Shown here: positions 1-64,000 of the stretch, one piece after another | Position numbering within the stretch: position 1 is the first letter of the stretch | How the letters are laid out: every line of letters begins with the position of its first letter | Assembly: GCA_016283745.1 (NCBI GenBank) | Contig: JAEENM010000147.1 | Location: forward strand, 23,079 to 87,078 | Source of the DNA: Bacteroidales bacterium | GTDB taxonomy: Bacteria > Bacteroidota > Bacteroidia > Bacteroidales > P3 | Direction: 5' to 3' | DNA length: 64,000 nt | Position numbers and translations under genes: made by a program | Notes under the pieces: generated by a model | What the model saw: the letters and a program-made list of their open reading frames with translations, nothing else | Database searches by the model: none | Told to the model about the DNA's origin: nothing

Positions 1-786
1 TTGGGCTTGGCCGTAGTTGTAGCCGAAATCCTCCCACCTAACGTTGCCGCCTCCCACGTCGCGGGCGTATTTGTAAATCTCGGCCAAGCGGTTGTACTCG
101 AAAGGATTGTTGGCGAGGTTTTGGCACAGCTCTTCAAAAGAGAGGTCGTGAATCTGCCCCACACAGGAGCAGTCCCACCCGCGGAAGTCGCGCATATTGG
201 CATCGATAAAGAAATTGTTGGGTTGCACGTAGTCCGTCCAGCAGTCCATACGGTCGTTGCGCCAGCCGTAGCTCTTGCGGTGTACGATAAGGCTGCCTAT
301 GAGGTATTCCTCCAAAGAGCGGGCGTTGATGGCATTCATGCGGTTCATCTGCCAGTTGTACTGCAGCACGGTACTCATCGTCTCGGCCTGCTGTTGCTCA
401 TCCCGGTCGCGGGCTATGCAGGTGGGTTCGGTGGCCTGTTGGCGGTACACGCCTATCACGTTGCGCACAAGTCGGCGTATGAGGTTGGTTTTCAGCGGCA
501 CGTTGCCCTGTTTTTTAATGTATTCCTCCTCGGTCATACGCTGCCCGTCCACACACACTATGTCGCTCCACTGGTCGCCGTAGGTGTAGCGTTTGTTGCG
601 TTCCCTGTCTTGGCGGTAGCGGTACATGGCCATATAGTGCTGTTGCGCTTCGAGGAGTATCTGCTGTCCTCTTGCGCGGTCGTTGCTGTTGACGGCACGG
701 CTCCGCACGAGGCTGTCGGGACTTTCGCGCCCGTCCTCCGGCCGTACGGTCACGTTGCTCAATCTATGCAATACTAATACATCCAT
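1..786 (-). CDS. Phage portal protein-like, N-terminal 262 aa (gene continues beyond window start)
   Basis: Not in the ORF track. My own translation of the minus strand from ATG at 786 gives MDVLVLHRLSNVTVRPEDG...YRYRQDRERNKRYTYGDQWSD...NWQMNRMNAINARSLEEY..., with no stop down to position 1. The R-x-x-K-x-x-Y-x-G-DQW-D pattern resembles the N-terminus of P22-type portals (P22 gp1: AKNDLFFSRVSQWDD). The plus-strand ORF 1..777 is its V/A/H-rich shadow. Confidence 0.5.
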   Translation of the reverse strand, partial: MDVLVLHRLSNVTVRPEDGRESPDSLVRSRAVNSNDRARGQQILLEAQQHYMAMYRYRQDRERNKRYTYGDQWSDIVCVDGQRMTEEEYIKKQGNVPLKTNLIRRLVRNVIGVYRQQATEPTCIARDRDEQQQAETMSTVLQYNWQMNRMNAINARSLEEYLIGSLIVHRKSYGWRNDRMDCWTDYVQPNNFFIDANMRDFRGWDCSCVGQIHDLSFEELCQNLANNPFEYNRLAEIYKYARDVGGGNVRWEDFGYNYGQAQ

Positions 787-809
787 TGTCTGTGTCGTTT
801 ATAGGGTTG

Positions 810-817
810 CAAAGATA
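810..817 (-). promoter_or_regulatory. Bacteroidota-type -7 promoter box TATCTTTG upstream of the portal-like gene
   Basis: Plus strand caaagata is TATCTTTG on the minus strand and matches TAnnTTTG. It lies 24 nt upstream of the ATG at 786, in the 68-nt gap after the giant ORF stop. Confidence 0.5.
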
Positions 818-854
818 CGCCCTCGCAACCCTTTTGTGTGCTTAACTTGCGAAA

Positions 855-3800
855 TTAGTTGCTTTGGTAATTGAGAATTGAGTTTACGTCCTCGCCTTTC
901 TCGTATCTGTGAATTGCATCAATCAACTCGCGCAGATATTCGTAGTATTCATTTTCGCTCGCTTTGTATATTTCCGCATCTTCGGCTTCTTTCATAGCCT
1001 TGTAAGCTCCGTCGATGTCTTTCTTGTATTCGTCGAAAATGAGGTAGCGGCCATACTCTTTGGAGTTTTCGAGGTAGTCCAGCTTCTCGGCATATTTCAG
1101 CACACCCTCGTTCGCTGCGTTCTCATATTTCTTTAGCAGACGTTTTGTTTCCTCGTATTCTGCTTTGAGGTTGAAGAACTCGTTTTGCAGTTTGCGGTTT
1201 GCCGTGCGTTCGTCGCCGGACTTGACAAGGCGGTTGGCCATTATCATATTTTTCCATTCAAATTCTCTGTCGCCAAAAGCGGTTTCAGCCATCTTTACAA
1301 GTTGGTTAGGTACTTTGAAATAACCACCCAAATATCCGTTAAGGACGTATTCCACTTTTGAGGGGTTGATGTCGATAGCACCTTTCTTGAAATCGTCGCC
1401 GCCCGTAAGTTCGTTGAGCCAACGGCTTGCACCCACGATATTCTTGTCGGCGCTCTTGTAGGCTTTTGTAAATTCGGGGTCGTTCTGGTTGTAGGGTGTA
1501 TCTTTGTAGATTGGCAGACCTACCCAGCTTTTGTTGCTCGAAGCCTCGACAATAGGTTTCACCTGACTTGGTATAAAGGCGTGCCATCCTCCGCCACCTT
1601 CCATAAAGTCGAGGGGCAGGATTTGGCTTCCTTGGCTTATAATCTGTCTTGCCGTTTCGCCTTTGCTGTAATGTTCCTCGCCCGTGATAACACCCGTGGC
1701 AAGTTCGCCCATGCCGTAAATGGCTCTAAACTCTATCGGCAACGGTATTGTTATCCATTGGTCGCCTGCACCAATACAGATGTTGCTTCGGCGCACATAT
1801 TCGGGCAGGTTGTAGTAGGCGTTTTTATCGTCGTCATCGTCATCATCACCGCCCCACAGTGCTTTTGCAATCAGAGGTATTACAGCACCCAACGTAAACA
1901 TTGCAGCTGCACCGGCCGTAAACTTTGCAGGGTGCCGTTTGGCGGCGCGTCCGAAGTTTGTCATACCTTGCAAACCTGCATTCCAGAATACATACAGCAA
2001 TCGGCCTGCACCGCTCAGATACGAGCCAAGTTTGCCCGCTTTTGTCTGTCCTGTGGCTCCGACCATCTTGTCGCCACTGCCTTTTTTGTTGAAATTCACA
2101 CTCACCTCTTTTGCGTCGTAAATGCTTCGTTCCAAACTGCGTCCCATCTCCATTGATGTGATGAAAGCGGCAAATCTCGCACAGTTCTCCACGCTCTCGT
2201 TCAGCAAGTCGAGCTGTTTGCCCAAAGCAGACCATACCTGCCGTGTGGTGCTACCCTGACGTTTCAGCTCACGGGCTATCTCGCGTTTATGTGCCTCGAT
2301 GTCCCTGATGTTGGTATAGCCTGTTTCGCCACCGTTCAACATAAATTGTTTGAACATGTATTCTATTGGCTTGCTGTCGTCCAAAGTGCCTTTGTTCCAT
2401 TTACCGAACAACCAGCGCATGGTGGCAGGGTTGAACTTGCCGAAATTTTTGTGGAAATTCAGCGCATAGTTGCCGCCCTCTTTAACCCACGTCATGCAGT
2501 TGGAGTAAAGCATATCACGGAAGAAGTTGGAGACAACGAAGTTCGGGTCTCTCGTTGTGTAGAAAGCACTCAGCTGGTGATTGACAAACTGCGCCGTTTT
2601 CATTGCACCGCCGATAAAACCGCCCGTCTTAACATCGGGGTTTGTAAGTCCGTTCAACGCCTGCGCCGCCCTCGGGTTGCCGTTTATGGTAAGAACAAAC
2701 GTCTCGCCGTTACGTTTCACCAGCACTTGGTGTTCGTTGCGGTTTTCGGGCAACACCCGGTAGGGGAAATTCTTTGCGTCCATGCCGCTCTTGTATTCCT
2801 TGGGGTGTTGCTCTGCAAGTTGTTGCATCTTTGTTTCAAATTCTTCAACCTTGCGTTCCACCTCTACAGGTGTATCATCGGCCTCGATGTCGGGGAACAC
2901 CGGCACCCAGTCGCCCGTTGCGGCGTCTTTGTGCAACCACAATTTGCTGACACTTACAAGGTCGCTCGGGTGATTTTCAACGAAATTCAAAAACAGCTTT
3001 TTCATCTCGTTGCGGTTGGCCTGCTGTATGGCCTTGTCCGCCATCAGTGCGATGGTGGCTATCGGGTCGTCGGCTTTGCTTGTACGCCCCTCTGCGTGTT
3101 TTATCGGACTGCCGAATGGTCCCTTACGGCTTGTAAGATAGCCGTAAACCTCGTCGCTTGTGGTTTCGTCGAAACCCTGCAACGGTATGTAGTAGTCGAA
3201 TTGGTCGCGTATCTGCTCGTAGCTCTCCTTGCTCAACAGACCGCTGCGGTAAATCTTGGCCAGCGTTACGCCCGTGGCTCGTTTGGTGGCCTCCCACAAA
3301 AGGGTTACGTCGTGCGTTGCCTCGTATTCGTCAACCATCATCTGCGCCATCGCTTCGGCTGTGCGCACGTCAGACTCGCCCGTCAATGCGGTGAGACCTG
3401 CATAGTCTCTGTCGCGGAAATCGTCTATCGTCTTGTTGGTGGCCGGGTATTCCTTTTGATATTCGGCAAAGTCGCGTTCGGCAAACTTTTGGTTGCGTTC
3501 CAACCCGTGTTTCGCCATCATATAGTCGGTAAGTTCCTGCCGTGCGGCCTTGTTACTGCCCGCTATAAGATGTATCGCCTCTAACAGCGGTTTCATATAA
3601 TGTATGAAATAATAATGCTGTTCGGCTGCGTTGGTACTCGACATGCGGTTTTCGGCAAGATAGGCGTTTTCGTTGCCTGCCACTTCCTCAATTCTGAAAT
3701 CCTTGCCTGCGCCGAGTATGGCCTGCATTGCTTTACGCAGTCCCAGCATGCTGTCCTGCATTGCCTCTTGGAACTGATAACCGCCCGTTGCAACCATACG

Positions 3801-6800
3801 CTCGTATTCGTCCCGTGCAATGGCTCTGTCGCGGTCGGTGAAATTGTCACCGTCGTCCTCATCGCGGAAATAAACCTCGCTGTCCTGCTCGTTGCTTTTT
3901 TGCACGGGGTAGGGCTTGGGGGTGCGGCGTTCGTATTCTGCCACATCTTCCGACACTTTGTCGGCGTCTATCGGCTGACCGTCGCTTACAGCGACACGAT
4001 GTCCGGCATTGAAGAGTTTATGCAGGTATCCGTCCAAATCCCTTTCGGGAAAACTAACCACGTACACACCGCCCTTTTCTTTAGTTTTTCTCAAAACGAT
4101 TCCCAGCAGTTTGGCAACTCTTTCTGCGTCCTCGCCATACATGCTGTAAAAACCTTTGCCGTCGGACAGCATCACCAAATCGTTGGGGTATCGCTCTTTG
4201 AGCTTTCGCCATGTTTGGTTTTCGGGAGTGCGCTTGCGTGTCTCCTCTTTCTCCATCTCCTTGCGCAGACGTGCGGCTTCCTCGTTGTTCAGCCCCATAT
4301 CCTCGATAATCTCCTCTTTCTCCTCGGCTTCGGATTTCTCCCACCAGCCACGACGTTCCTCTGCAGGTTGCTCAAAGTCGCCGACTTTCAGTTCCTCTTG
4401 CATAACAACATCTTCGGCTGTGCGCACAAAGTCGCGGAAACGTCCGGGGTATTTCAGTCTTTGGTAGCTGCTCCACAACACATAACGCAGTTCGTTCTCA
4501 CCGATAGAGCCGTAAAACCATCTCTTGATTTTAAGGCCTATCTTGCTCATCATCTCCCAAAACAGGTCTTTGATTTTCTGCCACGACCAAAATTGTTCTG
4601 GAAGTTCATCGGAGTTTCCGCCCAATGTGTCGTATCTCAAATCGCTTTCCATGCCCTCGGCCATTGTGGCAAGGTATTCCTCGGTGGCACGGCGGAAATC
4701 GTAGTTGTATTTGTCGCGGGCAAGTTTGGTTATCGCACGGCGTATCTCAGGCTCGCTGTGATCGTACACGTTGTCGAGGAAATCGTCGAAATGCTTGCCG
4801 AACATCTTACGCAGTCCGTAGTGTCCTGCTCCCTCGTGAAGTATGGTTCTGAGAACATCGCCACGGCTGTGGTGGTTGTCGAGGATAACGACGATTTTGT
4901 TTGTCTTGGGGTCGTACCAGCCTCTTTTTTTGCGGCGTTTTTCCCGTTCTTGTTCGGTAAGCCCTTGTACCTCGTCGATAGTTTCTACCACCTGCACATC
5001 GTCGGTGAGATTGAGTTTCGCCACTGCGTCGGCTATGAATTTGCGTGTGTAACGTCTGGAGCGTTCTATGAAAGCATCGTGTTGTTTCTTGGTGTAGCCG
5101 AAACGCCGTGCGGATGCAAGGCTCTCCTCGTAGGTGCTTAACCAAGGGTCGGGGGGTGTTGTGTCCTCGTCGCGGTAAACAGGGGTGTCGGTTTCTTCCT
5201 CGCTCGCTTCTTCCGCCTCGGTAACTTCTGTAGCAGCGTCCACTTCAGCGTCCACTTCGGCATATTTCTGTTCTTTTTCCGCCATCTCCTTTTTCATCAA
5301 CTCGGAATATTCATCAAATCTCCTATGGGCGGTTTCCAACTCTTTTGTAAACTCAAACGGTTTGCCCTCACGCGCTTTTACCTGCTTTAACGATTCTTGT
5401 GTTTTGGCAATAGACTGTTTTAGCTTTTCAACACGTTCTGCAAATTCTTTGCCACTTACAACATTTTCGAGAATATCCTCCAATCCCACACGGAGCAACG
5501 ACTGTTTAACCGGCGTGTCCTCCATGCCGAGTTCCTCGCAGTCGTATGTCATTTTACGACGTATGGCATTGAACAAATTGCCTTGTTCCGATGCGGTTTC
5601 GTAACTTAATTTTGTGTTGAAAGTAAAATTAAACCCTCCAACATTGATTTTTATAGTAAGTTTCTTTTCTGATGTTCCATAAGGATTTTCACGTATGGAG
5701 TTCTCCGCTTCTTTGACTTTCTTGTTAAACTCTTTGATAAAGTCGGCCAACGCCTCAATGTTGGGATATGTTTTTCCGTCAATAACAATTGCCGGGGATT
5801 GTCCTTTGTGTTGTTCTTTTGATTGTTCTACTTTTTGGCTTGCCTCCTCGGCTTGTTTCAGTCGTCTGTCGTAATTTCGTAACGTGCTTTCAAGCCTCGG
5901 TATTTCATTATGGCAATAAGTTTGGTCGGCTTCCCATTGTTTTTTCTTGTTTTCGTATTTCCGAACATCTTTTTCTGCTTGGTTTTTCAACATCGCATAC
6001 TCCGAACCTGACAATTGAGCCACAGTATCGCCGAAAACATCTTCCTCTTCTTCAATGGCGCGGTTTTCCATGCTGTTTTCAAGCATTTGTTTGCCATTCA
6101 TAATACTATCGGCTATCGCTCCTTTTGTTTTTAGTCGCTGATAAGCTGTTACATCAAGGCTATCCTCAACACCAAAACGGAGCACACGCACGGGTATTCC
6201 CATTTCTTTGTGTAAATTTCCCTGCCTCAAAATTCGGCCATTACGTTGTGTGTAGTCCATTGGACGGTTAGGCGCATCAAGATGTATGAGTGTGTGCAAA
6301 CGTTCCTGTATATTCACGCCAGTACCGAGTGTAAAGGTGCTACCCATTATAACACGCACCTCGCCGCGGTTTACCCTGTCAAATATATCAAGTTTTTTGT
6401 TGACACTCATTCCGCTTTTCATTACAACAATCTGCTCAGCAGGAATACCAGCCTCAATCAGTTTTTGTCGTATGTCCTCATAAAGATTGAAGCCGCTTCG
6501 CTTGTTTTGGTAATTGTCGGCAAATATCGCCACCGTGCCGTTATACGACTTGGTTTGTTCTAAACTATCCAATGTTTGGCGGACTGCCTCGTTGGTCTTG
6601 CTTTGAGGCTCGTCTATTGCATCGGAAACAACGAGGCGAGCATCAACAGCAGCAGCCTTGGCAATGCCGTACATTGTTAATGGGATATGGCGGTTTTTCT
6701 TTTTCTCTTTACCTGTCATATTGTCGAAGCGGTCAAGTTCTGCTTTCACATATTTCATTACCGCACGTAATGATTTTGTCTGTGGCAAATAAATATCCTT

Positions 6801-9800
6801 GGCCTTTCCTCCCTCCATTTCAGGTATCTTGTCGTTAACGCCACCAGCTTCTTTCGTAAGCACAGTATCGGCGACTCCCGACCATATACGCACAAGCTCA
6901 GGCAAATTCACATAACCAGCAAAACGGTTGTTTTCTTTAAACTTTCCACTGGTTGTAAACTCCAACATCTGTGTTAAGTTTCCGAAGTTGCGCACAAAGT
7001 CGTCGAAATAGTAAATGCCATAGTCTTTCATTGTATCCGCTGGCATAAGATAGCGCATGAAAGTCCATATTTCGGCCGCTGTGTTGCTAATAGGCGTGCC
7101 TGTGGCAAATACCACATTGCGACCGTTGTTTTTCTCCAACACAGCCTGTGTTTTCAAATACACGCCTTGCGCTTTTTTGCTATACGACGGGTCAATACCT
7201 TTAACGCCACGTTGCATTGCTGTTGCAAATCCAAGGTGTTTGTATTCGTGCGCCTCGTCAACCAATAATGCATCTATACCCATATCGTCAAAGTTCTCAA
7301 CATTGTCTGTCATTCTGTCGAGCATTTCGAAGGCTTTGACTTCTGCATTTTGACGAATAATAGCGTCTTTTTTCTCGTCGCGCTCTTTTTTCTTTTTACT
7401 CGTCGCGGCGGTTAATTCGGTCAGCTCTGCTTGTAAATCGTTTATTTCCCTCTCTGCTTGTTTTACAATCCAGCTGCTTCCGTCAATATCTTCGTCTTGG
7501 AGCAATTCAAGGGCTTTTTCTTTTTCCTCTATTTTGTCCGCCACAAATGCCATTTGCCGCTCCTCGCTGTCGGGTATTCTCTCAAATACCGACTGAGGTA
7601 CAACAATCATATCCCAGTCGTTGTATTTGATTTTTGCATAGAAATTTTTACGGCCTTCTTCATCGTGTTCTTTGTCGTCAATTGTAAGCACTTTTGCATT
7701 GGGGTACAATTTTTTTGCACTTTCAACAAATTGTCCTACTGTTGAGTTCTGAACAACAATCATTGGTTTGCGAGCAGTGCCGAGACGACGCATCTCCATA
7801 GCCGCTGTTATAAGTGTATAGGTTTTGCCTGTTCCCACTTCGTGTGCGAGCAAAAGGGGCTGTGTAGTAGCTCGAACAGCGGCCTTTCCTTGGTGCGGAC
7901 GTAATGAGAATGGCTTATTATCCACAATTGTAGCAGCACCTCCGAAATGTTTGGGAACATATTCCTCGGGAATGCTTTTAGGAACAAAGTTGTTAAACTT
8001 TTCGTTGTATATCTGCTCTATTTGTTCACTAAATGCTGGCTCACTTAACATTTTCGCCTTCGCCCAATCCTTAAAGTCTTGGCGAATTTCATCAACTTTG
8101 TTTGCGCATGCACTTGTGGCATCGGAGTCGGTTATTGTTTCACGCTTGCCATCCCATGTTTTTCGCGTTTCACTCACTGTGATTGCGCGGTTGGTCATTG
8201 CAGCTTCGATAAGTTCCGTGCCTAAGATTGTTTTGTTCAGCTTTTCGCTCACCACTCCCATCGCACGATTCTTTTCCTCGTTTCTCCAATGTGGCTTTCT
8301 CATAAACCAAGTGCCATCCACATTGACACATTTTACATCAATATCAGTGCGTTCTTTAATGTATTCTTCGTAAAGTTCGGGGGTAATCCATGACGAACCA
8401 ATGCTAAAATCAATCAAATGTGCCGGTATGTTCATCGGAATCACATTTTCCAATGCTTTTATATTGGCACTATATTTACCCTCTTGCCCCTCTACGCCAT
8501 TAGCTTCATTGGCTTGTTGTAGTTTTTCGCGCACATTTCCGCTTAAATACTCATAACTCACCTCCATCTGCGTTGTAGCAGGGTTTTCAAAACCAAGTCC
8601 GCTGTTTATGATTTCCTCCCGCACCTCTTTTTCGGATATTGGCTTACCTGTGCTTTGTGTTATTTTTTCAGCAATCCATGGCAAGTCAATACGTCCGTGC
8701 ATATAAATGCTTGCCGTTATGCCATCTTTGACGTTGGTCGGCGACGGCGTTTTTTCTTTTTCAACTACTCTTTTGCTAAATATATCGGTTTTTCCGTATT
8801 CAGCTATCCGCTCGCCCGTTTTAACATCGATACGTTCGTTGTATTTTTCAAGTGCCAAAATATTAGCGAAATCCACATCATTTTTCAAAAATGGAATAGC
8901 CATGTTTTTGTGCAGGCGACCATACACATTTACAAAATTGTCGTAAGCGTTGTTTAGTTCATCGAGTAGGGGTTTCAGCCCGTCGTTTTCTTCGTGTGTT
9001 GTCTGATATTCCAACACTGCCGAAAGAGCATCTTTTATTTTTTTGTATGAATTAAAACATTCTTCCTTTGTATGACCTTTGACTTTGTTTTTGTTCAGAT
9101 TTAACGGCACTGCCTGCCCGTATCGAGCAACACACAACTGTCCGTTACTAACAACCATGCTGCCCTCTTTGACATCATCGCCGAGACTTTCATAAACTTT
9201 GTTGTTATTGGCCTCAATGCTGACAGGAGCGGCAGCTTCGTCGTCAAATCCTTGTAAACTTTGCACAAACGATTGCAGACGTTCGTTTTGATTAACGCCT
9301 CTTTTGGGGTACAAGCCCTTGCTCGTCGGCCTGTAATTGTCGCCACGTTCAAAACCAAACGCCATTTCGCCACCCATCATTTCGGGGTGTTGCACAAAAT
9401 ACTTGTTGTAATCCATTGATAGATTTTTAACAACGCGTATCTCTTGGCCTTTCACTTTCTTTGTTTCGCCCGTATCGTATTCTGCGACTCGTTCGCCGGT
9501 TATCGGGAGTACGTCGATGGCGTGTGCCGACTTTTTGCCGTTCACACGTTTACGTATCACGATAATATCGCTCGTTGCCGCTGTACCGCCAAACGTCTCG
9601 TTGTTGAGGCGGAAAGCTCCGACAACATCGGCGTTGCCCTCGCTTACAAGCCAGTCGCGCAATTTTTGGGAATTGTCCAATGTTCCGCTCGAAGTGATGA
9701 AAATTCCAATACCGCCATCCCGCAGTTTGCGCACATTTTTCGCAATACAGAAATCGTGTATGTCGTGGAATTTTTTGCTCAAATCCTTGTCGCCCGTCGT

Positions 9801-12800
9801 GTCGTTCACGCGCAACCCTGTAACAAAAGGAACATTTGTTATGCACAAATCCACACTACCGTTTTTCACTTGGGTTGCCTCAAATCCCTGCACCTCAACC
9901 TTTGCATCAGGGTATAATAAGGAAAGGATGTTGCCAGTGGTTTGGTCAATTTCAACGGCATGGATGTTGCTTCTTTCGCTCATATCCTGCGGCATAAGCC
10001 CGATGATATTGCCTATTCCGGCACTGCCCTCCAACACATTTCCGCCTCTAAATCCAAGCGCGCGGGCAATATCCCAAAGTGTGTCAATGATATGTGCAGG
10101 GGTGAAAAAAGCACTGTTGCGGCTCATATTGGCCTGTTCGTAGCCTTCATCTCCTAATAAGTCGCGCAGTCGTCCGGCGGTGGTTTTCACACCGTCTATT
10201 TCGGTTAGGTTGCTAAAGGCTTTTCCAAGTCCGCCCCAACCGCTGTATTTACGCAACACAGACATCTGTTCGGGAGTGGCTTTTTGGCCGCTCTCGACAA
10301 GTTGCTGCATTAGTTCAATAGCCTTGATATTAGCCTCTATACGGGCATCAACACCCTTGGGGGCGTAGTCCGTGCCACGCTCCGCATGGTTGTTGTTGAG
10401 GTTGCGTTTGGACTGCTCCGACTCTATGCGTTGCTCGCCCGCAGGTAGTTTAGATACTCCCACGCCTCCGACTCCGTCATTACCAGAATCGTACTTATCA
10501 CGTCCACCCACTCCTCGTCCGTCAGGTCGCTCAGTTTCATTCCCTGTGCTTCCTCCCATCGGTTCATTCTGCTGAGGTTGGTATCCTCCTCGCCCGGTTT
10601 CGCTGGTGCCAGTTTGTACGTTAGTGTTCTCATCGTTTTTGGTTTTTATTTGACTTCCACCAAACAAATCGAGTTGGTTTCCGTTTTGCAAAGATACGGA
10701 TTTTTTTTCGTTTTCTTTGCGGTTTTCGTTTCTTTTTTTCTTAATTTTTTCGGTGGCTTGCTCTGCCTCTTTCTCAACCTCCTGCTCGCGCACTATTGTG
10801 GCGGCTGTTTTTACAAGGTCTTTCGCTCCCTCTTTGTCGAAATTCTCCACATCAAAGGCGCTTACCTCGTCGTAGGGGGTTAGCTCCTTTGCATAACTTT
10901 CCATTTCGGGCAAATCACGAGCACCGTTGTAAAACGATTTAAGGTATGGGCGTACTGCGTCGCCTAACGCCTCTATCATTTTCTTGGCGAAGTCGGCGAA
11001 TTTTCTTGCACCGTGTTTTATTACAAGGTAGCTCATTTCCACACCTGCAGAGAACGCTTCGGGGTCAAACCCCATATTCAGCTGTCCGCCCAGTTTCTTA
11101 CGCAGCATTTCTTTCAGCTCGTCGAAACGTGCCTTGTCCTCATCGTCCACCCAGCTGCTGCCTTTCGGCTGTTCTTCGGTCTGCTCTTGTTTGGGCTGTT
11201 CCAGCTCGGTGGACTGCTCTTTGGTTTCGGGGGACTGACTTTGCTCGGCCTCGTTATTGGTCTCTTTGATGTCCTGCAACGAAAGCGGCTGCTCGTCCGC
11301 CACCTTTTCCTTGTCGTTAAGTGCTTCGGCGAGTTGTTTTGCACTTTCCTCGTCGCGCATCATAAAACCGCCACGGTCTCTGTCGTACCAGCCACGGTTT
11401 TGTTTGGCAATCTCCTTGCCTGCCGCGAGTTCGCCCTTTGTAAGTTCACGGCCAAAGGTTACAAGGTGCATATCCAGCACTTTGTTGCGCTTGGTGGTGT
11501 ATTGTGCAGGGGTGATGGTGTAGTTTTTTTGTTCTGATTCTGTGTTATTTGCAATATTTTTTTGGTCAGTTTCAGAATTTTTCGTATCTTTGCCGGAGAA
11601 ATCCCCGACAGACGGATATTGAGAGGAATTAGGCCTCTCCAGAAGTGCCGCTTGTTGGGGATTGATGTTTTCACTTCTGTATATTTCCTCTTCAAAACCA
11701 GTTATTCCACCGTCTTTTCCGAACACAGTCGAAATTGAGTTAATTTCAAGGACGGGTTTGTTTTTGCCCTGATTAACTTTTTTAACATCTACGCCGACAA
11801 CTACAAATCCTTTTCCTTTTGGAATGATTGTGTATAATCGATAGCCTTTTAGGTTTTGATGGTTTTTGTCATCAAAGTATTTAGTTATCGCAAAGGGTTT
11901 TGTAATTGCGTCTTGTAATTGTTCCCACTCCGATTCTGATAGTTCGTGTTCTGCATCTTTTCCGAAATGGCGAGAAATAGTGCCGTATGAAACCGTGAAT
12001 TTTTCCCCACTCACACCGAGTTCTTTCATAAACTCTGGTGTCTGTGCTACATCAAAGAAAGAACGTTGGTATATTCTACTTGCAAACGTCTTCCCCTTTT
12101 CAGCCAATGTTTTTATGACATCGGTTAGGCTTGGTTTGCTTTTTGCCGTACTCTCCCCGCCCTCGGTGAGTTCGATGGGTTGGGGTGCTGACGATTCCGT
12201 CCGCATATCGGAACGCAATCCAGTTCTGATATACTCTTGGTCTTTATCATCATCCACGTATCTGTCTTGATAAAGATGAGTGATGTAACGGTTGGCAAGC
12301 ATTATAGGGTCGTTGCCCTCGTAGTCGTCAATTTCTTCCGAATATGTGTCATCAGTATCTAACCCCTCCGACACGTATTGTTTCAAATCATCGACAGCCT
12401 TTTGGATGGCCTCTTTGTCATTGTTGGCATAACCGTCTGCCAACGCTTGGCGCAAAGACCTAAAGCGTTCTAACTCCACTTTAGGTTTCAAAAATGCACC
12501 TTCTCCCTCTATTTCTTCGTCGGCCTGCTGAACTTGCGTACCATGTATTTCTTCAACAGTTCCGTCTGGCTCTGTTCCTCGTCCTGCTGGTTCAGCTCCT
12601 GCATCGCTCCCATCAGCAACGCCATCTTCCTGTACGCCCGTTTCTCCTTCTCGTTCTTGTAGGGCATTTCGTTTGCGTTGCTCGTCGGCTGCGTCGAGGG
12701 CTGACTGTTGTTCTTGTTTTGTTCCATAATTTAATATTTCTTCTACTTCTTTGTAAATCTCTTCTTTCGTCTTAATAACGCCGGAAAACATATCATATTG

Positions 12801-15800
12801 TCCTGCCGCGCTATTTTCTGCTTTTTGGTTGTATAGGCTCAGCGCTTTTTTCAACGCGCTCACCTTGTCATCGTTCAGGCGGTCGCCTAACGACAATATT
12901 ATAATGTTGGTGTAGTCCGCCACCGTGTCGCCGGTGTCGAATGGGAAAAGATTTTGCTGACGTGCGAAACCGTTCACTTTCTCGCCAGCCTTTATCCCGC
13001 TCTTGCGGGCTTGGTATGTAAGGTTGATGGCCTCGGCCAGCTCGTTTTCCAACGAATAGTCCTCGCCCAGATGTATGTTGTTGCTTATCTCGGTGAGTGC
13101 CGTTATCACCCTTTCGCGCATCGAGGGGAAAGCTGCAAGTTGTCGTATTGCGTCGGGGTTGCTCTCAAAGGCTTTACCGATGAGCATATTCTCCAATATC
13201 TCGCGGCCTCTTGCGCTTATCTTGTCGCCGTCCATCATCTCGGCAAGCTGCATATCGTTGATAACTCCTGCTCCATGCAACTCGGCCAACGCCTGCGGTG
13301 CGGCTTTGGGGTCGTTGTAGAAATCGCCAATGGTGTCGAAACGGTTTATGGTGTTTATGATACGGCCGAAAGTGGCATCATCCACGGTCTTTCCAAGTTT
13401 CACGGCCTGCTCCGTCCTGCTTTGGCTTTTCTTCTCCTCTGCGTTGAATTTGGCAAAGGTGTCGGTGGTGTAGGGCAGGTTCTCGTCGGCCACAAACACC
13501 ACTCGCGGATGTTGCATTGCCGACACCTGCTCGGCGGTGAAACCGAACTGCTGAGGATATTTTTTCAGATGCTCGATATAGGCTCCGTCGGTGTTCTGCT
13601 GTGCGGCAAGCTCGCCCGCCATTGTGCGGCCGTTACCGCTCAACACCACCCCGTCGTTGCTTACCACGGGAACGTCTTTCAACGCCCTGCTGTCGTAGTT
13701 GTCGGCCATCTGTCGGGTGATGCGTTGCGCCTGCTTGTCGCGCTCGTAGTCGCGGTCGTTCACCGTCTGGCCGTTCTCATCGACAGGAAATCCCTCGTAA
13801 CGAGCAAACTCGTTGTTTGGATCGTGGCTCGGTGTTGCCGCTCCGCTTTCGACAAGCACATAATGGCCTTTAATCGTCTCACCGTTGGCAAGTGCTATCT
13901 CATTTTCAAAACCGTCCACTTTCTCGGCGCTCTCCCATTTCTCACGAATGGCGGGATGTGCCGCGTTTGCTCCCCGTTGTGCCTGCTCCTGACGTTTGGC
14001 CAGTTCCTCGGCCTGCCGTTGTCTCTCCCTCTCCTCCGACGCTTCGATGGCGGCTTTCTCTTTTTCCTGCTGTTCTTTTAGTGCGGCGTTGCGCACCTTG
14101 TCGTGCTGTGCCTTTATCTCGTCCCACAGCTGCTTGTCGGCAAGGGCGGCATCGTAGTCGGCTTTTGCCTTGTCGAGTTTTGCCAAAGCGTTTTCCTCTT
14201 TGCCGTAGGGTGCGTTGTCGTAGTCGGCTTGTGCTTTGTCGAGTTTGGTCTTTGCTGCTGCAAGGGTCTTGGCTCTGTCCTGCACGGTGGCGGCTATCTT
14301 GCCCGTGGGGTTGGCACTGTTCGCTGTTATATCGTTGTAAATCTGCTGTGCTTGGGTGAGCGGCTCGGTGCTTCCCTCTGCTACGGGTGTTGTCTCGGTT
14401 TCCGCCACAGGCTCCGTCTCGGTGGGGGTTGTAGGCTCAACGGGTGTTTCGGGTGTCTGCACATCCTCAATACCTCGCATTGCCTTTACCTGCTCCCACA
14501 TGTCTTTGTTGCGCTGTGCGGCTTGCAGGTCTTGTTCCCACTTGGCGTGTTGTGCCTTGTAGTTGTCTATGTCAGTGCCAATCTGTGGTTCTCCGCTCTG
14601 TGCTGTGGCAAGCGCTTTTTCGGCCTCGTCGAGTTTGTTCTGCACGAATTTGTCGGCTTCCTGCTCGTTAAGTCCTGCTTGGTTGTAAACATAGTCGTAG
14701 GTCTGCTCTGTCGTGGCCTGTTCGTAGGCTGGTATCTGCTTGCCTTTTACCTCACGCATAGGCATTGTAAGGCTCGTTTGTGGCTCGGTTGGAGTGATAG
14801 GTGCTTCGCTCTCCGTTTCGGCCTCTACGGGTGTCTGCGGCGTCTCTGCTGGAGTTTCAGCGGTCGGCTCGGCGGCGGTATCTTCCAGCGGTGCTACGTA
14901 GTAGGACTCTATTGCGTTGTTCAGCTCGCTGACATACTTATGCACCACATCGTCACTGTCGGTTATCAGCTCCACGATGTTGCCGTTTTCATCGGGGGTG
15001 AACTGGCCGTTTTTGTACCGCACCCTGCGCAAAACCACAGCATGGCGCAGTTCTCCGTCCTCGTTGAAAGTTACCTCCATGCCGTTGGTGTAGTCGTCCG
15101 GAACACCCTCGACATAGCCTTGCGGCACGGTGTTTGTCTGCGGTGTTTCTTCCGTTGTCTGCTGTTCGGTTTCCTCGCTTCCGGGTGTCTGCTCCTCTGT
15201 GGTTTCGGTCTGTTGTTCCTCCGACACGGCTTGTGGCTCTGCGGTTTTGCTCTCCTCAACCCTCGCAACGTTGGGGTGTCGCTGGTAGTAGCTCTCTATT
15301 GCCGTAGCATCTGCCACGGCCTGCAAGTCGGAGCGTTGCATCACCTCCTGCTGTGGGTTGCCGTTCTCGTCGATGCCCCCTATGGTTATCTCCTCGCCGT
15401 CCTCGCTAATGGCAAGCACTTTGCCCATTATGCCGCTGGAAAGGGGGATTTCATCGCCTATATTGACGCTTATTTTGCCTTGTGCTTTGTCGATAGCCTG
15501 CTGTACGAAACTGTCCCGTGCATTTTGTATCTGCGCATCCACATCGTCGGCCGACATCACGCTGACAAATCCTCTTATCTCGCCCGAAGATATGGCTTTC
15601 TTTTCGCCGGTGTTCGGGTCGTAGATAGTAACCATCTGGTCGCTGTTCTCGGTATCAACGTCCTTTCCACCCTGCAACATCGTAACATTGCCGTCGATAA
15701 GATAAACGGTTTTGTCCTTGTTGGGGTCGTCCTCGTCTATGATGTTCACCTCTTTAACCATCTGGTCGGCTCGGTGTTGTGTCTTTGCCATCTCCCTGCG

Positions 15801-18194
15801 CATCTGTGTCGCCACAAGGTCGGCTTGGTCTTCGATGGACTGTTGCACACCGTCCCACGCCGCTTTGCGTTCCTCGGCGCTACGGTTGCCCAGTGCTTCG
15901 TCGTTCATCTCCAATGCTATGTCGTGTGCTGTCTGCTCGTCGGAATTATAGCCACGCTCATAAGAGTTTTCTATTTTAATTTTTTGTTCGCTAATTTCTC
16001 CCTTGCGAGCCTTATCAGCTTCAACAATGCCTTTATATTTGTATGTTGCTTTATAGTAATCAAGTATAGCCCGCTTTTGTTCTTTGCTAATATCATGATT
16101 TGCCATCAGTTCGGCTATTCTTGTAGGCACATCCCTATAGTTACCAAAGGCTATTGTGTTACGTATTTCTCCCCACGCATTTTGATTTCCGTTGAAAGCG
16201 GATAATCCTGCCTCGTCAGCATTAACCATTGCGTTTTTAGCTTGATGCTTTGGTGTTCTATAATTAGCCGTTTTGGCAACCGAAAACGCTCCGCCCATCA
16301 CAGCTACGGAGCGCAATGTTTCCAGCATGTTTTCCGTGTTGAAAACGCCCGTCTCGGGGTCGGTGTCTAATGTTTGGTCGCCAACCATTATTGCATTCTC
16401 TACCCCTCCAACTAACTCTTCGGCAAATTCTTCAATAGTTCCATTCCAATTGGTGTTTTTCTCAAAATCTTTTACCACATTAGCCCACTTGGAAGAAGAA
16501 ATATTGTCTATTAAGCCATACACTTTGTCCAATCTCAGATGTTGGCCGAACTTCGACATAGCCCCCTTTTCCAACAACGTTCCACCTGCCTTTAATAATG
16601 GACTAAAATATGCTCCAAACAATTCTGAATCGTTTTGGCTGAAAACATCACCGAACGATTTTAGAAACGCTGTTGTAGGTTTTTCTTTTTCTGTTCTTCC
16701 AGAATATACAAAATTTCCCTCACTGTCTCTGTTTATGTTCATCTGCCCAGCCGTTCGTGAGGCCGTCCCTGCCGCAACTCGCGAAAAACTCGTTGTGGTT
16801 GTTAATATGCCCGCGCCACCCGCATCGGCCAAAACTCTGCCGCCAAATCTCATTGCATTGCCTAACACCGCCTCTTTCCCAAAATGCTTCAACGCTTGTT
16901 TGCTAAATCGCTTTAGTGCGTATCTTGTCAACATACTCTGTGCGCTTCTTCCTAACTTTGAAGCGGGGTTTATAAAAAACTCTAACATAAAAGGAATAGC
17001 ATCTGCCGTGACCTCACCAGCCTTAAACCACCCATTTGCCCCCGAATCAAAATACATCTGGGTAGCCATTTCTATTGCTTTGGCATCAAGCAACATTTTT
17101 TCCTCTTTAGTCAATTCTTCACCTGCGTCTGCCTTATTCAATGTAGCCATCAATTCAGTCGCGTCAATACCCTCCATCATTCCAAAGTCCCATGTTCTCG
17201 GGTCTCCCAACTTATCTAAACCACGTATAAACTTCGCAGCTCCCAAATCATGAACTCCGCCTTTGGTGTTCATTTCTCGCCACATTCTATCAGCATTTGC
17301 TAAAGCATTGTTAGCGGCATTGAGTTGTTTCCATCTTGAATCACCCAGTCTGCCATTTACCGTAATGCTGTTAAATGTGTGGACTAACGGACCGCCACCC
17401 ATTGGACGGTCGCCCCAATTACTACTGATTGCCTCGTTGTCTAATTGGGTTCCTCTCGCGTTTAATTCTTTTCTTACATCATCACGCAAATTGTGCAATT
17501 GGTCTATCAACTGCTTTTCTTTTCTGTTTTCCGTCTCCTCTTTAACAGCCTGCTGAAAGTTTTTTGTCAGTTCGGGCAGGTTTTCCTCGCCGTACATCTC
17601 CACAGCCTTTTGTTTGAGCTGGTTTGCCAATTCCTCGCCCTGCTTTATCGGGTCGCTGGTCGTTGCCTTGGCTGTGTTGTAGGCCTCTTGTATGGCAGCT
17701 TGCACAGGGTCGGTCGGGGTTGTGGGGGTAGTTTTCTTCTGTACGGGTTTCATCCCTCCGCCTTGCACGTAGTCTTTGGCAATCTGCTGTATCATCTCCT
17801 TGGGGTCGGTGGTGCCGAACTGCTGTTGCGCCATCTGACGCAGCTTGTTCTCGTCCCGTGTGCCGAACTTCTTTTCGGCAAGGTCTAACAGCCCTTCCTT
17901 GCTCTGCTGCTCCACCGTCATTCTGGGCTTCGGCTGTGCCGTGGGTTGTGTCGTGGCTGTGGTCTGCTTTGCTGTCGGCTGTGGGGTAGGGGCGTTTAGT
18001 TTGTCCCCGATGATGTCGGACGTAAATTGTTCAAACGCCGGAAGGTCGTAGTTGTCCTCTATTAAGTTGTCGTACAGTTCACGACGCAAGTTATCATCTG
18101 CCATGTCGGATGTGAACTTGTCGTATGCCGGTAAGTCGTAGTTATCTTTTAAAAGGTTGTTATACAACTCTTTGCGTTTGCGTTCGTCTGTCAT
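855..18194 (-). CDS. Giant polyvalent protein (5,779 aa) with a DarB-like N6A-methyltransferase + SF2 helicase core and multiple accessory modules
   Basis: Single uninterrupted ORF in the track. Recognisable motifs are listed as sub-features. All long plus-strand ORFs across it are low-complexity antisense shadows. It starts with a tandem ~30-aa repeat (LYNNLLKDNYDLPAYDKFTSD / LYDNLIEDNYDLPAFEQFTSD). Confidence 0.9.
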   Translation of the reverse strand: MTDERKRKELYNNLLKDNYDLPAYDKFTSDMADDNLRRELYDNLIEDNYDLPAFEQFTSDIIGDKLNAPTPQPTAKQTTATTQPTAQPKPRMTVEQQSKEGLLDLAEKKFGTRDENKLRQMAQQQFGTTDPKEMIQQIAKDYVQGGGMKPVQKKTTPTTPTDPVQAAIQEAYNTAKATTSDPIKQGEELANQLKQKAVEMYGEENLPELTKNFQQAVKEETENRKEKQLIDQLHNLRDDVRKELNARGTQLDNEAISSNWGDRPMGGGPLVHTFNSITVNGRLGDSRWKQLNAANNALANADRMWREMNTKGGVHDLGAAKFIRGLDKLGDPRTWDFGMMEGIDATELMATLNKADAGEELTKEEKMLLDAKAIEMATQMYFDSGANGWFKAGEVTADAIPFMLEFFINPASKLGRSAQSMLTRYALKRFSKQALKHFGKEAVLGNAMRFGGRVLADAGGAGILTTTTSFSRVAAGTASRTAGQMNINRDSEGNFVYSGRTEKEKPTTAFLKSFGDVFSQNDSELFGAYFSPLLKAGGTLLEKGAMSKFGQHLRLDKVYGLIDNISSSKWANVVKDFEKNTNWNGTIEEFAEELVGGVENAIMVGDQTLDTDPETGVFNTENMLETLRSVAVMGGAFSVAKTANYRTPKHQAKNAMVNADEAGLSAFNGNQNAWGEIRNTIAFGNYRDVPTRIAELMANHDISKEQKRAILDYYKATYKYKGIVEADKARKGEISEQKIKIENSYERGYNSDEQTAHDIALEMNDEALGNRSAEERKAAWDGVQQSIEDQADLVATQMRREMAKTQHRADQMVKEVNIIDEDDPNKDKTVYLIDGNVTMLQGGKDVDTENSDQMVTIYDPNTGEKKAISSGEIRGFVSVMSADDVDAQIQNARDSFVQQAIDKAQGKISVNIGDEIPLSSGIMGKVLAISEDGEEITIGGIDENGNPQQEVMQRSDLQAVADATAIESYYQRHPNVARVEESKTAEPQAVSEEQQTETTEEQTPGSEETEQQTTEETPQTNTVPQGYVEGVPDDYTNGMEVTFNEDGELRHAVVLRRVRYKNGQFTPDENGNIVELITDSDDVVHKYVSELNNAIESYYVAPLEDTAAEPTAETPAETPQTPVEAETESEAPITPTEPQTSLTMPMREVKGKQIPAYEQATTEQTYDYVYNQAGLNEQEADKFVQNKLDEAEKALATAQSGEPQIGTDIDNYKAQHAKWEQDLQAAQRNKDMWEQVKAMRGIEDVQTPETPVEPTTPTETEPVAETETTPVAEGSTEPLTQAQQIYNDITANSANPTGKIAATVQDRAKTLAAAKTKLDKAQADYDNAPYGKEENALAKLDKAKADYDAALADKQLWDEIKAQHDKVRNAALKEQQEKEKAAIEASEERERQRQAEELAKRQEQAQRGANAAHPAIREKWESAEKVDGFENEIALANGETIKGHYVLVESGAATPSHDPNNEFARYEGFPVDENGQTVNDRDYERDKQAQRITRQMADNYDSRALKDVPVVSNDGVVLSGNGRTMAGELAAQQNTDGAYIEHLKKYPQQFGFTAEQVSAMQHPRVVFVADENLPYTTDTFAKFNAEEKKSQSRTEQAVKLGKTVDDATFGRIINTINRFDTIGDFYNDPKAAPQALAELHGAGVINDMQLAEMMDGDKISARGREILENMLIGKAFESNPDAIRQLAAFPSMRERVITALTEISNNIHLGEDYSLENELAEAINLTYQARKSGIKAGEKVNGFARQQNLFPFDTGDTVADYTNIIILSLGDRLNDDKVSALKKALSLYNQKAENSAAGQYDMFSGVIKTKEEIYKEVEEILNYGTKQEQQSALDAADEQRKRNALQEREGETGVQEDGVADGSDAGAEPAGRGTEPDGTVEEIHGTQVQQADEEIEGEGAFLKPKVELERFRSLRQALADGYANNDKEAIQKAVDDLKQYVSEGLDTDDTYSEEIDDYEGNDPIMLANRYITHLYQDRYVDDDKDQEYIRTGLRSDMRTESSAPQPIELTEGGESTAKSKPSLTDVIKTLAEKGKTFASRIYQRSFFDVAQTPEFMKELGVSGEKFTVSYGTISRHFGKDAEHELSESEWEQLQDAITKPFAITKYFDDKNHQNLKGYRLYTIIPKGKGFVVVGVDVKKVNQGKNKPVLEINSISTVFGKDGGITGFEEEIYRSENINPQQAALLERPNSSQYPSVGDFSGKDTKNSETDQKNIANNTESEQKNYTITPAQYTTKRNKVLDMHLVTFGRELTKGELAAGKEIAKQNRGWYDRDRGGFMMRDEESAKQLAEALNDKEKVADEQPLSLQDIKETNNEAEQSQSPETKEQSTELEQPKQEQTEEQPKGSSWVDDEDKARFDELKEMLRKKLGGQLNMGFDPEAFSAGVEMSYLVIKHGARKFADFAKKMIEALGDAVRPYLKSFYNGARDLPEMESYAKELTPYDEVSAFDVENFDKEGAKDLVKTAATIVREQEVEKEAEQATEKIKKKRNENRKENEKKSVSLQNGNQLDLFGGSQIKTKNDENTNVQTGTSETGRGGYQPQQNEPMGGSTGNETERPDGRGVGGRDKYDSGNDGVGGVGVSKLPAGEQRIESEQSKRNLNNNHAERGTDYAPKGVDARIEANIKAIELMQQLVESGQKATPEQMSVLRKYSGWGGLGKAFSNLTEIDGVKTTAGRLRDLLGDEGYEQANMSRNSAFFTPAHIIDTLWDIARALGFRGGNVLEGSAGIGNIIGLMPQDMSERSNIHAVEIDQTTGNILSLLYPDAKVEVQGFEATQVKNGSVDLCITNVPFVTGLRVNDTTGDKDLSKKFHDIHDFCIAKNVRKLRDGGIGIFITSSGTLDNSQKLRDWLVSEGNADVVGAFRLNNETFGGTAATSDIIVIRKRVNGKKSAHAIDVLPITGERVAEYDTGETKKVKGQEIRVVKNLSMDYNKYFVQHPEMMGGEMAFGFERGDNYRPTSKGLYPKRGVNQNERLQSFVQSLQGFDDEAAAPVSIEANNNKVYESLGDDVKEGSMVVSNGQLCVARYGQAVPLNLNKNKVKGHTKEECFNSYKKIKDALSAVLEYQTTHEENDGLKPLLDELNNAYDNFVNVYGRLHKNMAIPFLKNDVDFANILALEKYNERIDVKTGERIAEYGKTDIFSKRVVEKEKTPSPTNVKDGITASIYMHGRIDLPWIAEKITQSTGKPISEKEVREEIINSGLGFENPATTQMEVSYEYLSGNVREKLQQANEANGVEGQEGKYSANIKALENVIPMNIPAHLIDFSIGSSWITPELYEEYIKERTDIDVKCVNVDGTWFMRKPHWRNEEKNRAMGVVSEKLNKTILGTELIEAAMTNRAITVSETRKTWDGKRETITDSDATSACANKVDEIRQDFKDWAKAKMLSEPAFSEQIEQIYNEKFNNFVPKSIPEEYVPKHFGGAATIVDNKPFSLRPHQGKAAVRATTQPLLLAHEVGTGKTYTLITAAMEMRRLGTARKPMIVVQNSTVGQFVESAKKLYPNAKVLTIDDKEHDEEGRKNFYAKIKYNDWDMIVVPQSVFERIPDSEERQMAFVADKIEEKEKALELLQDEDIDGSSWIVKQAEREINDLQAELTELTAATSKKKKERDEKKDAIIRQNAEVKAFEMLDRMTDNVENFDDMGIDALLVDEAHEYKHLGFATAMQRGVKGIDPSYSKKAQGVYLKTQAVLEKNNGRNVVFATGTPISNTAAEIWTFMRYLMPADTMKDYGIYYFDDFVRNFGNLTQMLEFTTSGKFKENNRFAGYVNLPELVRIWSGVADTVLTKEAGGVNDKIPEMEGGKAKDIYLPQTKSLRAVMKYVKAELDRFDNMTGKEKKKNRHIPLTMYGIAKAAAVDARLVVSDAIDEPQSKTNEAVRQTLDSLEQTKSYNGTVAIFADNYQNKRSGFNLYEDIRQKLIEAGIPAEQIVVMKSGMSVNKKLDIFDRVNRGEVRVIMGSTFTLGTGVNIQERLHTLIHLDAPNRPMDYTQRNGRILRQGNLHKEMGIPVRVLRFGVEDSLDVTAYQRLKTKGAIADSIMNGKQMLENSMENRAIEEEEDVFGDTVAQLSGSEYAMLKNQAEKDVRKYENKKKQWEADQTYCHNEIPRLESTLRNYDRRLKQAEEASQKVEQSKEQHKGQSPAIVIDGKTYPNIEALADFIKEFNKKVKEAENSIRENPYGTSEKKLTIKINVGGFNFTFNTKLSYETASEQGNLFNAIRRKMTYDCEELGMEDTPVKQSLLRVGLEDILENVVSGKEFAERVEKLKQSIAKTQESLKQVKAREGKPFEFTKELETAHRRFDEYSELMKKEMAEKEQKYAEVDAEVDAATEVTEAEEASEEETDTPVYRDEDTTPPDPWLSTYEESLASARRFGYTKKQHDAFIERSRRYTRKFIADAVAKLNLTDDVQVVETIDEVQGLTEQEREKRRKKRGWYDPKTNKIVVILDNHHSRGDVLRTILHEGAGHYGLRKMFGKHFDDFLDNVYDHSEPEIRRAITKLARDKYNYDFRRATEEYLATMAEGMESDLRYDTLGGNSDELPEQFWSWQKIKDLFWEMMSKIGLKIKRWFYGSIGENELRYVLWSSYQRLKYPGRFRDFVRTAEDVVMQEELKVGDFEQPAEERRGWWEKSEAEEKEEIIEDMGLNNEEAARLRKEMEKEETRKRTPENQTWRKLKERYPNDLVMLSDGKGFYSMYGEDAERVAKLLGIVLRKTKEKGGVYVVSFPERDLDGYLHKLFNAGHRVAVSDGQPIDADKVSEDVAEYERRTPKPYPVQKSNEQDSEVYFRDEDDGDNFTDRDRAIARDEYERMVATGGYQFQEAMQDSMLGLRKAMQAILGAGKDFRIEEVAGNENAYLAENRMSSTNAAEQHYYFIHYMKPLLEAIHLIAGSNKAARQELTDYMMAKHGLERNQKFAERDFAEYQKEYPATNKTIDDFRDRDYAGLTALTGESDVRTAEAMAQMMVDEYEATHDVTLLWEATKRATGVTLAKIYRSGLLSKESYEQIRDQFDYYIPLQGFDETTSDEVYGYLTSRKGPFGSPIKHAEGRTSKADDPIATIALMADKAIQQANRNEMKKLFLNFVENHPSDLVSVSKLWLHKDAATGDWVPVFPDIEADDTPVEVERKVEEFETKMQQLAEQHPKEYKSGMDAKNFPYRVLPENRNEHQVLVKRNGETFVLTINGNPRAAQALNGLTNPDVKTGGFIGGAMKTAQFVNHQLSAFYTTRDPNFVVSNFFRDMLYSNCMTWVKEGGNYALNFHKNFGKFNPATMRWLFGKWNKGTLDDSKPIEYMFKQFMLNGGETGYTNIRDIEAHKREIARELKRQGSTTRQVWSALGKQLDLLNESVENCARFAAFITSMEMGRSLERSIYDAKEVSVNFNKKGSGDKMVGATGQTKAGKLGSYLSGAGRLLYVFWNAGLQGMTNFGRAAKRHPAKFTAGAAAMFTLGAVIPLIAKALWGGDDDDDDDKNAYYNLPEYVRRSNICIGAGDQWITIPLPIEFRAIYGMGELATGVITGEEHYSKGETARQIISQGSQILPLDFMEGGGGWHAFIPSQVKPIVEASSNKSWVGLPIYKDTPYNQNDPEFTKAYKSADKNIVGASRWLNELTGGDDFKKGAIDINPSKVEYVLNGYLGGYFKVPNQLVKMAETAFGDREFEWKNMIMANRLVKSGDERTANRKLQNEFFNLKAEYEETKRLLKKYENAANEGVLKYAEKLDYLENSKEYGRYLIFDEYKKDIDGAYKAMKEAEDAEIYKASENEYYEYLRELIDAIHRYEKGEDVNSILNYQSN
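1827..1913 (-). other. Hydrophobic (TM-like) helix followed by a poly-Asp tract in the C-terminal region of the giant ORF
   Basis: AAAMFTLGAVIPLIAKALWGG-DDDDDDD-KNAYYNLPEY. The D7 tract is encoded at 1827-1847. Confidence 0.6.
3960..4230 (-). other. MutS domain-I-like module inside the giant ORF
   Basis: WRKLKERYPNDLVMLSDGKGFYSMYGEDAERVAKLLGIVL...FPERDLDGYLHKLFNAGHRVAVSD aligns by eye with the E. coli MutS N-terminus ([39 protein letters not shown]...[23 protein letters not shown]). Confidence 0.55.
4821..4838 (-). other. HExxxH segment (TILHEGAGHYGL), a possible metallopeptidase-like module inside the giant ORF
   Basis: HEGAGH read directly from the translation. Spacing is H-E-x-x-x-H, not the canonical HExxH, so the catalytic assignment is uncertain. 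Confidence 0.3.
6234..7835 (-). other. SF2 (SNF2/DEAH-type) helicase core inside the giant ORF
   Basis: Motif I AHEVGTGKTYT (GTGKT = 7821-7835), motif II LLVDEAHEYK (DEAH = 7248-7259), motif III ATGTPISNT, motif V/VI GSTFTLGTGVN ... QRNGRILRQGN (6234-6248). Confidence 0.9.
9825..10034 (-). other. N6-adenine DNA methyltransferase catalytic core inside the giant ORF
   Basis: Motif I NVLEGSAGIGNIIG (about 10008-10034) and motif IV DLCITNVPF (NVPF = 9825-9836). Preceded by YSGWGGLGKAF and FFTPAHI, typical of large plasmid/phage methylase-helicase proteins. Confidence 0.85.
11700..12080 (-). other. Possible MuF_C / PBECR-like (barnase-EndoU-RelE-like) module inside the giant ORF
   Basis: ELGVSGEKFTVSYGTISRHFGKDAEHELSESEWEQLQDAITKPFAITKY...GFVVVGVDV...LEINSISTVFGK. 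The layout (H-x-x-K..H, W..L...I..P, then a beta-rich tail ending T-x-F-x-K) recalls the C-terminal modules of MuF-type polyvalent proteins. Weak call, from memory only. Confidence 0.3.
13600..13900 (-). other. ParB/sulfiredoxin-fold-like domain inside the giant ORF (approximate bounds)
   Basis: Translation reads ...GHYVLVESGAATPSHDPNN...VPVVSNDGVVLSGNGRTMAGELAA. The h-h-S-G-N-G-R-T segment resembles the ParB-fold GxxR box. Assigned by eye only. Confidence 0.4.
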
Positions 18195-18204
18195 CTTTAT
18201 GTTA

Positions 18205-19254
18205 TTATTTGAATGAATAACCTATTTTCTTTGTAGCGGGTTGTTGTGTGTATGCCTGCTTCCCCGTGCCCTTGCCGTTTCCGCTGGCGTTGCTTCCGCT
18301 TGGCGTCTTGGTGGTTGTGGTTACCTTTTTTCTACCTCTTGCGTCGGTTTCCTCTTTGACAGTAGTGTAACCATCCTCTTTATTTTTGTAATACTCCGCC
18401 TGTGCGCTGTTTTTATCTGCGGCCGCATTTTGATTGCCTATATATGCCATCGCCTTCGCGTGGTTGTCATCAAACCCCATTGCGAGGTACTTCCCTCTCG
18501 TTACCTCATTTTCGTATTGCTGATGATACTTTGCGGCTAATTCGTAATTCTTTTGCTCTGCCGCCTCTCTCGCCCTTGCAAGTGCCTCGTTTGCTTTAAT
18601 TCGGCTGTCCCGTAATGCGTTGTCGTTCTCGGCTTTTTGCAGTGCCTTTTGCTCGTTGAGGGCGATGGACTGCTCTTTGTATTCTTGGCTGGCGAGTGCA
18701 TTTTTGCGGTTAAGCACCTTGTCGTAATAGTTCATCAGCAGGGCGCGGTCTTTGTCGTGGGCGGCTTTCAGTTTCTCGGCACGTTCACGGCTCTTGTCGC
18801 TCAAAGTGTATTTCGGTGCTGTGTAGGGTACATAATGGTTTGCCGTGTCGATGTCGTTCATCACACGGGCGAAATCTGTAATACCGTCTAACGTGGCTTG
18901 TAAGGCCTGCAGTCGTTCCTCTTTCCTGCGTTTGCCTTTCTGCTGGTCGAGTTCGGCCTGAATGTCGGCAAGTACCTTGTCGTACCCTGCCGCCTGTTTG
19001 GCGTATTTGTCGCTTATCTCCTGCCGACGTTTGAGGTAGGTGTCGGTGGTGGTAGGTGTAGGTGTTACAACGGTGTTTTTTTTGGTGTCGGTGGTGCCGT
19101 CGGTGTCGTTGGTATTTTCGTTGTTGCTCTCGTCCTCAATAGGAGTAAGTTCACTTACATAGTGGCTGCCGGGTGTACCGTTTTGTGGTACAGTCTGCTG
19201 GTTTTTCTTTTCTTCTTCGTCGTAGTATGACGAATTTTTGTTTGTTCCGGGCAT
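18205..19254 (-). CDS. Hypothetical phage protein, T/N-rich N-terminus and long K/E/A/Q-rich coiled-coil-like body (349 aa)
   Basis: Track ORF, 10 nt upstream of the giant ORF start and co-oriented. No catalytic motif recognised. Confidence 0.7.
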   Translation of the reverse strand: MPGTNKNSSYYDEEEKKNQQTVPQNGTPGSHYVSELTPIEDESNNENTNDTDGTTDTKKNTVVTPTPTTTDTYLKRRQEISDKYAKQAAGYDKVLADIQAELDQQKGKRRKEERLQALQATLDGITDFARVMNDIDTANHYVPYTAPKYTLSDKSRERAEKLKAAHDKDRALLMNYYDKVLNRKNALASQEYKEQSIALNEQKALQKAENDNALRDSRIKANEALARAREAAEQKNYELAAKYHQQYENEVTRGKYLAMGFDDNHAKAMAYIGNQNAAADKNSAQAEYYKNKEDGYTTVKEETDARGRKKVTTTTKTPSGSNASGNGKGTGKQAYTQQPATKKIGYSFK

Positions 19255-19273
19255 AAATACTCCTTTCTATTGA

Positions 19274-19999
19274 CTAACTTATAAACCTTTTGTCAAACTG
19301 CTCGTTCTCTTTTTCAATCTCCGACAATGATTTTTCTTTTTCTCCGTCGCTTCCGCTGTTGTCGTTATCATCAAAGGCTTTGGCGATGCTGTTCACGTCG
19401 ATACCGCTCATCGCATTACCGGCACTCTGCAGGTTGCCCGCTCTGCCCATCTCTATGTTGCTCATAGTGTCGAGCTGTCCCAATTTGCCCGTCAAATACT
19501 TGTCTTGGATTGCGTCCTTGCGCTTGGCTCCGGCGGCGGCTATGTTGCTCACGATGTCGGCGTAAGTCTTGTTGTTGCGTTCTTTCTCGGCGGCCACACT
19601 CTCCTCCGTTCCGCCCATCACAGCCTGTCGGCCTTGTGCCGCCTTGTTGCGCTGCTTCATCATCTCAGCGGCGTATGTCAGTGCCGCCTGTGCGTCGGCT
19701 CGCTGTGTGGCATCCTCGTTGTAATTACGGTCGTACCAGTTCTGCAACTCGCGCTCCTTCTGATGCTGATATTGCATAGCCTTGTCGCCTGCCTTGCGTG
19801 CCTTTGCGTTGCTGTAGGCTTTCGTTCCTATGCTTGCGGCTGCGCTGATAAGGGCGGCGATAACCGCGGCTGGAATAGTCATCGTGTCCGCACCCTGCAC
19901 AACTTCATACGTCCACCACGAGGGGCTGAAAACGTTTAACGTGACACCTGCCACAAGTAGAATAGTGGCTATAATACTGAATTTTTGCTGTGATTTCAT
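19274..19999 (-). CDS. Hypothetical phage membrane protein (241 aa, two N-terminal hydrophobic helices, A/Q/K-rich body)
   Basis: Track ORF. IIATILLVAGVTLNVF and IPAAVIAALISAAASIG are hydrophobic segments. First gene of the minus-strand block that leads to the giant ORF and the portal. Confidence 0.7.
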   Translation of the reverse strand: MKSQQKFSIIATILLVAGVTLNVFSPSWWTYEVVQGADTMTIPAAVIAALISAAASIGTKAYSNAKARKAGDKAMQYQHQKERELQNWYDRNYNEDATQRADAQAALTYAAEMMKQRNKAAQGRQAVMGGTEESVAAEKERNNKTYADIVSNIAAAGAKRKDAIQDKYLTGKLGQLDTMSNIEMGRAGNLQSAGNAMSGIDVNSIAKAFDDNDNSGSDGEKEKSLSEIEKENEQFDKRFIS

Positions 20000-20095
20000 T
20001 TCGTTTTTTGTTTAAATTTCGCAACTTATAATCGGTTTGCAAAAATATACAACTAATTTTGCACCGTTAATTTATCTTGCGAAATAATAATAATA
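20000..20095. promoter_or_regulatory. Divergent promoter region (two back-to-back TAnnTTTG boxes)
   Basis: Minus-strand TATTTTTG (plus caaaaata, 20040-20047) faces the 241-aa gene. Plus-strand TAATTTTG (20054-20061) lies 35 nt before the ATG at 20096. Confidence 0.45.
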
Positions 20096-20491
20096 ATGGC
20101 TAAAAAAGGACGTAAACCGAACGATGGACGTGGCAAAACGGGTGGCCGACAAAAAGGCACTCCCAACAAAGACCATCCGTTGAAAACTATACTGCGCCAA
20201 CACTCACAAAACTACTTCGATGTGTGTATTAGAGCCGAAGATGCCGAAGGGAAAAAAGATGAATGGAAAGCCGAACACGCTGGTTGTGTGTTCTCGCAAT
20301 TCGAGCTGGATTTAATGGATATGAAGCCCTCTGACCGCTCAAAGGCGGAGTTGGAGTTACTTACCTATCACACACCGAAAATGTCCGCTATCTCGGCTGA
20401 TATGGCCGTTAAGGATGCCAATTCTACATTTACCAATCGTCTTACTCGTCTTGCGAGCGGAGAGGATGTCTCTGCCCCGGATGAGGAATAA
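20096..20491 (+). CDS. Hypothetical phage protein with a strongly basic N-terminus (131 aa)
   Basis: Track ORF, MAKKGRKPNDGRGKTGGRQKGTPNK.... A small-terminase-like or DNA-binding role is possible but unsupported. Confidence 0.6.
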   Translation: MAKKGRKPNDGRGKTGGRQKGTPNKDHPLKTILRQHSQNYFDVCIRAEDAEGKKDEWKAEHAGCVFSQFELDLMDMKPSDRSKAELELLTYHTPKMSAISADMAVKDANSTFTNRLTRLASGEDVSAPDEE

Positions 20492-20527
20492 GGCAATTTC
20501 TATCTATTCTATTTTTAGAAATTCATT

Positions 20528-20815
20528 ATGACTATATTCGCAACGATATATAACCGCACTTGTGATGCTGTTTGTTTGTTGCTACCCTTGCCGGATGATT
20601 GGATGAAAAGCAAGTGCTACGAGGCTTCGCTGGCAAAGACACTGTTGGTGCATTTGCTGACGTTACAAGGCTTTTCTCGGCGGATGATAGAGTATTATAC
20701 CACTTTGAGTAAAAGCAGCGTCAAACAGTACGCAAACGGCTATGCGGAGAGGATAAAAACGGACAGGACGTTGCGGATATTGGAGTATGAGGCGAGGAAA
20801 GAGCTGGGGCTATAA
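20528..20815 (+). CDS. Hypothetical protein, possible HTH (95 aa)
   Basis: Track ORF. The GFSRRMIEYYTTLSKSSVKQYANG segment looks like a helix-turn-helix. Confidence 0.5.
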   Translation: MTIFATIYNRTCDAVCLLLPLPDDWMKSKCYEASLAKTLLVHLLTLQGFSRRMIEYYTTLSKSSVKQYANGYAERIKTDRTLRILEYEARKELGL

Positions 20816-20821
20816 TACAAA

Positions 20822-21031
20822 TTAACCCTCGTCTGTGATTTGGTAGGGTTTCGGCTGTGGCTGATGTAGTTCTTCGGTCTCGATGTCCACCGCTACCTTG
20901 TCGCCGACGAGCTTTATAAATTCCTCGTTGGCTGTAAGTGTGTCGATTGCCTCTTTGCGAGTTTCGGCGAGGACACAGGCTTGTATCTCATTGCCGTCGG
21001 AGAGTTGGAGGGTGATTAGAAAGGGTTTCAA
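20822..21031 (-). CDS. Hypothetical protein (69 aa)
   Basis: Track ORF downstream of and co-oriented with the XRE regulator. Confidence 0.5.
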   Translation of the reverse strand: MKPFLITLQLSDGNEIQACVLAETRKEAIDTLTANEEFIKLVGDKVAVDIETEELHQPQPKPYQITDEG

Positions 21032-21115
21032 TTTGTTATTATATATATAGTATAATCGGTTACTATTTTATTTTAACCGCTCACGGGGCGGAGACAAAGG
21101 AAATTAAGCTATAGT

Positions 21116-21421
21116 TTAATCGGGTTTCTTTTCGTCGCCCACGGCTTTAATATATAGTTCTATTTTTCCGCCGCAATGAGGGCAACGGGCAAATGGGGTG
21201 TGCAGCACTTCCGGCTGTTCGCTTTCGTCACGCAGTAGTTCGTACAACGACACGCCAAGTCCGTTGGCTATTTTGTCGATAGTCTTTATTGCCGGGTTGC
21301 TGTCGGGACGTAAGGACACGTTAAGCGCAACTTCGCTGATGTCGATTTTCTTTGCAAGTTCTTTTTGTGTAATTCCTTGTAACTTGCACAATGCTTTTAC
21401 TTTAGCTCTTAAATCTACCAT
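21116..21421 (-). CDS. XRE/Cro-CI family HTH regulator with a C-terminal CPHCGG zinc-ribbon-like tail (101 aa)
   Basis: LCKLQGITQKELAKKIDISEVALNVSL...IDKIANGLGVSLYELL is a classic XRE HTH. The C-terminus reads FARCPHCGGKIELY. Confidence 0.85.
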   Translation of the reverse strand: MVDLRAKVKALCKLQGITQKELAKKIDISEVALNVSLRPDSNPAIKTIDKIANGLGVSLYELLRDESEQPEVLHTPFARCPHCGGKIELYIKAVGDEKKPD

Positions 21422-21695
21422 AATCTACTTTAATTTTGTTTTGCAAAGATACAACTTTTATTGTAATTTTGCAAATTTTCTTTGCAAAAACCTTTAATTT
21501 TATACTTTTATTGCAATTTTCTAATGTTAAATTACAAATAATCGTAATTTATAACACTCTTATTTTGTTTTACTTATAATTTTATAATGTTAAACTTTAA
21601 TTTTAAACGAAATATTATTTTGTCGGATTAAAAATAAATCGTAATTTTGCAGTGTTGAATTAAAACAGAGTTTAATTTTTAAAAAAATAATAGAT
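21422..21695. promoter_or_regulatory. 274-bp AT-rich divergent control region with three pairs of direct repeats and TAnnTTTG boxes
   Basis: Minus-strand box TATCTTTG (plus ttgcaaagatac, about 21442-21453) lies just upstream of the XRE ATG. Plus-strand boxes TAATTTTG occur at about 21463 and about 21641. Repeats: ACTTTTATTG(T/C)AATTTT x2, TAATGTTAAA x2, AATCGTAATTT x2. Confidence 0.55.
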
Positions 21696-21923
21696 ATGAC
21701 ACACGAAGAATTGAAAAACAAAACTTGGGTACGCAGAGCCAGCGGCTACAACTGCTACTATGTAGAAATGATGTATCAAGGTCAGATTTGGTCTTGCAAG
21801 TCGAACAACTCCCTCGCTTGGGACTGCTTGGAGGAGAAAGGGTATTACACCCCGAAGCAGGCTTTGATGGCTTTTCGAGACGAGTGTATGCAGAAAAATC
21901 ATATAGGTAAATACGAATATTGA
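21696..21923 (+). CDS. Hypothetical small phage protein (75 aa)
   Basis: Track ORF, first of six co-oriented, closely spaced small genes. The overlapping minus ORF 21672..22118 looks like a shadow. Confidence 0.6.
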   Translation: MTHEELKNKTWVRRASGYNCYYVEMMYQGQIWSCKSNNSLAWDCLEEKGYYTPKQALMAFRDECMQKNHIGKYEY

Positions 21924-21953
21924 ATAATAACCCCCCAAAAAAACATTAAGACA

Positions 21954-22238
21954 ATGGCACAATACACTAAAGAAGTAGAATTTGAGTTTGGCGGTTTCCG
22001 CTTCACTCCCAAAGGACAATTCAAAGATTACGGCATTAAAGAGAACAAAGACGAGTTTAAGAATATCGCAACTCGCCTCGACTACTCGCACGTCATAACA
22101 CCGGCCAACTACGAACACAGCGAATTTTACAAGGCCGCTGGCAATATCTCAGATGATTTATTTGTGGCCTCGGATGGTCGCCTTTATTGCCCGACTGACA
22201 AAAATTTAGTTTGCTTCAGACAAGATTATAAACAATAA
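21954..22238 (+). CDS. Hypothetical small phage protein (94 aa)
   Basis: Track ORF in the plus-strand accessory block. Confidence 0.6.
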   Translation: MAQYTKEVEFEFGGFRFTPKGQFKDYGIKENKDEFKNIATRLDYSHVITPANYEHSEFYKAAGNISDDLFVASDGRLYCPTDKNLVCFRQDYKQ

Positions 22239-22272
22239 AAATAATAGTAACAATATAAAAAACATTAAGACA

Positions 22273-22614
22273 ATGAAACGTATAGTAATTATCGGAGCCA
22301 TGATTGCGGCGATGTTCGCAACGGCTCAAGCACAGGACACAAAAAAAACTTTCACCGTTGAGGGCAACACCTACCACGCTGTGAAGGCACAACGCAACAC
22401 CGGCAGGCAGGACACCACCGTTACGGCCTACACCTACGAGGTGAAAGGCACGGAGTACCCCATCGTGCTGTCGAAAAACGGCAGTGCATTTGTAGGCCGC
22501 ACAAGCAAAAAGACGGGCAAATACTACCGACAGTACTTGGGCGAGGAGATTAGCCGCGACATCTGCAACAAGATGGGCAGAGAATACAAGGGTAAATCAA
22601 AATCAACTAAATAA
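22273..22614 (+). CDS. Secreted small protein (113 aa, signal peptide)
   Basis: MKRIVIIGAMIAAMFATAQAQD is a typical Sec signal. Confidence 0.65.
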   Translation: MKRIVIIGAMIAAMFATAQAQDTKKTFTVEGNTYHAVKAQRNTGRQDTTVTAYTYEVKGTEYPIVLSKNGSAFVGRTSKKTGKYYRQYLGEEISRDICNKMGREYKGKSKSTK

Positions 22615-22628
22615 AGGAGGGCAGGACG

Positions 22629-22868
22629 ATGAGACAGAACCACGTTTTAAAACTGAAAGCACAATATCCCGAACATTTGTTTTTGCTCCAGCTTGGCGAC
22701 AGATATTTCGCCAAAGGCGAGGACGCTGTAAAGGTGGAGCAGGCCGCAGGTGATAGGAAACTCGGCTATTACAAGCAGTCGGTTTATTTCGCCCAGTACG
22801 CACTCCGGGACATTGTGGAAAGACTTGTCCGCAAGGGTAACAAAGTAGCAATAGTAACACCATTATAA
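22629..22868 (+). CDS. Stand-alone MutS domain-I-like protein (79 aa)
   Basis: VLKLKAQYPEHLFLLQLGDRYFAKGEDAVKV...YALRDIVERLVRKGNKVAIVTP aligns by eye with the MutS N-terminus ([31 protein letters not shown]...[17 protein letters not shown]). Confidence 0.65.
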   Translation: MRQNHVLKLKAQYPEHLFLLQLGDRYFAKGEDAVKVEQAAGDRKLGYYKQSVYFAQYALRDIVERLVRKGNKVAIVTPL

Positions 22869-22881
22869 AATAGATATAGTT

Positions 22882-23130
22882 ATGACAAAACAAGAATTTG
22901 AAAAAATGTCGGCAATGGCCGTAACCGAGAAAGAATTTGAGTGGATAAACGACATGTTTTTCCTCACCGACAACACCGTAGGCGAAGAAGATTTTTGCCA
23001 GCAGTTCGCCCGCCTCAATCTGATTAACTTCGTCCGCGCGACGATACAATCCTTCGAGAGCTCGTTGCATTACGAGAAAGAGGTGGAACACCTGAACGCA
23101 AAACTGCGCATGATTAAAGCAATGTTCTGA
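22882..23130 (+). CDS. Hypothetical small phage protein (82 aa)
   Basis: Track ORF in the plus-strand accessory block. Confidence 0.55.
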   Translation: MTKQEFEKMSAMAVTEKEFEWINDMFFLTDNTVGEEDFCQQFARLNLINFVRATIQSFESSLHYEKEVEHLNAKLRMIKAMF

Positions 23131-23178
23131 ACGAAACGGGCGGGGGTAGCTCCCCGCCTCTTTAAACACGTCTGAAAA

Positions 23179-23406
23179 ATGAATAAGTATCGTTATCAAG
23201 TTTACAACTACGACAAGCCCGCCGTGTGGTACACCGTTGATTGCAAGGTGGTGGGACAGACGGACAAGTCGTACAAGATAAAGCTCCTTGCACACGGAGT
23301 AAGAGGCCGCAAGTTCGGCGATGAGATATGGGTGCAGAAGAAATTCGTGAGCGTACCCGACATCCCTCCCCGGGTGGACTGCTCGGGTGCTTGGTGGCAC
23401 GACTGA
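23179..23406 (+). CDS. Hypothetical small phage protein (75 aa)
   Basis: Track ORF, last gene of the block, followed by a hairpin terminator. Confidence 0.55.
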   Translation: MNKYRYQVYNYDKPAVWYTVDCKVVGQTDKSYKIKLLAHGVRGRKFGDEIWVQKKFVSVPDIPPRVDCSGAWWHD

Positions 23407-23412
23407 ACGACA

Positions 23413-23439
23413 AGGCGGTTTTACGACCGCCTTTTTTTA
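23413..23439 (+). terminator. Rho-independent terminator of the plus-strand accessory block
   Basis: 7-bp stem AGGCGGT / ACCGCCT, loop TTTACG, then a T-run. Confidence 0.7.
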
Positions 23440-23440
23440 T

Positions 23441-23474
23441 GCAAAAAAGCCGAACGTTCCACTACGTCCGGCTT
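23441..23474 (-). terminator. Rho-independent terminator of the minus-strand 946-aa gene
   Basis: Minus strand reads AAGCCGGACG-TAGTGGAA-CGTTCGGCTT followed by TTTTGC. Convergent with the previous terminator. Confidence 0.6.
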
Positions 23475-23518
23475 AATAATAACATTAAAAACACTAAAAT
23501 TATGGAAGAAAAAAATTG

Positions 23519-26356
23519 CTATCTCAGCTTGTCGGTGTGCCTTGCCTTTGCCTCTATGCTCGCCCCGTGCAGCGAATGCTCCGCCGTGAGGTTGGTGATG
23601 GCGGCGATGCGGAAATACTTGTAGCCCGTGCCGTGGATGTGCCGCAGGAAGTTGTCGGTGCTGGAGCCTACAAGGTGCCAGTTGATGAGGTCGCGGGAGC
23701 CGTACAGCACCGTGGCCACCTCGCCACGGGCGAAGAAACCTCGCTGAATGAGGGTCTTAATCTCTTTCAGCGTGTCGGACGCGCCGAGCTTTATCGGACG
23801 TGTTACCATTAGGCCGGTCTTGGGCGCGGTGTTTTCGACACCATTAAACGACACGACTGCCAGAGTGTTTGATTTGTCGTTTGGCATCGACACCGCCAAA
23901 GTGTCGGGATATGTTGTAACCGAGTATTGAAAATAACTCTGAATCGTACCCCATTTTTTCGATTTCATCGAATACAAATAACTGTAGGGAAATATAACAC
24001 CATTCTTGTCAGTACTAAATATCAAGATATGTTTGTGTCTATAGTTGTACAGCATTTTGCTTCTTGTTACAAAATCGGGAAATGGTACCATGTTTACAAA
24101 ATTAGTCGCTCCACTGCCGCTATGTTGTAACATATCGCAAATCACATCGAATTTTGGATAGTTGGATGCCAAAAACGCCTTATCTGTGTTGATTGTGTCG
24201 GTTATACTTTGTGTGCTGCTGCCCGACAAAAGCATTATACCGTTGGCTGTGCCGAATAATACAGCTTGGTCTATTGGTAAAACACAATCGGGATTTACAA
24301 GTATATCGCGCGAAACAGGATGACACGACGAATATGTGCCTGTTGATGAAACCGCCAGTGCCCAAACACCATCGGTGCTGAAAACATACAATGGAAATTG
24401 TCCGAATTGTCCCTGCGACAACGCCGTGGTTGCGGAGCATACACTCATAATTGACCCCACACCAACGGTTGTAATACCTAAAACGGGAAAATACATTGGA
24501 TTTTCAACCTCGGACACATATATTTTATTTGTCCGTTTATAACTCTTGTCAGTGCTTGCTGCCGGTTCCTCGCTTATTGTAATACATGTCTGTTCGGCGA
24601 AGTTGCTAAAATAATATGCACCGTTGAGAAGGCCGTGAGGTTTGAGCGGCAATTCCACTTTCACAATATCATTGCCATTTGTGCCGACAAACTCGGCTTT
24701 ATATGCGTCTTTGTCGGGATAATAGAAAAATGGAATCTTGCACCCTGTGCCAGTCCATGTGTCCATGCCCATGACGCTTTTTTGCTCCTCGACAATGATA
24801 GTGCCTTTGTCTTTCTTTACATAAACAAATATTTTGTCCGCTACAAATGCGGATGTTGTATCGTCTTGAAAAACATAGTCAGGCGTTCCTTGTGTGGTTT
24901 CGGATGTTTCAAAAACTTTGTCCAACTGGCTTGCGCCATAATAACCATCCATTAGCTGTGAACTAATATTGTATAGATGCATGCGACTATTATATACGTG
25001 TCCGCCTTTGGCAGCAATGGTATTGTGGCTGTCGTAGTCATCTGGCAAGGTTGTCCTTGTTGTCAAAGAACTTAAAATACCTTTTTCTATCTCTATTTTT
25101 TTGAAAGATTGCTGTTGAGTTGGTACATATTCCGCGAGTTCTTCGAGTGTAAAACTTTTTACCAAATAGAAAGGTGGTATATCCTCTATATCTTTTGTAA
25201 AGTCGCGAGGGGGAAGCTCTACTATGTTGTTTGGTAAATTGTAGCCTGTTTTAGTTTTATACGTTACCAAAGTGTCACGCATACCGTAGCCAGTTAGCAA
25301 ATCATACAAGCCGGGGCGGAGTTGATAATTACCCGCAACATTCAACTGCGAATATAAACCTTTTGATTGCAGATTTTGGCGCGTTATATATCGCTCTATC
25401 GTGCCACTTTGGTTGTAGGTGTACATAGGGGATGTGACAAAGATGTCAACAGAATATATTATTTCTTTGTATGAGAGCAAATTTACAGGAAGCTCCGCTT
25501 TCATCCATATATCTCCAACAATTAAATAAATATAATCCCTTTCGGAACATATGCCGTAGTCAAAGCCTGTGTTTGCGTTTGCTGAACGACTATTTAGACT
25601 GTTAAAGACAAGTGGGTTCATGCCAGTCGCGGGCAACATCAGTACTGGTGCGCTATGGGCGACATAAGAGCCATCAAATAGTCGAAAAGCATATCGCAGA
25701 AAGAAAGGTTGATAAAATCTGCTTTCATTAACTGCTTTTTTTACGACAAAATCATTTACTGCTCCCATCAACTTGTCTGTAAATGATTTTCTCATCGAGG
25801 AATCGTCCAAAAAATCGTTGGAATCTATTATTGTTGGAGAGGTTGAGCCGAAACCATTTATTGGGGTTGTCCATGAAAGATTTATACCTTCGCTTGTATT
25901 TTCAACATCGCACCTTAAACCAAATGTGAGTTTTATATCAGGCCAACCCTGCGGTATGGCTTTGTAGTTGCTCTGGTCACCGTCCCATAATAAGTAAATG
26001 GTATATCCAGTGTATAAGCAAACCAACATATTGCCGAAAGGTATTATGTCGGTCAAGTTCTCGCTTGTAAGGTTGCTTATTGTTTGGCTTACTGTAAGGT
26101 CTGCTTCGTCAAGAAAAGAAACAATTTTTGAAGCATTGTTATCGTTGGCTAAAATATAGTGTGTAAAGTTGGCTGTTTTGTGGATACATAATAGGCGTTC
26201 AGTCTTGCCGATTCTAAATATTTCTTTCGGCTCTGGTATAGGCTTCAACGCCCCGTCCTCGTGGATGAGGTTGAGGCTCACCTCCAAATCGCCGTCGGGT
26301 GCGCTGTAGTCGTCGGGGATGGCTGTCTGCCCGTTGTATTTAACTTCCTGTACCAT
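23519..26356 (-). CDS. Large hypothetical phage protein (946 aa from the MVQEVKYNGQ start), beta-rich, no catalytic motif seen
   Basis: The track ORF extends to 26743, but that extension overlaps the VRR-NUC gene in another frame and is P/R/A-rich junk. The ATG at 26356 is preceded by a TATCTTTG box. Confidence 0.75.
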   Translation of the reverse strand: MVQEVKYNGQTAIPDDYSAPDGDLEVSLNLIHEDGALKPIPEPKEIFRIGKTERLLCIHKTANFTHYILANDNNASKIVSFLDEADLTVSQTISNLTSENLTDIIPFGNMLVCLYTGYTIYLLWDGDQSNYKAIPQGWPDIKLTFGLRCDVENTSEGINLSWTTPINGFGSTSPTIIDSNDFLDDSSMRKSFTDKLMGAVNDFVVKKAVNESRFYQPFFLRYAFRLFDGSYVAHSAPVLMLPATGMNPLVFNSLNSRSANANTGFDYGICSERDYIYLIVGDIWMKAELPVNLLSYKEIIYSVDIFVTSPMYTYNQSGTIERYITRQNLQSKGLYSQLNVAGNYQLRPGLYDLLTGYGMRDTLVTYKTKTGYNLPNNIVELPPRDFTKDIEDIPPFYLVKSFTLEELAEYVPTQQQSFKKIEIEKGILSSLTTRTTLPDDYDSHNTIAAKGGHVYNSRMHLYNISSQLMDGYYGASQLDKVFETSETTQGTPDYVFQDDTTSAFVADKIFVYVKKDKGTIIVEEQKSVMGMDTWTGTGCKIPFFYYPDKDAYKAEFVGTNGNDIVKVELPLKPHGLLNGAYYFSNFAEQTCITISEEPAASTDKSYKRTNKIYVSEVENPMYFPVLGITTVGVGSIMSVCSATTALSQGQFGQFPLYVFSTDGVWALAVSSTGTYSSCHPVSRDILVNPDCVLPIDQAVLFGTANGIMLLSGSSTQSITDTINTDKAFLASNYPKFDVICDMLQHSGSGATNFVNMVPFPDFVTRSKMLYNYRHKHILIFSTDKNGVIFPYSYLYSMKSKKWGTIQSYFQYSVTTYPDTLAVSMPNDKSNTLAVVSFNGVENTAPKTGLMVTRPIKLGASDTLKEIKTLIQRGFFARGEVATVLYGSRDLINWHLVGSSTDNFLRHIHGTGYKYFRIAAITNLTAEHSLHGASIEAKARHTDKLR

Positions 26357-26376
26357 GCTGTGCGGTTTTAGACGTG

Positions 26377-26384
26377 CAAAGATA
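26377..26384 (-). promoter_or_regulatory. -7 promoter box TATCTTTG upstream of the 946-aa gene
   Basis: Plus strand caaagata, 21 nt upstream of the ATG at 26356. Same octamer and nearly the same spacing as the box before the portal-like gene. Confidence 0.5.
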
Positions 26385-26436
26385 CGCAACAAAAACCACA
26401 GTACATTGTTATGTTGCGAAAAGAAACGACAGCTTT

Positions 26437-26784
26437 TCATTGTAGATAGTTTTCGATTTCGGTCTTGAACTGGATAAAGTCCCGGACAACCACGTACTTG
26501 TTGGGTGCCTGTTCGGTGGCTTGTTGCCATTGCTTTTGGCTGTCGCTCTGCCGTCCTTTGTCCGTTTTCATCTCTATGCACAGGCAGCCGTAGCCGTGGC
26601 GCGGGAGCAGCAGGAGCAGGTCGGCCACTCCCGCCAGCATACCCTCGGCTTTCAATATCCTGCCTTGCGTGGCACTTGTACGCACTCCGTTTGGCACCGC
26701 TATTAGCAGCTGGGCGTGTTGTGGGTACTGGTAGCGAAACCACCGGACGCAGGCTTGTTGCAGGTGGCTTTCTTCGTGTCTCAT
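26437..26784 (-). CDS. VRR-NUC domain nuclease (115 aa)
   Basis: LIAVPNG...AEGMLAGVADLLLLLP...CLCIEMKTDKGRQSDSQKQW follows the PD-(D/E)xK pattern of VRR-NUC proteins. ATGA overlap with the upstream gene. Confidence 0.8.
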   Translation of the reverse strand: MRHEESHLQQACVRWFRYQYPQHAQLLIAVPNGVRTSATQGRILKAEGMLAGVADLLLLLPRHGYGCLCIEMKTDKGRQSDSQKQWQQATEQAPNKYVVVRDFIQFKTEIENYLQ

Positions 26785-27212
26785 TTTTTTTCTCCTTTTA
26801 TCTCTAACCAGCTAATAGGTATTGTAGCTATTAACCGATTACACCCATTTGTTATCATTCTGCTTTCTTGTGCTTCTTCAGGGGTGTCATAAACCACTTC
26901 ATCTATTATTCTTCTTTCGCCTGCACGGAATATTACATTTATCCAACCTGAACACTTGACTTGTTGGAGGTACAAGTCATAAACATCGTGTTTGTTTTTG
27001 CCCTCGGCGGTAAACCTTTCAACGATGTCTATGTTTTTGCTGTGTATCACTCCAACAATAGGGTCGCAGCCCCGCAGGTCATACTCCAATATCTTTACAG
27101 GCGCACCTTCCTTTGTTACTACTTCGGCGCCGGCCTTTGCTGCCTCTATATCGAAAGGCATTAGTCCAACAATTTCCTGTTTCATTTCTTTGAAAAATAG
27201 TTTTTTAGTCAT
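26781..27212 (-). CDS. Hypothetical phage protein (143 aa)
   Basis: Track ORF, co-oriented and tightly packed. Confidence 0.65.
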   Translation of the reverse strand: MTKKLFFKEMKQEIVGLMPFDIEAAKAGAEVVTKEGAPVKILEYDLRGCDPIVGVIHSKNIDIVERFTAEGKNKHDVYDLYLQQVKCSGWINVIFRAGERRIIDEVVYDTPEEAQESRMITNGCNRLIATIPISWLEIKGEKK

Positions 27213-27247
27213 TGATTTGCGTTTGGATGGTCTAATATTCGAGGTTT

Positions 27248-27808
27248 TTAGTTGTTATCGCTCTTTGGTCTTATCGTTGTCGGGCGACCTCGGTAGTTGT
27301 AGATTTTCTTCTCGAAGCCCTCACGTCGCAACAGGCTCGTGAGTATCGCCATATCGCCCTTTGCGGTGTTCTCGAACGCCACGGGAGCCACCACGGGATA
27401 AACTTTTTTCCCGTTCCAATAAAGCAACCCCCACTTGTCGGGTAATTCTTCTTTGGTGATAACGCCTTCGGGACACAGATACCATCTATATTTTCCTGCC
27501 TGCATACCCATTTCGGCACTCTCGTCGCCCCTGCACCACTTTCTCTTGTCGGCGAGGAAGTCGGCGTGGGAGGTCTTCACCTCAATCACGACGCTGTCGC
27601 CGAAACTCCCCAACCCCCATACGTCGGTCTGCTCGCTTTCCCACGTGCATAACTCCACGGCTACGTAGTCGCATTTTATACACCTCCCGCAAGCCTCCGT
27701 CCTATAACAAGGCTTTTCAGGGCATTTGTTGAAGTCGTGCTTCCGGCGGTGAAGCCATTTCGCCCCCTCACAACAAAGGGTGTAGTGTAATGAATTTGTC
27801 TTACTCAT
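27248..27808 (-). CDS. MmcB-like PD-(D/E)xK nuclease family protein (186 aa)
   Basis: YVAVELCTW...DVWGLGSFGDSVVIEVKTSHADFLADKRK shows the D...E-x-K core with a trailing S-x-x-DF, as in MmcB-like proteins. Cys-rich N-terminus. Confidence 0.6.
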   Translation of the reverse strand: MSKTNSLHYTLCCEGAKWLHRRKHDFNKCPEKPCYRTEACGRCIKCDYVAVELCTWESEQTDVWGLGSFGDSVVIEVKTSHADFLADKRKWCRGDESAEMGMQAGKYRWYLCPEGVITKEELPDKWGLLYWNGKKVYPVVAPVAFENTAKGDMAILTSLLRREGFEKKIYNYRGRPTTIRPKSDNN

Positions 27809-27993
27809 CTCTTATCTCCGTAAGTGTGTACTGTTATTATCTCCGTTGTGGTTTTCACCAACTCCACCCGAAAGGGGCGTGTGAGCTGCGGTTTCATTTT
27901 CTCCACGTCTGCCGTGAGGTCGGCGGTCTTGGCGAGTTCGTTCTGCGCTACAAGTGTGTCGCCGACGTAGTATTTTGCTATAATTTGTGTCAT
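27805..27993 (-). CDS. Hypothetical small protein (62 aa)
   Basis: Track ORF, overlaps its neighbours by 4 nt. Confidence 0.5.
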   Translation of the reverse strand: MTQIIAKYYVGDTLVAQNELAKTADLTADVEKMKPQLTRPFRVELVKTTTEIITVHTYGDKR

Positions 27994-27994
27994 A

Positions 27995-28924
27995 TCATCC
28001 TAATTTATGGTTATAATCTTTAAAATCTGGGCATTTGGCAAAGATAATGCGGTTGTTGCACCACCTCGCAAGGTGTCTGTATTGCTTTGCGCAGTGCTTC
28101 TTGTCGTATATCATCACATAAGCCCAATAGCCCATATCTCGCAAGGTATAGATACGCTCCAAGTCCTGCTCAAAGGTTGTGTCGTAGTTCACAAGTGTAT
28201 ATACTATTGCGATGTGTGTATGGGGTTTTTTGCGTGCAAAGGTGGCGTAGATCTGCAATCCCTGCAATACTTTGTCCTTGTCGGGGTATCTGTCCCATGC
28301 GAAGTGTATCTCCTTTATTTTGATTTCTCCCAATAGTCGAGCTGTGTCGGGTGTCATCAGTCGGGCGTCCAGTCCTTGGTTGAAGTCCACGTTTGCCTTG
28401 CTCTCTATCAGTTGTAGCAGTAAGTCCTCACGCTCGTTGCAGGCGAGGATGTTTGGGTCGTTGAGTACAATGTTGCGTTGTCCATTCCAGAACTCTCTCA
28501 GTTCGGCAACTTTGACGCTTTTTTTGCCCTCTTTTTTCCCGACAATGCAGAAGTCGCACCCTCTCGGACAGCCACGTGTAAGAAAGCCGTAGGCGGTGTT
28601 CTTAATGTCGTATAGCGTATAGTCGGGCATTATATGTTCGATGTAGTCGGGCAAAGGCTTGTCATCGTGTTGTCGGTAGGTATCACCACCTGCTCCGTGC
28701 AATGCGTAGCCCGTGCCACCTTTCACCACCTCGTCGGCGTTTACGTAATATTGATAGTCGGGCGTGAAGTCAAACACCTTGCTCATATAGACCCTGTCGT
28801 ATTGCCCACCGAAAACGCTGTACCATTCCACATTGTCGCCCTGCGTCTTGTGGTAGGCACTCAACTTCATCAGTGCGAGGTTGGGGTAGTTGTGTCCATC
28901 AACGTCTATCAGTCCGATTTTCAT
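27995..28924 (-). CDS. Phage radical SAM protein (309 aa)
   Basis: CxxxCxxC cluster motif in GFLTRGCPRGCDFCIV. The N-terminal MKIGLIDVDGHNYPNLALMKLSAYHK resembles the B12-binding-like lead-in of class B-like radical SAM enzymes. Confidence 0.8.
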   Translation of the reverse strand: MKIGLIDVDGHNYPNLALMKLSAYHKTQGDNVEWYSVFGGQYDRVYMSKVFDFTPDYQYYVNADEVVKGGTGYALHGAGGDTYRQHDDKPLPDYIEHIMPDYTLYDIKNTAYGFLTRGCPRGCDFCIVGKKEGKKSVKVAELREFWNGQRNIVLNDPNILACNEREDLLLQLIESKANVDFNQGLDARLMTPDTARLLGEIKIKEIHFAWDRYPDKDKVLQGLQIYATFARKKPHTHIAIVYTLVNYDTTFEQDLERIYTLRDMGYWAYVMIYDKKHCAKQYRHLARWCNNRIIFAKCPDFKDYNHKLG

Positions 28925-28936
28925 ATCAAAATAGTT

Positions 28937-29470
28937 TTAGTTGTTTTCTTTTATAAACAAAATCCAATGCGTTTTGTTTAGTTTGCCGACACGATGGCCA
29001 AGGATGGGCTTCTGGTCGGTAAGTGCAAGTATCTTGCTGACGGGTATGTCGGTTTCGTTCCACTTGAAAATAAGGAAGCCGCCATCTTTAAGAACTCTGA
29101 AACATTCAGCAAAACCGAGACGTAGCGTCTCTTGCCAGTCGGTTTGTCCCCAAGCACCATATTTGATGTGTTGCCATCCTGTTGGTTTTGCCTTTGGATT
29201 TAAACTTTCATAGATGTCAGCGAACTTACTTCTGCCAACATTGCGCAATAGATGCGGTGGGTCAAATATGACAAGCGAGAATGAACCATCAGCGAATTGC
29301 ATCGAGCGAAAATCACCGACAACATCTGGCTTAATCTCAAACTTTCGGCCGTCGCATAGTGTTGTCTCCACCTCCCGTATATCTTGAAATAATATACGGG
29401 GGTCATTTTTGTCGAAGTAGAACATCTTGCCGCCGCAGCAGGCATCCAATATCGTTTTATTTTTATCCAT
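28937..29470 (-). CDS. SAM-dependent methyltransferase, probably DNA N6-adenine or N4-cytosine (177 aa)
   Basis: Motif I-like ILDACCGGKMF and motif IV-like LVIFDPPHL. Confidence 0.7.
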   Translation of the reverse strand: MDKNKTILDACCGGKMFYFDKNDPRILFQDIREVETTLCDGRKFEIKPDVVGDFRSMQFADGSFSLVIFDPPHLLRNVGRSKFADIYESLNPKAKPTGWQHIKYGAWGQTDWQETLRLGFAECFRVLKDGGFLIFKWNETDIPVSKILALTDQKPILGHRVGKLNKTHWILFIKENN

Positions 29471-29478
29471 TTAAATAA

Positions 29479-29589
29479 TCAGTGTTTCTTGTTGAGTTCG
29501 CTATAATATTTGTAAATCATTATTCCGGTAAAAGCACCCGTGATTTCACAAGCGATTGCGAATAGAAATCCTAAAATAATATCACTCAT
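29479..29589 (-). CDS. Possible 36-aa hydrophobic peptide
   Basis: My own translation: MSDIILGFLFAIACEITGAFTGIMIYKYYSELNKKH. It fills the only gap here and its ATG overlaps the upstream stop. Below the track size cutoff. Confidence 0.3.
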   Translation of the reverse strand: MSDIILGFLFAIACEITGAFTGIMIYKYYSELNKKH

Positions 29590-29986
29590 TTTTTCCGTTT
29601 TTTAATTCTTTTATTTGAATTAGTGGACCACCCTCTTTGCAGGTGAGCGTTTCACTGCGATACACGTTCCAGTCGTTGTCTTTCTGCTGACAAGCAAAGA
29701 AGTGTAAAATCTCTCTGTAAATCGGGTAGGTCTGTGCGATGAATTGTCTTTGCCATTTGTTAGGGCAATTTCCGCCACTCCAACCATAAGCAGCGTTCCA
29801 AGGCAGTTCGGGAGTTACAAGCGGTTTGACCTCTTGCAGTTTCTCATAAACCTCTTTGTAGTTGTCGAGGCGTGATGTGATATTGTGCATATCGACCTGT
29901 CCGCTCATAAATCTGTGGCAGTCCTCTACGCACTCTGCAATAAGTCGCAATTGTTGTTCGGTTAGTGTTACTTGGTATTTTTTCAT
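29582..29986 (-). CDS. Hypothetical phage protein (134 aa)
   Basis: Track ORF, tight packing. Confidence 0.6.
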   Translation of the reverse strand: MKKYQVTLTEQQLRLIAECVEDCHRFMSGQVDMHNITSRLDNYKEVYEKLQEVKPLVTPELPWNAAYGWSGGNCPNKWQRQFIAQTYPIYREILHFFACQQKDNDWNVYRSETLTCKEGGPLIQIKELKNGKNE

Positions 29987-30507
29987 TTTTCACCTCCCTC
30001 CATTGCTTTTTTGAAATCATATACAAGTTCGTCTTTGTCCACCCTGCATCGCTCCCAATCATACCAGTCCAAGTAATCGTTGGCGTTATCTTTCAACCAC
30101 TCGCACGCCTTCTCAATCAGTGCTTGCTTTTCGGCTTTAAATTGCTCGTCTTTCCACTCTGCCATTTGTCTAACATCCGCAATTAAAAAAGATAGACTGC
30201 AAGATTGACAAAGTTTATTGCAACACGGATTTCCTTTGCCGCATATTTCCTTTGCTTTTTCTTCGTTACTTTTAGTGTAGTCGGTAGGTTTTCCCTCGTA
30301 TAACTCACCATTTTCGCAAGCGACACACCCTTTGTCGTTGGTGCAAGTGTCGCAGTTGTCACTTTGCTCGTCGAGGGTGGCGATGAAGTGTTGCAATTCA
30401 TTAAGTAAAAATTGTTTACACTCGTTATAACTCGCAGTTAAAAATGGTTCATTTTTCCGTCTTTCAATCTCGGCTTTAATTGCCTCTAATTTTTGTGTGT
30501 CAGTCAC
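29983..30507 (-). CDS. Hypothetical Cys-rich phage protein (174 aa)
   Basis: Track ORF with a central CDTCTNDKGCVACENG...CGKGNPCCNKLCQSC cluster. Confidence 0.6.
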   Translation of the reverse strand: MTDTQKLEAIKAEIERRKNEPFLTASYNECKQFLLNELQHFIATLDEQSDNCDTCTNDKGCVACENGELYEGKPTDYTKSNEEKAKEICGKGNPCCNKLCQSCSLSFLIADVRQMAEWKDEQFKAEKQALIEKACEWLKDNANDYLDWYDWERCRVDKDELVYDFKKAMEGGEK

Positions 30508-30546
30508 AATTATTCCTCCTTTTGGTTAGTTTCCTTTAATTTGTTA

Positions 30547-31308
30547 TTACTCTGTTACTTCGACAAATTCACCGTCTTTCACGGTGTACCAAGTGTCGGC
30601 CTTGATAACCTTGCCATCGACAATGGCGGATTTCCATTCCTTAATGTTGTAATCATTGTCATTTTCTATCGCACAAACTAATAAGCTACCCAAACCGCCT
30701 TTGACTTTAACACCGTTGCCACGGGCAACTGCTACGCCATTTTCTCCAACAGCGGATTGTCCACGGCTAACTACTGACGAACTATTACCGCCCGATACTG
30801 ACGAACAATAACCGCCCGATACTGACGAATATTCACCGCCCGATACTGACGAATATTCACCGCCCGATACTGACGAACTATTACCGCCCGATACTGACGA
30901 ACTATCACCGCCCGATACTGACGAATATTCACCGCCCGATACTGACGAACTATTACCGCCCTCTTTTTTTTCTTTGCAATGTTTTTTCACCCACTCGATA
31001 TGGGCTTTGACAATACCGGGGATGCCGATTTCAGCACCCACAGTCAATTGTGAACAGCATATTTTGTCGCCATCGCTTTTTATTTCCCCGTCTGCCTCCA
31101 CCTCGCAATATCTCGATGGCTTGCCGTCTGTTGCAGGGTGATAATAGGAGAACACCGAAAGAGGCGATTGGCCTTCCGCTATTGCGTGGAAGCCGTTTTC
31201 GCACAATTCGATGTTTTCGTCTGTTGTGTAGGTCTCACCGACCTTGTACTGGAACCCACGACATTGCAGGTTGCCGTCAAATCCTTTATATGTCTTTATT
31301 TTGCTCAT
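30547..31308 (-). CDS. Repeat protein: conserved N-domain (YKGF...CRGFQY...CENGFHA) plus eight GGxxSSVS octapeptide repeats (253 aa)
   Basis: Track ORF with the repeat array GGNSSSVSGGEYSSVSGGDSSSVSGG.... Confidence 0.7.
   Translation of the reverse strand: MSKIKTYKGFDGNLQCRGFQYKVGETYTTDENIELCENGFHAIAEGQSPLSVFSYYHPATDGKPSRYCEVEADGEIKSDGDKICCSQLTVGAEIGIPGIVKAHIEWVKKHCKEKKEGGNSSSVSGGEYSSVSGGDSSSVSGGNSSSVSGGEYSSVSGGEYSSVSGGYCSSVSGGNSSSVVSRGQSAVGENGVAVARGNGVKVKGGLGSLLVCAIENDNDYNIKEWKSAIVDGKVIKADTWYTVKDGEFVEVTE
30772..30961. repeat. 24-bp tandem repeat, about 7.9 copies (TACTGACGAAnnAnnACCGCCCGA), in frame within the 253-aa gene
   Basis: Counted directly. Units start at 30772, 30796, 30820, 30844, 30868, 30892, 30916 and 30940. 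Confidence 0.9.
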
Positions 31309-31321
31309 TTTATTTATTATT

Positions 31322-31555
31322 TTATTTATCCGTACTTCTTTCTATTTCCCTTTCGGGCAGATAAAACCTGCCCGACTTGTATAAAGTCCACGTGGCTTTA
31401 TTTAGGTCGCCGCAAATCTCCACGGCTTGTGCAACAACCTCGTCCAAGTTGTCCGCAGTAAAGTTATAGAGCCTTCCCTTTGCCGTCCAGACTGCAAGGC
31501 GATAAGTGCAGGCGAAAAACGCCTTGATTTTGTCCTTGATTTGCTTTGTAATCAT
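31322..31555 (-). CDS. Hypothetical small protein (77 aa)
   Basis: Track ORF. Confidence 0.55.
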   Translation of the reverse strand: MITKQIKDKIKAFFACTYRLAVWTAKGRLYNFTADNLDEVVAQAVEICGDLNKATWTLYKSGRFYLPEREIERSTDK

Positions 31556-31559
31556 AGTT

Positions 31560-33278
31560 TTATTTATTATTTATATTTATTGCTTCTGCTAACGCCTCGC
31601 ATAATGCTATGCTCATATTAACTTCCACGGCGTTGCCGATGAACTTCTTTTGGTCGGCCTGACTGCCTTTGAGGATGTAATTGTCAGGGAAGCCCATTAT
31701 CCTTTTCAACTCCTGAATATTGAGCATCCGCATCTTAATGTCAATGATTCCGTATGCGGCCATGAATTCCTTAATCTTGACCGTCATAGGGCTGTCAGTC
31801 TCGTAAACCTCAATCCCCAAGCCACCCTCGGCGGTAATCAGGTAGGGCGGCATCTTATCCATGCGGGCAATCAGGGTGAATGCAGGTTTGTCCACGCTGC
31901 CGCCAGCCGACTGAAATTGCGGGTTCATCAGGTAATGCCACTTGTGGTTTGCCGTCACCGTGGGCGATGGTTTATCAAGCGAGCTGCCAATATTGTTGAA
32001 GTTGGTACTCATCAACCATTGAGGGGAAACAAGAATGTGTTTCGGGTTTGTGGTCACAGCTCCAGCGGGCGCATCCACCGACATAGGCGTGCCATTCCCG
32101 TACTGCATATCGAGGAATTGTGGGGTTATCATGGCAAAGCGGTCTTTGGTCGGAATGGTCGGGCACGGGTCATCGACTGAATGCTGGTTGCCGTTCCCGT
32201 AATACGAATCAATGAACTTGGCCGACACCAAGGCGTGATGGTCGATGGTGGTCAGGGTTCCCGCTGGTTTGTCAATCGAAATGTTCTTTCCGGCTGGAGC
32301 GCCGCCAAACTGCTTTGATAAGTACTGCACCTTAACCAAGCCGAGGCGGTTCTGCACGGCCACGGTGGGGCAGGGTTCATCAATCGAAGAGGCGTTGTGG
32401 TGGCCGTCCTTATTCACCGAGTTGTATTTCAAAATCCATGCGTCATATTGCTGTTTGCCACCTGCAACGAACTTCACCAACCCCGCGAAAATCCTCTCCA
32501 AGGTCTTTTCACAAAGGGGCTTTTCTCTGACGAAAATACTCACGCCTTCGTCCTGCAAGTCCAGCACCTCGCGCACGGGTTTCCATTTCTTGTATAATTG
32601 GAAAAGGCCACCGTCATTATTCCCGTTTTTCGAATAGGTCTGCATGGGGAAGGCAATGGGTAGCCCATCCTTGGCAAACTGACCGAAAAACCGCTTACGG
32701 CTCGTATATGCCCCGAAATCGGCGGCATTCAGGAGCCTGAAATCGTAGTGGTAGCCACGACTGATGACCTCGTTGCACCATTTCACGTAGCAACGGCCTT
32801 TGTCCTTACTTACGGGGTGGCCGTTTTCGTCAAGGTCGCCCCAGCTCATAAATTCCTCCACATTCTCAATCTGAATGTAAGAGGGCTTGATTGCATCTAT
32901 GTACCTGAATAGATGCTCCGCGAGGGTGCGGCTGTCACCGTCACGGGGTTGGCCTCCCTTGGCCTTTGAAAAGTTGGTACACTCCAAACTCGCCCACAGC
33001 ACGACCAAAGCGTCAGGGTACTTTTTGCGGCACCCGTCAAGATGGCTGATTAGCGGGTCGAGGTTCAGCGTCCTGATGTCCTCGGTGAAGTGCATCGTTT
33101 CAGGGTGGTTGGCGGCGTGGCTCGCTATGGCGTTGGGGTCGTGGTTCACACAGGCAATTACCTTTGCACACTTCTTGCCGTGGAGCCTTGCGCGTTCAAC
33201 CCCTGTGGTTGTTCCTCCGGCACCACAGAATAGGTCGATATATAACAGTTCCTTGATTTTATTCATCGGTTTATTCAT
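31560..33278 (-). CDS. DNA cytosine-5 methyltransferase with an expanded, six-module target-recognition region (572 aa)
   Basis: Motif I DLFCGAGG, motif IV WASLECTNFSKAKGG (catalytic Cys), motif VI IQIENVEEF, motif VIII SRKRFFGQF, motif IX RMLNIQELKRIMGFPDNY, motif X GNAVEV. Six S-[IVL]-D-x-P-x-x-T modules lie between motifs VIII and IX. Confidence 0.9.
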   Translation of the reverse strand: MNKPMNKIKELLYIDLFCGAGGTTTGVERARLHGKKCAKVIACVNHDPNAIASHAANHPETMHFTEDIRTLNLDPLISHLDGCRKKYPDALVVLWASLECTNFSKAKGGQPRDGDSRTLAEHLFRYIDAIKPSYIQIENVEEFMSWGDLDENGHPVSKDKGRCYVKWCNEVISRGYHYDFRLLNAADFGAYTSRKRFFGQFAKDGLPIAFPMQTYSKNGNNDGGLFQLYKKWKPVREVLDLQDEGVSIFVREKPLCEKTLERIFAGLVKFVAGGKQQYDAWILKYNSVNKDGHHNASSIDEPCPTVAVQNRLGLVKVQYLSKQFGGAPAGKNISIDKPAGTLTTIDHHALVSAKFIDSYYGNGNQHSVDDPCPTIPTKDRFAMITPQFLDMQYGNGTPMSVDAPAGAVTTNPKHILVSPQWLMSTNFNNIGSSLDKPSPTVTANHKWHYLMNPQFQSAGGSVDKPAFTLIARMDKMPPYLITAEGGLGIEVYETDSPMTVKIKEFMAAYGIIDIKMRMLNIQELKRIMGFPDNYILKGSQADQKKFIGNAVEVNMSIALCEALAEAININNK

Positions 33279-33281
33279 AGT

Positions 33282-33923
33282 TCATTTTGTTTCGGTATTT
33301 GGGTTAGTTATTTGTAAATAAATCTTTTCAATCTCGGTGCGTTCGGTTTCCGGTTTAGCCAAAATCTCGGCCAGCATCTCGTCCTTTTTTGCCTGCACTT
33401 TGTTTTTCGGCTGTTCCGGTTTTTCATACACGGGAAAGGTGTAGTGCTTTTGCTGAACGCCGTACTGCTGTTTGTCGCGCAGGACGTTTTGCTCGTAGGC
33501 GGTGTTTTGCAGTTCGTCGGCGTACTCGTCTATCCAGCGCAGCACCTTGGCGGCGGTCAGTTTTTCGTACAGTTCGCCGTATTTGCCCGTCATGGCGTTG
33601 CGACTTATTACGGCGATGTCGGCGAAGGTGAGCATACAGCCGTATTTGGCTTCGATTTCGTCCACGATTAGCTCTATCTCGCCCTCCGTCAGCTTCTCCT
33701 TGCATTTTATGTCGGCATCGAGTTTCAGCAGCGCAAGGCGTATAAATCCGTTGTAGCGTTTAGCGTCGGCGCGTTTCATGGCGTTGAGGCAAGGGCGTTC
33801 TTCCATCGGCAGTGCCAGCACGTCCTTTATGGTGCGGACAGGCGCGGAGAACTCGAAAGGGTTACTCTTGCATAGAATCGACAATGCGTTGCATGTAGTC
33901 TGTTTTGTCGGTAGTGTTTCCAT
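33282..33923 (-). CDS. Hypothetical phage protein (213 aa as tracked; start uncertain, overlaps the upstream gene end by 62 nt)
   Basis: Track ORF. Sits where a replication accessory gene would be, but no motif was recognised. Confidence 0.55.
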   Translation of the reverse strand: METLPTKQTTCNALSILCKSNPFEFSAPVRTIKDVLALPMEERPCLNAMKRADAKRYNGFIRLALLKLDADIKCKEKLTEGEIELIVDEIEAKYGCMLTFADIAVISRNAMTGKYGELYEKLTAAKVLRWIDEYADELQNTAYEQNVLRDKQQYGVQQKHYTFPVYEKPEQPKNKVQAKKDEMLAEILAKPETERTEIEKIYLQITNPNTETK

Positions 33924-34803
33924 TGTTTTTTTTGTTGATTATCCGTATGTAGAGTTGATTAAATTCCTTGTTGAGCAAGTGCAGGCCCCATTTGTTTTTA
34001 AGAAAATCGTCGGCGGCGTTGTACATGGCATCGAGCAGTCGTTCCGTGAAAGCGCGAAAATTACCGGGGGTGGGAGTGATATTGTTCTGCGGCTCTCGCA
34101 TTTTCGCCAAAATAAAATCCCTCACAGCCATGCTGTCCTCGGTTTGCGTGGCCCACTGTGGCATATATTCCGTTCCCATTTTTTTAAAAAAATTTTCTTT
34201 GAAAGTCTCTAAGAGAATAACCCTTAGATTTTCTTTTGAATTTTCGTTTTCTTTTTCAGGGGCGGCGGCTTCCTCGTGCGTGCGCGCACGCGTTATATTG
34301 TTCCCGTTGTTATTATTGTTTATATTGTTATTATTGTTATAATTGTTGTTATGTTTGTTATCCGTTTGTTGCTCGTTTGTTATTTGTTTGTTATCCGTTT
34401 GTTGCTCGTTTGTTATTTGTTTGTTATCCGTTTGTTGTTCGTTTGTTATTTGTTTGTTACCCGTTTGTTGCTCGTTGTCTTTTTTGTCTTGATAAAAAGC
34501 GTAGTTACAAATAGTTATATGTGTATTTTGGTTTGTTGTTTTTATGTTAATTTCGCCAGTCTCTTGGAGTTTGGCAAGCGATGTGCGTACCTGTTGGAGT
34601 GAGAGTTTGGTTTGTTGTTTGATATTTGCAAGGGTGGTTATGAAGCTGCCGCGCTCGATAACTTTGCCCTGCCATTTCCTATCTTCGTGGTTGGCCATGA
34701 GCAGGCAATAAATAAACAAGCGAAATGTGTTCTGGTCGCTCCACCATTCCCAGTTAAGAATACTGCGGTGCAGGCAAATCCATCCTTTGTTGTTGCTTTC
34801 CAT
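33862..34803 (-). CDS. Replication initiator, lambda-O/DnaD-like N-terminal winged-helix domain, N/Q/T-rich repeat linker (313 aa from MESNNKGW)
   Basis: WICLHRSILNWEWWSDQNTFRLFIYCLLMANHED...RGSFITTLANIKQQTKLSLQQVRTSLAKLQETGEI is the typical phage replication-protein N-domain. The start at 34803 abuts the upstream stop (34805). Confidence 0.7.
   Translation of the reverse strand: MESNNKGWICLHRSILNWEWWSDQNTFRLFIYCLLMANHEDRKWQGKVIERGSFITTLANIKQQTKLSLQQVRTSLAKLQETGEINIKTTNQNTHITICNYAFYQDKKDNEQQTGNKQITNEQQTDNKQITNEQQTDNKQITNEQQTDNKHNNNYNNNNNINNNNNGNNITRARTHEEAAAPEKENENSKENLRVILLETFKENFFKKMGTEYMPQWATQTEDSMAVRDFILAKMREPQNNITPTPGNFRAFTERLLDAMYNAADDFLKNKWGLHLLNKEFNQLYIRIINKKNNGNTTDKTDYMQRIVDSMQE
34353..34477. 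repeat. Iteron-like array: 3.8 copies of a 33-bp unit, each built from three 11-bp GTTTGTTnnnn sub-repeats. Candidate phage origin.
   Basis: Units at 34353-34385, 34386-34418, 34419-34451 and 34452-34477, counted directly. Flanked at 34290-34350 by an AT-rich ATTGTT-rich stretch. Lies inside the initiator gene linker (NEQQTDNKQIT repeats). Confidence 0.75.
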
Positions 34804-34804
34804 A

Positions 34805-35014
34805 TTATTTTCTTCTAAAAGTTGAGCATTCACGTTCTTTGTCGGCAAATTGTTTCACGGGGCTGTCGGGGTGCTGTCCCTGACTGCATACGCCCAAAAA
34901 ATAAACACCCGTGGCGATGTTTTGGTTTATACCCTCGGTGTCGCGGTGGAAGTACCGGCAGTCGGCACAGCGCACTTTTGGCTGTTGTTGTGGCTTGGCT
35001 TGTTTTGCTTTCAT
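34805..35014 (-). CDS. Small Cys-containing protein (69 aa), possible zinc-binding
   Basis: Track ORF, VRCADCRYFH...GVCSQGQH...ERECSTF. Confidence 0.55.
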   Translation of the reverse strand: MKAKQAKPQQQPKVRCADCRYFHRDTEGINQNIATGVYFLGVCSQGQHPDSPVKQFADKERECSTFRRK

Positions 35015-35178
35015 TGGTCGAATAGTTTTAGTTGGTTGGGATCGTCGGCCACTGGTGCGTCCTCGGTCTTGGAGAGGTTGTAGAAGTTGCGCAGGTGCGC
35101 CAACGCCCAGCCCATTTCTTTGAGTGCAAGACGCATTTCCTCCGCCTGTGCAGGTGTAAGTTCCACTTTCTCGTTCAT
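35011..35178 (-). CDS. Possible small protein (55 aa)
   Basis: My own translation: MNEKVELTPAQAEEMRLALKEMGWALAHLRNFYNLSKTEDAPVADDPNQLKLFDQ. ATGA overlaps at both ends. Below the track cutoff. Confidence 0.45.
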   Translation of the reverse strand: MNEKVELTPAQAEEMRLALKEMGWALAHLRNFYNLSKTEDAPVADDPNQLKLFDQ

Positions 35179-35597
35179 TGCCTTGCCCTCCAGTCTTTGT
35201 CGGGGTCGGGAATATCTATACCAAGGTACTCGTCGGCGTAGGCCCTAAGCATCTCGCAATACTCACTAAATTCGAGCGTTGTCATTGCGGCTGTGCTTTC
35301 GCCTATTTCCACCACCTCGCCGGTGTGTTTGTTTATGCACTGGCGTTTTGCGAAAAGTTCCTTGAAGAAATCATGCACCTCGTCGGTGGTTACGAACTCC
35401 CAGCCCTCGTTCTGCAAGCCTTGCAGCAGCAGGGGGTATATGCAGCCCCACAGCCATGCGTTCTGGTCGAGTGTGCGGCCGTCGCGCACCTTATGAACCT
35501 CTATGCGGTAGGTGCCGTCAGGGGCGTTGTCGAAAAAGCCTTGCAGGGCTTCGAGGCTGTAACTGCCCTTTTCCTTCGTTATTATTGTGGTATTCAT
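35175..35597 (-). CDS. ninB: NinB/Orf-family recombination mediator (140 aa)
   Basis: RTLDQNAWLWGCIYPL and GESTAAMTTLEFSEYCEMLRAYADEYLGI align by eye with lambda NinB (RSLDQNRKLWACLGDV and GQSTSRMRVGEFAELLELIQAFGTERGV). Confidence 0.75.
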   Translation of the reverse strand: MNTTIITKEKGSYSLEALQGFFDNAPDGTYRIEVHKVRDGRTLDQNAWLWGCIYPLLLQGLQNEGWEFVTTDEVHDFFKELFAKRQCINKHTGEVVEIGESTAAMTTLEFSEYCEMLRAYADEYLGIDIPDPDKDWRARQ

Positions 35598-35641
35598 ATT
35601 GTTTTATTTCGTGTAATGAGTTTCTTAATCGTTTTTATTCG

Positions 35642-35722
35642 GCGAGAGGGGCGGATTCGAACCGCCTAACGGGGGTTTATCGACCTTTTTTGCGCATATC
35701 CCTTTTCGCGCCTATCCTCTCG
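35642..35722 (-). ncRNA. tRNA-like element 1 (acceptor/T-arm minihelix + D-arm-like hairpin, no foldable anticodon arm)
   Basis: Minus strand: CGAGAGG-ATAG-GCGC(GAAAAGGGATAT)GCGC-A-24 nt-GGCGG-TTCGAAT-CCGCC-CCTCTCG-C. 7-bp acceptor pairing and a canonical T-loop, no CCA. Confidence 0.4.
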
Positions 35723-35815
35723 CGCCGCTTCGTGCTTATTAGCCTTGGTCGGCTATGGTACACCAGATTTTATCCTTTTCCAGTCGGATTGTAGTTTGGT
35801 TTGGCGAGCCTCCTG

Positions 35816-35950
35816 TCGCAGGGGGGAGAGTTGAACTCCCTAATGGCCAAATTTTCGGAATGCTCCACCGTGTCCTAAGCTTTTTAATTCCTTAACGGTG
35901 TGGATGAACTATCTTCTTGCGGCCTATCCGATTAACCGCCTATCCCTGCG
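35816..35950 (-). ncRNA. tRNA-like element 2 (same layout as element 1 with a long hairpin in place of the anticodon arm)
   Basis: Minus strand: CGCAGGG-ATAG-GCGG(TTAATCGGATAGG)CCGC-A-...TCCACACCGT..ACGGTGGA...-GGGAG-TTCAACT-CTCCC-CCCTGCG-A. T-arm at 35824-35840, acceptor strands at 35817-35823 and 35944-35950. Confidence 0.4.
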
Positions 35951-36084
35951 ATATGGGGTGCGGGTAAAGTGTCGCAATATTTGAAAAACGATATGTAGAA
36001 AAAAAGTGGATAAAACCCGCACCCAGCTACTGAATGGAAGAACTCAACCCTTTGCATCCGTGGGGTTTGACACGGGGTCTTGTC

Positions 36085-37059
36085 TTATTTCAAAAGAAAC
36101 GTCCTGCTACCTGCCGAAACCTTGCTGCAATTGGCATATATTTCGGGATATTCGGCTTTCAGTTTTTTGCTGTCCACGCTGGTACGTCCGGCTGTGGTCT
36201 TGAAGGTGGCAAGCACTTTGCCGTCCGGGGACACCATCGCTTCTTCGTCGGTAAACTGGCTTTTGATTTTGTCCGAAAGTTGTTCGATTTCTTCTTCCAG
36301 CTCTTTTTTGGTCTGCTTGATTTCCTTGAGCTGTTCCAAGTCCTTAATAGTTTCCGCATTGGCAGTGATAGTCTTGCCTTGTATGCTGTTGGGGTAGAGA
36401 GCCACAACGTCGGAGGCGTTCACCGGAGCGGGATTGTTGCCGTCCAATATGCAGTTCTGCCAAAACTCGCGGCACACCTCGACGGCTGCGTTAAAGATTT
36501 CTTCGTTAAATTCAAACCTGCGGTAGCCGAAGCCGTCGGCGGACGTTAGCACGTCCCAAGCGATGTAACCCTCTTTGAAACCGCTAATTCCTAATTGCAC
36601 CTGCAACTGGAAAATCCACGACACGGGCAGGTCCTCGGGGTCTATGGGGCGGCGTGTGGTCTTGCATTCGAGAATACCCTTGTTGGCCTCGGCGTTCTTG
36701 CCGTGCTTCATGCCGTTTTCATCAATCCAATAAGTGCGGTCGGGCGAAGCATGCATAAATGGAATATCCTCGCGGCGCAGCAGGTATTCGGCACTGCTGG
36801 ACTTTATTATCTGTTTGCCGGTCTGCCATGCAAAGAGGTCGGCAACACCCTGCTCATACGCATGGCCGCGCATCATAGCCAAACTTTGGCTGAAATCAAA
36901 CTCGCCGTTTCTCTCTGCTCTAATACGTTGTGCCAGTTCATAGGGAGTTGTAAAGTGGTTTTCGCCTATCAGAATACCCACGGCACTTGCGCCTATGGAG
37001 TTTGCGCGTTCCTTGCGCCACTCCTCGTTGGTTTTGAAGGTGAGTTTTACGGTTTTCAT
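36085..37059 (-). CDS. YqaJ-type viral recombinase exonuclease (324 aa)
   Basis: SIGASAVGILIG...TPYEL, RGHAYEQ, ASPDRT, GILECKTT and FQLQVQL are the YqaJ/lambda-Exo-like PD-(D/E)xK signatures. Confidence 0.85.
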   Translation of the reverse strand: MKTVKLTFKTNEEWRKERANSIGASAVGILIGENHFTTPYELAQRIRAERNGEFDFSQSLAMMRGHAYEQGVADLFAWQTGKQIIKSSSAEYLLRREDIPFMHASPDRTYWIDENGMKHGKNAEANKGILECKTTRRPIDPEDLPVSWIFQLQVQLGISGFKEGYIAWDVLTSADGFGYRRFEFNEEIFNAAVEVCREFWQNCILDGNNPAPVNASDVVALYPNSIQGKTITANAETIKDLEQLKEIKQTKKELEEEIEQLSDKIKSQFTDEEAMVSPDGKVLATFKTTAGRTSVDSKKLKAEYPEIYANCSKVSAGSRTFLLK

Positions 37060-38042
37060 TGTTCACCTCCTTCTTCTTCGTTCACTTCCACATTGTTCAT
37101 CATTTCGTCAAGCTGTTCGTCGCTCATCTTGGAAATGTCTATCTGCTGGGGTTGTTCCGTTTGCTGTGGTTGTTCGTGTTCCACGGGGTTGGTCTGCTGT
37201 ACCTCGGGGGCTTGTTCCTGCACCATGCCTTTGCGTTTGTTAAGGATAGCCTTTGCGCGTTCGGCGGCGGTGGTGGGCTGTGCCTCGGGCTTTTCGGTCT
37301 TAACCACCTGCGGAAACTCGTCCTGCACGTTGATAGCACCGTCTTTGAGGGCATTGCCTATACCCACAAGGCTGACAAGCATGTCCGATGTGATTTCGCC
37401 CACATTGCTAATCTTCATTTTTTCGCAAATCATTTCGGCTGTTACACCGTATTTGGCGAAAGCCTTTACCACTTTCTGCACACGGTCGCGCAGGTCGTTC
37501 TTGGCGGCGCCCTTCACATATTCCTTGCACATTTCGACGAGCTTGTTGATGTATGCTTTCGGCACGACGTTGTATATGGCGTTGCGACGTGCCACCGACG
37601 AGGCGGCGTTGATAGTCATTACCTGCATGTCGGGCGAATAAGTCTTGCCGTATTTGGTTACTATGCTACGCACCTGCTGCTGGCAGCTGGCCACGTTGCT
37701 TTCGAGGTCGTGGGCCACTGCCTCTACTGTTACCATACGTCCGTCGTTAGCCACAACACGGGTTGCGAAACGCAGGTTGCCCCAACAGGTGGCGGCTATC
37801 TCCGCAAGGCGTATGCTCGGCCCCTCAATTATTGTGCCTTGGCGTTCGAGGTGGTAGAAGCAATCGGCGGCTGTTTCTTCGTCCATAAGGGCAAGGACTT
37901 TCATGTTTTCAAGACTTTGTTTTACGTTGCGCGGAAACTTGTGCGCTGTGGCAATTTGCTGGTCTATTTCGGCGGCTGTTACCGCTTGCAGGCTCTCGGC
38001 ACTGCTAATAATTGAAATTTGGTTGGTGTTTTGTTCTTCCAT
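37056..38042 (-). CDS. Single-strand annealing protein (RecT/Red-beta-type) (328 aa)
   Basis: Immediately upstream of and overlapping the YqaJ exonuclease gene. Core region EGPSIRLAEIAATCWGNLRFATRVV...VTVEAVAHDLESN. Family assigned by position and eye only. Confidence 0.65.
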   Translation of the reverse strand: MEEQNTNQISIISSAESLQAVTAAEIDQQIATAHKFPRNVKQSLENMKVLALMDEETAADCFYHLERQGTIIEGPSIRLAEIAATCWGNLRFATRVVANDGRMVTVEAVAHDLESNVASCQQQVRSIVTKYGKTYSPDMQVMTINAASSVARRNAIYNVVPKAYINKLVEMCKEYVKGAAKNDLRDRVQKVVKAFAKYGVTAEMICEKMKISNVGEITSDMLVSLVGIGNALKDGAINVQDEFPQVVKTEKPEAQPTTAAERAKAILNKRKGMVQEQAPEVQQTNPVEHEQPQQTEQPQQIDISKMSDEQLDEMMNNVEVNEEEGGEQ

Positions 38043-38062
38043 TTTTTTGTTGTTTAAAAGGG

Positions 38063-38215
38063 TTATTGTTCTGTTACTACATCTTCCAACAGTATGTTGA
38101 TACCGTTTTCTTTGAGGTGGTTTACCAGACCGCTGACGGTCTCGAAACTCTGTTTTTCTCCGGTGGCTTGCACCAGTACGGCTGTGCCGTTTTTCTTAAA
38201 AATTACTTTTGCCAT
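38063..38215 (-). CDS. Possible small protein (50 aa)
   Basis: My own translation: MAKVIFKKNGTAVLVQATGEKQSFETVSGLVNHLKENGINILLEDVVTEQ. Fills the gap between neighbours. Below the track cutoff. Confidence 0.4.
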   Translation of the reverse strand: MAKVIFKKNGTAVLVQATGEKQSFETVSGLVNHLKENGINILLEDVVTEQ

Positions 38216-38264
38216 AGTCTTAATGTTTTATTGATTGTTAACTCCATGATTTGTGTTGTGTTTT

Positions 38265-38924
38265 TTATGAGATTTGTTTTTTTAATTCTTTGATTGTGTC
38301 GGCTCCGTAGCTGGTCTCTGTTAATGCGACGAATTCGGCAATTGTGAAGCTGTCATTTTCAATGTCGATGTTGTGTTGCTGCACGAATTGGTCGCGTCCG
38401 AAGCGGCAGCTGCCTGTGAGGATGCCGTGCCATTGATACAAGTCTTTGGCTGGTATTTTCTCACCTTGTTTGAATTTTTTGAGAAATTCTGCGATACGCT
38501 CTGCCGTGGGCTTACTTTCGAAGGCCTTGGCCATTGCATCCTGCATCGCTTCGTGTGCGGTCTCGCCGTGGGCAAAAAAACCATCGAATTTGGCGACATA
38601 GCACGGTACCAAGATGCTGTTATCTTTGATGGTGGAGGCTTTTGCGATGTTGCCCTTGATGGCGTGTATCACCGTGGGGGTGTCATCAATTTCCCACACC
38701 TTTTCTCCGTTGATTTCTTTTATGCCGTCACCGTAACCGGAACCGTAACCGGAACCGTCACCGTAACCGTAACCGGAACCGTAACCGGAACCGTCACCGT
38801 AACCGGAACCGGAACCGTCACCGGAACCGTCACCGGAACCGGAACCGGAACCGGAACCGTAACCGTCACCGTCACCGTCACCGTTGCTCAGCCACTTTTC
38901 GATTTCTATCTCTATCGTGTCCAT
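38265..38924 (-). CDS. Phage protein with an N-terminal G-[DSY] low-complexity array and a conserved C-domain (219 aa)
   Basis: Track ORF, NGDGDGDGYGSGSGSGSGDGSGDGSGSGYGDGSGYGSGYGYGDGSGYGSGYGDG followed by IKEINGEKVWEIDDTPTVIHAIKGNIAKA...CYVAKFDGFFAHGET. Confidence 0.7.
   Translation of the reverse strand: MDTIEIEIEKWLSNGDGDGDGYGSGSGSGSGDGSGDGSGSGYGDGSGYGSGYGYGDGSGYGSGYGDGIKEINGEKVWEIDDTPTVIHAIKGNIAKASTIKDNSILVPCYVAKFDGFFAHGETAHEAMQDAMAKAFESKPTAERIAEFLKKFKQGEKIPAKDLYQWHGILTGSCRFGRDQFVQQHNIDIENDSFTIAEFVALTETSYGADTIKELKKQIS
38724..38884. repeat. Hexanucleotide-phased repeat (ACCG[GT][AT]A-type, about 27 units) encoding the G-D/S/Y array
   Basis: Read directly: gccgtcaccgtaaccggaaccgtaaccggaaccgtcacc.... 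Confidence 0.85.
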
Positions 38925-39211
38925 GTCGGCTGGCTGTTTAAGTTCTCGATGGCTTTTACTGTGAGTGGCATAATCTGGCAGACATCTGTAAGTATAAGGC
39001 TGTCAATCGTGCGGCTGATTTTGTCGCCTGTCACCCCGTGGTCTGCAATGTCTGCGAGGCAGTTGGCTCCCGTCCAATGCCAGATGTTTCGGGCGTTGGC
39101 GAGTTTCACCTCACTGCCCTCTTTTCCTTCTAATGTGCCAAAATAGACACCGGCGGCGTAGCTTCTCACTATCACCATTTTTCCTTTTAATTCTTCTGTT
39201 AATTTATCCAT
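38912..39211 (-). CDS. Hypothetical phage protein (99 aa)
   Basis: Track ORF. Confidence 0.6.
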   Translation of the reverse strand: MDKLTEELKGKMVIVRSYAAGVYFGTLEGKEGSEVKLANARNIWHWTGANCLADIADHGVTGDKISRTIDSLILTDVCQIMPLTVKAIENLNSQPTWTR

Positions 39212-39247
39212 TGTTTTTTTGTTTGTTGGTTTTTATTAAATGTATTT

Positions 39248-39502
39248 CTATTGCAGTAGTGATTTGCGTACAAAGAGCAACTGTCCCTGCTTGTTGTCGC
39301 CTTTTTTGATATGCGGGTAGCGGTCGGCAACCTTCCGCATACGGTCAGCGGATATGCCGAGTATCTTGGCCGCCTCTGCCGTGGTTACCATTTCGGGGAG
39401 CTGCTGTTGTTCCGAAAACTCTTTCATGTCTCTGCGAAGCAGTATGTGCAGTTTATGCACAATTTCGTCCACTTGTCTTTGGGGTAGTGTTATTTCCATC
39501 AT
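39248..39502 (-). CDS. Excisionase/MerR-type HTH DNA-binding protein (84 aa)
   Basis: MVTTAEAAKILGISADRMRKVADRYPHIKKG matches the excisionase-family HTH pattern. Confidence 0.65.
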   Translation of the reverse strand: MMEITLPQRQVDEIVHKLHILLRRDMKEFSEQQQLPEMVTTAEAAKILGISADRMRKVADRYPHIKKGDNKQGQLLFVRKSLLQ

Positions 39503-39690
39503 TCGGCGTTTTCGGAGGTTACTTCTGCCGATTTGGCAGACTGGTATATTTTTTGAACCGTAGGGTAGGACAGCGAAAACTTTTCCACTGCCTTCCAGTA
39601 GGCGTTAGTCAGTCCCAGTTTTTGACGTTGCTTATCAATATAGGCAACCATTTTTTTGTCTCTGGCTTGACGCCATTTTGTATTTTCCAT
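39499..39690 (-). CDS. Cro-like small HTH protein, first gene of the early leftward operon (63 aa)
   Basis: Track ORF. FSLSYPTVQKIYQS is HTH-like. Divergent from the CI-like repressor. Confidence 0.5.
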   Translation of the reverse strand: MENTKWRQARDKKMVAYIDKQRQKLGLTNAYWKAVEKFSLSYPTVQKIYQSAKSAEVTSENAE

Positions 39691-39821
39691 TTTTTTTAAT
39701 ATATTTGTTGTTGGTTTTGCAATTAATTTCTTTGCAAAGTTAGATAAAAATATCTAAACCACCAAATAAATTTTGATATTTTTATCAAAATAATTTGCAA
39801 AACGTTGTTAGTTAAATATTT
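39691..39821. promoter_or_regulatory. Immunity switch region with two palindromic operator candidates
   Basis: TAGATAAAAATATCTA (39741-39756) and TTGATATTTTTATCAA (39773-39788). The inner 12-mers GATAAAAATATC and GATATTTTTATC are exact reverse complements. Minus-strand -7 box TAACTTTG (plus caaagtta, about 39735-39742). Confidence 0.6.
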
Positions 39822-40265
39822 ATGAATAAAAAAAATATTGGTATAAATAGCAAATCAGGGGGTGAAAATGACGAAATTAGTATAAGAATTAGTCAAATTC
39901 GCCAATATTTTTGCGAAAATATAAATCGTTTATTTTCGACAAAAACGGGTATTGATGAAGCCACAAGTGCAAAAATTTGCAGCGGAACTCGTGGAGTAGG
40001 TGCTAATATTTTAGAAAAAATTGTCAAAGCCTTTCCAAGTGTTGATGCCCGGTGGCTGATTACCGGCGAGGGTGAAATGTTGTATCAAACGACAAACCAA
40101 GTAAAAGATACTGCTATTGTTGATTATCTTGACAAAAAATTGCAGGAAAAAACAGAGGAGTGTGTACGTCTGAAATTGGAACTTGAAGCGATAAAAGAAT
40201 ATGCGGCCAAATATGCCGAAAAAGGGGAGGCGTATTCTGGTACTACTACCCTTATGGAAAAATAA
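39822..40265 (+). CDS. Phage CI-type repressor (147 aa)
   Basis: KIVKAFPSVDARWLITGEGEM is the signature of the phage CI-repressor HTH family. C-terminal coiled-coil-like tail. Confidence 0.75.
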   Translation: MNKKNIGINSKSGGENDEISIRISQIRQYFCENINRLFSTKTGIDEATSAKICSGTRGVGANILEKIVKAFPSVDARWLITGEGEMLYQTTNQVKDTAIVDYLDKKLQEKTEECVRLKLELEAIKEYAAKYAEKGEAYSGTTTLMEK

Positions 40266-40282
40266 ATATATTGTTGTGAAAA

Positions 40283-40789
40283 ATGGAGACAATTAAATAT
40301 TTTCTATTTATATTAGGAGTTTGTTTAATAATTTGGCTAATCCCAAACTTACTCAACAACAAGGTTGGCGATGATGAAATTTGGTGGGAATTTCATGAAC
40401 TTTCAGACGGTTCAGAGATAAGAATAATACACTCACCGAAATGTGATGCTAAAAAGCCCTTTATAGCGTGGAATGTGCAATGCGATATTCTTGATTATGA
40501 AAAACTAAAATATGATGTATATGATTTTTGCATACTCGAAGAAGACGCTGATATGCTTAATGCTATCAGTTATAGAAACATCAAATATGTAATGGAAAGA
40601 CAATGGATTTTTGCGGAAGATGAAACTGATTACGAGTTATGCAAACTACACGAAAAAATGTGGGACACGACTTTTAGGAAATACGAGGTGTCTTTTTCGC
40701 TGAAAGAAGGTGGACTTGTACCACAAGATGATAATGGAATAATTATCTGTGGATATGATTATGATAAACGTATAGGTAAAAACAACTAA
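40283..40789 (+). CDS. AT-rich membrane-anchored hypothetical protein downstream of the repressor (168 aa)
   Basis: Track ORF, N-terminal TM helix YFLFILGVCLIIWLIPNLL. Confidence 0.6.
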   Translation: METIKYFLFILGVCLIIWLIPNLLNNKVGDDEIWWEFHELSDGSEIRIIHSPKCDAKKPFIAWNVQCDILDYEKLKYDVYDFCILEEDADMLNAISYRNIKYVMERQWIFAEDETDYELCKLHEKMWDTTFRKYEVSFSLKEGGLVPQDDNGIIICGYDYDKRIGKNN

Positions 40790-40793
40790 CAAT

Positions 40794-41042
40794 ATGAAAA
40801 AAGCAATCTTTTTAATCACGTGTTTGTTGTTGGGGCAGGCGTTCGTGGCCCAGCCTGCGGGAACAACGTCAAACGATGAAACGCAGGTGTATATATGCAC
40901 CGGCCCCAGTTCAAAGAGATACCACCGCACAAGCACCTGCAAGGGCCTTGTAAAATGCAGCAAGGAAGAGAAAAAAGTCACCAAGTCCTACGCCGAAAGC
41001 AAAGGCAAGACACCCTGCAAGATGTGTTATAAGCGAAAATAA
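40794..41042 (+). CDS. Small secreted Cys-containing protein (82 aa)
   Basis: Signal peptide MKKAIFLITCLLLGQAFVAQ, then C..RYH....C.GL..C ... C..C. Confidence 0.6.
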   Translation: MKKAIFLITCLLLGQAFVAQPAGTTSNDETQVYICTGPSSKRYHRTSTCKGLVKCSKEEKKVTKSYAESKGKTPCKMCYKRK

Positions 41043-41085
41043 ATTTACGAAAACGAAAATATATTTATGAAGGGGTTTTATTCGG

Positions 41086-41247
41086 TTATTTAGGGCAAGG
41101 TATGAATTTGGCATTTATGTTGTGCAGTTCAAAAAAGTCCTGCGGCTGTCCGTCGTATTCAGACCATTGTTTCTCAAACTCTTCGGGTGTCATCCCCGTG
41201 GCCTTTAATTCATTTACATCTATTAAAACAACTCCTTTTGGTTTCAT
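41086..41247 (-). CDS. Possible small protein (53 aa)
   Basis: My own translation: MKPKGVVLIDVNELKATGMTPEEFEKQWSEYDGQPQDFFELHNINAKFIPCPK. Below the track cutoff. Confidence 0.3.
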   Translation of the reverse strand: MKPKGVVLIDVNELKATGMTPEEFEKQWSEYDGQPQDFFELHNINAKFIPCPK

Positions 41248-41311
41248 AACAGATTATTTTAGAACTGCAAAAGTATAAATAAATTTTCAATTATGCAAAT
41301 ATATTTACGAT

Positions 41312-41638
41312 ATGAGTACAATTAAGGATAGAATAATGCAGGTGGTGTTGTACCACAACAAGCCAGTGGAGCGCACTTTCAAGGAGCTTGGCGTTACGTC
41401 GGCCAACTTCCGCGGCCGTGCAAAGACAACGCCCGTGAACTCGGATGTTATTGCCAACCTCTACGCCATGTTCCCGGACATAAACCTCGAATGGCTTTTC
41501 ACCGGCGAGGGACAGATGCTGAAAACCGACACGGAACAGAACACCCTGCTCCTCGACCGCTACACCGAACTTGTGCGCGAGAACGAGCGTCTGCGTATGC
41601 AGTTAAGTAATACCAATGTAATACCAAACGGCCAATAA
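41312..41638 (+). CDS. Second phage CI-type repressor-like HTH protein (108 aa)
   Basis: LYAMFPDINLEWLFTGEGQM carries the same family signature as 39822..40265. Confidence 0.7.
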   Translation: MSTIKDRIMQVVLYHNKPVERTFKELGVTSANFRGRAKTTPVNSDVIANLYAMFPDINLEWLFTGEGQMLKTDTEQNTLLLDRYTELVRENERLRMQLSNTNVIPNGQ

Positions 41639-41714
41639 CAAAGTGCAAAATGTTGAGACACAACCGTATAAATAGCGTTCAATATCCCTCTCTTTCCGCC
41701 AATCATTAAGGCAG

Positions 41715-41748
41715 TCCGGTTTTCAAAACGAAAATCGGATTTTTTTTA
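41715..41748 (+). terminator. Rho-independent terminator
   Basis: TCCGGTTTTC-AAAAC-GAAAATCGGA followed by T8. Confidence 0.7.
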
Positions 41749-41926
41749 CGCATAACTATCTGGCATTCAAATATATTGTAAGTATTTTTTCAAAAATATT
41801 TGTTTTTTTTTAAATAATTTCCTAACTTTGCAGTGTGTTTTGTGGAAGGCGAGTGCTGTTTTTTGTTCGACCTTTCCACGGCACAAGGTAGAAATAGCAA
41901 ACATCTGATTTAAAAACTTTTGGCTT

Positions 41927-42553
41927 GTGAAAAAAACAATTATCCTTTTCTTTGCATTGGCAATGGGTTTGCAGTTTGCGGCCGCACAAACAACGTTCAA
42001 CATCACTTGGAGAGTTTCACCAAATAGATGTGGTCGTATCACAGATATGAGTGATTATGCCGATGTTACGGGGCTAACAGTGTCGAAACCACAAGGCTCA
42101 ACATCGACATTTGCTATTGAAGAACTTGGAATGAATGGAATTTATCAACTAACCGTGGATGGAGTTGATGTTGATTTTTATAATGATACGAATTTTGCAA
42201 TCGCCCAAGGTTACTACACGTATACTGTTGCCAATCTCCAACATGACGTTGTTTGCGTTGCGCATTTCTGGCCTGGAGAACCGCCAGACGAGGCTGTTAA
42301 CGATGTTAGCGCGTCTAAAATAACCATTTACCCCAACCCCGCAGCCTCTTTCGCCACCCTCACTATAGAAGGTGCCAACGGCGAAGTGGATTACTCCCTT
42401 ATCGACCTCAGCGGTCGCATTATACGTCACAAGACTGTCAACGCCGAATCCGCCGAGCGCATCGACCTCCACGGCCTTGCCAGCGGCACATATTTCGTAC
42501 GCGTGACCAACGAAAATTTCTCGAAAGTGGAGAAACTGGTAATTAGTAGTTAG
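41927..42553 (+). CDS. Secreted protein with a T9SS (Por) C-terminal sorting domain (208 aa)
   Basis: Signal peptide MKKTIILFFALAMGLQFAAAQ. C-terminus ITIYPNPAASFATLTIEG...IDLSGRII...LASGTYFVRVTNENFSKVEKLVI is a typical T9SS CTD. Confidence 0.8.
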   Translation: MKKTIILFFALAMGLQFAAAQTTFNITWRVSPNRCGRITDMSDYADVTGLTVSKPQGSTSTFAIEELGMNGIYQLTVDGVDVDFYNDTNFAIAQGYYTYTVANLQHDVVCVAHFWPGEPPDEAVNDVSASKITIYPNPAASFATLTIEGANGEVDYSLIDLSGRIIRHKTVNAESAERIDLHGLASGTYFVRVTNENFSKVEKLVISS

Positions 42554-42575
42554 TAATTAGTAATTGATAATTAGT
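42541..42575 (+). repeat. Heptamer-phased tract (AATTAGT-type x5) spanning the stop of the T9SS-CTD gene
   Basis: aattagt|agttagt|aattagt|aattgat|aattagt, counted directly. Encodes the ...VISS* end of the gene. Confidence 0.8.
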
Positions 42576-42576
42576 T

Positions 42577-42606
42577 GCGGCTGATAATCAATAGATTATC
42601 AGCCGC
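42577..42606 (+). terminator. 12-bp perfect hairpin after the T9SS-CTD gene (no clear T-run)
   Basis: GCGGCTGATAAT-CAATAG-ATTATCAGCCGC. Confidence 0.45.
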
Positions 42607-42619
42607 AAACTTTTAATTA

Positions 42620-42647
42620 TATACTATAAACTGTAAACTATAAACTA
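42620..42647 (+). repeat. Heptamer-phased tract (TAAACTR x4)
   Basis: tatacta|taaactg|taaacta|taaacta. Confidence 0.75.
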
Positions 42648-42820
42648 ATTTTCAGTGGCTTTTTTCTGATTTGTTGAAAACTTGGTGAGGTTAACAATAT
42701 ATTTTTCAAAAAAAAACTGTATTTTTGCAAAATACCTATTTGTGTAAAAATGTAATGCAGATAGAAAAATAGTTAGTAGAGTAGATTGTTACAATGTTGA
42801 TATAAAGATAATTAGCGCAC

Positions 42821-45385
42821 ATGGCTAAAAAGACCAAAATATCCCTTTCGCGCCTTGAGTCGTTTCTCAAGGCACAATGCGACCGTCTGCGTACCAGCAT
42901 GGATGCGGCGGAATACAAGAACTATATCATTGCGTTGCTTTTCCTGAAACGAATCAACGACCAGTTTGAAATTGACCGTATTGCGTTGAAAGATGAGCTG
43001 AAAAAGCAATATCCCAATGCCGCTGAAGCCGACATCGAAGCGGAATTGGACATTCCCGAAAAATATATCTGCTACGTGCCCGACAAGGCACGTTGGAAGT
43101 TCGTGCTCAACCTTGTGGATGACGAAGGTGAAAACATAAGTTACGCCGATGCCATTACCACGGCATTGGCCGAGGTGGAGAAATCCAACTCGGCACTGCT
43201 GTCGGGTGTGCTGAGCAAGACCAAGTTTAACGAACTGAACACCAAAGGTGAGCGTGTGCTGGACGAGGAGACGCTCAGCGCTTTGCTCAAGGATTTCAAC
43301 GACTTCCCGAAACTGCAGGACGAGAATTTTGAATTTCCCGACCTGCTTGGCGCGGCATACGAGTATCTGATAAAGTTCTTTGCTGAAAGCGCAGGTAAAA
43401 AGGCTGGCGAGTTCTATACGCCGTCCGAAGTAGTCTATCTGATGGGGCAGATTTTGCAACCAAAGGAGACCGACGAGATTTGTGACCCTACCGTGGGCTC
43501 GGGTGGTTTGCTGATTACGATGCATAACTACGTGGAAAACCGCTACGGAAGCGCCGAACGGCTTACCTTGCACGGACAGGAGAAGTTCGACAGTCCTTAT
43601 CAGATGTGCAAGATGAATATGATTTTCCACAATATACGTAATGCGCGCATCGAACAGGGTGACACGTTGCTGAATCCGAAACTGGTGACGGGCGGCACGC
43701 TCAACCAATACGACATTGTGGTGGCCAATCCGCCATTCTCGCAGAACTACACCACCGCCAATATGCAGTTCAAGGAGCGTTTCCAAAACTGGATGAGCAA
43801 GAAGAAACAAGCCGACTTTATGTTTGTGCAGCACATGATTTCTGTGCTGAAAAACAACGGTCGTATGGCTGTGGTGATGCCGCACGGCGTGCTTTTCCGT
43901 GGCGGCGAGGAGCAGAAAATGCGCCAACGCCTGATTACGGGCAGCGAAGGCCACCCATCTTGCATACTGGAATGTGTCATTGGGCTACCGCAAGGGCTGT
44001 TCTACGGAACGGGCATCCCGGCTTCGCTGCTGATTATCAACAAGGCAGGAGCCGCCGACCGACAAGGCGTCTTCTTCATCAATGCCGACCGAGAGTATAA
44101 GGAAGGCAAGAACCAGAACTCGCTGCGTCCCGAGGACATTGAGAAAATCAGCTACGTCTATCACAACAAGATTGAGATTGAAGGTTATAGCCGTATGGTG
44201 AGCCGCGAGATGCTGGAAGCCGAAGACTACAACTGCAATATCCGCCGCTATGTGGACAATTCGGAGCCGCCCACGCCGCAGGACGTAAAGGCGCACCTGC
44301 AAGGCGGAATTCCCGAAGCGGAAATATTGGCACTGAAAACAGAATTCGACTGCTATAAGGGTTTGCAGAACAAACTATTTACTGCGGCAACCGATGGTTA
44401 CGCCCATTTTGCGGATGCTGTAATGGAGAAAGCCGACATAAAAACCATTATCAGCGAAAGCAAAGGCAAACAGCAGGTTGCCGACGACTACCGCAAGGCG
44501 ATAGAAACCTTCTGGAAAGCCTCGGATGCCGATTTGAACAACCTGCACGGCGGCAGTCTGTTCGATTTCAACAAGAACCTCACCGACAGCTTTGTGTCGG
44601 CGTTGTCGAAATTGAAGGTCTTGGACCAGTATCAGGTGCGCGGCTCGTTCGCCCATTTCTCGGATATGCTGAAAAGCGACTTCCGCAGCGTGCAGTCGAG
44701 CGGATGGACGGCGGAGCTGATTCCCGATGATGAGCTCATTGCCAACGAGTTCCCCGAAGTTTTGGCCGACCTGAAACGGCTCGAAAACCGCCGCGACGAA
44801 CTCGATGCCAAGTTTGCCGAGATTGCCGAAATAGACCCTGAAGAGTGGGACGCTGAGCAATATGAAGTGATGCCCAAAAGTGTGATTTCGGACATTAAAG
44901 CAGAAATCAAAGAGTTGAAAGCCCAGAAACGAGAGTTGGCCAAACAGCAGAAAGCTTTGGAGAAACGTCGCAAGGCAGGTGCGGATGTGGCTAAAGAAAT
45001 GGCACAATGCACTGCCGACATTGCCGGACTCGACAGCCAGATTGCCGAAAAGGAAAACGGCATCGCCCACCATGTGGAACTCGAAAACGAGCTGAAGGAG
45101 AGCCGCCGACAGATACGCGAGATAGAGCGTAGCAAAGAGGCACTGGCCGACAAAGCCCGCGAGCAGATTTCGGACGACGATGCCCGCCGACTGATTACGC
45201 AGCGCTGGCTCGCCACCCTGCACGACAACATTGCCGTCTATCTCGAAGCTCACGCCCGACACTTGCAGCAAAACGTTGAACTGCTTCACGATAAGTATTC
45301 CGTGACGCTACGGAATCTGATTGAGGAGCGTGACGAGGCTACGAAAGAGTTAGACGGGTATTTGAAAGAATTGGGGTATATTTAA
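42821..45385 (+). CDS. hsdM: Type I R-M methyltransferase subunit HsdM with a long C-terminal coiled-coil extension (854 aa)
   Basis: Motif I ICDPTVGSGGLL, motif IV IVVANPPFSQNY, N-terminal HsdM-N-type helix bundle. The last ~350 aa are K/E/A/L-rich. Confidence 0.92.
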   Translation: MAKKTKISLSRLESFLKAQCDRLRTSMDAAEYKNYIIALLFLKRINDQFEIDRIALKDELKKQYPNAAEADIEAELDIPEKYICYVPDKARWKFVLNLVDDEGENISYADAITTALAEVEKSNSALLSGVLSKTKFNELNTKGERVLDEETLSALLKDFNDFPKLQDENFEFPDLLGAAYEYLIKFFAESAGKKAGEFYTPSEVVYLMGQILQPKETDEICDPTVGSGGLLITMHNYVENRYGSAERLTLHGQEKFDSPYQMCKMNMIFHNIRNARIEQGDTLLNPKLVTGGTLNQYDIVVANPPFSQNYTTANMQFKERFQNWMSKKKQADFMFVQHMISVLKNNGRMAVVMPHGVLFRGGEEQKMRQRLITGSEGHPSCILECVIGLPQGLFYGTGIPASLLIINKAGAADRQGVFFINADREYKEGKNQNSLRPEDIEKISYVYHNKIEIEGYSRMVSREMLEAEDYNCNIRRYVDNSEPPTPQDVKAHLQGGIPEAEILALKTEFDCYKGLQNKLFTAATDGYAHFADAVMEKADIKTIISESKGKQQVADDYRKAIETFWKASDADLNNLHGGSLFDFNKNLTDSFVSALSKLKVLDQYQVRGSFAHFSDMLKSDFRSVQSSGWTAELIPDDELIANEFPEVLADLKRLENRRDELDAKFAEIAEIDPEEWDAEQYEVMPKSVISDIKAEIKELKAQKRELAKQQKALEKRRKAGADVAKEMAQCTADIAGLDSQIAEKENGIAHHVELENELKESRRQIREIERSKEALADKAREQISDDDARRLITQRWLATLHDNIAVYLEAHARHLQQNVELLHDKYSVTLRNLIEERDEATKELDGYLKELGYI

Positions 45386-45400
45386 TGGACAATTGCAGTT

Positions 45401-46486
45401 ATGGATATAAACTATAAAAATTGGATAACAAGCATTGCCGCCAGATTCAAACAAGCGCAGATTAAGGCTGCTACGCAGGTGAATGCCGAAATGCTTCGGT
45501 TTTATTGGGAACTGGGGAAGGATGTTCTGCAGCTGTCGGAGACTTCGGCCTATGGTGACAAGGTTTTGCAGAAAATCAGCAAGGATTTGCAGTCTGAACT
45601 GCCAGATGTAAAATCTTTTTCACCGACCAATCTGCTCTATATGAAGAATTTTTATGCTCTTTATTATCAATACATTACAAACGCTCCACAACTTGTGGAG
45701 CAATCAGAAAACGAGTCGGCGCAAATCACTCCACAAGTTGTGGAGCAATCTCAAAAAATACAACTTGAAAAATTATTCAGAATACCGTGGGGACATCAAC
45801 GATATATAATCGACAAGTGCAAAGGTAACCCACGGAAAGCGATTTTCTATGCAAGCAAGACATTGGAAAACAACTGGTCGAGAGCTGTTTTGCTCAATTT
45901 TATGGATACCGACTTGTTTGAACGGCAAGGGAGGGCTATATCGAACTTTAAGAATCAGTTGCCCGCGCCTGACAGCGACTTGGCTCAAGAGATAACCAAA
46001 GACCCGTATAATTTTGATTTTCTTACCATACACGAGCGTTACAACGAAAAAGAACTAAAGGACGCGCTTATGGACAACATCACAAAATTTCTGCTCGAAC
46101 TGGGCAACGGCTTTGCCTTTGTGGGGCGTGAAGTGCGGATTATGGTCGGCAACAAGGAGAAGTTTATTGATATGCTCTTTTATAACATCAAGCTGCATTG
46201 CTATGTGGTGCTCGAAGTTAAGGTGACACCGTTTGAATCGGAGTATGCGGGACAGCTCGGCACCTATGTGGTGGCGGTGAATCATCAGCTCAAAGGCGAA
46301 AAAGATGCCGCCACCATTGGCATTTTGGTGTGCAAAGGCTTGGACAAGGTTGAAGCACAATATGCGTTGGAGTCGTCGAGCCAGCCCATAGGCATATCCG
46401 GCTATACGCTGTCGAAACTCATCCCCGAAAAATTCAAATCTTCGCTGCCAAGTATTGAGGAAATCGAAGATTCAATAAACAATTGA
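45401..46486 (+). CDS. YhcG/DUF1016-family PD-(D/E)xK nuclease-like protein (361 aa)
   Basis: N-terminal WELGKDV...YGDKVLQKISKDL and C-terminal FIDMLFYNIKLHCYVVLEVKVTPF...GQLGTYV are characteristic of DUF1016. Nested between hsdM and hsdS. Confidence 0.75.
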   Translation: MDINYKNWITSIAARFKQAQIKAATQVNAEMLRFYWELGKDVLQLSETSAYGDKVLQKISKDLQSELPDVKSFSPTNLLYMKNFYALYYQYITNAPQLVEQSENESAQITPQVVEQSQKIQLEKLFRIPWGHQRYIIDKCKGNPRKAIFYASKTLENNWSRAVLLNFMDTDLFERQGRAISNFKNQLPAPDSDLAQEITKDPYNFDFLTIHERYNEKELKDALMDNITKFLLELGNGFAFVGREVRIMVGNKEKFIDMLFYNIKLHCYVVLEVKVTPFESEYAGQLGTYVVAVNHQLKGEKDAATIGILVCKGLDKVEAQYALESSSQPIGISGYTLSKLIPEKFKSSLPSIEEIEDSINN

Positions 46487-46488
46487 CA

Positions 46489-47742
46489 ATGATGACCGAG
46501 CAAGAACATAATAATGTACAATGGAAGAAGGTTCGTTTTGGCGAGTTCTTTGATATGCTGCCGACAAACACATTGTCAAGGGATAAATTAAACAACCAAC
46601 AAGGTGAATATCAGAATGTTCATTACGGCGATGTTTTGATAAAGTACCCATTTTGTCTTGACTGTAACAACGCTGAAATCCCTTACATAAACGACGGTGT
46701 TAAGTTTAATATGGCAGAAGTTCGTGATGGTGATGTGATTTTTGCTGATACGGCGGAAGATGATACTGTTGGAAAGTGTGTTGAAGTGTTGAATGTAGGT
46801 GACAGAAAAATTGTCTCAGGTTTACACACATATTTTTGCAGACCAAGACATAAAATGGCATTGGGTTATTTGGGCTATTATTTGAATAGCAATCATTTCC
46901 ACAACCAATTGTTGCCTTATATAGCAGGTTCCAAGGTTTCGTCTGTAAACAGGACTTCCATTGCTCGCACTTTTATTTCCTATCCCGCCGACCTTTCCGC
47001 CCAGCGCCGCATAGCCGCCATACTCACTTCTGCCGACAAGGTGATAGCCGCCACGCAGAAAACCATAGCCAAATACAAGCAGATGAAGCAGGGAATGATG
47101 GAAGACCTTTTCAATGAACAATGTATAATGAACAATGTACAATGGAAGAAGGTGAGGTTGGGGGAATACATTGAATTGCAAGGAGGTTTTGCGTTTCAAA
47201 GTCGTGATTTTTCAGATTCAGGAGTTCCTTTAATACGAATAGGGGATATAACACCTAACGGACTAAATATTAGTAATTCTGCAAAACTGCCAATTGATTA
47301 TTTGACTGAATATGAAAATTTTGTATTGAATATTAATGATACTGTTATTGCAATGTCAGGCGCAACGACGGGAAAATGCACATTAGTTACTCAAAAAGAC
47401 ATACCTGCATTATTAAATCAACGGGTTGGACGGTTTAGGATTAAAAACAACAGTATTGATAAATTGTTCTTATACTATATTGTAAGTAATAACGTGTATC
47501 AGCAGAAATTACTATTAGATGCCGTTGGTGGAGCACAACCTAATGTAAGTCCAAAACAAATAGAATCGGTGTTTTGCAATGTTCCAATTCTATCGGACGG
47601 AAGACCAAATCTTACCGAGCAGCGCCGCATCGCCGCCATACTTTCGGACATAGATGCAAAAATAGCGGCGGAGGAAAAGGTGCTGGAGAAATATGAGAAG
47701 GCGAAGAAGGGGTTGATGGAGAGATTGTTGAACGAGAAATGA
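46489..47742 (+). CDS. hsdS: Type I R-M specificity subunit HsdS (two TRDs)
   Basis: Duplicated NNVQWKKVR(F/L)GE TRD starts and duplicated conserved helices (A/E)QRRIAAIL...KY(K/E)..K.G(M/L)ME.L(F/L). The ATG at 46489 is preferred over the TTG at 46483. Confidence 0.9.
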   Translation: MMTEQEHNNVQWKKVRFGEFFDMLPTNTLSRDKLNNQQGEYQNVHYGDVLIKYPFCLDCNNAEIPYINDGVKFNMAEVRDGDVIFADTAEDDTVGKCVEVLNVGDRKIVSGLHTYFCRPRHKMALGYLGYYLNSNHFHNQLLPYIAGSKVSSVNRTSIARTFISYPADLSAQRRIAAILTSADKVIAATQKTIAKYKQMKQGMMEDLFNEQCIMNNVQWKKVRLGEYIELQGGFAFQSRDFSDSGVPLIRIGDITPNGLNISNSAKLPIDYLTEYENFVLNINDTVIAMSGATTGKCTLVTQKDIPALLNQRVGRFRIKNNSIDKLFLYYIVSNNVYQQKLLLDAVGGAQPNVSPKQIESVFCNVPILSDGRPNLTEQRRIAAILSDIDAKIAAEEKVLEKYEKAKKGLMERLLNEK

Positions 47743-47776
47743 TAATTTATAATAAAACATAAAATAATTATTATAT

Positions 47777-50719
47777 ATGAATAAGAAGAAATTAGAAACG
47801 ACAGAGAGCAAAAGAATAGATAAGATAGAGGGCTTAACTATAGACAAATTAAATAAAACAATAGTTCAGCTTTTAAAGATTACAAATTTTGAAAATATAG
47901 TTGAGAACGAAAACTATATTATAGCAACAGAGAAATCATATTTTTCGGAAATAAAGCACGTGTTTGTTATTCCAACAATAAGGATGAGTGGGAGTATTGA
48001 TATCGATAGTGTAGTAAAATTAATTGAATCCATTCAGTCAAATGAATTGGCAAATGTCGTAACATTAGTATCGCAATTCCACATATCAAAGGGCTTTCGT
48101 GCGGCTTTTGAAGCGAAGTTGAACAATATTAAGTTTGATTATCTTGATAGAGATGTTTTGATTCAATATATCAATAAATATAATGATTCTTTTTGGAGAC
48201 ATGAAGATGTAGAGTTGCTTTCTTACGAAAAGTACTTCAAGGAACAATTAAATAACGAAAATCAACTTAAAAAGCTTCATCTGTCCAATGATAAATATCA
48301 AAAAATAATCAACTTATATATACAACCGACACTCTCAACAAATGAAGAAGAAGCCAAGACGCACACATACCATAGAAAAAGAGTTGATGTCGAAGGCGTG
48401 TTGAATGAGCCATCGTGCGTATTTCTAAGTGGAATTTCTGGCTCAGGGAAAACAACATTGTTAAAGAGGATTGGAGTAAAACTATTAGAGAATAATGATA
48501 CTAAAGACGGTAAGTTGAATCTACCCATCTTTATCACATCTTCTGATTTACTAGAACACAATCGTAATATCAATGATGTAATTCTGTCAAAAACAAAAAA
48601 CCATCTCCCCTATGATAAATTGCATGAATTATCAGATAAATACGATGTTAGTGTTCTTGTTGACAGTATAGACGAGTTTGAAGAAAAAGACAGAATGGAA
48701 ATATTGCGCGTTCTATTAAACAACTATACTAATAAAGGTATGAAGTTTTACATCGGTTCTCGTGGGACATCTATTGAAGATGAAAGATTACCAATAAAAG
48801 GGAAAATTAGAGAATATTACATCAATAGCTTCAATCAAGAACAGATTAAAAGATATGTGCAAGCACTTTTGCCTAATGAAGATAAGGCCAACTCGTTAAT
48901 GGATTCTTTACGAGAAAATAAAATTCTTGAGAAATTGCCAATTACACCTTTGACGCTTTCTCTCATAACTATTATATACGATGAGCAAGATTATGAAATC
49001 CCTGCAACTGTTACTGATATATACAAACAATTTAACAATATTATAAACGGTAGGAATATTGTTTCAACAAAATTTGAATTTGTTGATATTAGTTTTAGGG
49101 AAAGGGTTTTGTCAATCTACGGGTTATATCTTCTTGAACAACCAAATCATGAGCCCATGAAACGAAAAGAGTTTGTCTCGTTTTACAAAGAGTTCTTCAA
49201 AGGAAAATCTTTAACATTCGAATACGAACAAATTGACGATGTGTTGGAGTATATCCTTAATAACACTGGAATACTATACCTTAAAGAGGATAATACTGTG
49301 CGTTTTGCTCATGATTCATATATGGAGTTCTATGCAGCAGTTGAAATTTTTAATTATCATAGAGAGAAAGAAGATGATATTGTTTCAAACTTCTTTGATT
49401 TAATGTGGCAGAATGTTGCCATATTCTATGGTGGAATGACAAAAGATATGTGCCTTTTTGCAGAGAAGATAAACAATAAATTAAAAAGTGCCGCTAAATT
49501 TATTGAATACATATCTGGCATACAAGGTGCGGGTTATTTATTACAAGCACTTTATATGACTGACAATGAAAAAAGAAAGGATGTTATTCTAACTGCTCTT
49601 GATTTGGTTTTGGAAACAAATGAGTTTTTTAAAAAAATGACCACAATCAATGAGACAATGTTCCAAAACTACAGATTACCAATTGTCCAACTGCTAAATT
49701 TTCTCCATTTCTACGAGATGTTTAATTCATTAACTCTACGAGAACCGTTGACAATGACTTTTGAGCAATTGCGAACAGAATACGAATTTATGTTGGAGGA
49801 TAAAAACAGTATTGACACAACCAAGCTTCCTGCTTTAGGATATAAACTTATAGAATTAGCATTTACTTTGGATTCCAAGCGATTAAATGATCAAAGAGCT
49901 TTAAATTATGTTGTTGAACAAAATGAGTTAATGCGAGATAGTAATCTATATTCATTGATGAATCTATGCCTAGATTTTTTAAATAAAACAAATTATAAAG
50001 AATTAAGGCAAAGTGTATCAAAGAGTGCTTCAAAAATACAACCTCTACTCAATGTGCTTTCCGATGATCCTACCGGAAAAATACGTTTCTCTCCAATGGA
50101 TAGTGTTCATCCGAATCGTAAAGTAAAATTATTTGTTGAAGGGAAATCAGATGCCATAATACTCGAACATGCTTATATGACTCTTACAGGAGGGCAATCC
50201 CCATATTGGAACATAGCTATGGCTACAAGTAACGGAGAAACCGGTTCGTCTATAGAGGTTACTAAAGCCATTGAAACAGCTCTAAATTATAAAAACGAGT
50301 ATGATTTCATTATTGGCTTATTCGATCATGATGCTGCTGGTTTGAAAGAGTTCTGTAGATTAAACAGTGATTCTTATGAACAGATAGAAAAACGGTGTAT
50401 AAAACGAAGAAAAAATAGTAATATATTTGTAATGTGTCTGCCGATTCCAGCAGAAATGATTCAATATGAGCAAGAAAGACAGGAGTTCAATTTCTTTGAA
50501 ATAGAGCATTACTTTGGGCATGATTATCTGAAACGAAACAATATGATAAAAGAGAAACAAACTTTAGATAATGTATATGAAATTAAAGATAAAAATAAAA
50601 TACCATTTGCATATGATATTTGCAAGGAGGTGACCCCAGAAATATTTAAATTTTTTGTGGATTTATTTAAAAAAATAGATGAAATAACAGGAAGACAGAT
50701 TGATTATTTGATTAATTAA
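47777..50719 (+). CDS. STAND/NACHT NTPase with a C-terminal TOPRIM-like domain and an N-terminal Mrr-like region (980 aa)
   Basis: Walker A FLSGISGSGKTTLLKRIG, Walker B VSVLVDSIDEFEE, NACHT-type LPITPLTLSLI and FAHDSYMEFYAA. C-terminal KLFVEGKSDAIILEHAY + GLFDHDAAG gives the TOPRIM Glu and DxD motifs. Visibly AT-rich compared with the hsd genes. Confidence 0.8.
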   Translation: MNKKKLETTESKRIDKIEGLTIDKLNKTIVQLLKITNFENIVENENYIIATEKSYFSEIKHVFVIPTIRMSGSIDIDSVVKLIESIQSNELANVVTLVSQFHISKGFRAAFEAKLNNIKFDYLDRDVLIQYINKYNDSFWRHEDVELLSYEKYFKEQLNNENQLKKLHLSNDKYQKIINLYIQPTLSTNEEEAKTHTYHRKRVDVEGVLNEPSCVFLSGISGSGKTTLLKRIGVKLLENNDTKDGKLNLPIFITSSDLLEHNRNINDVILSKTKNHLPYDKLHELSDKYDVSVLVDSIDEFEEKDRMEILRVLLNNYTNKGMKFYIGSRGTSIEDERLPIKGKIREYYINSFNQEQIKRYVQALLPNEDKANSLMDSLRENKILEKLPITPLTLSLITIIYDEQDYEIPATVTDIYKQFNNIINGRNIVSTKFEFVDISFRERVLSIYGLYLLEQPNHEPMKRKEFVSFYKEFFKGKSLTFEYEQIDDVLEYILNNTGILYLKEDNTVRFAHDSYMEFYAAVEIFNYHREKEDDIVSNFFDLMWQNVAIFYGGMTKDMCLFAEKINNKLKSAAKFIEYISGIQGAGYLLQALYMTDNEKRKDVILTALDLVLETNEFFKKMTTINETMFQNYRLPIVQLLNFLHFYEMFNSLTLREPLTMTFEQLRTEYEFMLEDKNSIDTTKLPALGYKLIELAFTLDSKRLNDQRALNYVVEQNELMRDSNLYSLMNLCLDFLNKTNYKELRQSVSKSASKIQPLLNVLSDDPTGKIRFSPMDSVHPNRKVKLFVEGKSDAIILEHAYMTLTGGQSPYWNIAMATSNGETGSSIEVTKAIETALNYKNEYDFIIGLFDHDAAGLKEFCRLNSDSYEQIEKRCIKRRKNSNIFVMCLPIPAEMIQYEQERQEFNFFEIEHYFGHDYLKRNNMIKEKQTLDNVYEIKDKNKIPFAYDICKEVTPEIFKFFVDLFKKIDEITGRQIDYLIN

Positions 50720-50734
50720 TAAATAGTATCTTAG

Positions 50735-50881
50735 CACAAACAACCCGCCAAGAAATTAATTGTAAATTGTTCATTGTAAATTGTTAATTGATTATGAGTG
50801 AATATACCAACGTTGAGCATCCTTTTCTCGAAAAGCTGCGCGAGATAGGCTGGCAAGTGATAGACAAAGGCAGCGGCGGCG
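50735..50881 (+). repeat. Copy A of the hsdR upstream region + first 29 codons
   Basis: Manual alignment to 52805-52944. From the ATG, 4 mismatches over 87 nt. The upstream part differs by about one heptamer indel plus a few substitutions. Confidence 0.9.
50756..50790 (+). repeat. Heptamer-phased tract (TWMATTG x5) immediately upstream of the hsdR-remnant ATG
   Basis: ttaattg|taaattg|ttcattg|taaattg|ttaattg. Confidence 0.8.
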
Positions 50882-50892
50882 GATATTTTTGA
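50794..50892 (+). pseudogene. Truncated hsdR 5' remnant (MSEYTNVEHPFLEKLREIGWQVIDKGSGGGYF*)
   Basis: Identical over the first 15 aa and near-identical afterwards to the true HsdR N-terminus at 52858. Diverges after GSGG and stops. Confidence 0.85.
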
Positions 50893-50975
50893 AACATTCA
50901 GTTGCAAGTTCTTCTGAAAAATCGTATTTTTGCATAATCGTAAAATAGAATTGAAATAAATAAAATATATTGATA

Positions 50976-52262
50976 ATGAGCAGAATAAAGGTTAGGAACT
51001 TCGGGCCCATCCGCGAAGGGTTCATCGATAACGACGGATGGTTAGACATTGGAAAAGTCACCGTTTTCATCGGAGACCAAGCCTCCGGCAAAAGCACCGT
51101 GGAGAAATTGGTTTCGTTGTTCACATGGATAGAAAAAAGTATAGTTCGTAATTTGATTTCACCGGATCAATTAAATGTCGATATTTTTAAGAATTTATGT
51201 GCTCAGCAGGATATTATCGAATATTTTGCCAAAAACACATTTTTGTCCTTTAAGGGAGAGGCATACGACTTTGAATACGATGAGGTAAAAAAATCTTTTA
51301 AATCTAGAATCAACAATACGGGATACAAGAGCTATGTTTTGCCCAAAATTCAATATGTATCAGCGGCAAGGAATCTGCTTACAATTTTGTATAACATTTC
51401 ATTACAGAATATTGTTGACAAAAATGGCAATGTTATAGATTTGTCTTCAAATATCCCGTTTATGGTCAGGGTTTTGAATATTGAATACTTGAAAGCGTTG
51501 GAAGAATATGCGAAAAATGGATTTGCTTTGCCAATAAACGACACAAGTGTGTACTATCAGAATCATAACACATATATTATGGCAAAAGGCAATCGGGTAT
51601 CAATGGCAGCGGCTTCAAGTGGCATACAGTCTATAACGCCATTGCTGCTTGTCAGTCATTCTTTGTCGAATGAAGTAAGGAGAGACATATATGAGAAAGT
51701 ACAAACGATAGATAATAATCTTAAAAACAGAATAGAGGCTGATTTTGCAAAAGAAAAATCGAGTTTGTACGATAAATTCAAACAGATTAGTTCTTTTGGA
51801 AGGGGAATTTTGACAGACAAAGAAGACGAAAAATTGTTGGATACGAAATTGAAAAAATACATTCCTTCATCTTTTATCAACATTGTTGAAGAACCAGAGC
51901 AGAACTTGTTTCCCAACTCTCAGCAAAAGGTAATAAATAGATTATTGGAGTACAACAATGCCGTAAAAGAAAATAAACTTATACTTTCCACTCATTCGCC
52001 CTATACTTTGACGGCACTTAACAATTCTATTTTAGCAGAAGAAGTGTTTGAAAAAACAGGAAAGTCAATTGATGCTTACAGCCCGGAAAAGATGGTCTCT
52101 TTTGCTGATGTTGCCGCCTACCAATTAGAGGATGGCAAAATAATCAGCATAAAAGATGAAGAAACCAGACTGATAAATGCAGATGCCATTGATGGTTGCT
52201 CTGCAAAAATAAATTCCGATTTTGATGACTTGTTAGATTTGTTGCCCGAAAACGATGAATAG
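50976..52262 (+). CDS. ABC/SMC-type (AAA_15/21-like) ATPase, candidate defence ATPase (428 aa from ATG)
   Basis: IKVRNFGPI lead-in, Walker A FIGDQASGKST, signature-like AASSGIQS, Walker B FINIVEEPEQNLFP, H-loop LILSTHSP. AT-rich. Confidence 0.8.
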   Translation: MSRIKVRNFGPIREGFIDNDGWLDIGKVTVFIGDQASGKSTVEKLVSLFTWIEKSIVRNLISPDQLNVDIFKNLCAQQDIIEYFAKNTFLSFKGEAYDFEYDEVKKSFKSRINNTGYKSYVLPKIQYVSAARNLLTILYNISLQNIVDKNGNVIDLSSNIPFMVRVLNIEYLKALEEYAKNGFALPINDTSVYYQNHNTYIMAKGNRVSMAAASSGIQSITPLLLVSHSLSNEVRRDIYEKVQTIDNNLKNRIEADFAKEKSSLYDKFKQISSFGRGILTDKEDEKLLDTKLKKYIPSSFINIVEEPEQNLFPNSQQKVINRLLEYNNAVKENKLILSTHSPYTLTALNNSILAEEVFEKTGKSIDAYSPEKMVSFADVAAYQLEDGKIISIKDEETRLINADAIDGCSAKINSDFDDLLDLLPENDE

Positions 52263-52264
52263 CG

Positions 52265-52732
52265 ATGAATGTTCAAAATAATGGTATAAAAATCACGGCT
52301 CCCTCATTTTCAACCGACGTTGAACTAAGCAATGACAAACGCCAGTCTTTTGTGTTGAAAGGCGAGCATAAACGGAAATGGACAGCGGAAAATCCAAATA
52401 AACATATTGGGGTTTGTTTGAAAATAGATGATGCATTGATAGCAACAGAGCAGCAGAATAAGTGCGACCGCGGGCTTTTGTTGGATGATAATCGTTTGTA
52501 TTTGGTCGAACTCAAGGGCGATGATTATAAAACCGCAGTAATCCAACTGATTGAAACAAAGAAATACTTTTTGTCCAATTATTCAGATTATGATTTGGCC
52601 TTTCATGCAAGAATTGTAGGAAGGTCTTTCCCGAAAGCGACAACAGAACTTCAAAAGGCTAAGAAAGATTTAAAGAAGAACTTTGGCAATAATTTTGCAC
52701 TATTTGAGAATAAAAGATCAGAGAAAATATGA
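52265..52732 (+). CDS. Small PD-(D/E)xK-like protein partnered with the ATPase (155 aa)
   Basis: KCDRGLLLDDNRLYLVELKGDDYKTAVIQL gives a D...E-x-K arrangement. The start is 3 nt after the ATPase stop. Confidence 0.6.
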   Translation: MNVQNNGIKITAPSFSTDVELSNDKRQSFVLKGEHKRKWTAENPNKHIGVCLKIDDALIATEQQNKCDRGLLLDDNRLYLVELKGDDYKTAVIQLIETKKYFLSNYSDYDLAFHARIVGRSFPKATTELQKAKKDLKKNFGNNFALFENKRSEKI

Positions 52733-52769
52733 GTGAATACGCGAACGTTTAGCATCCTATTTTTTTCTC
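52729..52769 (+). repeat. Copy C: degenerate ~40-bp remnant of the hsdR 5' end
   Basis: atgagtgaatacgcgaacgtttagcatcctattttttt versus atgagtgaatatacaaatgttgagcatccttttctc. Contains an in-frame TAG. Its ATG overlaps the TGA of the 155-aa gene. Confidence 0.7.
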
Positions 52770-52804
52770 AAATTCTTAATTCCATCGAAAGAGTTTGTTT
52801 TTTA

Positions 52805-52944
52805 CACAAACAACCCGACAAGCAAAATAATTGTTAATTGTAAATTGTTAATTGATTATGAGTGAATATACAAATGTTGAGCATCCTTTTCTCGAAAAGC
52901 TGTGCGAGATAGGTTGGCAAGTGATAGACAAAGGCAGCGGCGGC
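52805..52944 (+). repeat. Copy B: authentic hsdR upstream region + 5' end
   Basis: See copy A. Confidence 0.9.
52827..52854 (+). repeat. Heptamer-phased tract (WTAATTG x4) immediately upstream of the hsdR ATG
   Basis: ataattg|ttaattg|taaattg|ttaattg. Confidence 0.8.
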
Positions 52945-55900
52945 ATTCCGCAAGACCCCGCCGAGAGTATGCGCACGTCGTTCAGCGAAGTGGTGCTCAA
53001 AGATGAGTTCTTCAAGAAGTTGGGCGAACTCAACCCGTGGATAACCGCGGAGCAAAAGGAATACTGCTACCGCAAAATCACCGACATTGACAAGCCGCTA
53101 ACCGATGCCAACCGCGAGATTCACAATATGCTGCTCGAAGGCATCCACCTGCGCACCAAAAACGAACAGACGGGCGAGGAAAACCCAACAGCCAAAGTCA
53201 TCAACTTCGACAGATACGAGAAAAACTCTTTCATTGCCATCAACCAGTTCCGTGTAGATACCAACAACACCAAACCCTTCATCATCCCCGACATTGTCTG
53301 CTTTGTCAACGGTCTGCCGCTAGTGGTGATTGAGTGCAAAGACGAGAATGTCTCGGAGCCGATGAGCGAAGCCTTCGACCAGATAAAACGCTACGCCAAC
53401 CAGCGTGTCATCGACGACCCTTTTGCCGACGGCATATCGGAGGGCTGCGAGCGGCTGTTCCATACCAACCTGTTCAGCGTCATCACCCGTGGCGTTGAGG
53501 CGCGATGCGGCACCATCTCGGCCGATTTCGATTTTTATCTCAATTGGAAAGACATATTTCCCGAAGAGTACGCCGAAGGCACCAACATCAACCCCGCCGA
53601 ACGACAGGAAATCCTTATCAAAGGAATGTTCAACCACGAGATTCTGATTGACATCTACCGCAACTTCACGCTCTATATGCAGAAAGGCGACAACACGGTG
53701 AAAATCATCTGCCGCTATCAGCAATATCGCGCCGTGGGCAAAATGATTCGCCGCTTACAGAGCGGCACCGACTGGCGTAGCCGAAGCGGCGTCATCTGGC
53801 ACACGCAGGGCAGCGGCAAGTCGCTCACAATGGTGTTTCTGGTCAAGAAGATGCGCCGCATTGCTGACCTTCGCGACTACCGCATACTGATGGTGGTTGA
53901 CCGCCACGACTTGGAAGACCAGTTGGCCGAAACCGCCGAATACACAGGCGAACTGCGCCACGACCCGACGACCAAGAAGGTTCAGAACATTGTGGAGAAC
54001 CGTCAGGCGCTGGTGAAACTCGAAGGCGACACCGCCGACCTTAACTTGGTGATGATTCACAAGTTCGGCGAAAACAAGGAGTACTCGCTCGAATCGCTGA
54101 TAAATGCAGGCATTGTGCCGCAATACGAGTCGTTCCCCGTCATCAACGAGAGCCCGAAGATTCTGGTGCTGATAGACGAGGCGCACCGCAGCCAGGGCGG
54201 CGAGATGGGCGACAACCTGTTCCAGGCTTTCCCCAATGCGGCACGCATCGGTTTCACTGGCACACCGCTCATTACGCCGCGCCATAAGGCAACCACCTGC
54301 GAGCGTTTCGGTCAGCAGGCGGGAGTTTTCATCGATACATACAAGATGAACGATTCGGTGCGCGACAACGCCACCGTTGATATAAAATACATCGGTCGCA
54401 AAAGCGACGACAGCATACCGTTCAAAGACGAGTTCGATGCTGAATTTGAACGCACATTCGCCAACCGCTCGCAAGAGGAGCGAATTGAGATTCAGAAACG
54501 TTACGGCACAATGATTGCCTACCTTGAAAGTGCCGACCGAGTGATGAAAAACGCCCGCGATATGCTTGCGCATTACGTTTCGGAAATCCTTCCAAACGGA
54601 TTCAAAGCGCAGGTTGTGGCATCGTCAATTATGGCGGCAGTGCGTTACAAAATCGCTCTCGAAAAGTTGATTCCTGAATTTATTGCGGCAGAAGAACAAA
54701 AGTCGGACGACGAGCGCGACAATGTGATGTTGCAACGCCTGCGCATGTTGAAGGTTCGGGCTGTGGTGTCGAGTGCGGGCAACAACGAGGCCGCAATTAT
54801 TCGCACTGCCCGAATAGAAGCCGACACCGACGATGCCATCACCAACTTCAAAAAGGATTTCGATGCAGAGAATCCGCTTTCGGGCATTGGCATCCTTTGT
54901 GTCTGCGACCGCCTTCTGACGGGTTTCGATGCGCCAGTTGAGCAGGTGATGTATCTCGACAAAAACCTGTCGGAGCACAACCTGATGCAGGCCATCACCC
55001 GTGTGAACCGCACCAAGAAGAACAAAAAGCACGGCATTGTGGTCGATTACTTCGGCGTCACCAAAAACCTGCACAAGGCTCTGGGCATCTACAATGCCGA
55101 CGATGAGAAAGCGGCAAAAGAGGATTTGGCAGAGTTCGAAACCTATTTTTCCGCCATCGAAAAAGAGATCCCCGAGTTGGAGATGCGTTACAACAAAATT
55201 GTTCAGCGATTCGAGAACGAGGGCATTGCCGACATCAACGATTTTCTTGAGCAACGCACAAGCAGGGAGCGCGAAAAGGAACTTTGTGAAAAGATTGTGG
55301 AAGTGGCCGAAAGCATCAAATTCCGTTCGGAGTTGGATGCCTTGTTCCGCCTGTTCTTCGACATCTTCGACCTGCTTTTCAACGAGCCTGAAACACGCAG
55401 CCGCTATTATGTCCCCGCCAAACGAATGGCCTACATTGTGGCACTCATACGTTGGCACTATAAAGATGAGACGCTCGATTTGAAATGGGCGAGCGAGAAA
55501 GTGCGCCGCCTGCTCGACAAATACCTGAAATCAGATGGTGTTCGCGAGACAGTTCCCGAAGTGGATATCTTGTCGGATGATTTCCCAAAGATTGTTAGCA
55601 ATATGTACGGCAATCCGCAGACTGTGGCTTCGGCTATGGAGCACCAAATCCGCGACCGTATCATTATCAAATTGGGTGAAGGACGGAACACCGCACTTTA
55701 TCAGAAGTTCAAAGACCGAATGGAAAACATTCTCACCACATACGCTGGCAACTGGTCGGAGATGATAAGCGAATTGGAGCGTCTGCGTCAGGAATTGGCA
55801 AATCCGAAACCCGCTGTGGTGTCGGAGGAAAAAGAGCCCTTCTACGACAAACTCTGCCAATGCGCAGGCGTGGATTTTGAGGATCGCCACGACAATATCA

Positions 55901-56118
55901 TCGCTGTCACTGATCAGGTGATGACGCTGATATATGCTGCTATGTCCATTCCGAACATCTGGACAAAACCAACCAACGTGAACGATTTGCGAGGAAAGAT
56001 TGGCACAACATTGCGATTCTCGGGCATTCAGCAACTGAAAGAGAACAGCGAATCCATTGTTACAGAATTGATTAAGTTGGCAAAAAGTAATGAGAGCGTT
56101 TTGAGGCAATTCGTATGA
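52858..56118 (+). CDS. hsdR: Type I R-M restriction/helicase subunit HsdR (1086 aa from ATG)
   Basis: N-terminal nuclease region IPDIVCFVNGLPLVVIECKD (PD..E-x-K), helicase motif I WHTQGSGKSLTM, motif II LVLIDEAHRSQ, motif III GFTGTP, motif VI QAITRVNR. Confidence 0.95.
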   Translation: MSEYTNVEHPFLEKLCEIGWQVIDKGSGGIPQDPAESMRTSFSEVVLKDEFFKKLGELNPWITAEQKEYCYRKITDIDKPLTDANREIHNMLLEGIHLRTKNEQTGEENPTAKVINFDRYEKNSFIAINQFRVDTNNTKPFIIPDIVCFVNGLPLVVIECKDENVSEPMSEAFDQIKRYANQRVIDDPFADGISEGCERLFHTNLFSVITRGVEARCGTISADFDFYLNWKDIFPEEYAEGTNINPAERQEILIKGMFNHEILIDIYRNFTLYMQKGDNTVKIICRYQQYRAVGKMIRRLQSGTDWRSRSGVIWHTQGSGKSLTMVFLVKKMRRIADLRDYRILMVVDRHDLEDQLAETAEYTGELRHDPTTKKVQNIVENRQALVKLEGDTADLNLVMIHKFGENKEYSLESLINAGIVPQYESFPVINESPKILVLIDEAHRSQGGEMGDNLFQAFPNAARIGFTGTPLITPRHKATTCERFGQQAGVFIDTYKMNDSVRDNATVDIKYIGRKSDDSIPFKDEFDAEFERTFANRSQEERIEIQKRYGTMIAYLESADRVMKNARDMLAHYVSEILPNGFKAQVVASSIMAAVRYKIALEKLIPEFIAAEEQKSDDERDNVMLQRLRMLKVRAVVSSAGNNEAAIIRTARIEADTDDAITNFKKDFDAENPLSGIGILCVCDRLLTGFDAPVEQVMYLDKNLSEHNLMQAITRVNRTKKNKKHGIVVDYFGVTKNLHKALGIYNADDEKAAKEDLAEFETYFSAIEKEIPELEMRYNKIVQRFENEGIADINDFLEQRTSREREKELCEKIVEVAESIKFRSELDALFRLFFDIFDLLFNEPETRSRYYVPAKRMAYIVALIRWHYKDETLDLKWASEKVRRLLDKYLKSDGVRETVPEVDILSDDFPKIVSNMYGNPQTVASAMEHQIRDRIIIKLGEGRNTALYQKFKDRMENILTTYAGNWSEMISELERLRQELANPKPAVVSEEKEPFYDKLCQCAGVDFEDRHDNIIAVTDQVMTLIYAAMSIPNIWTKPTNVNDLRGKIGTTLRFSGIQQLKENSESIVTELIKLAKSNESVLRQFV

Positions 56119-56801
56119 AAATAGGCGATTTGGAAATAGAAATAAAACGCTCAAAGCGGCGAAAAACCATCACCGTTAATATCGAACGTGACGGCAGCGT
56201 GAACGCCGTAGCTCCTTTCGATTGCGACGATGAGACCATCCGCAAAGAGCTTGAGGCAAGGGAGTATCTGATTTGCAAGCATGTGGCTAACAGAATAGCT
56301 GTGAACAAGGCGTATGTAAACCGCACTTTTGTCAACGGTCAGGCTTTCCTTTTTATGGGAGAATCATACAATTTGCATATTTCCGAAACGGCTAGGAAAT
56401 CTCTGGAAATTGTTGACGACAAATTTGTTTTAAGTGAGAAGTGTTTGCCTAAGGCCAAAGAAACCTTCATCAATTTTTACAAAAAACAGGGATTACCTTA
56501 TTTACGAGAGCGGGTTGCCTATTTTTCCAAATTGGTAGGTCGCGAACCCGTTTCCATCCGAATTATAGAATTAGGCTCGCATTGGGCCTCCTGTACCCCT
56601 CGACAAACTATTAATTTCCATTGGAAGTGTATCATGGCCAAGCCGATGATTATCGATTATCTGATAGTTCACGAACTGACGCACCTCAAATATCCCCAGC
56701 ATACCCGACAGTTTTGGGATGCGGTTTTTTCGGTGATGCCTAATTATAAAGAGTGCGAGGATTGGCTGCACAATTATGGAGTGACGCTGGAGCTTATTTG
56801 A
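56115..56801 (+). CDS. YgjP/DUF45-type zinc metallopeptidase (228 aa)
   Basis: HELTHLKYPQHTRQFW (HExxH) near the C-terminus. 4-nt overlap with hsdR. This family commonly follows hsdR. Confidence 0.8.
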   Translation: MKIGDLEIEIKRSKRRKTITVNIERDGSVNAVAPFDCDDETIRKELEAREYLICKHVANRIAVNKAYVNRTFVNGQAFLFMGESYNLHISETARKSLEIVDDKFVLSEKCLPKAKETFINFYKKQGLPYLRERVAYFSKLVGREPVSIRIIELGSHWASCTPRQTINFHWKCIMAKPMIIDYLIVHELTHLKYPQHTRQFWDAVFSVMPNYKECEDWLHNYGVTLELI

Positions 56802-56829
56802 TTCTGTGCTTGCCAACGCATTCCGAGCC

Positions 56830-56871
56830 AATTTTCAACTATCAACTTTCAATTTTCAACTTTAAATTTTG
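56830..56871 (-). repeat. Heptamer-phased tract x6 spanning the stop of the esterase gene
   Basis: Plus strand: aattttc|aactatc|aactttc|aattttc|aacttta|aattttg. Minus strand: GAAAATT/GAAAGTT/GATAGTT words. Encodes ...KVEN*. Confidence 0.8.
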
Positions 56872-57718
56872 TAACCAGCATTTTAATAAAGTCCTCGCGC
56901 CATTTGGCACGGTCGTGGCCGCCGTTGAAGGTCCATTCGGTGACTTCGCCGCCGCTACGACGCAGGAAATCGATAAGATTGGCGAAATAAATCATCATGT
57001 CGCCTTCCTCCTCCTTGCTGCCACGGTCGATGTAGTAGTGTGTGGGCATGGCAAGGGGCTTGTAGTCCCACAGCTGGCTGTAAACGGGCGAGAAACACCA
57101 GTATTCGGCAAAGAGGTTTGGCATGCGGAAACTCAGCGTAAGACCGAAATCCGCGCTGTTGGAAGTGCCGTAGTAGATGCGTCCCTCGCGCGTGTTGGCC
57201 ACGGAGTAGTTGTTTTCGATGTAGGGGATGAACTCCTGCACGAAATAGTTGAGGTGGTCGTTGTAAATCTGCGTCAGCTGGGGGTCCTGACCGGCGATGG
57301 CCTCCACATATTCGGCGTTGCGGTACGCCATGCGGAACCCGGGTATGGGGTTCTTGTTCTCGTACGAAACGGCCACCACCACAGGCTCTATCTCGCCGCT
57401 GCCAATCAGCGAGTCGAGCAGCTCTTTGTACCTGCCCGACTGTATCACAAGTCCGTCCTCGCCGTAGATGACGGGATAAGTCTTTGACTTGCTGTAGTTT
57501 GCAGGGAGATACACCGCTATGGTGCGGTTTTGTTTCATGCTGTTGCTATAAAACTGTGTCTCAATGTATTGCGATTCGGTGGCAACCGCTTCGGTCTCCG
57601 TCTCATCGGCAGTGGCGAGGGTGTCGCCTTCGGTCTCGGCGGTGGCGCTTTTGTTGCCACAGCCAAGGAATAGCACTACGGCGGGCAGTATTGCCGCAAA
57701 CAATGTCTTTTTCATCAT
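56849..57718 (-). CDS. Putative esterase (alpha/beta hydrolase, esterase-D/IroE-like) lipoprotein (289 aa)
   Basis: Lipoprotein signal LFLGCGNKS. YLPANYSKSKTYPVIY...DG and the C-terminal FNGGHDRAKW resemble putative-esterase family proteins. Confidence 0.6.
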   Translation of the reverse strand: MMKKTLFAAILPAVVLFLGCGNKSATAETEGDTLATADETETEAVATESQYIETQFYSNSMKQNRTIAVYLPANYSKSKTYPVIYGEDGLVIQSGRYKELLDSLIGSGEIEPVVVAVSYENKNPIPGFRMAYRNAEYVEAIAGQDPQLTQIYNDHLNYFVQEFIPYIENNYSVANTREGRIYYGTSNSADFGLTLSFRMPNLFAEYWCFSPVYSQLWDYKPLAMPTHYYIDRGSKEEEGDMMIYFANLIDFLRRSGGEVTEWTFNGGHDRAKWREDFIKMLVTKFKVEN

Positions 57719-57843
57719 ATTTTGGTGTTTTTAATAATCTGCAATTATAACAATCAAAAATATCAATATTTTGATTTTCAACATCGAAAGACACGAAAAG
57801 AACAAAAACTATCGTTTTTTTTAGTGTTTTTAGATGTTCCCTT

Positions 57844-58395
57844 CTATTTGTTTATGTTAATCAATTCGGAGTCGATTATCTGCACCAGCATTGCGAACTC
57901 CTCGGGGTCGTAAAGACGTGTCAAAAAGATGATTTTGCCGTTGGGTGCGATAAGTATGTTGCGCGTCACTCCAGCGTTTTTCTCGGTGTAGAGGGCAAAT
58001 ATGTCGCCGCTTTCGTCGAGGGCGAGGGGGTAGGTTACTTTGGTGTCGTTGATAAATTTCTTTATCTTCTTGGCGTCCTCTTTGAGGTCGATGCCCACCA
58101 GCACGAAGTTGGTGTCGGTTTTGTGGCGTTGCCATATCTCGCTTTCGATGTGCGGCATCTCCTTGCGACACACGGGACACCAGCTGGCGGTGAACTGCAG
58201 CATCACCAGCTTGCCGCGCAACGAGCTGAGCCGTGCCTTGGTGCCGTCGAGGTAGGTGATGGTGAAATCGGGAGCCTCGTCGCCAATGGCCACAGCGTAG
58301 CCGCGTGTCTCGGCGTTCTCCGACGACTTCTCGTCCTGCGCCCACGCAAACCCCGTCGCAATTGTCAAGAGTGTGATAATCAGAAATTTTTTCAT
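57844..58395 (-). CDS. TlpA-like thioredoxin-fold thiol:disulfide oxidoreductase (183 aa)
   Basis: Signal peptide, then GKLVMLQFTASWCPVCRKEMP (CxxC). Confidence 0.85.
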   Translation of the reverse strand: MKKFLIITLLTIATGFAWAQDEKSSENAETRGYAVAIGDEAPDFTITYLDGTKARLSSLRGKLVMLQFTASWCPVCRKEMPHIESEIWQRHKTDTNFVLVGIDLKEDAKKIKKFINDTKVTYPLALDESGDIFALYTEKNAGVTRNILIAPNGKIIFLTRLYDPEEFAMLVQIIDSELININK

Positions 58396-58418
58396 GCTTT
58401 TAGTGAACTGTGATTTGT

Positions 58419-58526
58419 TTCGCCTTCGGCGAAGTTAGTTTCTGTATATCTTTTTTTTTGTTTCTCCTGTTCGCCTTCGGCTCACGAAATCTTTCAATCT
58501 TGTAAATCACTTTCGCCTTCGGCGAA
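58419..58526. repeat. Three copies of a hairpin-forming 15-mer TTCGCCTTCGGCGAA (two perfect, one degenerate)
   Basis: 58419-58433 and 58512-58526 are perfect. 58470-58481 is degenerate. A further GC hairpin AGCCGCTTGCGGCT lies at 58553-58566. Confidence 0.7.
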
Positions 58527-58595
58527 ATATTTTTTTAGATTTACATAATTTCAGCCGCTTGCGGCTAGGAGCATTATCTAATTCCGAAATCCGAA

Positions 58596-59750
58596 TTAAT
58601 CGAGTTGTTCAAAGTCCACGCTACGTATTTTGTTGTAGTTGCGGTAGTGCCATTTGCCTTTTACGATGGCGTCTTTCAGCAGAATGTAGCCGGGGTTGGA
58701 GCGTAGCATGGTCTCTATGGCTTTGTCGTCGGCAAGGAAATAGGAGACATCGCCCAACTTGTTGTCGTTGAGGAATTTCTCCACATCTTCGGGCAACGAG
58801 GCGGTGAGGAACACGTATTTCACGTTGTGCTGTTCGGCGATGTCCTTCACACGTTGCATGCTCTCAATGCCGTTGTCGTTTATCTCGCTGATATCGTGGC
58901 TTGTAGCGATGATAATCGGGTCGGGGGAGCCAATCATCTCCTTGGCGTAGTCCTCGCCGTCGATGCCGATCATCGAGAAGCCGGGGGCGGCAATCACCGT
59001 GGGGTCCACCACGCGGCTGTCCTTCCATTCCCATTCTTCTGCCCAAGTGCTGTCTTCCATATATTTCATCAGGTCCTCGGAGGGGAATTCTTTGATTTCG
59101 CCGGTGGTTTTGTTCTGGTAGGTTACGTAACTCATTATCTTTCCGTCGCTTTCGGGAATCATCTGGTTGCCAACTTTCCATTCGCGGAAGTCGAGCACCG
59201 GCTCGTTGTTGATGTTGTAGATGGCGAATCCCACCATCGCGGCAACGGCGAAGAGGAAAATAAGTATGTCGCGCTCGTAGGTGCGGTGTTTCTTTTTGAG
59301 GTTACGACAGAAGAAAATCACCAGCGTGGGCACCATCAGCACCACGTTTTTCCAGAACGTCTGCCAGTTGGTGAGTTTGACGAAATCGCCGAAACAGCCG
59401 CAGTCGGTAACTTTGTTGGTGATGGCGTCGATAAGTGTGGTGACGAGGAAGAAGGTCATCATCAGCAACAGCGTCCAAGCGGTGAGCTTGCGTAACGAGT
59501 TGGTTATCAGCAATACGCCGACGAGGAACTCGAGGGTTACGAGCGTTACCGAAAGGAATGTGGCAAAGGGCAGAGCCCATTCGAAAGTGAGGCTGCCGAT
59601 GCTCCAAGCGGTCATATATTCTTGTATCTTGTAGGCCGTGCCCATGGGGTCCACGCCTTTCACAAAGCTGGAAAACAGGAACACAAGTCCCACGAAAATC
59701 CTGCAGATGCAGTCGATGATGCGAAGTCTTTTTTCTCTTTCTTTTGTCAT
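58596..59750 (-). CDS. DoxX/MauE-like multi-pass membrane protein with a C-terminal soluble (thioredoxin-fold-like?) domain (384 aa)
   Basis: N-terminal half has about 5 hydrophobic helices (IFVGLVFLFSSFVKGVDPMG...). Functionally linked by position to the TlpA-like gene. Confidence 0.6.
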   Translation of the reverse strand: MTKEREKRLRIIDCICRIFVGLVFLFSSFVKGVDPMGTAYKIQEYMTAWSIGSLTFEWALPFATFLSVTLVTLEFLVGVLLITNSLRKLTAWTLLLMMTFFLVTTLIDAITNKVTDCGCFGDFVKLTNWQTFWKNVVLMVPTLVIFFCRNLKKKHRTYERDILIFLFAVAAMVGFAIYNINNEPVLDFREWKVGNQMIPESDGKIMSYVTYQNKTTGEIKEFPSEDLMKYMEDSTWAEEWEWKDSRVVDPTVIAAPGFSMIGIDGEDYAKEMIGSPDPIIIATSHDISEINDNGIESMQRVKDIAEQHNVKYVFLTASLPEDVEKFLNDNKLGDVSYFLADDKAIETMLRSNPGYILLKDAIVKGKWHYRNYNKIRSVDFEQLD

Positions 59751-59922
59751 AATTGTAATGTGTTTAATCTAATTAAACGAGCGTATGGCGTTTTTATTTT
59801 TATAAACATCTAAAAACACGAAAAATTTTTTATTCTATGGGATTTCTAATTATTTCTGTTGACCACGGATGGCACGGATTAAACAGATTGATTTTATGGG
59901 TTGTAGTGTTTTAGAATGTTTT

Positions 59923-60034
59923 AATTTTCAATTATCAACTATAAATTATCAACTATCAACTATCCTCTGACCCCTGACCCCTGACTACTGCCCCCTGACC
60001 ACTAATTTTCAACTTTCAATTCTCAATTTTCAAC
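59923..60034 (-). repeat. Composite heptamer-phased tract, 16 units in one phase with three word families, spanning the stop of the DUF3089 gene
   Basis: Plus strand: (aattttc aattatc aactata aattatc aactatc aactatc)(ctctgac ccctgac ccctgac tactgcc ccctgac)(cactaat tttcaac tttcaat tctcaat tttcaac). Encodes ...EVEN*. Confidence 0.85.
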
Positions 60035-60997
60035 TTCCGTGAAGGTTCTTGCTCTCAGTGCGATATTGCGTTGCAGCACTTGGCGGTAGAGCGAAATTTC
60101 CAGCTTGTGGTAGTTGCCGTCGCGGCCTATCAGCGGAATCATATAGTCGTCGGGGGTATAGCCATTGACAATCAGTAGTTTAGAAACGGTGTCGAGGGTT
60201 GCCGTAACGGTGTCGGGCGAGATGGGGCTGACGAGGGTGGCGGGGGTGGCGTCGGTGCACCAGTTCACTGGGTTGATGGCAATGCGGTTGCCGTCGCTGA
60301 TAAGGGGTGTGGCACAGCTGTTGTCGCGTACCGAGTTGTAGCAGATGGTCACCCCGAGGTCGTTGCTGTCGAGGGCGGGGCGGAAGTGGCTGGTGCCTGC
60401 CATGTCGCTGTCGGTAACGCGCCAGCCGAACACGTATGCCGCCACCATACGGCTGTAAACGCTGTCGGGCATCTGCTTAAGGAGGTCCACCACGGCGGCG
60501 GCTCCTTGGCTGAAGCCCATAAGTATGAACGGACGGCCGTGGTTAAGTTTTTTGAGGTAGTAGTCGAATGAACGTCGCACGTCCTCCATCGGCATTTTCA
60601 TGCGCTCGTTGGCAAGTGCCTCATCCACAAACGATTCCAGCGTGCATTGACGGTAGTAGGGCGAGAAATAGTTGAGGTCGCCGCACAGCAGATTGTCCAC
60701 GCCCGTCATCTCGCTCTGCATATAGGCCCGGATGGTGTCGTTTCGGGTGTCGGCGTAGTGACACACCTGACCGTCGGCGGTGGTGTAATCACCTGTCTCG
60801 GTGGAGATTATGTAAAAGACATCGACAGCCGCGTTGCGGTCTTGGATATACCATTGCGAGTTGTCGGCGTAGTCAGGGGCATGGGGGATGGGCTCCGATT
60901 CGGCTTGCTCCTTCTTGTTGCAGCAGGCGGTAAGAAAAAGCGTCGCCGTAAGTGTCAGAAATACAGCGTAAAAGGTGGGCATGATATGACGTTTCAT
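60023..60997 (-). CDS. DUF3089-like alpha/beta hydrolase lipoprotein (324 aa)
   Basis: Lipobox LFLTACCNKK, nucleophile elbow LMGFSQGAA. Confidence 0.65.
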   Translation of the reverse strand: MKRHIMPTFYAVFLTLTATLFLTACCNKKEQAESEPIPHAPDYADNSQWYIQDRNAAVDVFYIISTETGDYTTADGQVCHYADTRNDTIRAYMQSEMTGVDNLLCGDLNYFSPYYRQCTLESFVDEALANERMKMPMEDVRRSFDYYLKKLNHGRPFILMGFSQGAAAVVDLLKQMPDSVYSRMVAAYVFGWRVTDSDMAGTSHFRPALDSNDLGVTICYNSVRDNSCATPLISDGNRIAINPVNWCTDATPATLVSPISPDTVTATLDTVSKLLIVNGYTPDDYMIPLIGRDGNYHKLEISLYRQVLQRNIALRARTFTEVEN

Positions 60998-61001
60998 CGT
61001 A

Positions 61002-61475
61002 TTACCAGCGTTTCAGGGTTATAGTGATGTTTTCTTCTGGCTTGGTCAAAGTCAGTTGGTTTTTGTCCTCCGAGAAACTGATTTCGAAAATGTCGTCGGA
61101 AATAACGATTTTTGTTCCGTCCGAGTTCAAACTCCAATTTTTGTATGGATTAGTTCCAATTCCAACCCTGCCGCTAAATTCATTGTCGTGTTTGCGATAA
61201 CGGTTATCAAGTAAGAATTCCATCATCTCGCAGCTCTTTATATAGTTAAGTGTGGATGAATGTTTTGTGTTTACGATATTTTGGTCGGCAATCTCCCATT
61301 TGCCTAAAAGAAGTTCATTGACTTTATTAGCATCAAGCTTTTGACTGCTTTTGTTGGTGGTAACGGTTTCTTTTTTGTCGCCATCGGGGTTATTGCCATT
61401 AAAACGTTTGAAGATATAATAACCGCCTGCGGCTACCATAATGACAATCAGTGCGATAAGTGCTTTCCTGCTCAT
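61002..61475 (-). CDS. Membrane-anchored hypothetical protein (157 aa)
   Basis: N-terminal anchor ALIALIVIMVAAGGYYIF. Track ORF. Confidence 0.6.
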   Translation of the reverse strand: MSRKALIALIVIMVAAGGYYIFKRFNGNNPDGDKKETVTTNKSSQKLDANKVNELLLGKWEIADQNIVNTKHSSTLNYIKSCEMMEFLLDNRYRKHDNEFSGRVGIGTNPYKNWSLNSDGTKIVISDDIFEISFSEDKNQLTLTKPEENITITLKRW

Positions 61476-62020
61476 TTCTGCCCCTCCTCGTGCATTTGTA
61501 TCAACGAAAAGATGGAGTAGTTGAGGATGTCGTTGTAGCTGCCCTCCACGCCTTCGGAGACGAGGGTGCGGCCGTCGTTGTCCTCAATTTGTTTCAGCCG
61601 TTTCAGTTTCATCAGGATGATGTCCACCATCGAGCTTACGCGCATCGAGCGCCAGGCCTCGCCGTAGTCGTGGTTTTTGTCGAGCATCAGGTTCATTGCC
61701 CCTATGGAGTGCTTGTCGTACAGCTCCATGGCGCGTTCCAACGGCAGGTCCTGCTCGCCGTCGAGTCCCAACTCGCACTGTATCAGCGCCATCACCGAGT
61801 AGTTGACCATTGCCACGAAACACGACTCAATGTCCTCGTCGATTTTGGCCACGCCGCACATCTGCACGCTGCGTATGCGGTTGGCTTTGATAAAAATCTG
61901 GTCGGTGAGCGACGGCAACCGCAAAATACGCCACGAAGTGCCGTAGTCGCGGGTTTTCATCTCAAACATTTTGCGGCATACCGCAAGTTCTTCCTCAAAT
62001 TCTTTCTTGGTGTTCGACAT
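61472..62020 (-). CDS. DUF1599 domain protein (182 aa from MSNTKKEF)
   Basis: Two internal repeats, K.RDYGTSWR...LTDQIFIKANRIRS and KNHDYGEAWR...MVDIILMKLKRLKQ, typical of DUF1599. Confidence 0.65.
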   Translation of the reverse strand: MSNTKKEFEEELAVCRKMFEMKTRDYGTSWRILRLPSLTDQIFIKANRIRSVQMCGVAKIDEDIESCFVAMVNYSVMALIQCELGLDGEQDLPLERAMELYDKHSIGAMNLMLDKNHDYGEAWRSMRVSSMVDIILMKLKRLKQIEDNDGRTLVSEGVEGSYNDILNYSIFSLIQMHEEGQK

Positions 62021-62301
62021 TTTTTTGCGAAATATTATTTTTTTTCGTATTTTTGCAACCGATTGCAAATTGTACGCATCTTGCCCGTATCAACGGCTGC
62101 GACTGTTGTCTGGCTTGGTGCAACGATTTGTCAGTCAGCTGTATATGCTTTTGCCGTAAAGGCGATAATAAACTACAAATATACACAAAATTATCGAATA
62201 AAAAGCAGGTATATAAAAAAAGTGGGACGCAGTTTCTATAAATCAGGCACTTATTTGCCTTTGAACGAGAGACCGGCGTCCGTTTGAAAAGAAAGACAGA
62301 C

Positions 62302-63120
62302 ATGCTGCTGCGAAAAAAGATATATGATGGCGAAAAGCCGCTGGTTATGGGCATTCTGAACGTAACTCCCGACTCGTTTTACGATGGCGGACGTTACCTT
62401 TCGGACGAGGCCGTCGTTAGTCGTGCCCGCACCATCGTTGCCGAGGGTGCTGACATCATCGACATAGGAGCCGTCTCCACCCGTCCCGGTGCCGCAATGC
62501 CCGACGAGGCCGCCGAGCTGCAACGCCTGCTGCCTGTGCTCAGGCTGGTGCGCTCCGAGTTCCCCGAAACGCCCGTCTCCATCGACACTTTCCGTGCCCG
62601 CGTGGCCGAACGCTGCGTGGAGGCCGGTGCCGACATCATCAACGACATCTCCGGCGGACTCTTTGACGACGCGATGCTCTCCGCCGTGGCACATCTACAG
62701 GTGCCTTACGTGCTTATGCACAACCGCACCACCCCCGACCGTATGGCGCACGACACCCACTACGACGACGTGGTGGCCGAGGTGATACGTTTCCTCTCCG
62801 AAAAACTCGACATCCTGTATCGCCTTGGCGCAAAGGACGTTGTCATCGATCCGGGCTTCGGCTTTGCCAAGACTTTGGAGCAGAACTACGAGCTGATGCA
62901 AAACCTCGACGCCTTTGCCGTTTTCGACGAGCCTCTGCTGGTGGGAATCTCACGTAAGTCGATGATTTACAAGCTGCTCGGCAACAGCCCCGACGACGCC
63001 CTCAACGGCACCACGGCTCTCAACACCTACGCCCTTCTGCACGGCGCCAAAATACTGCGTGTGCACGACGTGAAAGAGGCCGTGCAATGTGTGAAAATAG
63101 TATCTCAACTAAAAAAATAA
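62302..63120 (+). CDS. folP: Dihydropteroate synthase
   Basis: VMGILNVTPDSFYDGG, IIDIGAVSTRPGA, VSIDT, INDISGG, DPGFGFAKT and VGISRKSMI are the canonical FolP motifs. The ATG at 62302 is preferred over the TTG at 62284. Confidence 0.93.
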   Translation: MLLRKKIYDGEKPLVMGILNVTPDSFYDGGRYLSDEAVVSRARTIVAEGADIIDIGAVSTRPGAAMPDEAAELQRLLPVLRLVRSEFPETPVSIDTFRARVAERCVEAGADIINDISGGLFDDAMLSAVAHLQVPYVLMHNRTTPDRMAHDTHYDDVVAEVIRFLSEKLDILYRLGAKDVVIDPGFGFAKTLEQNYELMQNLDAFAVFDEPLLVGISRKSMIYKLLGNSPDDALNGTTALNTYALLHGAKILRVHDVKEAVQCVKIVSQLKK

Positions 63121-63126
63121 CATCCG

Positions 63127-63927
63127 ATGCAACTGCTTTTATTGAAAGGACTTCTGAACTTCTCCATCATCGACGCAATCGACATCATACTGGTTGCACT
63201 GCTGCTCTACGGCATTTTCAAGCTGGTGAAAAACACCAACGCCATACGTATTTTCTTGGGCATTTTCGTTATCTACATCCTTTGGCAGATTGTGGAGCTG
63301 CTGCAGATGCGGCTTTTGGCCGACATTCTGGGCAAATTCATCAGCATAGGCGTGCTGGCGCTGGTGGTGGTGTTCCAGCCCGAGATACGCCGTTTCCTGT
63401 TGCTGCTCGGCAGCCGTCCGTTCAAGGATACCAGCAAGATTAACCTTTTCAAGCATTTCACCACACGCAAGAAAAACATGCAGCAGCTGGAGCCGGTGAT
63501 TCAGGCCTGCCAGCGTATGGCACAGACAAAGACCGGCGCACTTATCGTTTTCGGGCGCGGCGGCGACCTCAGCGAGATTATTGACACCGGCGAGAAAGTG
63601 AACTCCGCACTCTCGTCGGCATTGCTGGAGACCATCTTTTTCAAGAACACCCCCCTGCACGACGGCGCAGTGGTGGTGGACGGCAACAAGATAGTGGCCG
63701 CACGCTGCATACTGCCAGTGTCGTCCAATCCCGACATAAACCCCAACCTCGGACTGCGCCACCGCTCGGCACTTGGACTTACCGAACTTACCGATGCCGT
63801 GGCCATTGTGGTTTCTGAGCAGACAGGCTCAATGTCCCTTGTAGAAAGCGGCAACATACAGTACAACATTTCCACCACCGAACTGCGCGAAAATCTCGGC
63901 AAACTGCTGTCCGATTTCCAAGCGTAA
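63127..63927 (+). CDS. cdaA: Diadenylate cyclase CdaA/DacA (3 N-terminal TM helices + DAC domain)
   Basis: GALIVF, TPLHDGAVVV and GLRHRSALGLTELTDAVAIVVSEQTGSMSL are DisA_N/DAC signatures. Confidence 0.9.
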   Translation: MQLLLLKGLLNFSIIDAIDIILVALLLYGIFKLVKNTNAIRIFLGIFVIYILWQIVELLQMRLLADILGKFISIGVLALVVVFQPEIRRFLLLLGSRPFKDTSKINLFKHFTTRKKNMQQLEPVIQACQRMAQTKTGALIVFGRGGDLSEIIDTGEKVNSALSSALLETIFFKNTPLHDGAVVVDGNKIVAARCILPVSSNPDINPNLGLRHRSALGLTELTDAVAIVVSEQTGSMSLVESGNIQYNISTTELRENLGKLLSDFQA

Positions 63928-64000
63928 CACGTTACAAATCCGACACGACGGATGTTAAGCAAGTTAGTACACATAAGCGGGATTGCAAATCCCTATACTA

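Follow-up and report, generated by a model that had tools for sequence, protein, structure and literature searches.

Many unrelated effector domains can be combined in one polypeptide that is encoded beside phage packaging genes, and such products have been described as polyvalent proteins by Iyer, Burroughs, Anand, de Souza and Aravind (2017; PMC5512222). That survey covers the methyltransferase (MTase)-SNF2 dyad, the DdrB-ParB domain, metallopeptidases (MPTases) of the HEXXXH type, MutS domain I (MutS-I) and the LPD domains, and it reports that encapsidation of the N4 virion RNA polymerase (vRNAP) requires its MPTase region. In phage P1, DarB is a head protein, of which each virion contains about 40 copies, and an inhibitor of EcoK and EcoB (PMC9024508). 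It has a length of 2,255 aa, in which an EcoKI/TaqI-like adenine methylase with the motifs TP, LExSAGxG and NVPF precedes an SNF2 helicase, and its packaging depends on Hdf, DarA, DdrA, DdrB and Ulx.

Giant DarB-like or PLxRFG proteins are known from Bcep22-like and related podophages, namely JC1 gp69 (4,515 aa), Pavtok gp27 (5,007 aa) and PHROG 10089. JC1 gp69 was detected in CsCl-purified virions with the second-highest score and 51 unique peptides (PMC9144972). A further LPD38 protein, the 2,800-aa gp47 of phi24B (933W type), for which LPD5, LPD1, LPD38 and MuF-C are reported, is abundant in virions, invisible in cryo-EM and proposed by its authors to be an ejection protein (bioRxiv 10.64898/2026.04.10.717836). 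Among the closest deposited relatives of the gene analysed here are gp55 of BKO1-TP3 (5,553 aa, named 'DarB-like antirestriction', PQ571269) and gp3 of BS-TP4 (5,391 aa, PQ571277), both in the same position before the portal gene; the publication on BKO1-TP3 makes no comment on gp55.

The present gene lies in a stretch of 64,000 nt, referred to as the window; feature positions are otherwise given as residues of the giant protein (Table 1). Its product joins catalytic and binding domains of unrelated kinds in one chain and is encoded among late and packaging genes, which places it among the polyvalent proteins. The sequence-only reading had called it a very large member of that class, and LPD14, ddrB-ParB, MTase-SNF2, the HExxxH metallopeptidase, MutS-I and LPD38 are all present. 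Profile or homology searches bear out nearly all of the motifs named in that reading. Giant polyvalent proteins of this phage type are already known, and the 5,779-aa copy is a well-preserved, slightly unusual member. Quite probably it is packaged in the capsid and injected by a temperate, short-tailed Bacteroidales phage with a P22-type portal and an SU10-type capsid.

The giant shares with P1 the order of methylase and helicase, the SGNGRTM signature of DdrB, which recurs in its ParB domain, and the neighbourhood, as darB also adjoins the portal gene. By contrast, DarB and DdrB modules are fused here into one polypeptide 2.5 times the length of DarB. The N-terminal 30-residue capsid-targeting sequence of DarB is absent, homology beginning only at DarB residue 47 and residue ~2618 of the giant, and of the proteins on which DarB packaging depends the window holds only a DdrB-like domain, in cis, whereas no homologues of P1 DarA, Hdf, DdrA or Ulx were found in it. 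P1 is also a myovirus, while the phage of the giant is of the P22-portal type. The Bcep22-like and related giants have a methylase-helicase core (~28-31% identity over ~1,500 aa), an LPD38-type tail and a location in the morphogenesis module in common with this one, but they come from another host phylum and often contain a lytic transglycosylase, none of which was found in the 5,779-aa giant; no relative of its N-terminal 1,400 aa is detectable among them. Homology to phi24B gp47, which is about half as long, covers a tail region of ~800 aa (22-23% identity, E ~1e-34), and neither a methylase-helicase nor ParB or MutS-I is listed for that protein. BKO1-TP3 gp55 and BS-TP4 gp3 share the N-module, ddrB-ParB, the module of residues 2225-2522, the HExxxH module and the LPD38 tail, and gp55 is 59% identical to the giant in the DarB-type core and 50% in the tail. 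Both differ from it in the N-terminal 2,300 aa (only ~21% identical), in an InPase domain at the position of the weak MuF_C match, and in the absence of MutS-I; in gp3, a Strawberry-notch-type methylase-helicase also replaces the DarB type.

Table 1. Features of the giant gene and its neighbours (positions in the 64,000-nt window; aa, residues of the giant protein unless stated otherwise)
Feature	Window	Strand	Residues and remarks
P22-type portal gene, N-terminal part	1..786	(-)	runs off window; starts 68 nt downstream of giant gene
Giant polyvalent protein gene	855..18194	(-)	single ORF, ATG start, 5,779 aa plus one terminal stop
C-terminal ~990-aa helical tail module	858..3827	(-)	contains LPD38
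LPD38	1245-1823	(-)	aa 5458-5650, Pfam E=7e-40
Single hydrophobic helix, 6-residue spacer, D7 tract	1827..1922	(-)	aa 5425-5443, then aa 5450-5456
MutS domain I insertion	3975..4229	(-)	aa ~4656-4740
Zincin-like metallopeptidase module, HExxxH subtype	4374..5120	(-)	aa 4359-4607
SWI2/SNF2-type SF2 helicase	6165..7907	(-)	aa ~3430-4010; motifs I, II, III, VI intact
DarB-type N6-adenine DNA methyltransferase	9546..10343	(-)	aa ~2618-2883; FFTP, LEGSAGIG, TNVPF
Conserved module	10629..11522	(-)	aa 2225-2522; homology to BS-TP4 gp3 and BKO1-TP3 gp55
Probable MuF_C domain	11709..11963	(-)	aa ~2078-2162, sub-threshold Pfam match
DdrB-type ParB/Srx domain	13506..13886	(-)	aa ~1437-1563, signature SGNGRTM
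Conserved N-terminal family module (N-module)	15165..17447	(-)	aa ~250-1010, contains LPD14
LPD14	16236-16634	(-)	aa 521-653, Pfam E=1.2e-16
N-terminal tandem repeat	18012..18176	(-)	aa 7-31 and 37-61, direct comparison
349-aa low-complexity/coiled-coil protein	18205..19254	(-)	10 nt upstream of giant gene
241-aa protein, two N-terminal TM-like segments	19274..19999	(-)	hydropathy peaks at its aa 7-25 and 40-58

Integrity and neighbourhood of the gene

The reading frame is uninterrupted, as had been read from the sequence, with no stop in 17,340 nt; the chance of an open frame of this length is ~1e-120 when computed with uniform codon usage. Window positions 11718-20142 are 100% identical to three metagenome contigs from three other sequencing runs, which cover parts of this segment, and the NCBI genome assembly GCA_016648615.1 has an identical 5,779-aa gene call. 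Because the independent contigs are identical and the assembly has the same call, an assembly chimera is very unlikely. The wider alternative, that the ORF is either a chimera or a pseudogene of a dead prophage, draws some support from relatives that do decay, such as the locus L004 with an in-frame TAG and the loci L005 and L091 with broken giants in degraded prophages. It is exceedingly improbable in view of the same contigs and gene call, the open frame and the intact catalytic motifs of this copy, and the ~45 related loci in which the ORFs are open over the entire 10-kb flank. Antisense ORFs of up to 700 aa occur inside the gene; they have no family matches and are read as shadow ORFs, the coding strand being strongly purine-skewed.

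In phage genomes, a megablast search with window 1-24000 had no match, and comparison had to be made at the protein level. The protein matches phrog_10089 ('DarB-like antirestriction'), which is the best PHROG, and phrog_14770; an NCBIfam search added nothing. In sequence searches against the PDB the first 2,640 aa had no match, the central methylase-helicase core gave generic helicase matches only, and MutS was the sole match of the last 1,780 aa. No tRNA genes were found in the window.

The proposed location between membrane or coiled-coil proteins and the portal is borne out by an operon that runs from a protein with two TM-like segments through a coiled-coil protein and the giant to the portal, with the short gaps given in Table 1. 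The portal is recognised by Pfam P22_portal (E=3.9e-13) and the portal family phrog_156 (E=3e-28), and it is 64% identical to the portals of BKO1-TP3 and BS-TP4. The 349-aa protein, which has no family match in Pfam or PHROG, occupies the position of BKO1-TP3 gp56 and is a candidate for co-packaging with the giant; the 241-aa protein is 49% identical to gp57 of the same phage and is a candidate co-ejected membrane protein. The same gene arrangement is found in BKO1-TP3 and BS-TP4, which are isolated, cultured Bacteroides phages. Related loci have a gene for an SU10-type capsid protein a few kb beyond the portal, and on the upstream side of the giant locus lie YqaJ, NinB and repressor-type phage genes.

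These neighbours also bear on a conjugative origin of the giant, for which it can be said that MutS-I and methylase-helicase modules are described in conjugative-element polyvalent proteins as well (PMC5512222), and that polyvalent proteins are also common beside type IV secretion genes. With the portal directly downstream, the capsid gene in related loci, phage genes upstream and synteny with two cultured phages, and with no ArdC-N, relaxase or T4SS matches found, such an origin is hardly conceivable.

Domains along the chain

A tandem repeat had been claimed for the N-terminus, and direct comparison of its two units finds 17 of 25 residues identical. The repeat is short, has a weak match to phrog_24532 (E=0.0012) and was missed by a self-BLAST of the protein, which reported no internal repeats. 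An exhaustive search with the N-module found 530 representative clusters, nearly all of them giants, and the match always lies at about residues 200-1000 of the target. The box LSGNGRTMA, earlier read as ParB-fold-like, belongs to a Pfam ddrB-ParB domain (E=8.7e-12) that is 34% identical to residues 107-182 of P1 DdrB, the SGNGRTM signature being common to both. The module that had been read as MuF_C/PBECR-like keeps the first half of its name as a probable assignment only, the match to MuF_C (Pfam PF18819, E=1.6e-4) reaching 22.2 bits and thus falling below the gathering cut-off of 27.6; for PBECR there is no match. The module of residues 2225-2522 has no Pfam match; it is 47-50% identical to BS-TP4 gp3 and ~51% identical to BKO1-TP3 gp55, and it is present in 34 of the 49 giants of the genome set.

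On the methylase, the general Pfam models score weakly (Eco57I, E=7e-4). Its reading as an N6-adenine methyltransferase is backed by clear homology to residues 47-274 of P1 DarB (30% identity, E=3e-22, blastp), in which the motifs FFTP/YYTP, LEGSAGIG/LEPSAGTG and NVPF are aligned. The helicase had been claimed to be a full SF2 enzyme, and this agrees with the motifs RPHQ (3432), GTGKT (3454), DEAH (3646), TGT (3698) and QRNGRILR (3983); it matches Pfam SNF2-rel_dom, ResIII and Helicase_C and includes two stretches homologous to P1 DarB. Both marks of the DarB family, an EcoKI/TaqI-like adenine methylase and an SNF2 helicase C-terminal to it, are found in the giant.

The HExxxH segment already seen in the sequence (H4453-E4454-x3-H4458) is unvarying across relatives, and in its module the H, E, H, E (E4505/E4506) and Y residues are invariant. 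According to the polyvalent-protein survey, MPTases of the HEXXXH subtype consist of an N-terminal helix, a three-stranded sheet, a helix that bears the H-E-x3-H motif and a further helix that supplies a Glu ligand (PMC5512222). The AF2 model of the module contains a helix (30-54), strands at 61-64, 86-89 and 94-98, a helix (105-140) that bears HEGAGH and a helix (161-174) that bears EEY, a predicted topology which agrees with the zincin-like MPTase HEXXXH subtype. A profile of the module has no match in the PDB, and in a Foldseek search with the model, anthrax lethal factor and MATCAP rank top at non-significant values (E=0.6-3). The module is near-universal in the family, being found in 48 of 49 genome-set giants and 85 of 93 representative giants.

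The MutS-domain-I-like module proposed earlier is recognised by Pfam MutS_I (E=8e-15) and by Taq MutS (PDB 1ewq, E=1e-9), and it is rare among the giant family. The mismatch-wedge Phe is kept and the Glu is replaced by Ser (FYE in Taq, FYS here), and the connector, core, clamp and ATPase domains of MutS were not found in the giant protein. The idea that the giant is a MutS mismatch-repair protein was rejected on these two grounds, domain I standing alone and the Phe-x-Glu motif reading F-Y-S; judged by sequence, MutS-I is here a borrowed DNA-binding domain and not a MutS. About 80% of surveyed MutS-I domains co-occur with ArdC-N (PMC5512222), and the giant differs from these typical proteins in that no ArdC-N match was found.

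The tail of ~1,000 aa with a hydrophobic helix and a D7 tract stood up as described and contains LPD38. Its helix is the only 19-mer of the protein with a Kyte-Doolittle value above 1.3 (1.86), and the poly-Asp run is kept in the family consensus. The tail has 320 homologues and is homologous to the C-terminal modules of Stx-phage (phi24B-type), Ralstonia-phage and Burkholderia-phage giants; in representative giants the median distance between the end of the match and the C-terminus is 15.5 residues. The AF2 model of the tail (pLDDT 76.7, pTM 0.72) has no match below E=0.48 in a Foldseek search of the PDB, and among viral polyvalent proteins it matches 76 C-terminal pieces, the highest TM-score being 0.73. 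A genome scan with a single tail sequence found no relatives, and a scan with the tail alignment found 187.

Frame and cassettes across the giant family

The family is large and consists of giants of 3,500-6,356 aa from temperate Bacteroidales phages of the P22-portal type. Judged by its conservation, the constant frame is made up of the N-module with LPD14, the HExxxH module and the ~1,000-aa helical LPD38 tail, the last of which is found in all 49 genome-set giants and in 76 of the 93 representative ones. The 5,779-aa copy conforms to this plan, with the N-module at about residues 200-1000, the HExxxH module followed by the LPD38 tail at the C-terminus, and the portal directly downstream. 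On the same comparisons the cassettes of the middle region are swappable, and here they are the DdrB-type ParB domain, the weak MuF_C match, the DarB-type methylase with its SNF2 helicase, and the rare MutS-I. Among representative giants (n=93), 24 have a DarB-type cassette, nine a methylase-helicase of the Strawberry-notch type and 60 neither; in the genome set (n=49), the DarB-type dyad occurs in 21 and the non-orthologous Strawberry-notch dyad in 12, the rest having neither. BS-TP4 gp3 and BKO1-TP3 gp55 are 78% identical over the N-terminal 2,500 aa and 62% over the C-terminal 1,250 aa, with a different cassette in the centre. A statement of a constant frame with swappable cassettes was not found in the available part of the polyvalent-protein survey (PMC5512222).

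The giant has also to be considered as an orthologue of DarB, in which accessories were added to a methylase-helicase core and whose main and ancestral job is to defeat type I restriction. The homology of both enzymes to P1 DarB with its shared motifs speaks for this, as does the name 'DarB-like antirestriction' carried both by the best PHROG and by gp55. Such an origin is nevertheless unlikely given the minority share of the DarB dyad in both sets against a nearly universal frame, and given two relatives that are alike at both ends and differ in their central cassettes. Since the family keeps its N-module, HExxxH module and tail constant but not the DarB type, the DarB cassette is an insert and not the core, and the sequence-only reading of an expanded DarB core is not supported. 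Most giants carry no recognised methylase-helicase, and therefore anti-restriction is not the common function of the whole family.

It had further been asked whether the domains occur as separate genes in related phages. L004, in which a 4,807-aa gene is followed by a separate 1,063-aa LPD38 gene, was considered as an autonomous tail and rejected, as a single in-frame TAG lies inside the peptidase motif; the break is a nonsense mutation. The other 'short' tail homologues examined are fragments of giants that have broken up in degraded prophages, or they are truncated at contig ends, and because of this no claim for domains as separate genes is made.

Packaging, delivery and protection of incoming DNA

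Virion association, which had been held probable, is consistent with the portal-adjacent gene and with the mass-spectrometric detection of the homologues JC1 gp69 and phi24B gp47 in purified virions. Because these homologues are found in virions, the giant is most likely a packaged and injected protein that serves in ejection and anti-restriction. A protein that is not packaged and acts in the producing cell, be it in methylation of progeny DNA, in a replication factory or in superinfection exclusion, would fit with the several further methyltransferases on the prophage. The tight coupling of the gene to the morphogenesis genes by the portal, the homologues in purified virions from two unrelated host systems, and a share of ~27% of a ~65-kb genome (size from BKO1-TP3), which is hard to explain for an intracellular enzyme, make this very improbable.

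For a packaged and injected giant, the constant frame, with its hydrophobic helix followed by poly-Asp, would provide for incorporation into the head and for exit through portal and tail in a largely unfolded state, jointly with the two small upstream proteins. It would thereby carry into the cell a string of effector cassettes that are parted by Pro/Thr/Gly-rich linkers. P1 DarB has been proposed to mask DNA in cis against type I restriction, and the DarB-type adenine methylase of the giant could likewise be carried along incoming DNA by the SNF2 translocase and mask that DNA in cis. The DdrB-type ParB domain and MutS-I, as binders of DNA or nucleotides, would keep the protein on the genome as it enters, and the HExxxH peptidase may cleave the polyprotein either before delivery or after it. 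The roles given to the tail and the N-module are drawn from conservation and position only, because neither has a solved structural relative. A type I R-M island had been reported for the same region and is present (window 42.8-56.1 kb). Its use as a pointer to the function of the giant falls away, because phage DNA made here is presumably host-modified already.

A bolder and rather doubtful proposal is that the frame forms an ejectosome of one polypeptide, which inserts into the Bacteroides envelope, threads the exchangeable effector cassettes through it into the cell and leaves their release afterwards to the peptidase. Such a frame would stand in for the three ejection proteins known from P22-/T7-type phages or complement them, and the cassettes would enter ahead of the DNA or along with it. 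Were this true, the giant gene would be a natural modular platform for protein delivery, with the junction of peptidase and tail, where MutS-I is found here, as a permissive site for cargo.

As packaged and injected proteins, giants with a constant frame and exchangeable cassettes would represent a natural means by which very large cargo proteins are packaged and injected. They fill about a quarter of the genome in a widespread group of temperate gut Bacteroidales phages and may explain how restriction barriers between Bacteroides strains are crossed, which bears on phage-host dynamics in the gut and on phage engineering. The 5,779-aa copy adds one more intact example; its domain map and the census of the family are useful and leave the picture of polyvalent proteins unchanged. 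Its size had been singled out for dissection and is ordinary for the family, in which 20 of the top 150 representative clusters reach or exceed it, the largest at 6,356 aa. Pavtok gp27, described in 2021 as the longest phage protein known, is shorter than the copy analysed here.

The giant open reading frame and its modules

As the sequence-only reading had it, the giant gene is a single open frame; its 5,779 codons begin with ATG and the sole stop stands at the end. If uniform codon usage is assumed, the chance of a frame of this length remaining open is about 1e-120. A check for an assembly chimera found contigs from three other sequencing runs that match the window at 100% identity for 1.9-8.4 kb across the 5' part of the giant gene and its upstream neighbours, and a contig of GCA_016648615.1 in which a gene of the same length follows an identical 349-aa neighbour gene. 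An assembly artefact is very unlikely. Long ORFs also lie opposite the giant gene, for which a Pfam search gave no match. As the AT skew of the plus strand here is -0.19 to -0.46, meaning that the coding strand of the giant gene is strongly purine-biased, these are probably shadow ORFs.

Features of the giant protein (aa) and of the window (nt)
Feature	Position	Strand	Evidence or remark
Giant gene	855-18194	-	5,779 aa
Tandem repeat	aa 7-61		17/25 residues identical
Conserved N-module	aa ~250-1010		contains LPD14 at 521-653, E=1.2e-16
DdrB-type ParB domain	aa ~1437-1563		E=8.7e-12; SGNGRTM signature common to P1 DdrB
MuF_C (probable only)	aa ~2078-2162		score under Pfam threshold
Conserved module	aa 2225-2522		no family match
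Gly/Asn-rich linker	aa ~2522-2600		read from sequence
DarB-type N6-adenine methylase	aa 2618-2883		homology to P1 DarB
SNF2 helicase	aa 3430-4010		RPHQ, GTGKT, DEAH, TGT, QRNGRILR
HExxxH module	aa 4359-4607		motif residues invariant in relatives
MutS domain I	aa 4656-4740		Pfam 8e-15; Taq MutS 1e-9
Helical tail with LPD38	aa 4790-5779		E=7e-40
Hydrophobic segment of tail	aa 5425-5443		
D7 run of tail	aa 5450-5456		
Antisense ORFs	2289-16205	+	700, 513, 431 and 375 aa
P22-type portal N-terminus	68 nt downstream of giant gene		Pfam P22_portal 3.9e-13; phrog_156 3e-28
349-aa low-complexity/coiled-coil protein	10 nt upstream of giant gene		
241-aa protein	upstream of 349-aa protein gene		two N-terminal TM-like segments
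79-aa MutS domain I protein	22629-22868	+	prophage small-gene region; Pfam E=1.2e-8
1,074-aa ORF	23519-26743	-	phrog_32516, unknown function, E=1.6e-196; weak HRDC hint; PADLOC, no match
Radical SAM protein	27995-28924	-	prophage early region
Small Methyltransf_11-like protein	28937-29470	-	prophage early region
572-aa C5 cytosine methylase	31560-33278	-	prophage early region
Type I R-M operon	42821-56118	+	HsdM, HsdS, HsdR; host part
YhcG/PDC-S02 nuclease	45401-46486	+	nested in R-M operon
980-aa NACHT/STAND NTPase	47777-50719	+	nested in R-M operon; PADLOC, no match
PDC-M29A/B pair	50970-52732	+	nested in R-M operon

The tandem repeat, ParB-fold box, N6-adenine methyltransferase, SF2 helicase (of SNF2 type), HExxxH segment, MutS-domain-I-like module and tail with hydrophobic helix and D7 tract that had been proposed by eye are all recovered, while the suggested MuF_C/PBECR-like module stands as a sub-threshold MuF_C match. 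The N-module has no annotated relative other than LPD14. Generic Pfam methylase models barely detect the methylase, which is 30% identical to residues 47-274 of P1 DarB (E=3e-22) and has in common with it the TP motif (FFTP/YYTP), motif I (LEGSAGIG/LEPSAGTG) and an unusual motif IV (NVPF). Neither the N-terminal capsid-targeting signal of P1 DarB nor its helper proteins are conserved here, and by sequence the DarB part is a DarB-like module and not, strictly speaking, an orthologue of DarB. In phage P1 (L090:10469-19021), darB adjoins the portal gene prt, which echoes the giant-beside-portal arrangement in the window, but the two genes are divergently transcribed.

In the HExxxH module, H4453, E4454, H4458 and the EEY at 4505-4507 show no variation in relatives, and the model has the predicted topology of a zincin: a helix at the N-terminus, three strands, a long helix that bears HEGAGH and a later one that bears EEY. 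Iyer et al. (PMC5512222) explicitly describe an HEXXXH subtype in polyvalent proteins that is related to anthrax lethal factor; lethal factor and MATCAP rank best in a Foldseek search of the model, both non-significantly. MutS domain I retains the wedge Phe, with the mismatch-contacting Glu replaced by Ser (FYE to FYS). The tail holds the sole strongly hydrophobic segment of the protein; six residues further on comes the D7 run, and poly-Asp is kept in the family consensus. The AF2 model of the tail (32 sequences) is mostly helical (pLDDT 76.7, pTM 0.72). Nothing in the PDB matches this model (best E=0.48), but it gives 76 matches at E≤1e-3 among predicted viral structures, with TM-scores up to 0.73. 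The top-ranked of these are mostly final segments of long proteins, several labelled polyvalent proteins, and their N-terminal cargo varies between lytic transglycosylase, RelA/SpoT and type I methylase. By sequence, the tail is homologous to giants of Stx-converting 933W/phi24B-type, Ralstonia, Vibrio and Burkholderia phages.

A constant frame with exchangeable cassettes

In a scan that took one genome for each prokaryotic species, the tail was found at 187 loci, nearly all in Bacteroidales, and in about 45 of the 50 loci with a 10-kb upstream flank available the ORF stays open through the entire flank. An exhaustive search with the N-module gave 530 representative clusters; among the best 150 representatives, 113 have at least 3,000 aa, 47 at least 5,000 aa and 20 reach 5,779 aa or more, with a maximum of 6,356 aa. 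Family members from public metagenomes (P0190, P0167, P0144 and others) measure 6,330-6,356 aa, well above the 5,007 aa of Pavtok gp27, the longest known phage protein according to a 2021 paper.

A module census was taken of 49 giants from the genome scan and of the 93 representatives that reach 3,900 aa or more. The tail is present in 49/49 and 76/93, respectively, and the HExxxH module in 48/49 and 85/93. A methylase-helicase dyad of DarB type occurs in only 21/49 and 24/93, one of Strawberry-notch type in 12/49 and 9/93, and neither in 16/49 and 60/93; MutS-I is found in 2/49 and 3/93. The census therefore describes a family built of a constant frame (N-module, HExxxH module and LPD38 tail) and exchangeable cassettes. 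The view that a DarB-like core had been expanded is not supported by these frequencies: judged by its distribution, the DarB unit appears as one cassette among several and not as the core from which the giant grew.

The deposited sequences closest to the giant are BKO1-TP3 gp55 (5,553 aa, annotated "DarB-like antirestriction") and BS-TP4 gp3 (5,391 aa, L003:1511-17686, annotated "hypothetical"), from temperate Bacteroides phages isolated in 2025, whose description does not discuss the giant gene (PMC12694917). Both genes lie directly upstream of portals 64% identical to that of the window. Compared with gp55, the giant is 21% identical over its first 2,300 aa, 59% in the core and 50% in the tail, and its MutS-I segment is missing in gp55. 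gp3 and gp55 are alike at their ends (78% and 62% identity) but differ in the centre, where gp3 has N6_Mtase and a Strawberry-notch helicase in place of the DarB-type cassette. This has the look of a clear exchange of cassettes between two phages that are close relatives.

The tail was also considered as an autonomous gene in a relative's contig (L004, ERZ13632044). This was rejected, as the apparent split is a single in-frame TAG at or right after the HExxxH motif (L004:9600-10200, …HEVVAHHGLRELFG*KFDNF…) where relatives have Glu. The TAG is observed on 13 contigs and is either a nonsense mutation or else a suppressed or recoded stop. Other short homologues examined are fragments; no firm instance of a free-standing tail gene was found.

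Probable virion association and proposed mechanism

The finding is real, and its sequence-only interpretation is correct in the main. The identity, context and conservation pattern of the protein are established; virion association is suggested by homologues. JC1 gp69 (4,515 aa) ranks second by score in CsCl-purified virions (PMC9144972). phi24B gp47 (2,811 aa), which carries LPD38 and MuF-C, is an abundant virion protein yet invisible in cryo-EM, and its authors propose an ejection protein (bioRxiv 10.64898/2026.04.10.717836). P1 DarB is a head protein of about 40 copies per virion that inhibits EcoK and EcoB (PMC9024508). The giant is a further member of an already known protein class, with modest distinguishing features: the rare MutS-I insertion, the divergent N-terminal third, and a weak MuF_C match where relatives carry InPase.

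So large a protein is expected to come out of the head in an at least partly unfolded state (PMC8402733), which fits the many Pro/Thr/Gly-rich linkers of the giant. The frame would mediate packaging and exit, the methylase-helicase would modify or mask the incoming DNA in cis, and ParB and MutS-I would keep the protein on DNA. The HExxxH peptidase may process the giant chain; by comparison, P1 DdrB undergoes processing ahead of packaging, and in N4 encapsidation requires the MPTase region of the virion RNA polymerase (PMC5512222).

Neighbourhood in the prophage and host

Past about 39 kb the window is host DNA, which encodes a T9SS-sorted protein pointing to Bacteroidota. The type I R-M island noted earlier is indeed present in this part, with other defence candidates nested within, but is uninformative on the function of the giant. 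Farther upstream of the giant gene and its two small neighbours lie typical temperate-phage early genes (HTH_3 repressor-like, radical SAM, C5 methylase, NinB and YqaJ exonuclease), of which the radical SAM and C5 methylase proteins, together with the Methyltransf_11-like protein, are possible further DNA-modification functions beside the methylase of the giant. To our knowledge, MutS is almost the only other place where MutS domain I is known to occur. The separate 79-aa protein is 34% identical to the domain inside the giant, so that this prophage has two copies of MutS domain I.

Follow-up and report, generated by a model that had tools for sequence, protein, structure and literature searches.

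Remnants of the hsdR 5' end border defence-type cassettes in a Bacteroidales type I restriction-modification operon and suggest exchange by homology

How do defence-type genes come to lodge between the genes of a type I restriction-modification (R-M) operon, and by what route might they be exchanged for others? Type I loci are known hosts of restriction-linked genes, examples being prrC in the EcoprrI locus (hsdM-hsdS-prrC-hsdR) and the rlo genes of Campylobacter jejuni. The operon considered here comes from the genome of a rumen Bacteroidales bacterium, where positions 42821-56801 of the window (the whole 64,000-nt stretch of DNA that was analysed) hold one co-oriented type I R-M operon on the + strand (Table 1). 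That defence genes can be embedded in such operons has been documented before (Payne et al. 2024, bioRxiv 10.1101/2024.01.29.577857; PrrC; TgvAB). What is new here is the borders of the modules, as remnants of the hsdR 5' end lie between the cassettes that separate hsdS from hsdR, and these leftovers point to how modules swap among related operons. We put at about 0.7 the probability that the hsd operon is a scaffold on which independent defence-type cassettes, bordered by hsdR stubs, dock and are exchanged by homology.

The gene order is hsdM, the DUF1016 gene, hsdS, the NACHT gene, the ABC ATPase gene, the gene for a 155-aa protein, hsdR and the YgjP gene, and none of the eight ORFs has an internal stop. 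The junction of hsdM and hsdS thus holds one cassette, the DUF1016 nuclease, whose gene begins 15 nt past the end of hsdM and overlaps the start of hsdS with its own end. The junction of hsdS and hsdR holds two, the NACHT gene followed by the ABC ATPase and 155-aa genes. An earlier note on this DNA had mapped the same interruptions and described hsdM, hsdS, hsdR and YgjP as intact, which the open reading frames and the domains found with Pfam, PADLOC and motif matching confirm. It had also called the cargoes nested, but they stand serially and none lies inside another. The hsdR reading frame opens at 52852, with the true ATG six nucleotides further on. In 42 of the 51 related loci YgjP comes after hsdR, and it is therefore a core gene of this long-HsdM/YgjP family of hsd operons. 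Of hsdS, only the two ends (5' and 3') and the centre are conserved with related loci. The operon is working-looking, and R-M activity is predicted from its sequence.

Table 1. Features of the type I R-M operon and its upstream region, in window coordinates
Feature	Coordinates	Strand	Description
Terminator of gene upstream of hsdM	42575-42608		strong
-7 promoter box, Bacteroidetes-type	42720..42727	+	TATTTTTG within AAAAACTGTATTTTTGCAAAAT; 101 nt upstream of hsdM; motif match
hsdM	42821..45385	+	854 aa, long-HsdM family; HsdM_N + N6_Mtase; NPPF motif at residue 303
Cargo 1, DUF1016/YhcG PD-(D/E)xK nuclease	45401..46486	+	PADLOC PDC-S02, E 1.8e-152
hsdS	46483..47742	+	two target-recognition domains (Pfam, PADLOC)
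Cargo 2, 980-aa STAND protein	47777..50719	+	Pfam NACHT 2.4e-10; Walker A GISGSGKT
Stub A	50735..50880	+	copy of hsdR leader (53 nt) + hsdR codons 1-29
Second -7 promoter-like box	50925..50932	+	TATTTTTG within AAAAATCGTATTTTTGCATAAT; 51 nt upstream of ABC gene; motif match
Cargo 3a, ABC-type ATPase (AAA_15/AAA_21)	50976..52262	+	PADLOC PDC-M29A, E 2.7e-87
Cargo 3b, 155-aa protein	52265..52732	+	PADLOC PDC-M29B, E 6.4e-8
Stub B	52729..52769	+	short, decayed hsdR start (MSEYANV*)
hsdR leader	52805..52857	+	tandem TTAATTGTAAATTG-type repeats
hsdR	52858..56118	+	1086 aa; HSDR_N nuclease, SF2 ATPase (GSGKS, DEAH), T1R_D3; D...ECK nuclease motif
YgjP-like metallopeptidase	56115..56801	+	HELTH motif; overlaps hsdR stop

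The cargo between hsdS and hsdR had been judged AT-rich by eye, and the computed composition agrees, at 31-36% GC versus 51% for hsdM and hsdR. The individual values are 0.515 for hsdM, 0.513 for hsdR, 0.437 for the DUF1016 gene, 0.394 for hsdS, 0.313 for the NACHT gene (GC3 0.281), 0.359 for the ABC gene and 0.365 for the 155-aa gene, and the remainder of the window has a GC of 0.473 (sd 0.047 across 1-kb windows). The NACHT gene is AT-richer than its own flanks in 60/60 loci and its GC is independent of theirs, so its AT-richness is no mark of recent arrival here.

The borders of the ABC cassette are formed by copies of the start of hsdR. Stub A matches 52805-52944 with 91% identity across 146 nt (96% in a 116-nt core) and forms a 32-aa ORF (50794-50892); the ABC cassette is thus flanked by a 146-nt direct repeat whose copies are 2 kb apart. 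In stub B the ATG and the stop codon of the 155-aa gene overlap as ATGA, and the true hsdR start shows exactly this overlap in two related loci, L013 and L087. Stubs of this kind number 18 across 10 Bacteroidales loci, the two described here included. All are on the + strand and begin at the hsdR start codon (E-values 1e-5 to 1e-19), and most lie about 8-65 nt past the stop of a cargo gene. A TAnnTTTG box follows within 150 nt in 8 of the 18, in most cases with the same sequence as the box upstream of hsdM; the hsdR leader has none. The architecture that recurs in the 10 loci is thus a cargo gene, an hsdR stub, often a promoter box, and the next cargo gene, and the box that precedes the ABC gene here is likely an internal promoter of that cassette. 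The search detected stubs solely in the Bacteroidales clade of this family, of which L083, L007 and L021 have none; the more distant family members lacked them, as did six NACHT-bearing loci of other hsd families.

The earlier note took the locus for a scaffold of defence cargo, and the insertion polymorphism of its relatives bears this out. Ten of the 51 related loci are compact (hsdM, hsdS, hsdR and YgjP only) and 41 carry cargo, comprising 122 ORFs that fall into 75 protein clusters; 118 of these ORFs run in the direction of the operon. The cargoes that recur are genes already known from defence, namely GmrSD, AbiEi/AbiEii, Schlafen/AlbA_2, a TgvAB-like DUF262 pair and a RecD-like helicase. 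The nearest relatives (L002, L003 and L004, with 92-93% HsdM identity) carry different cargo, and the NACHT and ABC modules reappear in other combinations in the more distant L083, L087 and L013. No turnover was visible at strain level, where contigs with identical HsdR or an identical flanking esterase all share one arrangement. L013 and L087 have blocks in common at 97-98% identity. What sets these loci apart is a 2.2-kb cassette that fills exactly the space from one stub to another, and also the first cassette, which has a stub on one side and the 3' end of hsdS on the other. Stub-bordered cassettes, together with near-identical loci that differ by exactly one of them, suggest homology-driven exchange at the hsdR start.

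Judging from these scars, cassettes would be gained and lost through homologous recombination, with a stub or the 3' end of hsdS serving at one end and the 5' end or body of hsdR at the other. This may occur by a double crossover with incoming DNA of a related hsd locus, or by loop-out and subsequent re-integration of a circle bearing one stub. The first stub in each lineage would have arisen from an illegitimate join within the first ~30 codons of hsdR. Stub ends cluster at hsdR codons ~16-31, which might speak for site-directed exchange instead of ordinary homologous recombination. Transcription of the operon would start from the hsdM promoter and additionally from the promoter before the ABC cassette.

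Could the stubs instead be by-products of local tandem duplication, replication slippage or MAG assembly, with no part in cassette movement? The two long copies are direct repeats merely 2 kb apart, and the data are mostly from MAGs and short-read assemblies. The arrangement is, however, reproduced in independent NCBI and Logan assemblies. Mismatches between stubs and the resident hsdR fall 13/10/40 on the three codon positions (40/63 at the third; chi-square 26, p = 2e-6), so the stubs appear to have diverged within other functional hsdR alleles rather than by decay after local duplication, and some are closer to the hsdR of another locus than to their own. Identical stub-to-cassette junctions are also shared by loci whose upstream neighbours differ (L013_s1 = L087_s1; L013_s2 = L087_s3 downstream), and we consider a by-product origin very improbable. 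That the cargoes are selfish or neutral passengers (e.g., addiction modules), tolerated between hsd genes without benefit to the host and travelling along when the R-M operon transfers, is a possibility raised by Payne et al. themselves. The extreme variety of the cargo (75 clusters in 51 loci) and a composition that never nears that of the host are consistent with such a genomic sink. On the other hand, the three cargoes are full length and their catalytic or NTPase residues are invariant in homologues down to 40% identity, which indicates purifying selection. Recurrent cargoes of sister loci belong to experimentally validated defence families (GmrSD/TgvAB and AbiE), and a Pfam domain search found no transposase or integrase within the locus. 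Passive hitch-hiking is improbable.

Another possibility takes up the suggestion of the earlier note that the cargoes may be functionally coupled to the R-M complex or silenced by it, as PrrC is. On this reading the cargoes between hsdS and hsdR are physically or functionally coupled to HsdMSR, which silences them until a phage blocks restriction with an anti-restriction protein. Like prrC, they are defence-type genes between hsdS and hsdR, and one cassette has an ABC-type ATPase. That ATPase has distant PADLOC matches to the AriA, PtuA and GajA models, and AriA (4.7e-16) belongs to PARIS, which is triggered by the anti-restriction protein Ocr (Payne et al., discussion). Moreover, six loci of other hsd families have a NACHT gene immediately before hsdR, at a distance of about 6-60 nt or in overlap with it, and their HsdR-like protein is only 25-30% identical to the one here; two of the six have a different gene order, NACHT-R-M. 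The association is not obligate, however. Among 24 NACHT loci flanked by 3 kb or more on each side, the gene is inside or adjoining a type I operon in only about 7; ~17 are elsewhere, four of which carry an hsdM- or hsdS-like gene in their flanks. The ABC and 155-aa pair is likewise found alone beside dnaK, away from hsd genes. Because both modules also occur outside hsd loci, PrrC-like coupling is unsupported, and it is unlikely that the R-M enzyme masks them obligatorily. Unlike PrrC, neither protein has an anticodon-nuclease domain, several cassettes are stacked instead of one, and the ABC cassette appears to have its own promoter by motif match. We regard a guard function as unlikely.

Docking and exchange of independent cassettes has partial parallels in known systems. 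Payne et al. described defence systems embedded in type I R-M, BREX, DISARM and Hma operons as 'guilt by embedding', and the same-strand placement between hsd genes is similar (118/122 here vs 96.7% in their paper). Two of the three cargoes also match PADLOC candidates built from embedded genes (PDC-S02 and PDC-M29A/B). The discussion and methods of that paper offer no insertion mechanism beyond a genomic sink, and hsdR-stub borders and cassette promoters do not figure in those sections. TgvAB, a GmrSD-like system of two genes that lies within the type I R-M operon of Vibrio cholerae VPI-2, was validated experimentally and is HsdR-independent (PMC11411939). A TgvAB-like DUF262 pair occupies the slot between hsdS and hsdR in the sister loci L025 and L048, but the cargo families here are others and no stub-delimited array was reported for VPI-2. 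The arrangement also resembles integron arrays, in that one- or few-gene cassettes with a repeated end element stand in series on a fixed platform and loci differ by whole cassettes. In contrast to integrons, the hsd locus lacks an integrase, attC and attI, the border consists of 40-146 nt taken from the hsdR gene next to it, many cassettes have their own promoter (by motif match), and exchange would use general homologous recombination.

Rather than being subunits of the R-M enzyme, the cassettes may each form their own line of defence, in which an NTPase sensor would activate a nuclease-type effector in the style of abortive infection. The ABC ATPase ORF spans 50970-52262, with 50976 as its likely ATG. 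Its partner, read in the earlier note as a PD-(D/E)xK protein, is better termed PD-(D/E)xK-like, given D68, E82 and K84, which are invariant among homologues, and weak Foldseek matches to the nuclease domains of Card1, NucS and Can2 (E about 0.03).

The NACHT protein is a member of a large, uncharacterised family whose C-terminal part is TOPRIM-like but divergent. An alpha/beta domain (residues 1-~140) is followed by the NACHT NTPase (~200-450), a helical region (~450-770) and the C-terminal domain (~780-980). The NACHT half of the earlier label 'NACHT-TOPRIM' stands, while the TOPRIM half is seen below family thresholds only, through E788 and D850-x-D852, which are invariant in the family, the beta-alpha-beta topology that AlphaFold models for it, and sub-threshold Pfam matches to Toprim_2 or OLD-like_TOPRIM in 11/17 family members. 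Like bNACHT and Avs/AVAST STAND NTPases, the protein has its NACHT NTPase in the centre, keeps the Walker motifs intact and is a single-gene module in defence contexts; its NTPase residues are invariant across homologues, and the fold resembles NLRC4, NAIP, NLRP3 and NOD2 (E about 1e-9) as well as Avs4. The protein differs from that group in having its nuclease-like domain at the C-terminus, their usual sensor position, and an N-terminal domain without conserved catalytic residues, and it matches no PADLOC v2 model, including those for AVAST and other STAND proteins, in contrast to the embedded genes of Payne et al. A sequence profile search found no solved structure for the C-terminal domain, which shares TOPRIM hallmarks (E, DxD) and topology with OLD-family proteins and Gabija GajA, although the partner NTPase here is NACHT and not ABC. 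Homologues of this domain follow ABC ATPases in proteins of about 580-690 aa, the OLD/GajA layout, and are also found C-terminal to LRR-Roc-COR and PemK.

The type I restriction-modification (R-M) locus consists of eight closely packed ORFs on the plus strand, from 42821 to 56801, none of which contains an internal stop codon. The domains and motifs of HsdM, HsdS and HsdR (see the table) place the locus among the type I R-M systems, with methylation and restriction as its predicted activities, and the gene spacing (in gene order 15 nt, a 4-nt overlap, 34 nt, ~256 nt, 2 nt, 125 nt and a 4-nt overlap) is operon-like. The ABC ATPase gene and hsdR likely start at 50976 and 52858, in agreement with the public annotation of an identical contig. 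HsdM carries an NPPF motif at residue 303 and matches the PADLOC model MTase_I PDLC03031 over its full length; its C-terminal extension of ~370 aa (residues ~485-854) has no Pfam domain and, given that full-length match, is conserved across the family. The internal duplication of HsdS is visible as the repeats D6 and D9, and both cargo NTPases, the NACHT protein and the ABC ATPase, have a Walker A motif. An earlier note on this DNA had claimed three nested cargo insertions among intact hsd and YgjP genes. Uninterrupted ORFs, Pfam and PADLOC matches and catalytic motifs bear out the intact genes with cargoes between them, but the cargoes are not nested; they form cassettes arranged in series.

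Features of the hsd locus and its surroundings (window coordinates, strand in brackets)
Feature	Size	Position	Characteristics
HsdM	854 aa	42821-45385 (+)	HsdM_N (1.2e-18) and N6_Mtase PF02384 (1.1e-97), Pfam
HsdS			Two target-recognition domains; Methylase_S matched in two stretches (Pfam)
Stub A		50735-50880 (+)	Copy of 52805-52944; 91% identity over 146 nt, 96% over a 116-nt core; forms a 32-aa ORF, 50794-50892
Stub B		52729-~52769 (+)	Shorter, decayed hsdR start, MSEYANV*; overlaps the stop of the 155-aa gene
HsdR			HSDR_N, ResIII/SWI2_SNF2 and T1R_D3 (Pfam); motifs GSGKS, DEAH and D...ECK
YgjP-like peptidase		56115-56801 (+)	HELTH motif
Single large ORF	5779 aa	855-18194 (-)	
Prophage-like block		18205-40265	Directly upstream of the hsd operon
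Cro-like gene		39248-39502 (-)	Divergent from the CI-like gene
CI-like gene		39822-40265 (+)	

Cargo makes up ~6.1 kb, or 44%, of the 14-kb locus. Insertion polymorphism, which the earlier note had proposed to look for in related hsd loci, is present in a comparison set of 51 loci of this hsd family that hold both hsdM and hsdR: ten are compact M-S-R-YgjP loci of ~8 kb, and the other 41 have extra genes between M and R, which lie 1.2 to 9.4 kb apart (median 4.1 kb). These cargoes total 122 ORFs in 75 clusters, 118 of them co-oriented with the operon, and the recurrent ones are well-known defence genes, namely GmrSD, a TgvAB-like DUF262 pair, AbiEi/AbiEii, Schlafen/AlbA_2-HATPase, a sacsin/NOV_C giant and a RecD-like helicase. 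Even the nearest hsd relatives of the window carry other cargo: L002 has the order M-DUF1016-S, a 119-aa ORF, Schlafen and R, and the cargo of L003 and L004 differs again. The NACHT gene directly follows hsdS in L083 (72% identity) and L087 (77%) as well, and the ABC gene and its 155-aa partner directly precede hsdR also in L013 and L087. A YgjP-like metallopeptidase gene was detected in 42 of the 51 loci, in 40 of them after hsdR at a gap of -1 to 52 nt, and would seem to be a fourth core gene, so far uncharacterised, of this type I family; L002 and L083 have further genes between hsdR and YgjP as well.

All three cargoes in the window lie between hsd genes on the plus strand, as embedded defence candidates in the sense of the PADLOC candidate (PDC) models do, and Pfam detected no transposase or integrase domain among the genes of the locus. 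The cargo between hsdM and hsdS (DUF1016_N and YhcG_C, PF17761 and PF06250) matches the PDC-S02 model PDLC04810 over its full length (1.8e-152, residues 3-360). The PDC models derive from embedded genes, with 96.7% co-orientation, and PrrC is cited as the classic embedded case; in the portions of the study drawn on here, PDC-M29 is among 145 candidate PDCs, and nothing is given on the mechanism of embedding beyond the term "genomic sink" (Payne et al., 10.1101/2024.01.29.577857). TgvAB in the type I operon of V. cholerae VPI-2 is a validated embedded system (PMC11411939). Since two of the three cargoes in the window match PDC-S02 and PDC-M29, they are already catalogued as candidates. The facts of the earlier note are thus correct and their kind is ordinary, in that the locus is a further example of published and partly catalogued embedding.

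The borders of the cassettes are another matter. The ABC cassette is flanked by a direct repeat, formed by stub A and the segment 52805-52944, which comprises the 53-nt hsdR leader and hsdR codons 1-29. Stub B overlaps the stop of the 155-aa gene in the same way as the real hsdR start does in L013 and L087. Across ten Bacteroidales-clade loci (the window and its identical copy L089, L002, L003, L004, L008, L009, L010, L012, L013 and L087) there are 18 such stubs, all on the plus strand, which begin at the hsdR start codon, stop after ~13-31 codons and mostly lie ~8-65 nt past a cargo stop. Because a sigma-70-type promoter scan is uninformative for Bacteroidetes, we used the motif TAnnTTTG, the Bacteroidetes -7 consensus, and found it within 150 nt downstream of 8 of the 18 stubs. 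Most of these post-stub boxes share the extended sequence TTGAAAAAnTGTATTTTTGCAAAAT, which also occurs 101 nt upstream of hsdM, and the form GAAAAATCGTATTTTTGCATAAT lies 51 nt upstream of the ABC gene. The architecture visible in the sequence is one of stub, leader and putative promoter box. In the longest array seen, L009 (12580-22559) from a horse-faeces Bacteroidales MAG, hsdS is followed by at least five cargo genes (764, 311, 534, 361 [DUF1016] and 581 aa) parted by four hsdR stubs; 10 kb of it is covered, with hsdR beyond. Remnants of the hsdS 3' end occur right after hsdR stubs (L087, 8040-8111; L010, 7503-7539) and a remnant of the hsdM 3' end after a DUF1016 fragment (L021, 7244-7292), which indicates that other conserved operon ends also leave scars.

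Near-identical loci differ at the level of whole cassettes. L013 and L087 share blocks that are 97-98% identical, and differ by a 2.2-kb three-gene cassette that lies exactly between two stubs and by their first cassette, bounded by the conserved 3' end of hsdS and a stub. Some stub-to-cassette junctions are identical even where the upstream neighbours differ. Differences between stubs and the resident hsdR are distributed over codon positions 1, 2 and 3 as 13, 10 and 40 (chi-square 26, p = 2e-6), and some stubs are closer to the hsdR of another locus than to their own, which together indicate that the stubs come from other functional hsdR alleles. The cassette difference between L013 and L087, the shared junctions and the codon-position bias argue, from sequence comparison, that stubs are recombination joints rather than local accidents. 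No hsdR stubs were found in six type I loci of other families that carry the NACHT gene or in distant members of the window's own hsd family. The hsdR-start/stub consensus, scanned as an exact pattern, had 0 matches in the viral contigs of IMG/VR, and hence there is no evidence of phages carrying these cassettes. Such stubs were not described in the literature covered by a limited full-text search, which included truncated or remnant hsdR and gene cassettes and is not proof of novelty.

How might such arrays arise? We propose that hsdR offers homology-based docking sites in the Bacteroidales of gut and rumen, both in its first ~30 codons and in the stubs derived from them, and that the operons act as integron-like collectors without an integrase, which take up, stack and exchange defence cassettes that bring promoters with them, the order of an array recording its acquisition history; we would give this reading a probability of about 0.5. 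A cassette bounded by a stub at one end and by hsdR at the other could enter any related operon by two homologous crossovers, one between the stub and the 5' end of the recipient hsdR and the other within the body of hsdR. Alternatively, the cassette could leave as a looped-out circle, for whose return one crossover would suffice. Both routes would yield the order seen in the window, i.e., NACHT, leader plus hsdR(1-29), promoter, ABC, 155-aa gene, stub B, leader and hsdR. The first stub of each lineage would require an illegitimate join inside hsdR, and the clustering of stub ends at ~13-31 codons may simply mean that short repeats are those that survive deletion. Integrons rely on an IntI integrase and attI/attC sites, whereas the window locus is without a recombinase gene and its boundary repeats are hsdR fragments that are not attC-like.

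Embedding in R-M operons now serves the discovery of new immune systems, and its origin has been left open. If the docking-site reading is true, how defence systems become embedded in one another would be directly testable. The window locus and its relatives carry a footprint of embedding at the level of sequence, consisting of border stubs, promoter boxes and near-identical loci that are one stub-flanked cassette apart. Should this footprint reflect the mechanism, a stub search could call cassette borders automatically, new defence candidates could be harvested cassette by cassette from Bacteroidales metagenomes, and exchange could be tested in culturable Bacteroides. It is as a testable mechanism for embedding that stub-delimited, promoter-bearing cassette arrays rise above the routine.

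The leader of hsdR consists of tandem ~14-nt units (TTAATTGTAAATTG). The leader sequence at 50759-50791 (copy in 52829-52857) is the reverse complement of 47111-47143 (88% over 33 nt), where hsdS has a tandem unit in its conserved central region, and the same inverted relation is seen in L004 between 13008-13033 and 13619-13645 and the hsdR leader of that locus. The inverted repeat may have been left by a silent hsdS copy in inverted orientation (phase-variation shufflon), or it may act as a regulatory site.

Turning to the cargoes, the only significant Pfam domain of the 980-aa protein is NACHT (residues 214-367, PF05729, 2.4e-10). Its family includes 221 proteins at E <= 0.001, of which the best 120 are nearly all 955-990 aa long and 40-91% identical. 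Among 50 sequences the Walker A/B residues G219, K225, D296, D299 and E300 are invariant, and an AlphaFold2 model built from these sequences (mean pLDDT 81) matched NLRC4, NAIP/NLRC4, NLRP2/3/9, NOD2 and Avs4 in a Foldseek search of the PDB (E 3e-9 to 1e-5; for NLRC4, NAIP, NLRP3 and NOD2, 3e-9 to 1e-7). With Walker A/B motifs and a predicted NLR-like fold, the protein classifies as a NACHT-clade STAND NTPase. PADLOC v2 has no model for it (Avs1-5 and others), the only marginal matches being mad8 (8e-4) and TRIP13 (9e-3). In the tripartite STAND layout the effector is N-terminal and the sensor C-terminal, whereas the nuclease-like domain of this protein is C-terminal. Its N-terminal ~140 aa form an alpha/beta domain with neither a conserved acidic or lysine triad nor recognisable relatives, Pfam gave no match to the N-terminal 195 aa, and PDB-sequence profile searches with the N-terminal (A4) and C-terminal (A3) domains returned only chance-level matches (ferritin, CheY).

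The earlier note had called this a NACHT-TOPRIM protein. The NACHT part stands; the TOPRIM part agrees with hallmark residues and topology and falls short of the Pfam gathering score. In the C-terminal ~200 aa, E788-G789-x-x-D792 and D850-H-D852 are invariant among the 50 sequences, and the model places strands at 783-787, 811-815, 844-849 and 883-887 with helices between them, forming a beta-alpha-beta core in which the TOPRIM hallmarks, a Glu that follows strand 1 and a DxD that follows strand 3, are present. No Pfam TOPRIM-clan family scored above its gathering threshold, the best being Toprim_2 (E 0.0057, 7 of 17 members) and OLD-like_TOPRIM (0.018, 4 of 17). A profile search of 1.8 billion representatives showed that the domain recurs C-terminally in other architectures (E ~1e-17 to 1e-30), and Pfam identified ten such proteins as including five ABC ATPases of ~580-690 aa, two LRR-Roc-COR proteins and one PemK/MazF toxin. 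The layout of the five ABC-type carriers is that of OLD/GajA, an ABC ATPase with a C-terminal TOPRIM. Based on the invariant residues, core topology, sub-threshold Pfam matches and domain architectures, the C-terminus is likely, though not proven, to be a divergent TOPRIM-like effector module. With its fusions to LRR-Roc-COR (ROCO) and PemK/MazF (P0241, P0264 and P0224), the domain behaves like a portable effector module. The NACHT/TOPRIM-like family, ~970 aa long with hundreds of members, many from rumen and gut metagenomes and often wedged against hsdR, is absent from PADLOC v2 and rises above the routine as a good candidate for functional testing.

The ABC-type ATPase (AAA_15/AAA_21 in Pfam) matches PDC-M29A over its full length (2.7e-87), and the 155-aa protein encoded 2 nt away matches PDC-M29B (6.4e-8). 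As adjacent A and B genes that both match their models, the pair classifies as a PDC-M29 system, with a candidate anti-phage role. Pfam gave no match to the 155-aa protein, in which D68, E82 and K84 are invariant (37 sequences). The best Foldseek matches of its model (pLDDT 93) were weak and all to PD-(D/E)xK nuclease domains, those of Card1, NucS/EndoMS, Can2, Mus81 and type II REases (E 0.03-0.3), with Card1, NucS/EndoMS and Can2 at the top (E 0.03-0.1).

One would expect these cargoes to provide layered, independent defence, in which the R-M enzyme attacks unmodified DNA and the DUF1016 nuclease works apart from it. On sensing infection, the NACHT protein would oligomerise and activate its own TOPRIM-like nuclease, and the small putative PD-(D/E)xK nuclease would be licensed by the ABC ATPase. 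Promoter motifs suggest co-transcription from the hsdM promoter and an internal promoter before the ABC gene. It is possible instead that the cargoes between hsdS and hsdR are coupled to the R-M enzyme as PrrC-like guards, as would fit their slot in the operon, the adjacency of NACHT genes and hsdR across hsd families and a distant similarity to AriA. PrrC, however, combines an ABC ATPase with a fused anticodon-nuclease domain and is kept masked by its R-M enzyme, and Pfam detected no ACNase-type domain in the proteins of this locus. A PrrC-type guard should also occur (almost) only inside type I operons, yet both modules occur outside hsd loci. In another Bacteroidales genome the ABC and 155-aa genes form a stand-alone pair, with dnaK on one side and a DUF4988 gene on the other. 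Among 24 NACHT-family loci with at least 3 kb on both sides, the NACHT gene is inside or directly against a type I operon in ~7, including operons of other hsd families, whose HsdR-like proteins share only 25-30% identity with that of the window; six such loci have it ending ~6-60 nt before hsdR or overlapping it. Elsewhere it lies, for example, beside IS elements and a methyltransferase (L084) or beside Schlafen and phage structural genes (L081). These mixed contexts indicate that the NACHT gene is an autonomous single-gene module, enriched at the slot before hsdR and not restricted to it.

That the cargoes are purely passive hitch-hikers is disfavoured by catalytic residues that are strictly conserved over deep divergence. 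Nor is it probable that the stubs arose by local duplication or as an assembly artefact, since independent assemblies show the same arrangement; local duplication was rejected on the codon-position bias and the junctions common to different loci. Docking by homology, with independently acting cargoes, is the reading we prefer. L101 and L102, loci of another type I family, are ordered NACHT-hsdR-hsdM-...-hsdS(+)-hsdS(-); two oppositely oriented hsdS genes, as at the end of this order, are typical of phase-variable specificity shufflons.

The impression by eye that the cargoes between hsdS and hsdR are more AT-rich than the hsd genes was confirmed by calculation. The GC content is 0.515 for hsdM and 0.513 for hsdR (GC3 0.65-0.66), compared with 0.313 for the NACHT gene (GC3 0.28), 0.359 for the ABC gene, 0.365 for the 155-aa gene and 0.473 +/- 0.047 for the remaining window. 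In 60 of 60 NACHT-family loci (L081-L174) the NACHT gene exceeds its flanks in AT content, by a mean of 10 GC points, and its GC content (0.28-0.43) is uncorrelated with that of the flanks (0.34-0.54; r = 0.11). The GC content of hsdM and hsdR follows the host (0.42 in L087 and L013, 0.51 in the window and 0.55-0.57 in L083). AT-richness is a trait of the NACHT family, which stems from either rapid turnover or selection. As the NACHT gene is AT-rich everywhere, whatever the GC content of its flanks, we rejected AT-richness as proof of recent insertion, and by itself it does not date the insertion in the window locus.

The source is a Bacteroidales metagenome genome from the rumen. Over 21 kb, the locus has 100% identity with a contig of the metagenome assembly GCA_016295045.1 (L089), and the nearest HsdM relatives (93% identity) are from rumen and gut Bacteroidales MAGs. 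A megablast search with the 15.5-kb locus gave zero matches in E. coli genomes and PLSDB plasmids. Contigs with an identical HsdR or an identical downstream esterase, in which an empty site or strain polymorphism was sought, all had the same arrangement. DNA similarity to other hsd loci extends from 42803, 18 nt before hsdM, to the end of YgjP (~56790), and no flanking genes common to the window and other hsd loci were found. Thus, the whole operon resides in differing genomic contexts in different genomes. In the window, the prophage-like block upstream encodes on the minus strand a DnaD-like helicase loader, a RecE-like exonuclease, three DNA methyltransferase-type proteins, a radical-SAM protein and a 1074-aa phrog_32516 protein, and it has a divergent Cro-like/CI-like pair. 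An AT-rich stretch at 39.3-42.8 kb lies between this block and hsdM, and a single 5779-aa ORF lies on the far side of the block.

Follow-up and report, generated by a model that had tools for sequence, protein, structure and literature searches.

Bacterial NLR-like proteins are evolutionary cousins of the immune receptors of animals and plants. The Toprim domains of OLD and GajA cut DNA, and some other Toprim domains, such as that of RecR, bind DNA without cutting it. In type I R-M loci, prrC occupies the slot between hsdS and hsdR, and RloAB were named "restriction-linked ORFs" from their siting in type I loci.

Antiphage activity has been shown by experiment for bNACHT proteins, among them the Mrr-NACHT protein bNACHT25, and D[GAS]hDE is the Walker B signature of the NACHT clade (Kibby et al., bioRxiv 10.1101/2022.07.19.500537). 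Among STAND proteins in general, the norm is an N-terminal effector and a C-terminal sensor (PMC13581612). The Toprim of retron Eco2 acts as an RNase with tRNA as its favored substrate, and tRNA is likewise cleaved by AriB of PARIS; mutating the Eco2 tetrad (E374/D378/D460/D462, the residues changed in the dead-Toprim variant) abolishes both RNase activity and defense (PMC12916289). PrrC and RloC, finally, are "often found in R-M operon" (PMC3710099).

The window analyzed here (64,000 nucleotides of contig JAEENM010000147.1 from the Bacteroidales assembly GCA_016283745.1) contains, on the + strand like all features described below, a gene at 47777..50719 (a single 980-aa ORF, P0001, with an ATG start and its stop codon at 50717-50719) whose product is, as judged from sequence and predicted structure, a degenerate Mrr / NACHT / helical / Toprim protein.

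Domain organization of the NACHT-Toprim protein

An initial annotation had read this ORF, from the letters alone, as a three-part protein, and every motif string it quoted was found in the translation: GISGSGKTTLLKRIG at residues 219-233, VLVDSIDEFEE at 293-303, LPITPLTLSLI at 387-397, FAHDSYMEFYAA at 510-521, KLFVEGKSDAIILEHAY at 784-800 and GLFDHDAAG at 847-855. The domain-by-domain Pfam check that it proposed gave a divided answer: NACHT scored above its cut-off, whereas the Toprim models remained below theirs and Mrr_cat had no match. An NCBIfam scan of the protein returned P-loop noise only, and in PDB sequence searches neither the whole protein nor the narrow family profiles A2 and A3 found anything of note, the sole matches being ferritin and CheY, at E > 0.1. 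The AF2 model of the whole protein has a pLDDT of 83.4 and a pTM of 0.70. Conservation was assessed over 163 sequences (119 metagenomic plus 44 others, mostly genome loci), with identities down to about 32% and several Bacteroidota orders represented.

The central NTPase is preceded by a conserved linker of helices and a beta-hairpin (residues 136-205; 48182..48391; DSSP) with invariant columns W140, H142, D144, Y150 and E151. The NACHT nucleotide-binding domain itself (residues 206-370; 48392..48886) was delimited by its invariant residues and by Pfam PF05729, which scored 40.9 bits (cut-off 26.7) over residues 214-367 (profile positions 2-166 of 167). Its Walker A, G219-ISGS-G224-K225-T226, fits the GxxxxGK[ST] requirement of the NACHT clade, with K225 invariant and S or T at position 226; its Walker B, D296-S297-I298-D299-E300, matches the D[GAS]hDE signature, with D296, D299 and E300 invariant and S or T at position 297. 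R329 is invariant as well. When the full model was searched with Foldseek, the top 39 matches were NLRC4, NOD2, NLRP1/2/3/7/9, NAIP and oocyte cytoplasmic-lattice entries, with NLRC4, NOD2 and NLRP3 ranking first (E about 5e-9) and the 39 matches spanning E 4.6e-9 to 1e-5; these full-length alignments are driven by the NACHT module only. Taken together, the Pfam score, the D-S-I-D-E Walker B and the NLR fold matches uphold the NACHT assignment made in the initial annotation.

Helical domain 1 and the winged-helix domain follow (residues 371-535; 48887..49381; defined by conservation and Foldseek). LPITPLTLSLI, in helical domain 1, falls in the most conserved region of the protein (mean pairwise identity 0.74), and the winged-helix domain averages 0.59, with a weak Pfam match to PF24406 (nSTAND_NTPase4) at residues 461-520. 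Within the predicted winged helix, the invariant F510-A-H512 follows a beta-hairpin and opens a helix; the whole model aligns to NLRC4 in Foldseek, and H512 is the candidate equivalent of NLRC4 H443. The NOD module closes with an all-helical C-terminal domain (residues 536-770; 49382..50086; DSSP helices 542-769), which matched no Pfam family when searched as an isolated piece at E <= 10 and which, from the model, is a candidate sensor or spacer. Since its mean pairwise identity (0.51) does not make it especially variable, no domain looks clearly like a diversifying sensor, the dead Mrr domain excepted.

That N-terminal domain (residues 1-135; 47777..48181) appears to be a catalytically degenerate restriction-endonuclease fold derived from Mrr. 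The initial annotation had noted the rhythm of an Mrr-type domain with no clear catalytic D/E-x-K, and both halves of that remark stand: the DSSP order in the AF2 model (alpha-alpha-beta-beta-beta-alpha-beta-alpha-beta-alpha) fits, and the Asp- and Lys-equivalent positions are variable (N/D/G/V at 46, I/V/F/L at 64, F/P/L/Y at 66). The catalytic Asp and (E/Q)xK of Mrr_cat are absent, no Lys is conserved in the 163 sequences, and in the family alignment the first three strands have no conserved acidic or Lys residue. The identification as Mrr is transitive only, running through a sister NACHT protein: its N-terminus matches Mrr_cat in Pfam (26.0 bits, cut-off 21), and family profile A3 aligns to this N-terminus by hhalign with Prob 98% and E 1.7e-13. 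Pfam Mrr_cat (PF04471) matched the N-domain neither at E <= 10 nor in the whole-genome scan, and a direct link was rejected after five Mrr_cat domains taken from related genomes aligned to the N-domain profile with a Prob of 1% in hhalign; a word-index search with the same profile recovered only fragments of the NACHT-Toprim family itself. The domain has the lowest mean pairwise identity of all regions (0.34) and is kept in all full-length members. Its variability could equally reflect decay.

At the other end of the protein, the C-terminal domain (residues 771-980; 50087..50716) is, on sequence and model evidence, predicted to be a genuine Toprim nuclease domain, carrying E788-x3-D792, D850-H-D852 and E910-H911. 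In the predicted structures (pLDDT 89.6 for a separate model of the domain) the strand 783-787 is followed by E788 and the strand 844-849 by D850-H-D852, so that the Toprim hallmark (Glu after strand 1, DxD after strand 3) is present, with all of its residues invariant in the 163 sequences. Among the Pfam Toprim models none passed its cut-off (the best, Toprim_2, reached 12.9 bits against 22.1, E 0.14), and the link to solved Toprims needs either a broadened profile or the predicted structure. Both lead to the same protein. The best Foldseek match of the Toprim model, and the sole significant PDB fold match, is retron Eco2 (9i2f_C; E 1.6e-5, prob 1.0, TMq 0.57), with AriB, GajA, DnaG and topoisomerases following weakly; the broadened profile A6 matches the Ec67 protein of this retron (E 2.1e-4, over residues 361-578), the only PDB sequence-profile match aligned along the Toprim fold, and pairs E788/D792/D850/D852 residue for residue with Eco2 E374/D378/D460/D462. 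The TOPRIM reading of the initial annotation is thus borne out by fold and by profile, with the catalytic tetrad in register. Against viral structures the Toprim model found no significant Foldseek match, and DnaG, topoisomerase and Toprim proteins were over-represented among the weak ones.

In its nearest relatives outside the family, the Toprim is in most cases attached C-terminally to an ABC ATPase, as in the OLD architecture (of 79 scanned, 50 have AAA_21), with PemK (3) and Roc-COR-LRR (3) among the other partners; OLD-like_TOPRIM (Pfam) was touched by only 2 of these 79 more distant relatives (E about 3e-4). Because its relatives are fused to such varied partners, the Toprim behaves as a portable effector. 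As the nearest characterized relative is an RNase with a preference for tRNA, "nuclease" need not mean DNase here, and by analogy we lean slightly toward RNA, rather than DNA, as the substrate.

Distribution and genomic context

Full-length homologues fall into at least 221 clusters (955-986 aa, 40-91% identity). Fourteen positions deserve listing together as invariant (K225, D296, D299, E300, R329, H512, E788, G789, D792, D850, D852, G855, E910 and H911), and the alignment as a whole demonstrates, at the level of sequence, strict purifying selection on the NTPase and Toprim active sites and decay of the Mrr active site. The family seems to be confined to Bacteroidota and is very patchy there: 2 of 401 genomes of the order carry a member, and among the 261 genomes of the taxonomic family the window's own is the one that has the gene, with three others holding only the sister protein (27% identical). 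The gene has a GC content of 0.31, against 0.51-0.52 for hsdM and hsdR.

In the window, the gene is embedded in a type I R-M operon. hsdS (46483..47742; Pfam Methylase_S) ends 34 nt upstream of it, and hsdR of the same operon (52852..56118; Pfam HSDR_N, SWI2_SNF2 and T1R_D3-like) lies downstream; the operon also hosts DUF1016/PDC-S02 and PDC-M29 (PADLOC). Directly downstream of the NACHT gene is a duplicated hsdR start region (50765..50880), which forms a direct repeat with 52829-52944 (96% identity; 52728-52761 is a third copy, but partial) and which marks the old NACHT-hsdR junction, predating insertion of the PDC-M29 pair. No terminator-like site was found in 47400-51100, a region that includes the whole NACHT gene and its junction with hsdS; a sigma-70 promoter scan, with a model ill-suited to Bacteroidota, gave results at chance level.

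The same siting recurs elsewhere. At 10 of 34 assessable loci (the window, L007, L008/L026/L027, L029, L031, L034, L052 and L054) the gene is part of a type I operon, where it precedes hsdR on the same strand. The hosts of these copies include Bacteroidales, Marinilabiliaceae/Prolixibacteraceae and Weeksellaceae, and the tree calls for at least six independent gains or losses of the embedded state; the window and L007 keep the arrangement while their HsdM and HsdR have diverged to 80-82% identity. At 34 further loci, type I R-M subunits were the commonest immediate neighbor families, and no other recurrent partner gene was found. Most loci are defense islands; 2 of 10 contexts viewed in detail had housekeeping or capsule genes and no nearby defense genes. 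Some copies sit in integrative or mobilizable elements (integrase, relaxase) or beside transposases, and no mobile-element gene was a consistent neighbor. The recurrent type I siting had gone unremarked in the initial annotation.

A candidate NLR-like defense protein and its alternatives

We consider it likely, with a probability of roughly 0.7, that this is a self-contained, single-gene, NLR-like antiphage protein, with the C-terminal Toprim nuclease as its putative weapon. Its gene is rare and patchily distributed, has a low GC content, lacks a conserved partner and stands amid defense genes; the earlier reading of a defense STAND gains support from this genomic context and from the patchy distribution. 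In the resting state, a closed, ADP-bound monomer would hold the Toprim inactive until a phage-derived cue, perceived by the fast-evolving dead Mrr domain or by the helical domain, opened the NACHT module. NTP binding would then lead to oligomerization, and the oligomer would gather or unmask the Toprim domains, which would cut nucleic acid in a Mg2+-dependent manner and so halt phage replication, probably at the price of host growth. As for its origin, we infer that a Mrr-NACHT ancestor of the bNACHT25 type gained an OLD-type Toprim at its C-terminus, after which the N-terminal nuclease would have decayed into an adaptor or sensor.

The genomic setting raises the possibility of a closer tie to restriction, with the protein acting as a second line of defense in the manner of PrrC or PARIS: silent as long as the R-M enzyme functions, it would be set off by a phage anti-restriction factor, for example when its dead Mrr domain binds a DNA mimic or when contact with the Hsd complex is lost, whereupon the Toprim would cut tRNA. 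The location upstream of hsdR at 10 of 34 assessable loci, the six or more independent gains or losses of that state in varied hosts, the rank of type I subunits as top neighbor families, the arrangement kept by the window and L007 despite HsdM/HsdR at 80-82% identity, the lack of a terminator-like site in 47400-51100, the frequent presence of PrrC/RloC in R-M operons (PMC3710099) and the tRNA cleavage by the Toprim relatives Eco2 and AriB all speak for it. Yet hsd genes are lacking within 10 kb at about 70% of assessable loci, so R-M coupling is not obligatory, and type I loci are general hot spots for embedding, as DUF1016/PDC-S02 and PDC-M29 in this very operon illustrate; we regard a functional tie to type I restriction as unlikely. 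A related proposal, in which the decayed Mrr domain of an NLR-like switch would be the decoy or sensor for anti-restriction factors or for modified or mimic DNA and would unleash an Eco2-like Toprim tRNase, strikes us as similarly improbable.

The roles of the two ends could also be reversed, with the Toprim as a nucleic-acid-binding sensor or regulator and the output coming from a non-canonical N-domain activity or from a separately encoded effector. Some Toprims, such as that of RecR, do bind DNA without cutting, the N-domain is kept in all full-length members, and the C-terminal end is the sensor in canonical STANDs (PMC13581612). Against this, the five acidic metal-binding residues and H911 do not vary even in members at about 32% identity, as catalysis predicts, the tetrad aligns with Eco2 residues needed for RNase activity and defense, the first three strands of the N-domain lack any conserved acidic or Lys residue, and no conserved neighbor gene presents itself as a trans effector; we hold such a reversal to be very unlikely. 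That the protein is not immune at all, being instead an NTPase-nuclease of a mobile element (for addiction, exclusion or transfer) or of DNA repair that hitch-hikes in variable regions, would suit the copies in integrative or mobilizable elements or beside transposases and the two loci amid housekeeping or capsule genes, but it is highly improbable given that mobile-element genes are not consistent neighbors, that most loci are defense islands and that the architecture is that of the experimentally antiphage bNACHT proteins.

If the single-gene NLR-like reading holds, a dead N-terminal nuclease combined with a different, intact C-terminal one would represent a natural effector replacement within one receptor scaffold, joining an NLR-type switch to an OLD/retron-Eco2 Toprim lineage found elsewhere with ABC ATPases or reverse transcriptases. 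The gene recurs in the type I operon slot that PrrC holds in its own locus; were the restriction-coupled reading true, it would be a functional counterpart of PrrC and PARIS built on a STAND, and one recruited time and again between hsdS and hsdR. This compact single gene has clear mutational handles (K225, H512, E788/D850/D852); absent from PADLOC v2, it could add a named system and reveal how a NACHT oligomer activates a C-terminal effector.

Comparison with known systems

The NACHT-Toprim layout appears to be undescribed, as the initial annotation had suspected: PADLOC v2 has no model for such a protein, full-text literature searches (not extending to the supplementary tables of a 589-clade STAND survey) found no NACHT-Toprim fusion, and Toprim has 0 occurrences among the NACHT-associated domains in bioRxiv 10.1101/2022.07.19.500537. 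Membership in Avs or in the other STAND systems of PADLOC was rejected, as PADLOC v2.0.0 gave matches at the level of the P-loop only (mad8, E 8e-4; TRIP13, E 9e-3), and MADS was set aside on the same P-loop-level mad8 match. Avs families 1-5 and 7 resemble this protein in combining a STAND NTPase with a nuclease effector and in probably oligomerizing on a phage cue, but their effector is N-terminal, their C-terminal sensor is large and TPR-like, and most belong to non-NACHT STAND clades. Given that the effector of STAND proteins is normally N-terminal, the NACHT-Toprim layout is inverted.

The OLD family, GajA (Gabija) and the OLD protein of retron Eco8 share the order of an N-terminal P-loop NTPase and a C-terminal Toprim, and in sequence this Toprim comes nearest to AAA_15/AAA_21 ABC-ATPase fusions, a few of which match Pfam OLD-like_TOPRIM; membership was rejected because the NTPase is a STAND/NACHT and not an ABC ATPase, so that the defining ATPase of the family is absent. 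AriB of PARIS (among the weak fold matches) and AbiLii/RloB (DUF4435) are likewise Toprim effectors of abortive-infection-type systems, but they are separate small proteins under a partner ABC ATPase, unlike the NACHT-Toprim fusion, and neither DUF4435, AriB nor AbiLii was matched in the Pfam or PADLOC scans. PrrC and RloC, too, join an NTPase to a nuclease and sit within type I R-M operons; they consist of an ABC ATPase and a HEPN domain, non-homologous to either half of this protein and not found here, and only the genomic position is shared, at 10 of 34 loci, most NACHT-Toprim members not being R-M-linked.

Retron Eco2 and bNACHT25 are among the closest known systems. With Eco2 (Ec67; PMC12916289, PDB 9i2f) the protein shares the E-x3-D ... 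DxD tetrad and a Toprim that, in its predicted role here, serves a larger sensor module as C-terminal effector, but it lacks a reverse transcriptase and an msDNA cage, and control would instead lie with the NACHT NTPase. With bNACHT25, an Mrr-like REase-NACHT (Kibby et al., bioRxiv 10.1101/2022.07.19.500537), it shares the D[GAS]hDE Walker B, a candidate for the conserved winged-helix histidine (H512), an N-terminal Mrr-type domain, a helical C-terminal domain and the habit of a single-gene system in defense islands; the present protein differs in having an Mrr domain devoid of catalytic residues and an extra Toprim at its extreme C-terminus.

Domains of the NACHT-Toprim protein

At 47777-50719 on the + strand there is a single long reading frame, which begins with ATG and encodes 980 aa; its translation carries every motif quoted in the initial annotation just where it had been read. 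The gene is real and conserved: when 5.8 billion proteins were searched, at least 221 homologue clusters came back, almost all of them full-length (955-986 aa, 40-91% identity). The few annotated homologues are named either "NACHT domain-containing protein" or "hypothetical protein." Two copies appear interrupted, as pseudogenes or through assembly errors: the longest ORFs beneath the matches in loci L042 (10001-12877) and L061 (10001-12650) are only 496 and 427 aa, respectively.

The middle of the protein is a NACHT NTPase, as first proposed: Pfam NACHT covers its entire model at 40.9 bits (gathering score 26.7), and the Walker B motif, D296-S-I-D-E300, matches the D[GAS]hDE signature used to set NACHT apart from other STANDs (Kibby et al., bioRxiv 10.1101/2022.07.19.500537). 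The AlphaFold2 model of the whole protein (59 homologues as input) is confident (pLDDT 83.4, pTM 0.70), and its best 39 PDB fold matches are NLRC4, NOD2, NLRP1/2/3/7/9, NAIP and oocyte cytoplasmic-lattice entries (E 5e-9 to 1e-5). K225, D296, D299, E300, R329 and H512 of the predicted winged helix do not vary in 119 metagenomic sequences or in a further set of 44, mostly from genome loci (163 in total). By its Walker motifs, Pfam score and fold, the protein belongs among the bacterial NACHT proteins.

The domain-by-domain Pfam search proposed in the initial annotation thus bore out NACHT; it left the C-terminal domain with Toprim_2 at only 12.9 bits (cut-off 22.1), so that Pfam alone gives no Toprim, and it returned no match for the N-terminal domain. 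A narrow family profile likewise found no PDB match for the C-terminal domain. Modelled separately (pLDDT 89.6), this domain has the strand-helix order of a Toprim, with E788 after strand 1 and D850-H-D852 after strand 3, and its sole significant PDB match is retron Eco2 (9i2f chain C; E 1.6e-5, probability 1.0, TMq 0.57 over 221 columns). Lower down, PARIS AriB, GajA, the primase domain of a DnaG and topoisomerases of types IA and II are among the weak PDB matches, and the weak matches among viral structures are likewise DnaG, topoisomerase and Toprim proteins. A broadened Toprim-domain profile, A6, which includes relatives, matched the Ec67 protein across the whole domain (E 2.1e-4) and placed E788/D792/D850/D852 over Eco2 E374/D378/D460/D462, the very four at which substitution deprives Eco2 of its RNase activity and defence (PMC12916289). 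The four family residues, along with E910 and H911, show no variation in 163/163 family sequences; the NTPase and Toprim active sites are both under selection. The fold match, the relatives of the domain (below), the A6 alignment and this invariance show that the "TOPRIM Glu plus DxD" had been read correctly.

An exhaustive HMMER search with the Toprim-domain profile returned 656 proteins. In 50 of the 79 relatives scanned (76 from outside the family and three distant full-length NACHT members added by hand), the domain is fused C-terminally to an AAA_15/AAA_21 ABC ATPase, which is the OLD architecture; PemK and Roc-COR-LRR fusions account for three each, and Pfam OLD-like_TOPRIM touched two. 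Sequence and model together make this a Toprim domain of the OLD/retron-Eco2 lineage, with predicted nuclease activity. Three relatives (P0234, P0235, P0245) have W in place of an otherwise invariant Gly (TEWKTD, IIWLFDNDxEW), and look like proteins of TGA=Gly organisms (code 25, e.g., Gracilibacteria) read with a TGA=Trp table.

Linking the N-terminal domain directly to Mrr_cat failed by every route taken: besides Pfam, an Mrr_cat scan of the genome gave no match at this domain, five genuine Mrr_cat domains gave Prob 1% in hhalign, and a word-index search found nothing beyond the domain's own family. The link was made instead through a sister protein, a 798-aa NACHT protein without Toprim that has the NACHT and helical body in common with ours (27% identity over residues 95-664, E 2e-56). 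Its first 176 aa score 26.0 bits against Pfam Mrr_cat (cut-off 21), and the family N-domain profile aligns with its N-terminus (residues 13-186, Prob 98%, E 1.7e-13). Such sisters of ~800 aa occur in three genomes (L017:1168-3564, L018 and L019), all from a different genus within the window's bacterial family. The predicted secondary-structure order of the domain (AlphaFold2 model) is compatible with a restriction-endonuclease fold. The Mrr site itself has decayed: the sister's Asp falls on position 46 (N/D/G/V in the family), its Lys on position 66 (F/P/L/Y), and no Lys is conserved across the family. Mean pairwise identity is lowest in this domain (0.34, vs. 0.53 for Toprim and 0.74 for helical domain 1). 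The Mrr-like region without clear catalytic residues described initially is, as far as sequence can tell, an Mrr-derived and catalytically dead domain.

Genomic neighborhood and distribution

A type I R-M operon surrounds the gene in the window, in the order hsdM, a YhcG/DUF1016 gene, hsdS, a 34-nt gap, the NACHT gene, a fossil hsdR start, a PDC-M29 pair, hsdR and a YgjP peptidase, with no terminator-like site within 47400-51100 (from within the 3' portion of hsdS to shortly beyond the NACHT gene). The NACHT gene has a G+C of 31%; hsdM and hsdR, on either side, have 51-52%. The hsdR start and its upstream region are present three times (50765-50880, 52728-52761 and 52829-52944): a 116-nt copy, 96% identical, directly 3' of the NACHT gene, and a shorter, decayed copy 3' of the PDC-M29 pair; this repetition suggests that cassettes were stacked ahead of hsdR. 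The PDC-M29 candidate cassette (50970-52262 and 52265-52732; PADLOC A 291.6 bits over its full length, B 30.9 bits) pairs an AAA_15/AAA_21 ATPase with a small protein that has no Pfam family. HsdM (42821-45385, 854 aa) continues beyond its methyltransferase domains, which stop near residue 481, as a ~370-aa K/E/A-rich extension; a similarly long HsdM (856 aa, 80% identical) is found in locus L007. The YhcG/DUF1016 PD-(D/E)xK protein (45401-46486; PADLOC PDC-S02, 505 bits) is only 26% identical to its L007 counterpart, vs. about 80% for HsdM and HsdR, and this slot therefore appears to have been exchanged. The window and L007 have a common arrangement despite HsdM/HsdR at 80-82% and the NACHT protein at 72%, and the NACHT gene has 31% G+C in both.

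Known or candidate defence genes are present in 8 of the 10 contexts studied in detail (the window and nine metagenomic or MAG contexts), placing the gene in defence islands: three type I operons (window, L007, L008), Kiwa with AbiH, SIR2-HerA with Abi_2, a KAP-NTPase/QatB/TatD cluster with TIR, and an ORC/Cdc6-like and methylase cluster that is candidate defence by our own attribution rather than by a defence-family scan. The type I system at 19225-22785 of L008/L009, beside the homologue P0057, has several hsdS genes in both orientations and an integrase-Methylase_S fusion, and looks like a phase-variable specificity shufflon.

Scanning a single genome of each species by pattern added 38 loci, all in Bacteroidota (by record title Bacteroidaceae, Prevotella, Marinilabiliaceae, Prolixibacteraceae, Sphingobacteriaceae, Cytophagales, Flavobacteriaceae, Weeksellaceae, Chitinophagaceae and Saprospiraceae, among others). 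Distribution is patchy: the gene occurs in 2/401 species genomes of the order and in one of 261 genomes of the bacterial family, the window's own, while three others have the sister protein only. Two genes to each side of 34 non-redundant loci, the commonest neighbors in Pfam and PADLOC are type I R-M subunits and there is no other recurrent partner; this is a single-gene unit. At 10/34 assessable loci it is embedded in an hsd operon, 5' of hsdR and in the same orientation, and the maximum-likelihood tree requires at least six independent changes of this state.

A predicted antiphage switch and its alternatives

We infer an antiphage switch of NLR-like type, in which a phage cue would free the ADP-locked state, NTP-dependent oligomerisation would follow, and the C-terminal Toprim domains, thus assembled or unmasked, would cut RNA (tRNA) or DNA. 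The dead Mrr domain is a candidate sensor because it is the fastest-evolving part; equally, it may be an oligomerisation adaptor, by analogy with Avs7, whose nuclease domains mediate tetramer formation (PMC13581612).

A guard coupled to R-M, in the manner of PrrC or PARIS, would also fit the repeated embedding in hsd operons and the tRNases related to the Toprim, but this reading is weakened by the absence of hsd genes at about 70% of loci and by the many unrelated defence genes embedded in type I operons, two others in this very operon. That the Toprim domain is itself the sensor is argued against by its invariant catalytic set, just as the genomic context argues against a non-immune role. 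The parts are familiar; what is unusual is how they are put together, the effector swap and the recurrent embedding in restriction operons, all of them easily testable.

Relation to known systems

The protein falls outside several known groups: it lacks the ABC ATPase of OLD, matches no Avs1-5 HMM, has neither the HEPN nor the ABC ATPase of PrrC/RloC, and lacks the RT of retrons. The initial annotation took the layout to be atypical and the clade perhaps undescribed, which agrees with what we found: PADLOC v2 has no model for a NACHT-Toprim protein, Toprim is not among the many NACHT-associated domains named by Kibby et al. (bioRxiv 10.1101/2022.07.19.500537), and full-text literature searches returned no paper describing the fusion. 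A 2026 survey of 589 STAND clades probably includes the family, and its main text does not mention Toprim. We therefore rate NACHT-Toprim, from its sequence features, as a putative uncharacterised bNACHT family with the effector inverted and replaced. In the simplest scenario, an Mrr-NACHT ancestor, of the layout seen in the sister protein and in bNACHT25, captured an OLD-type Toprim and afterwards lost its first nuclease. The nearest characterised relative of that Toprim, in retron Eco2, is an RNase preferring tRNA, whereas the Toprims of OLD and GajA are DNases.
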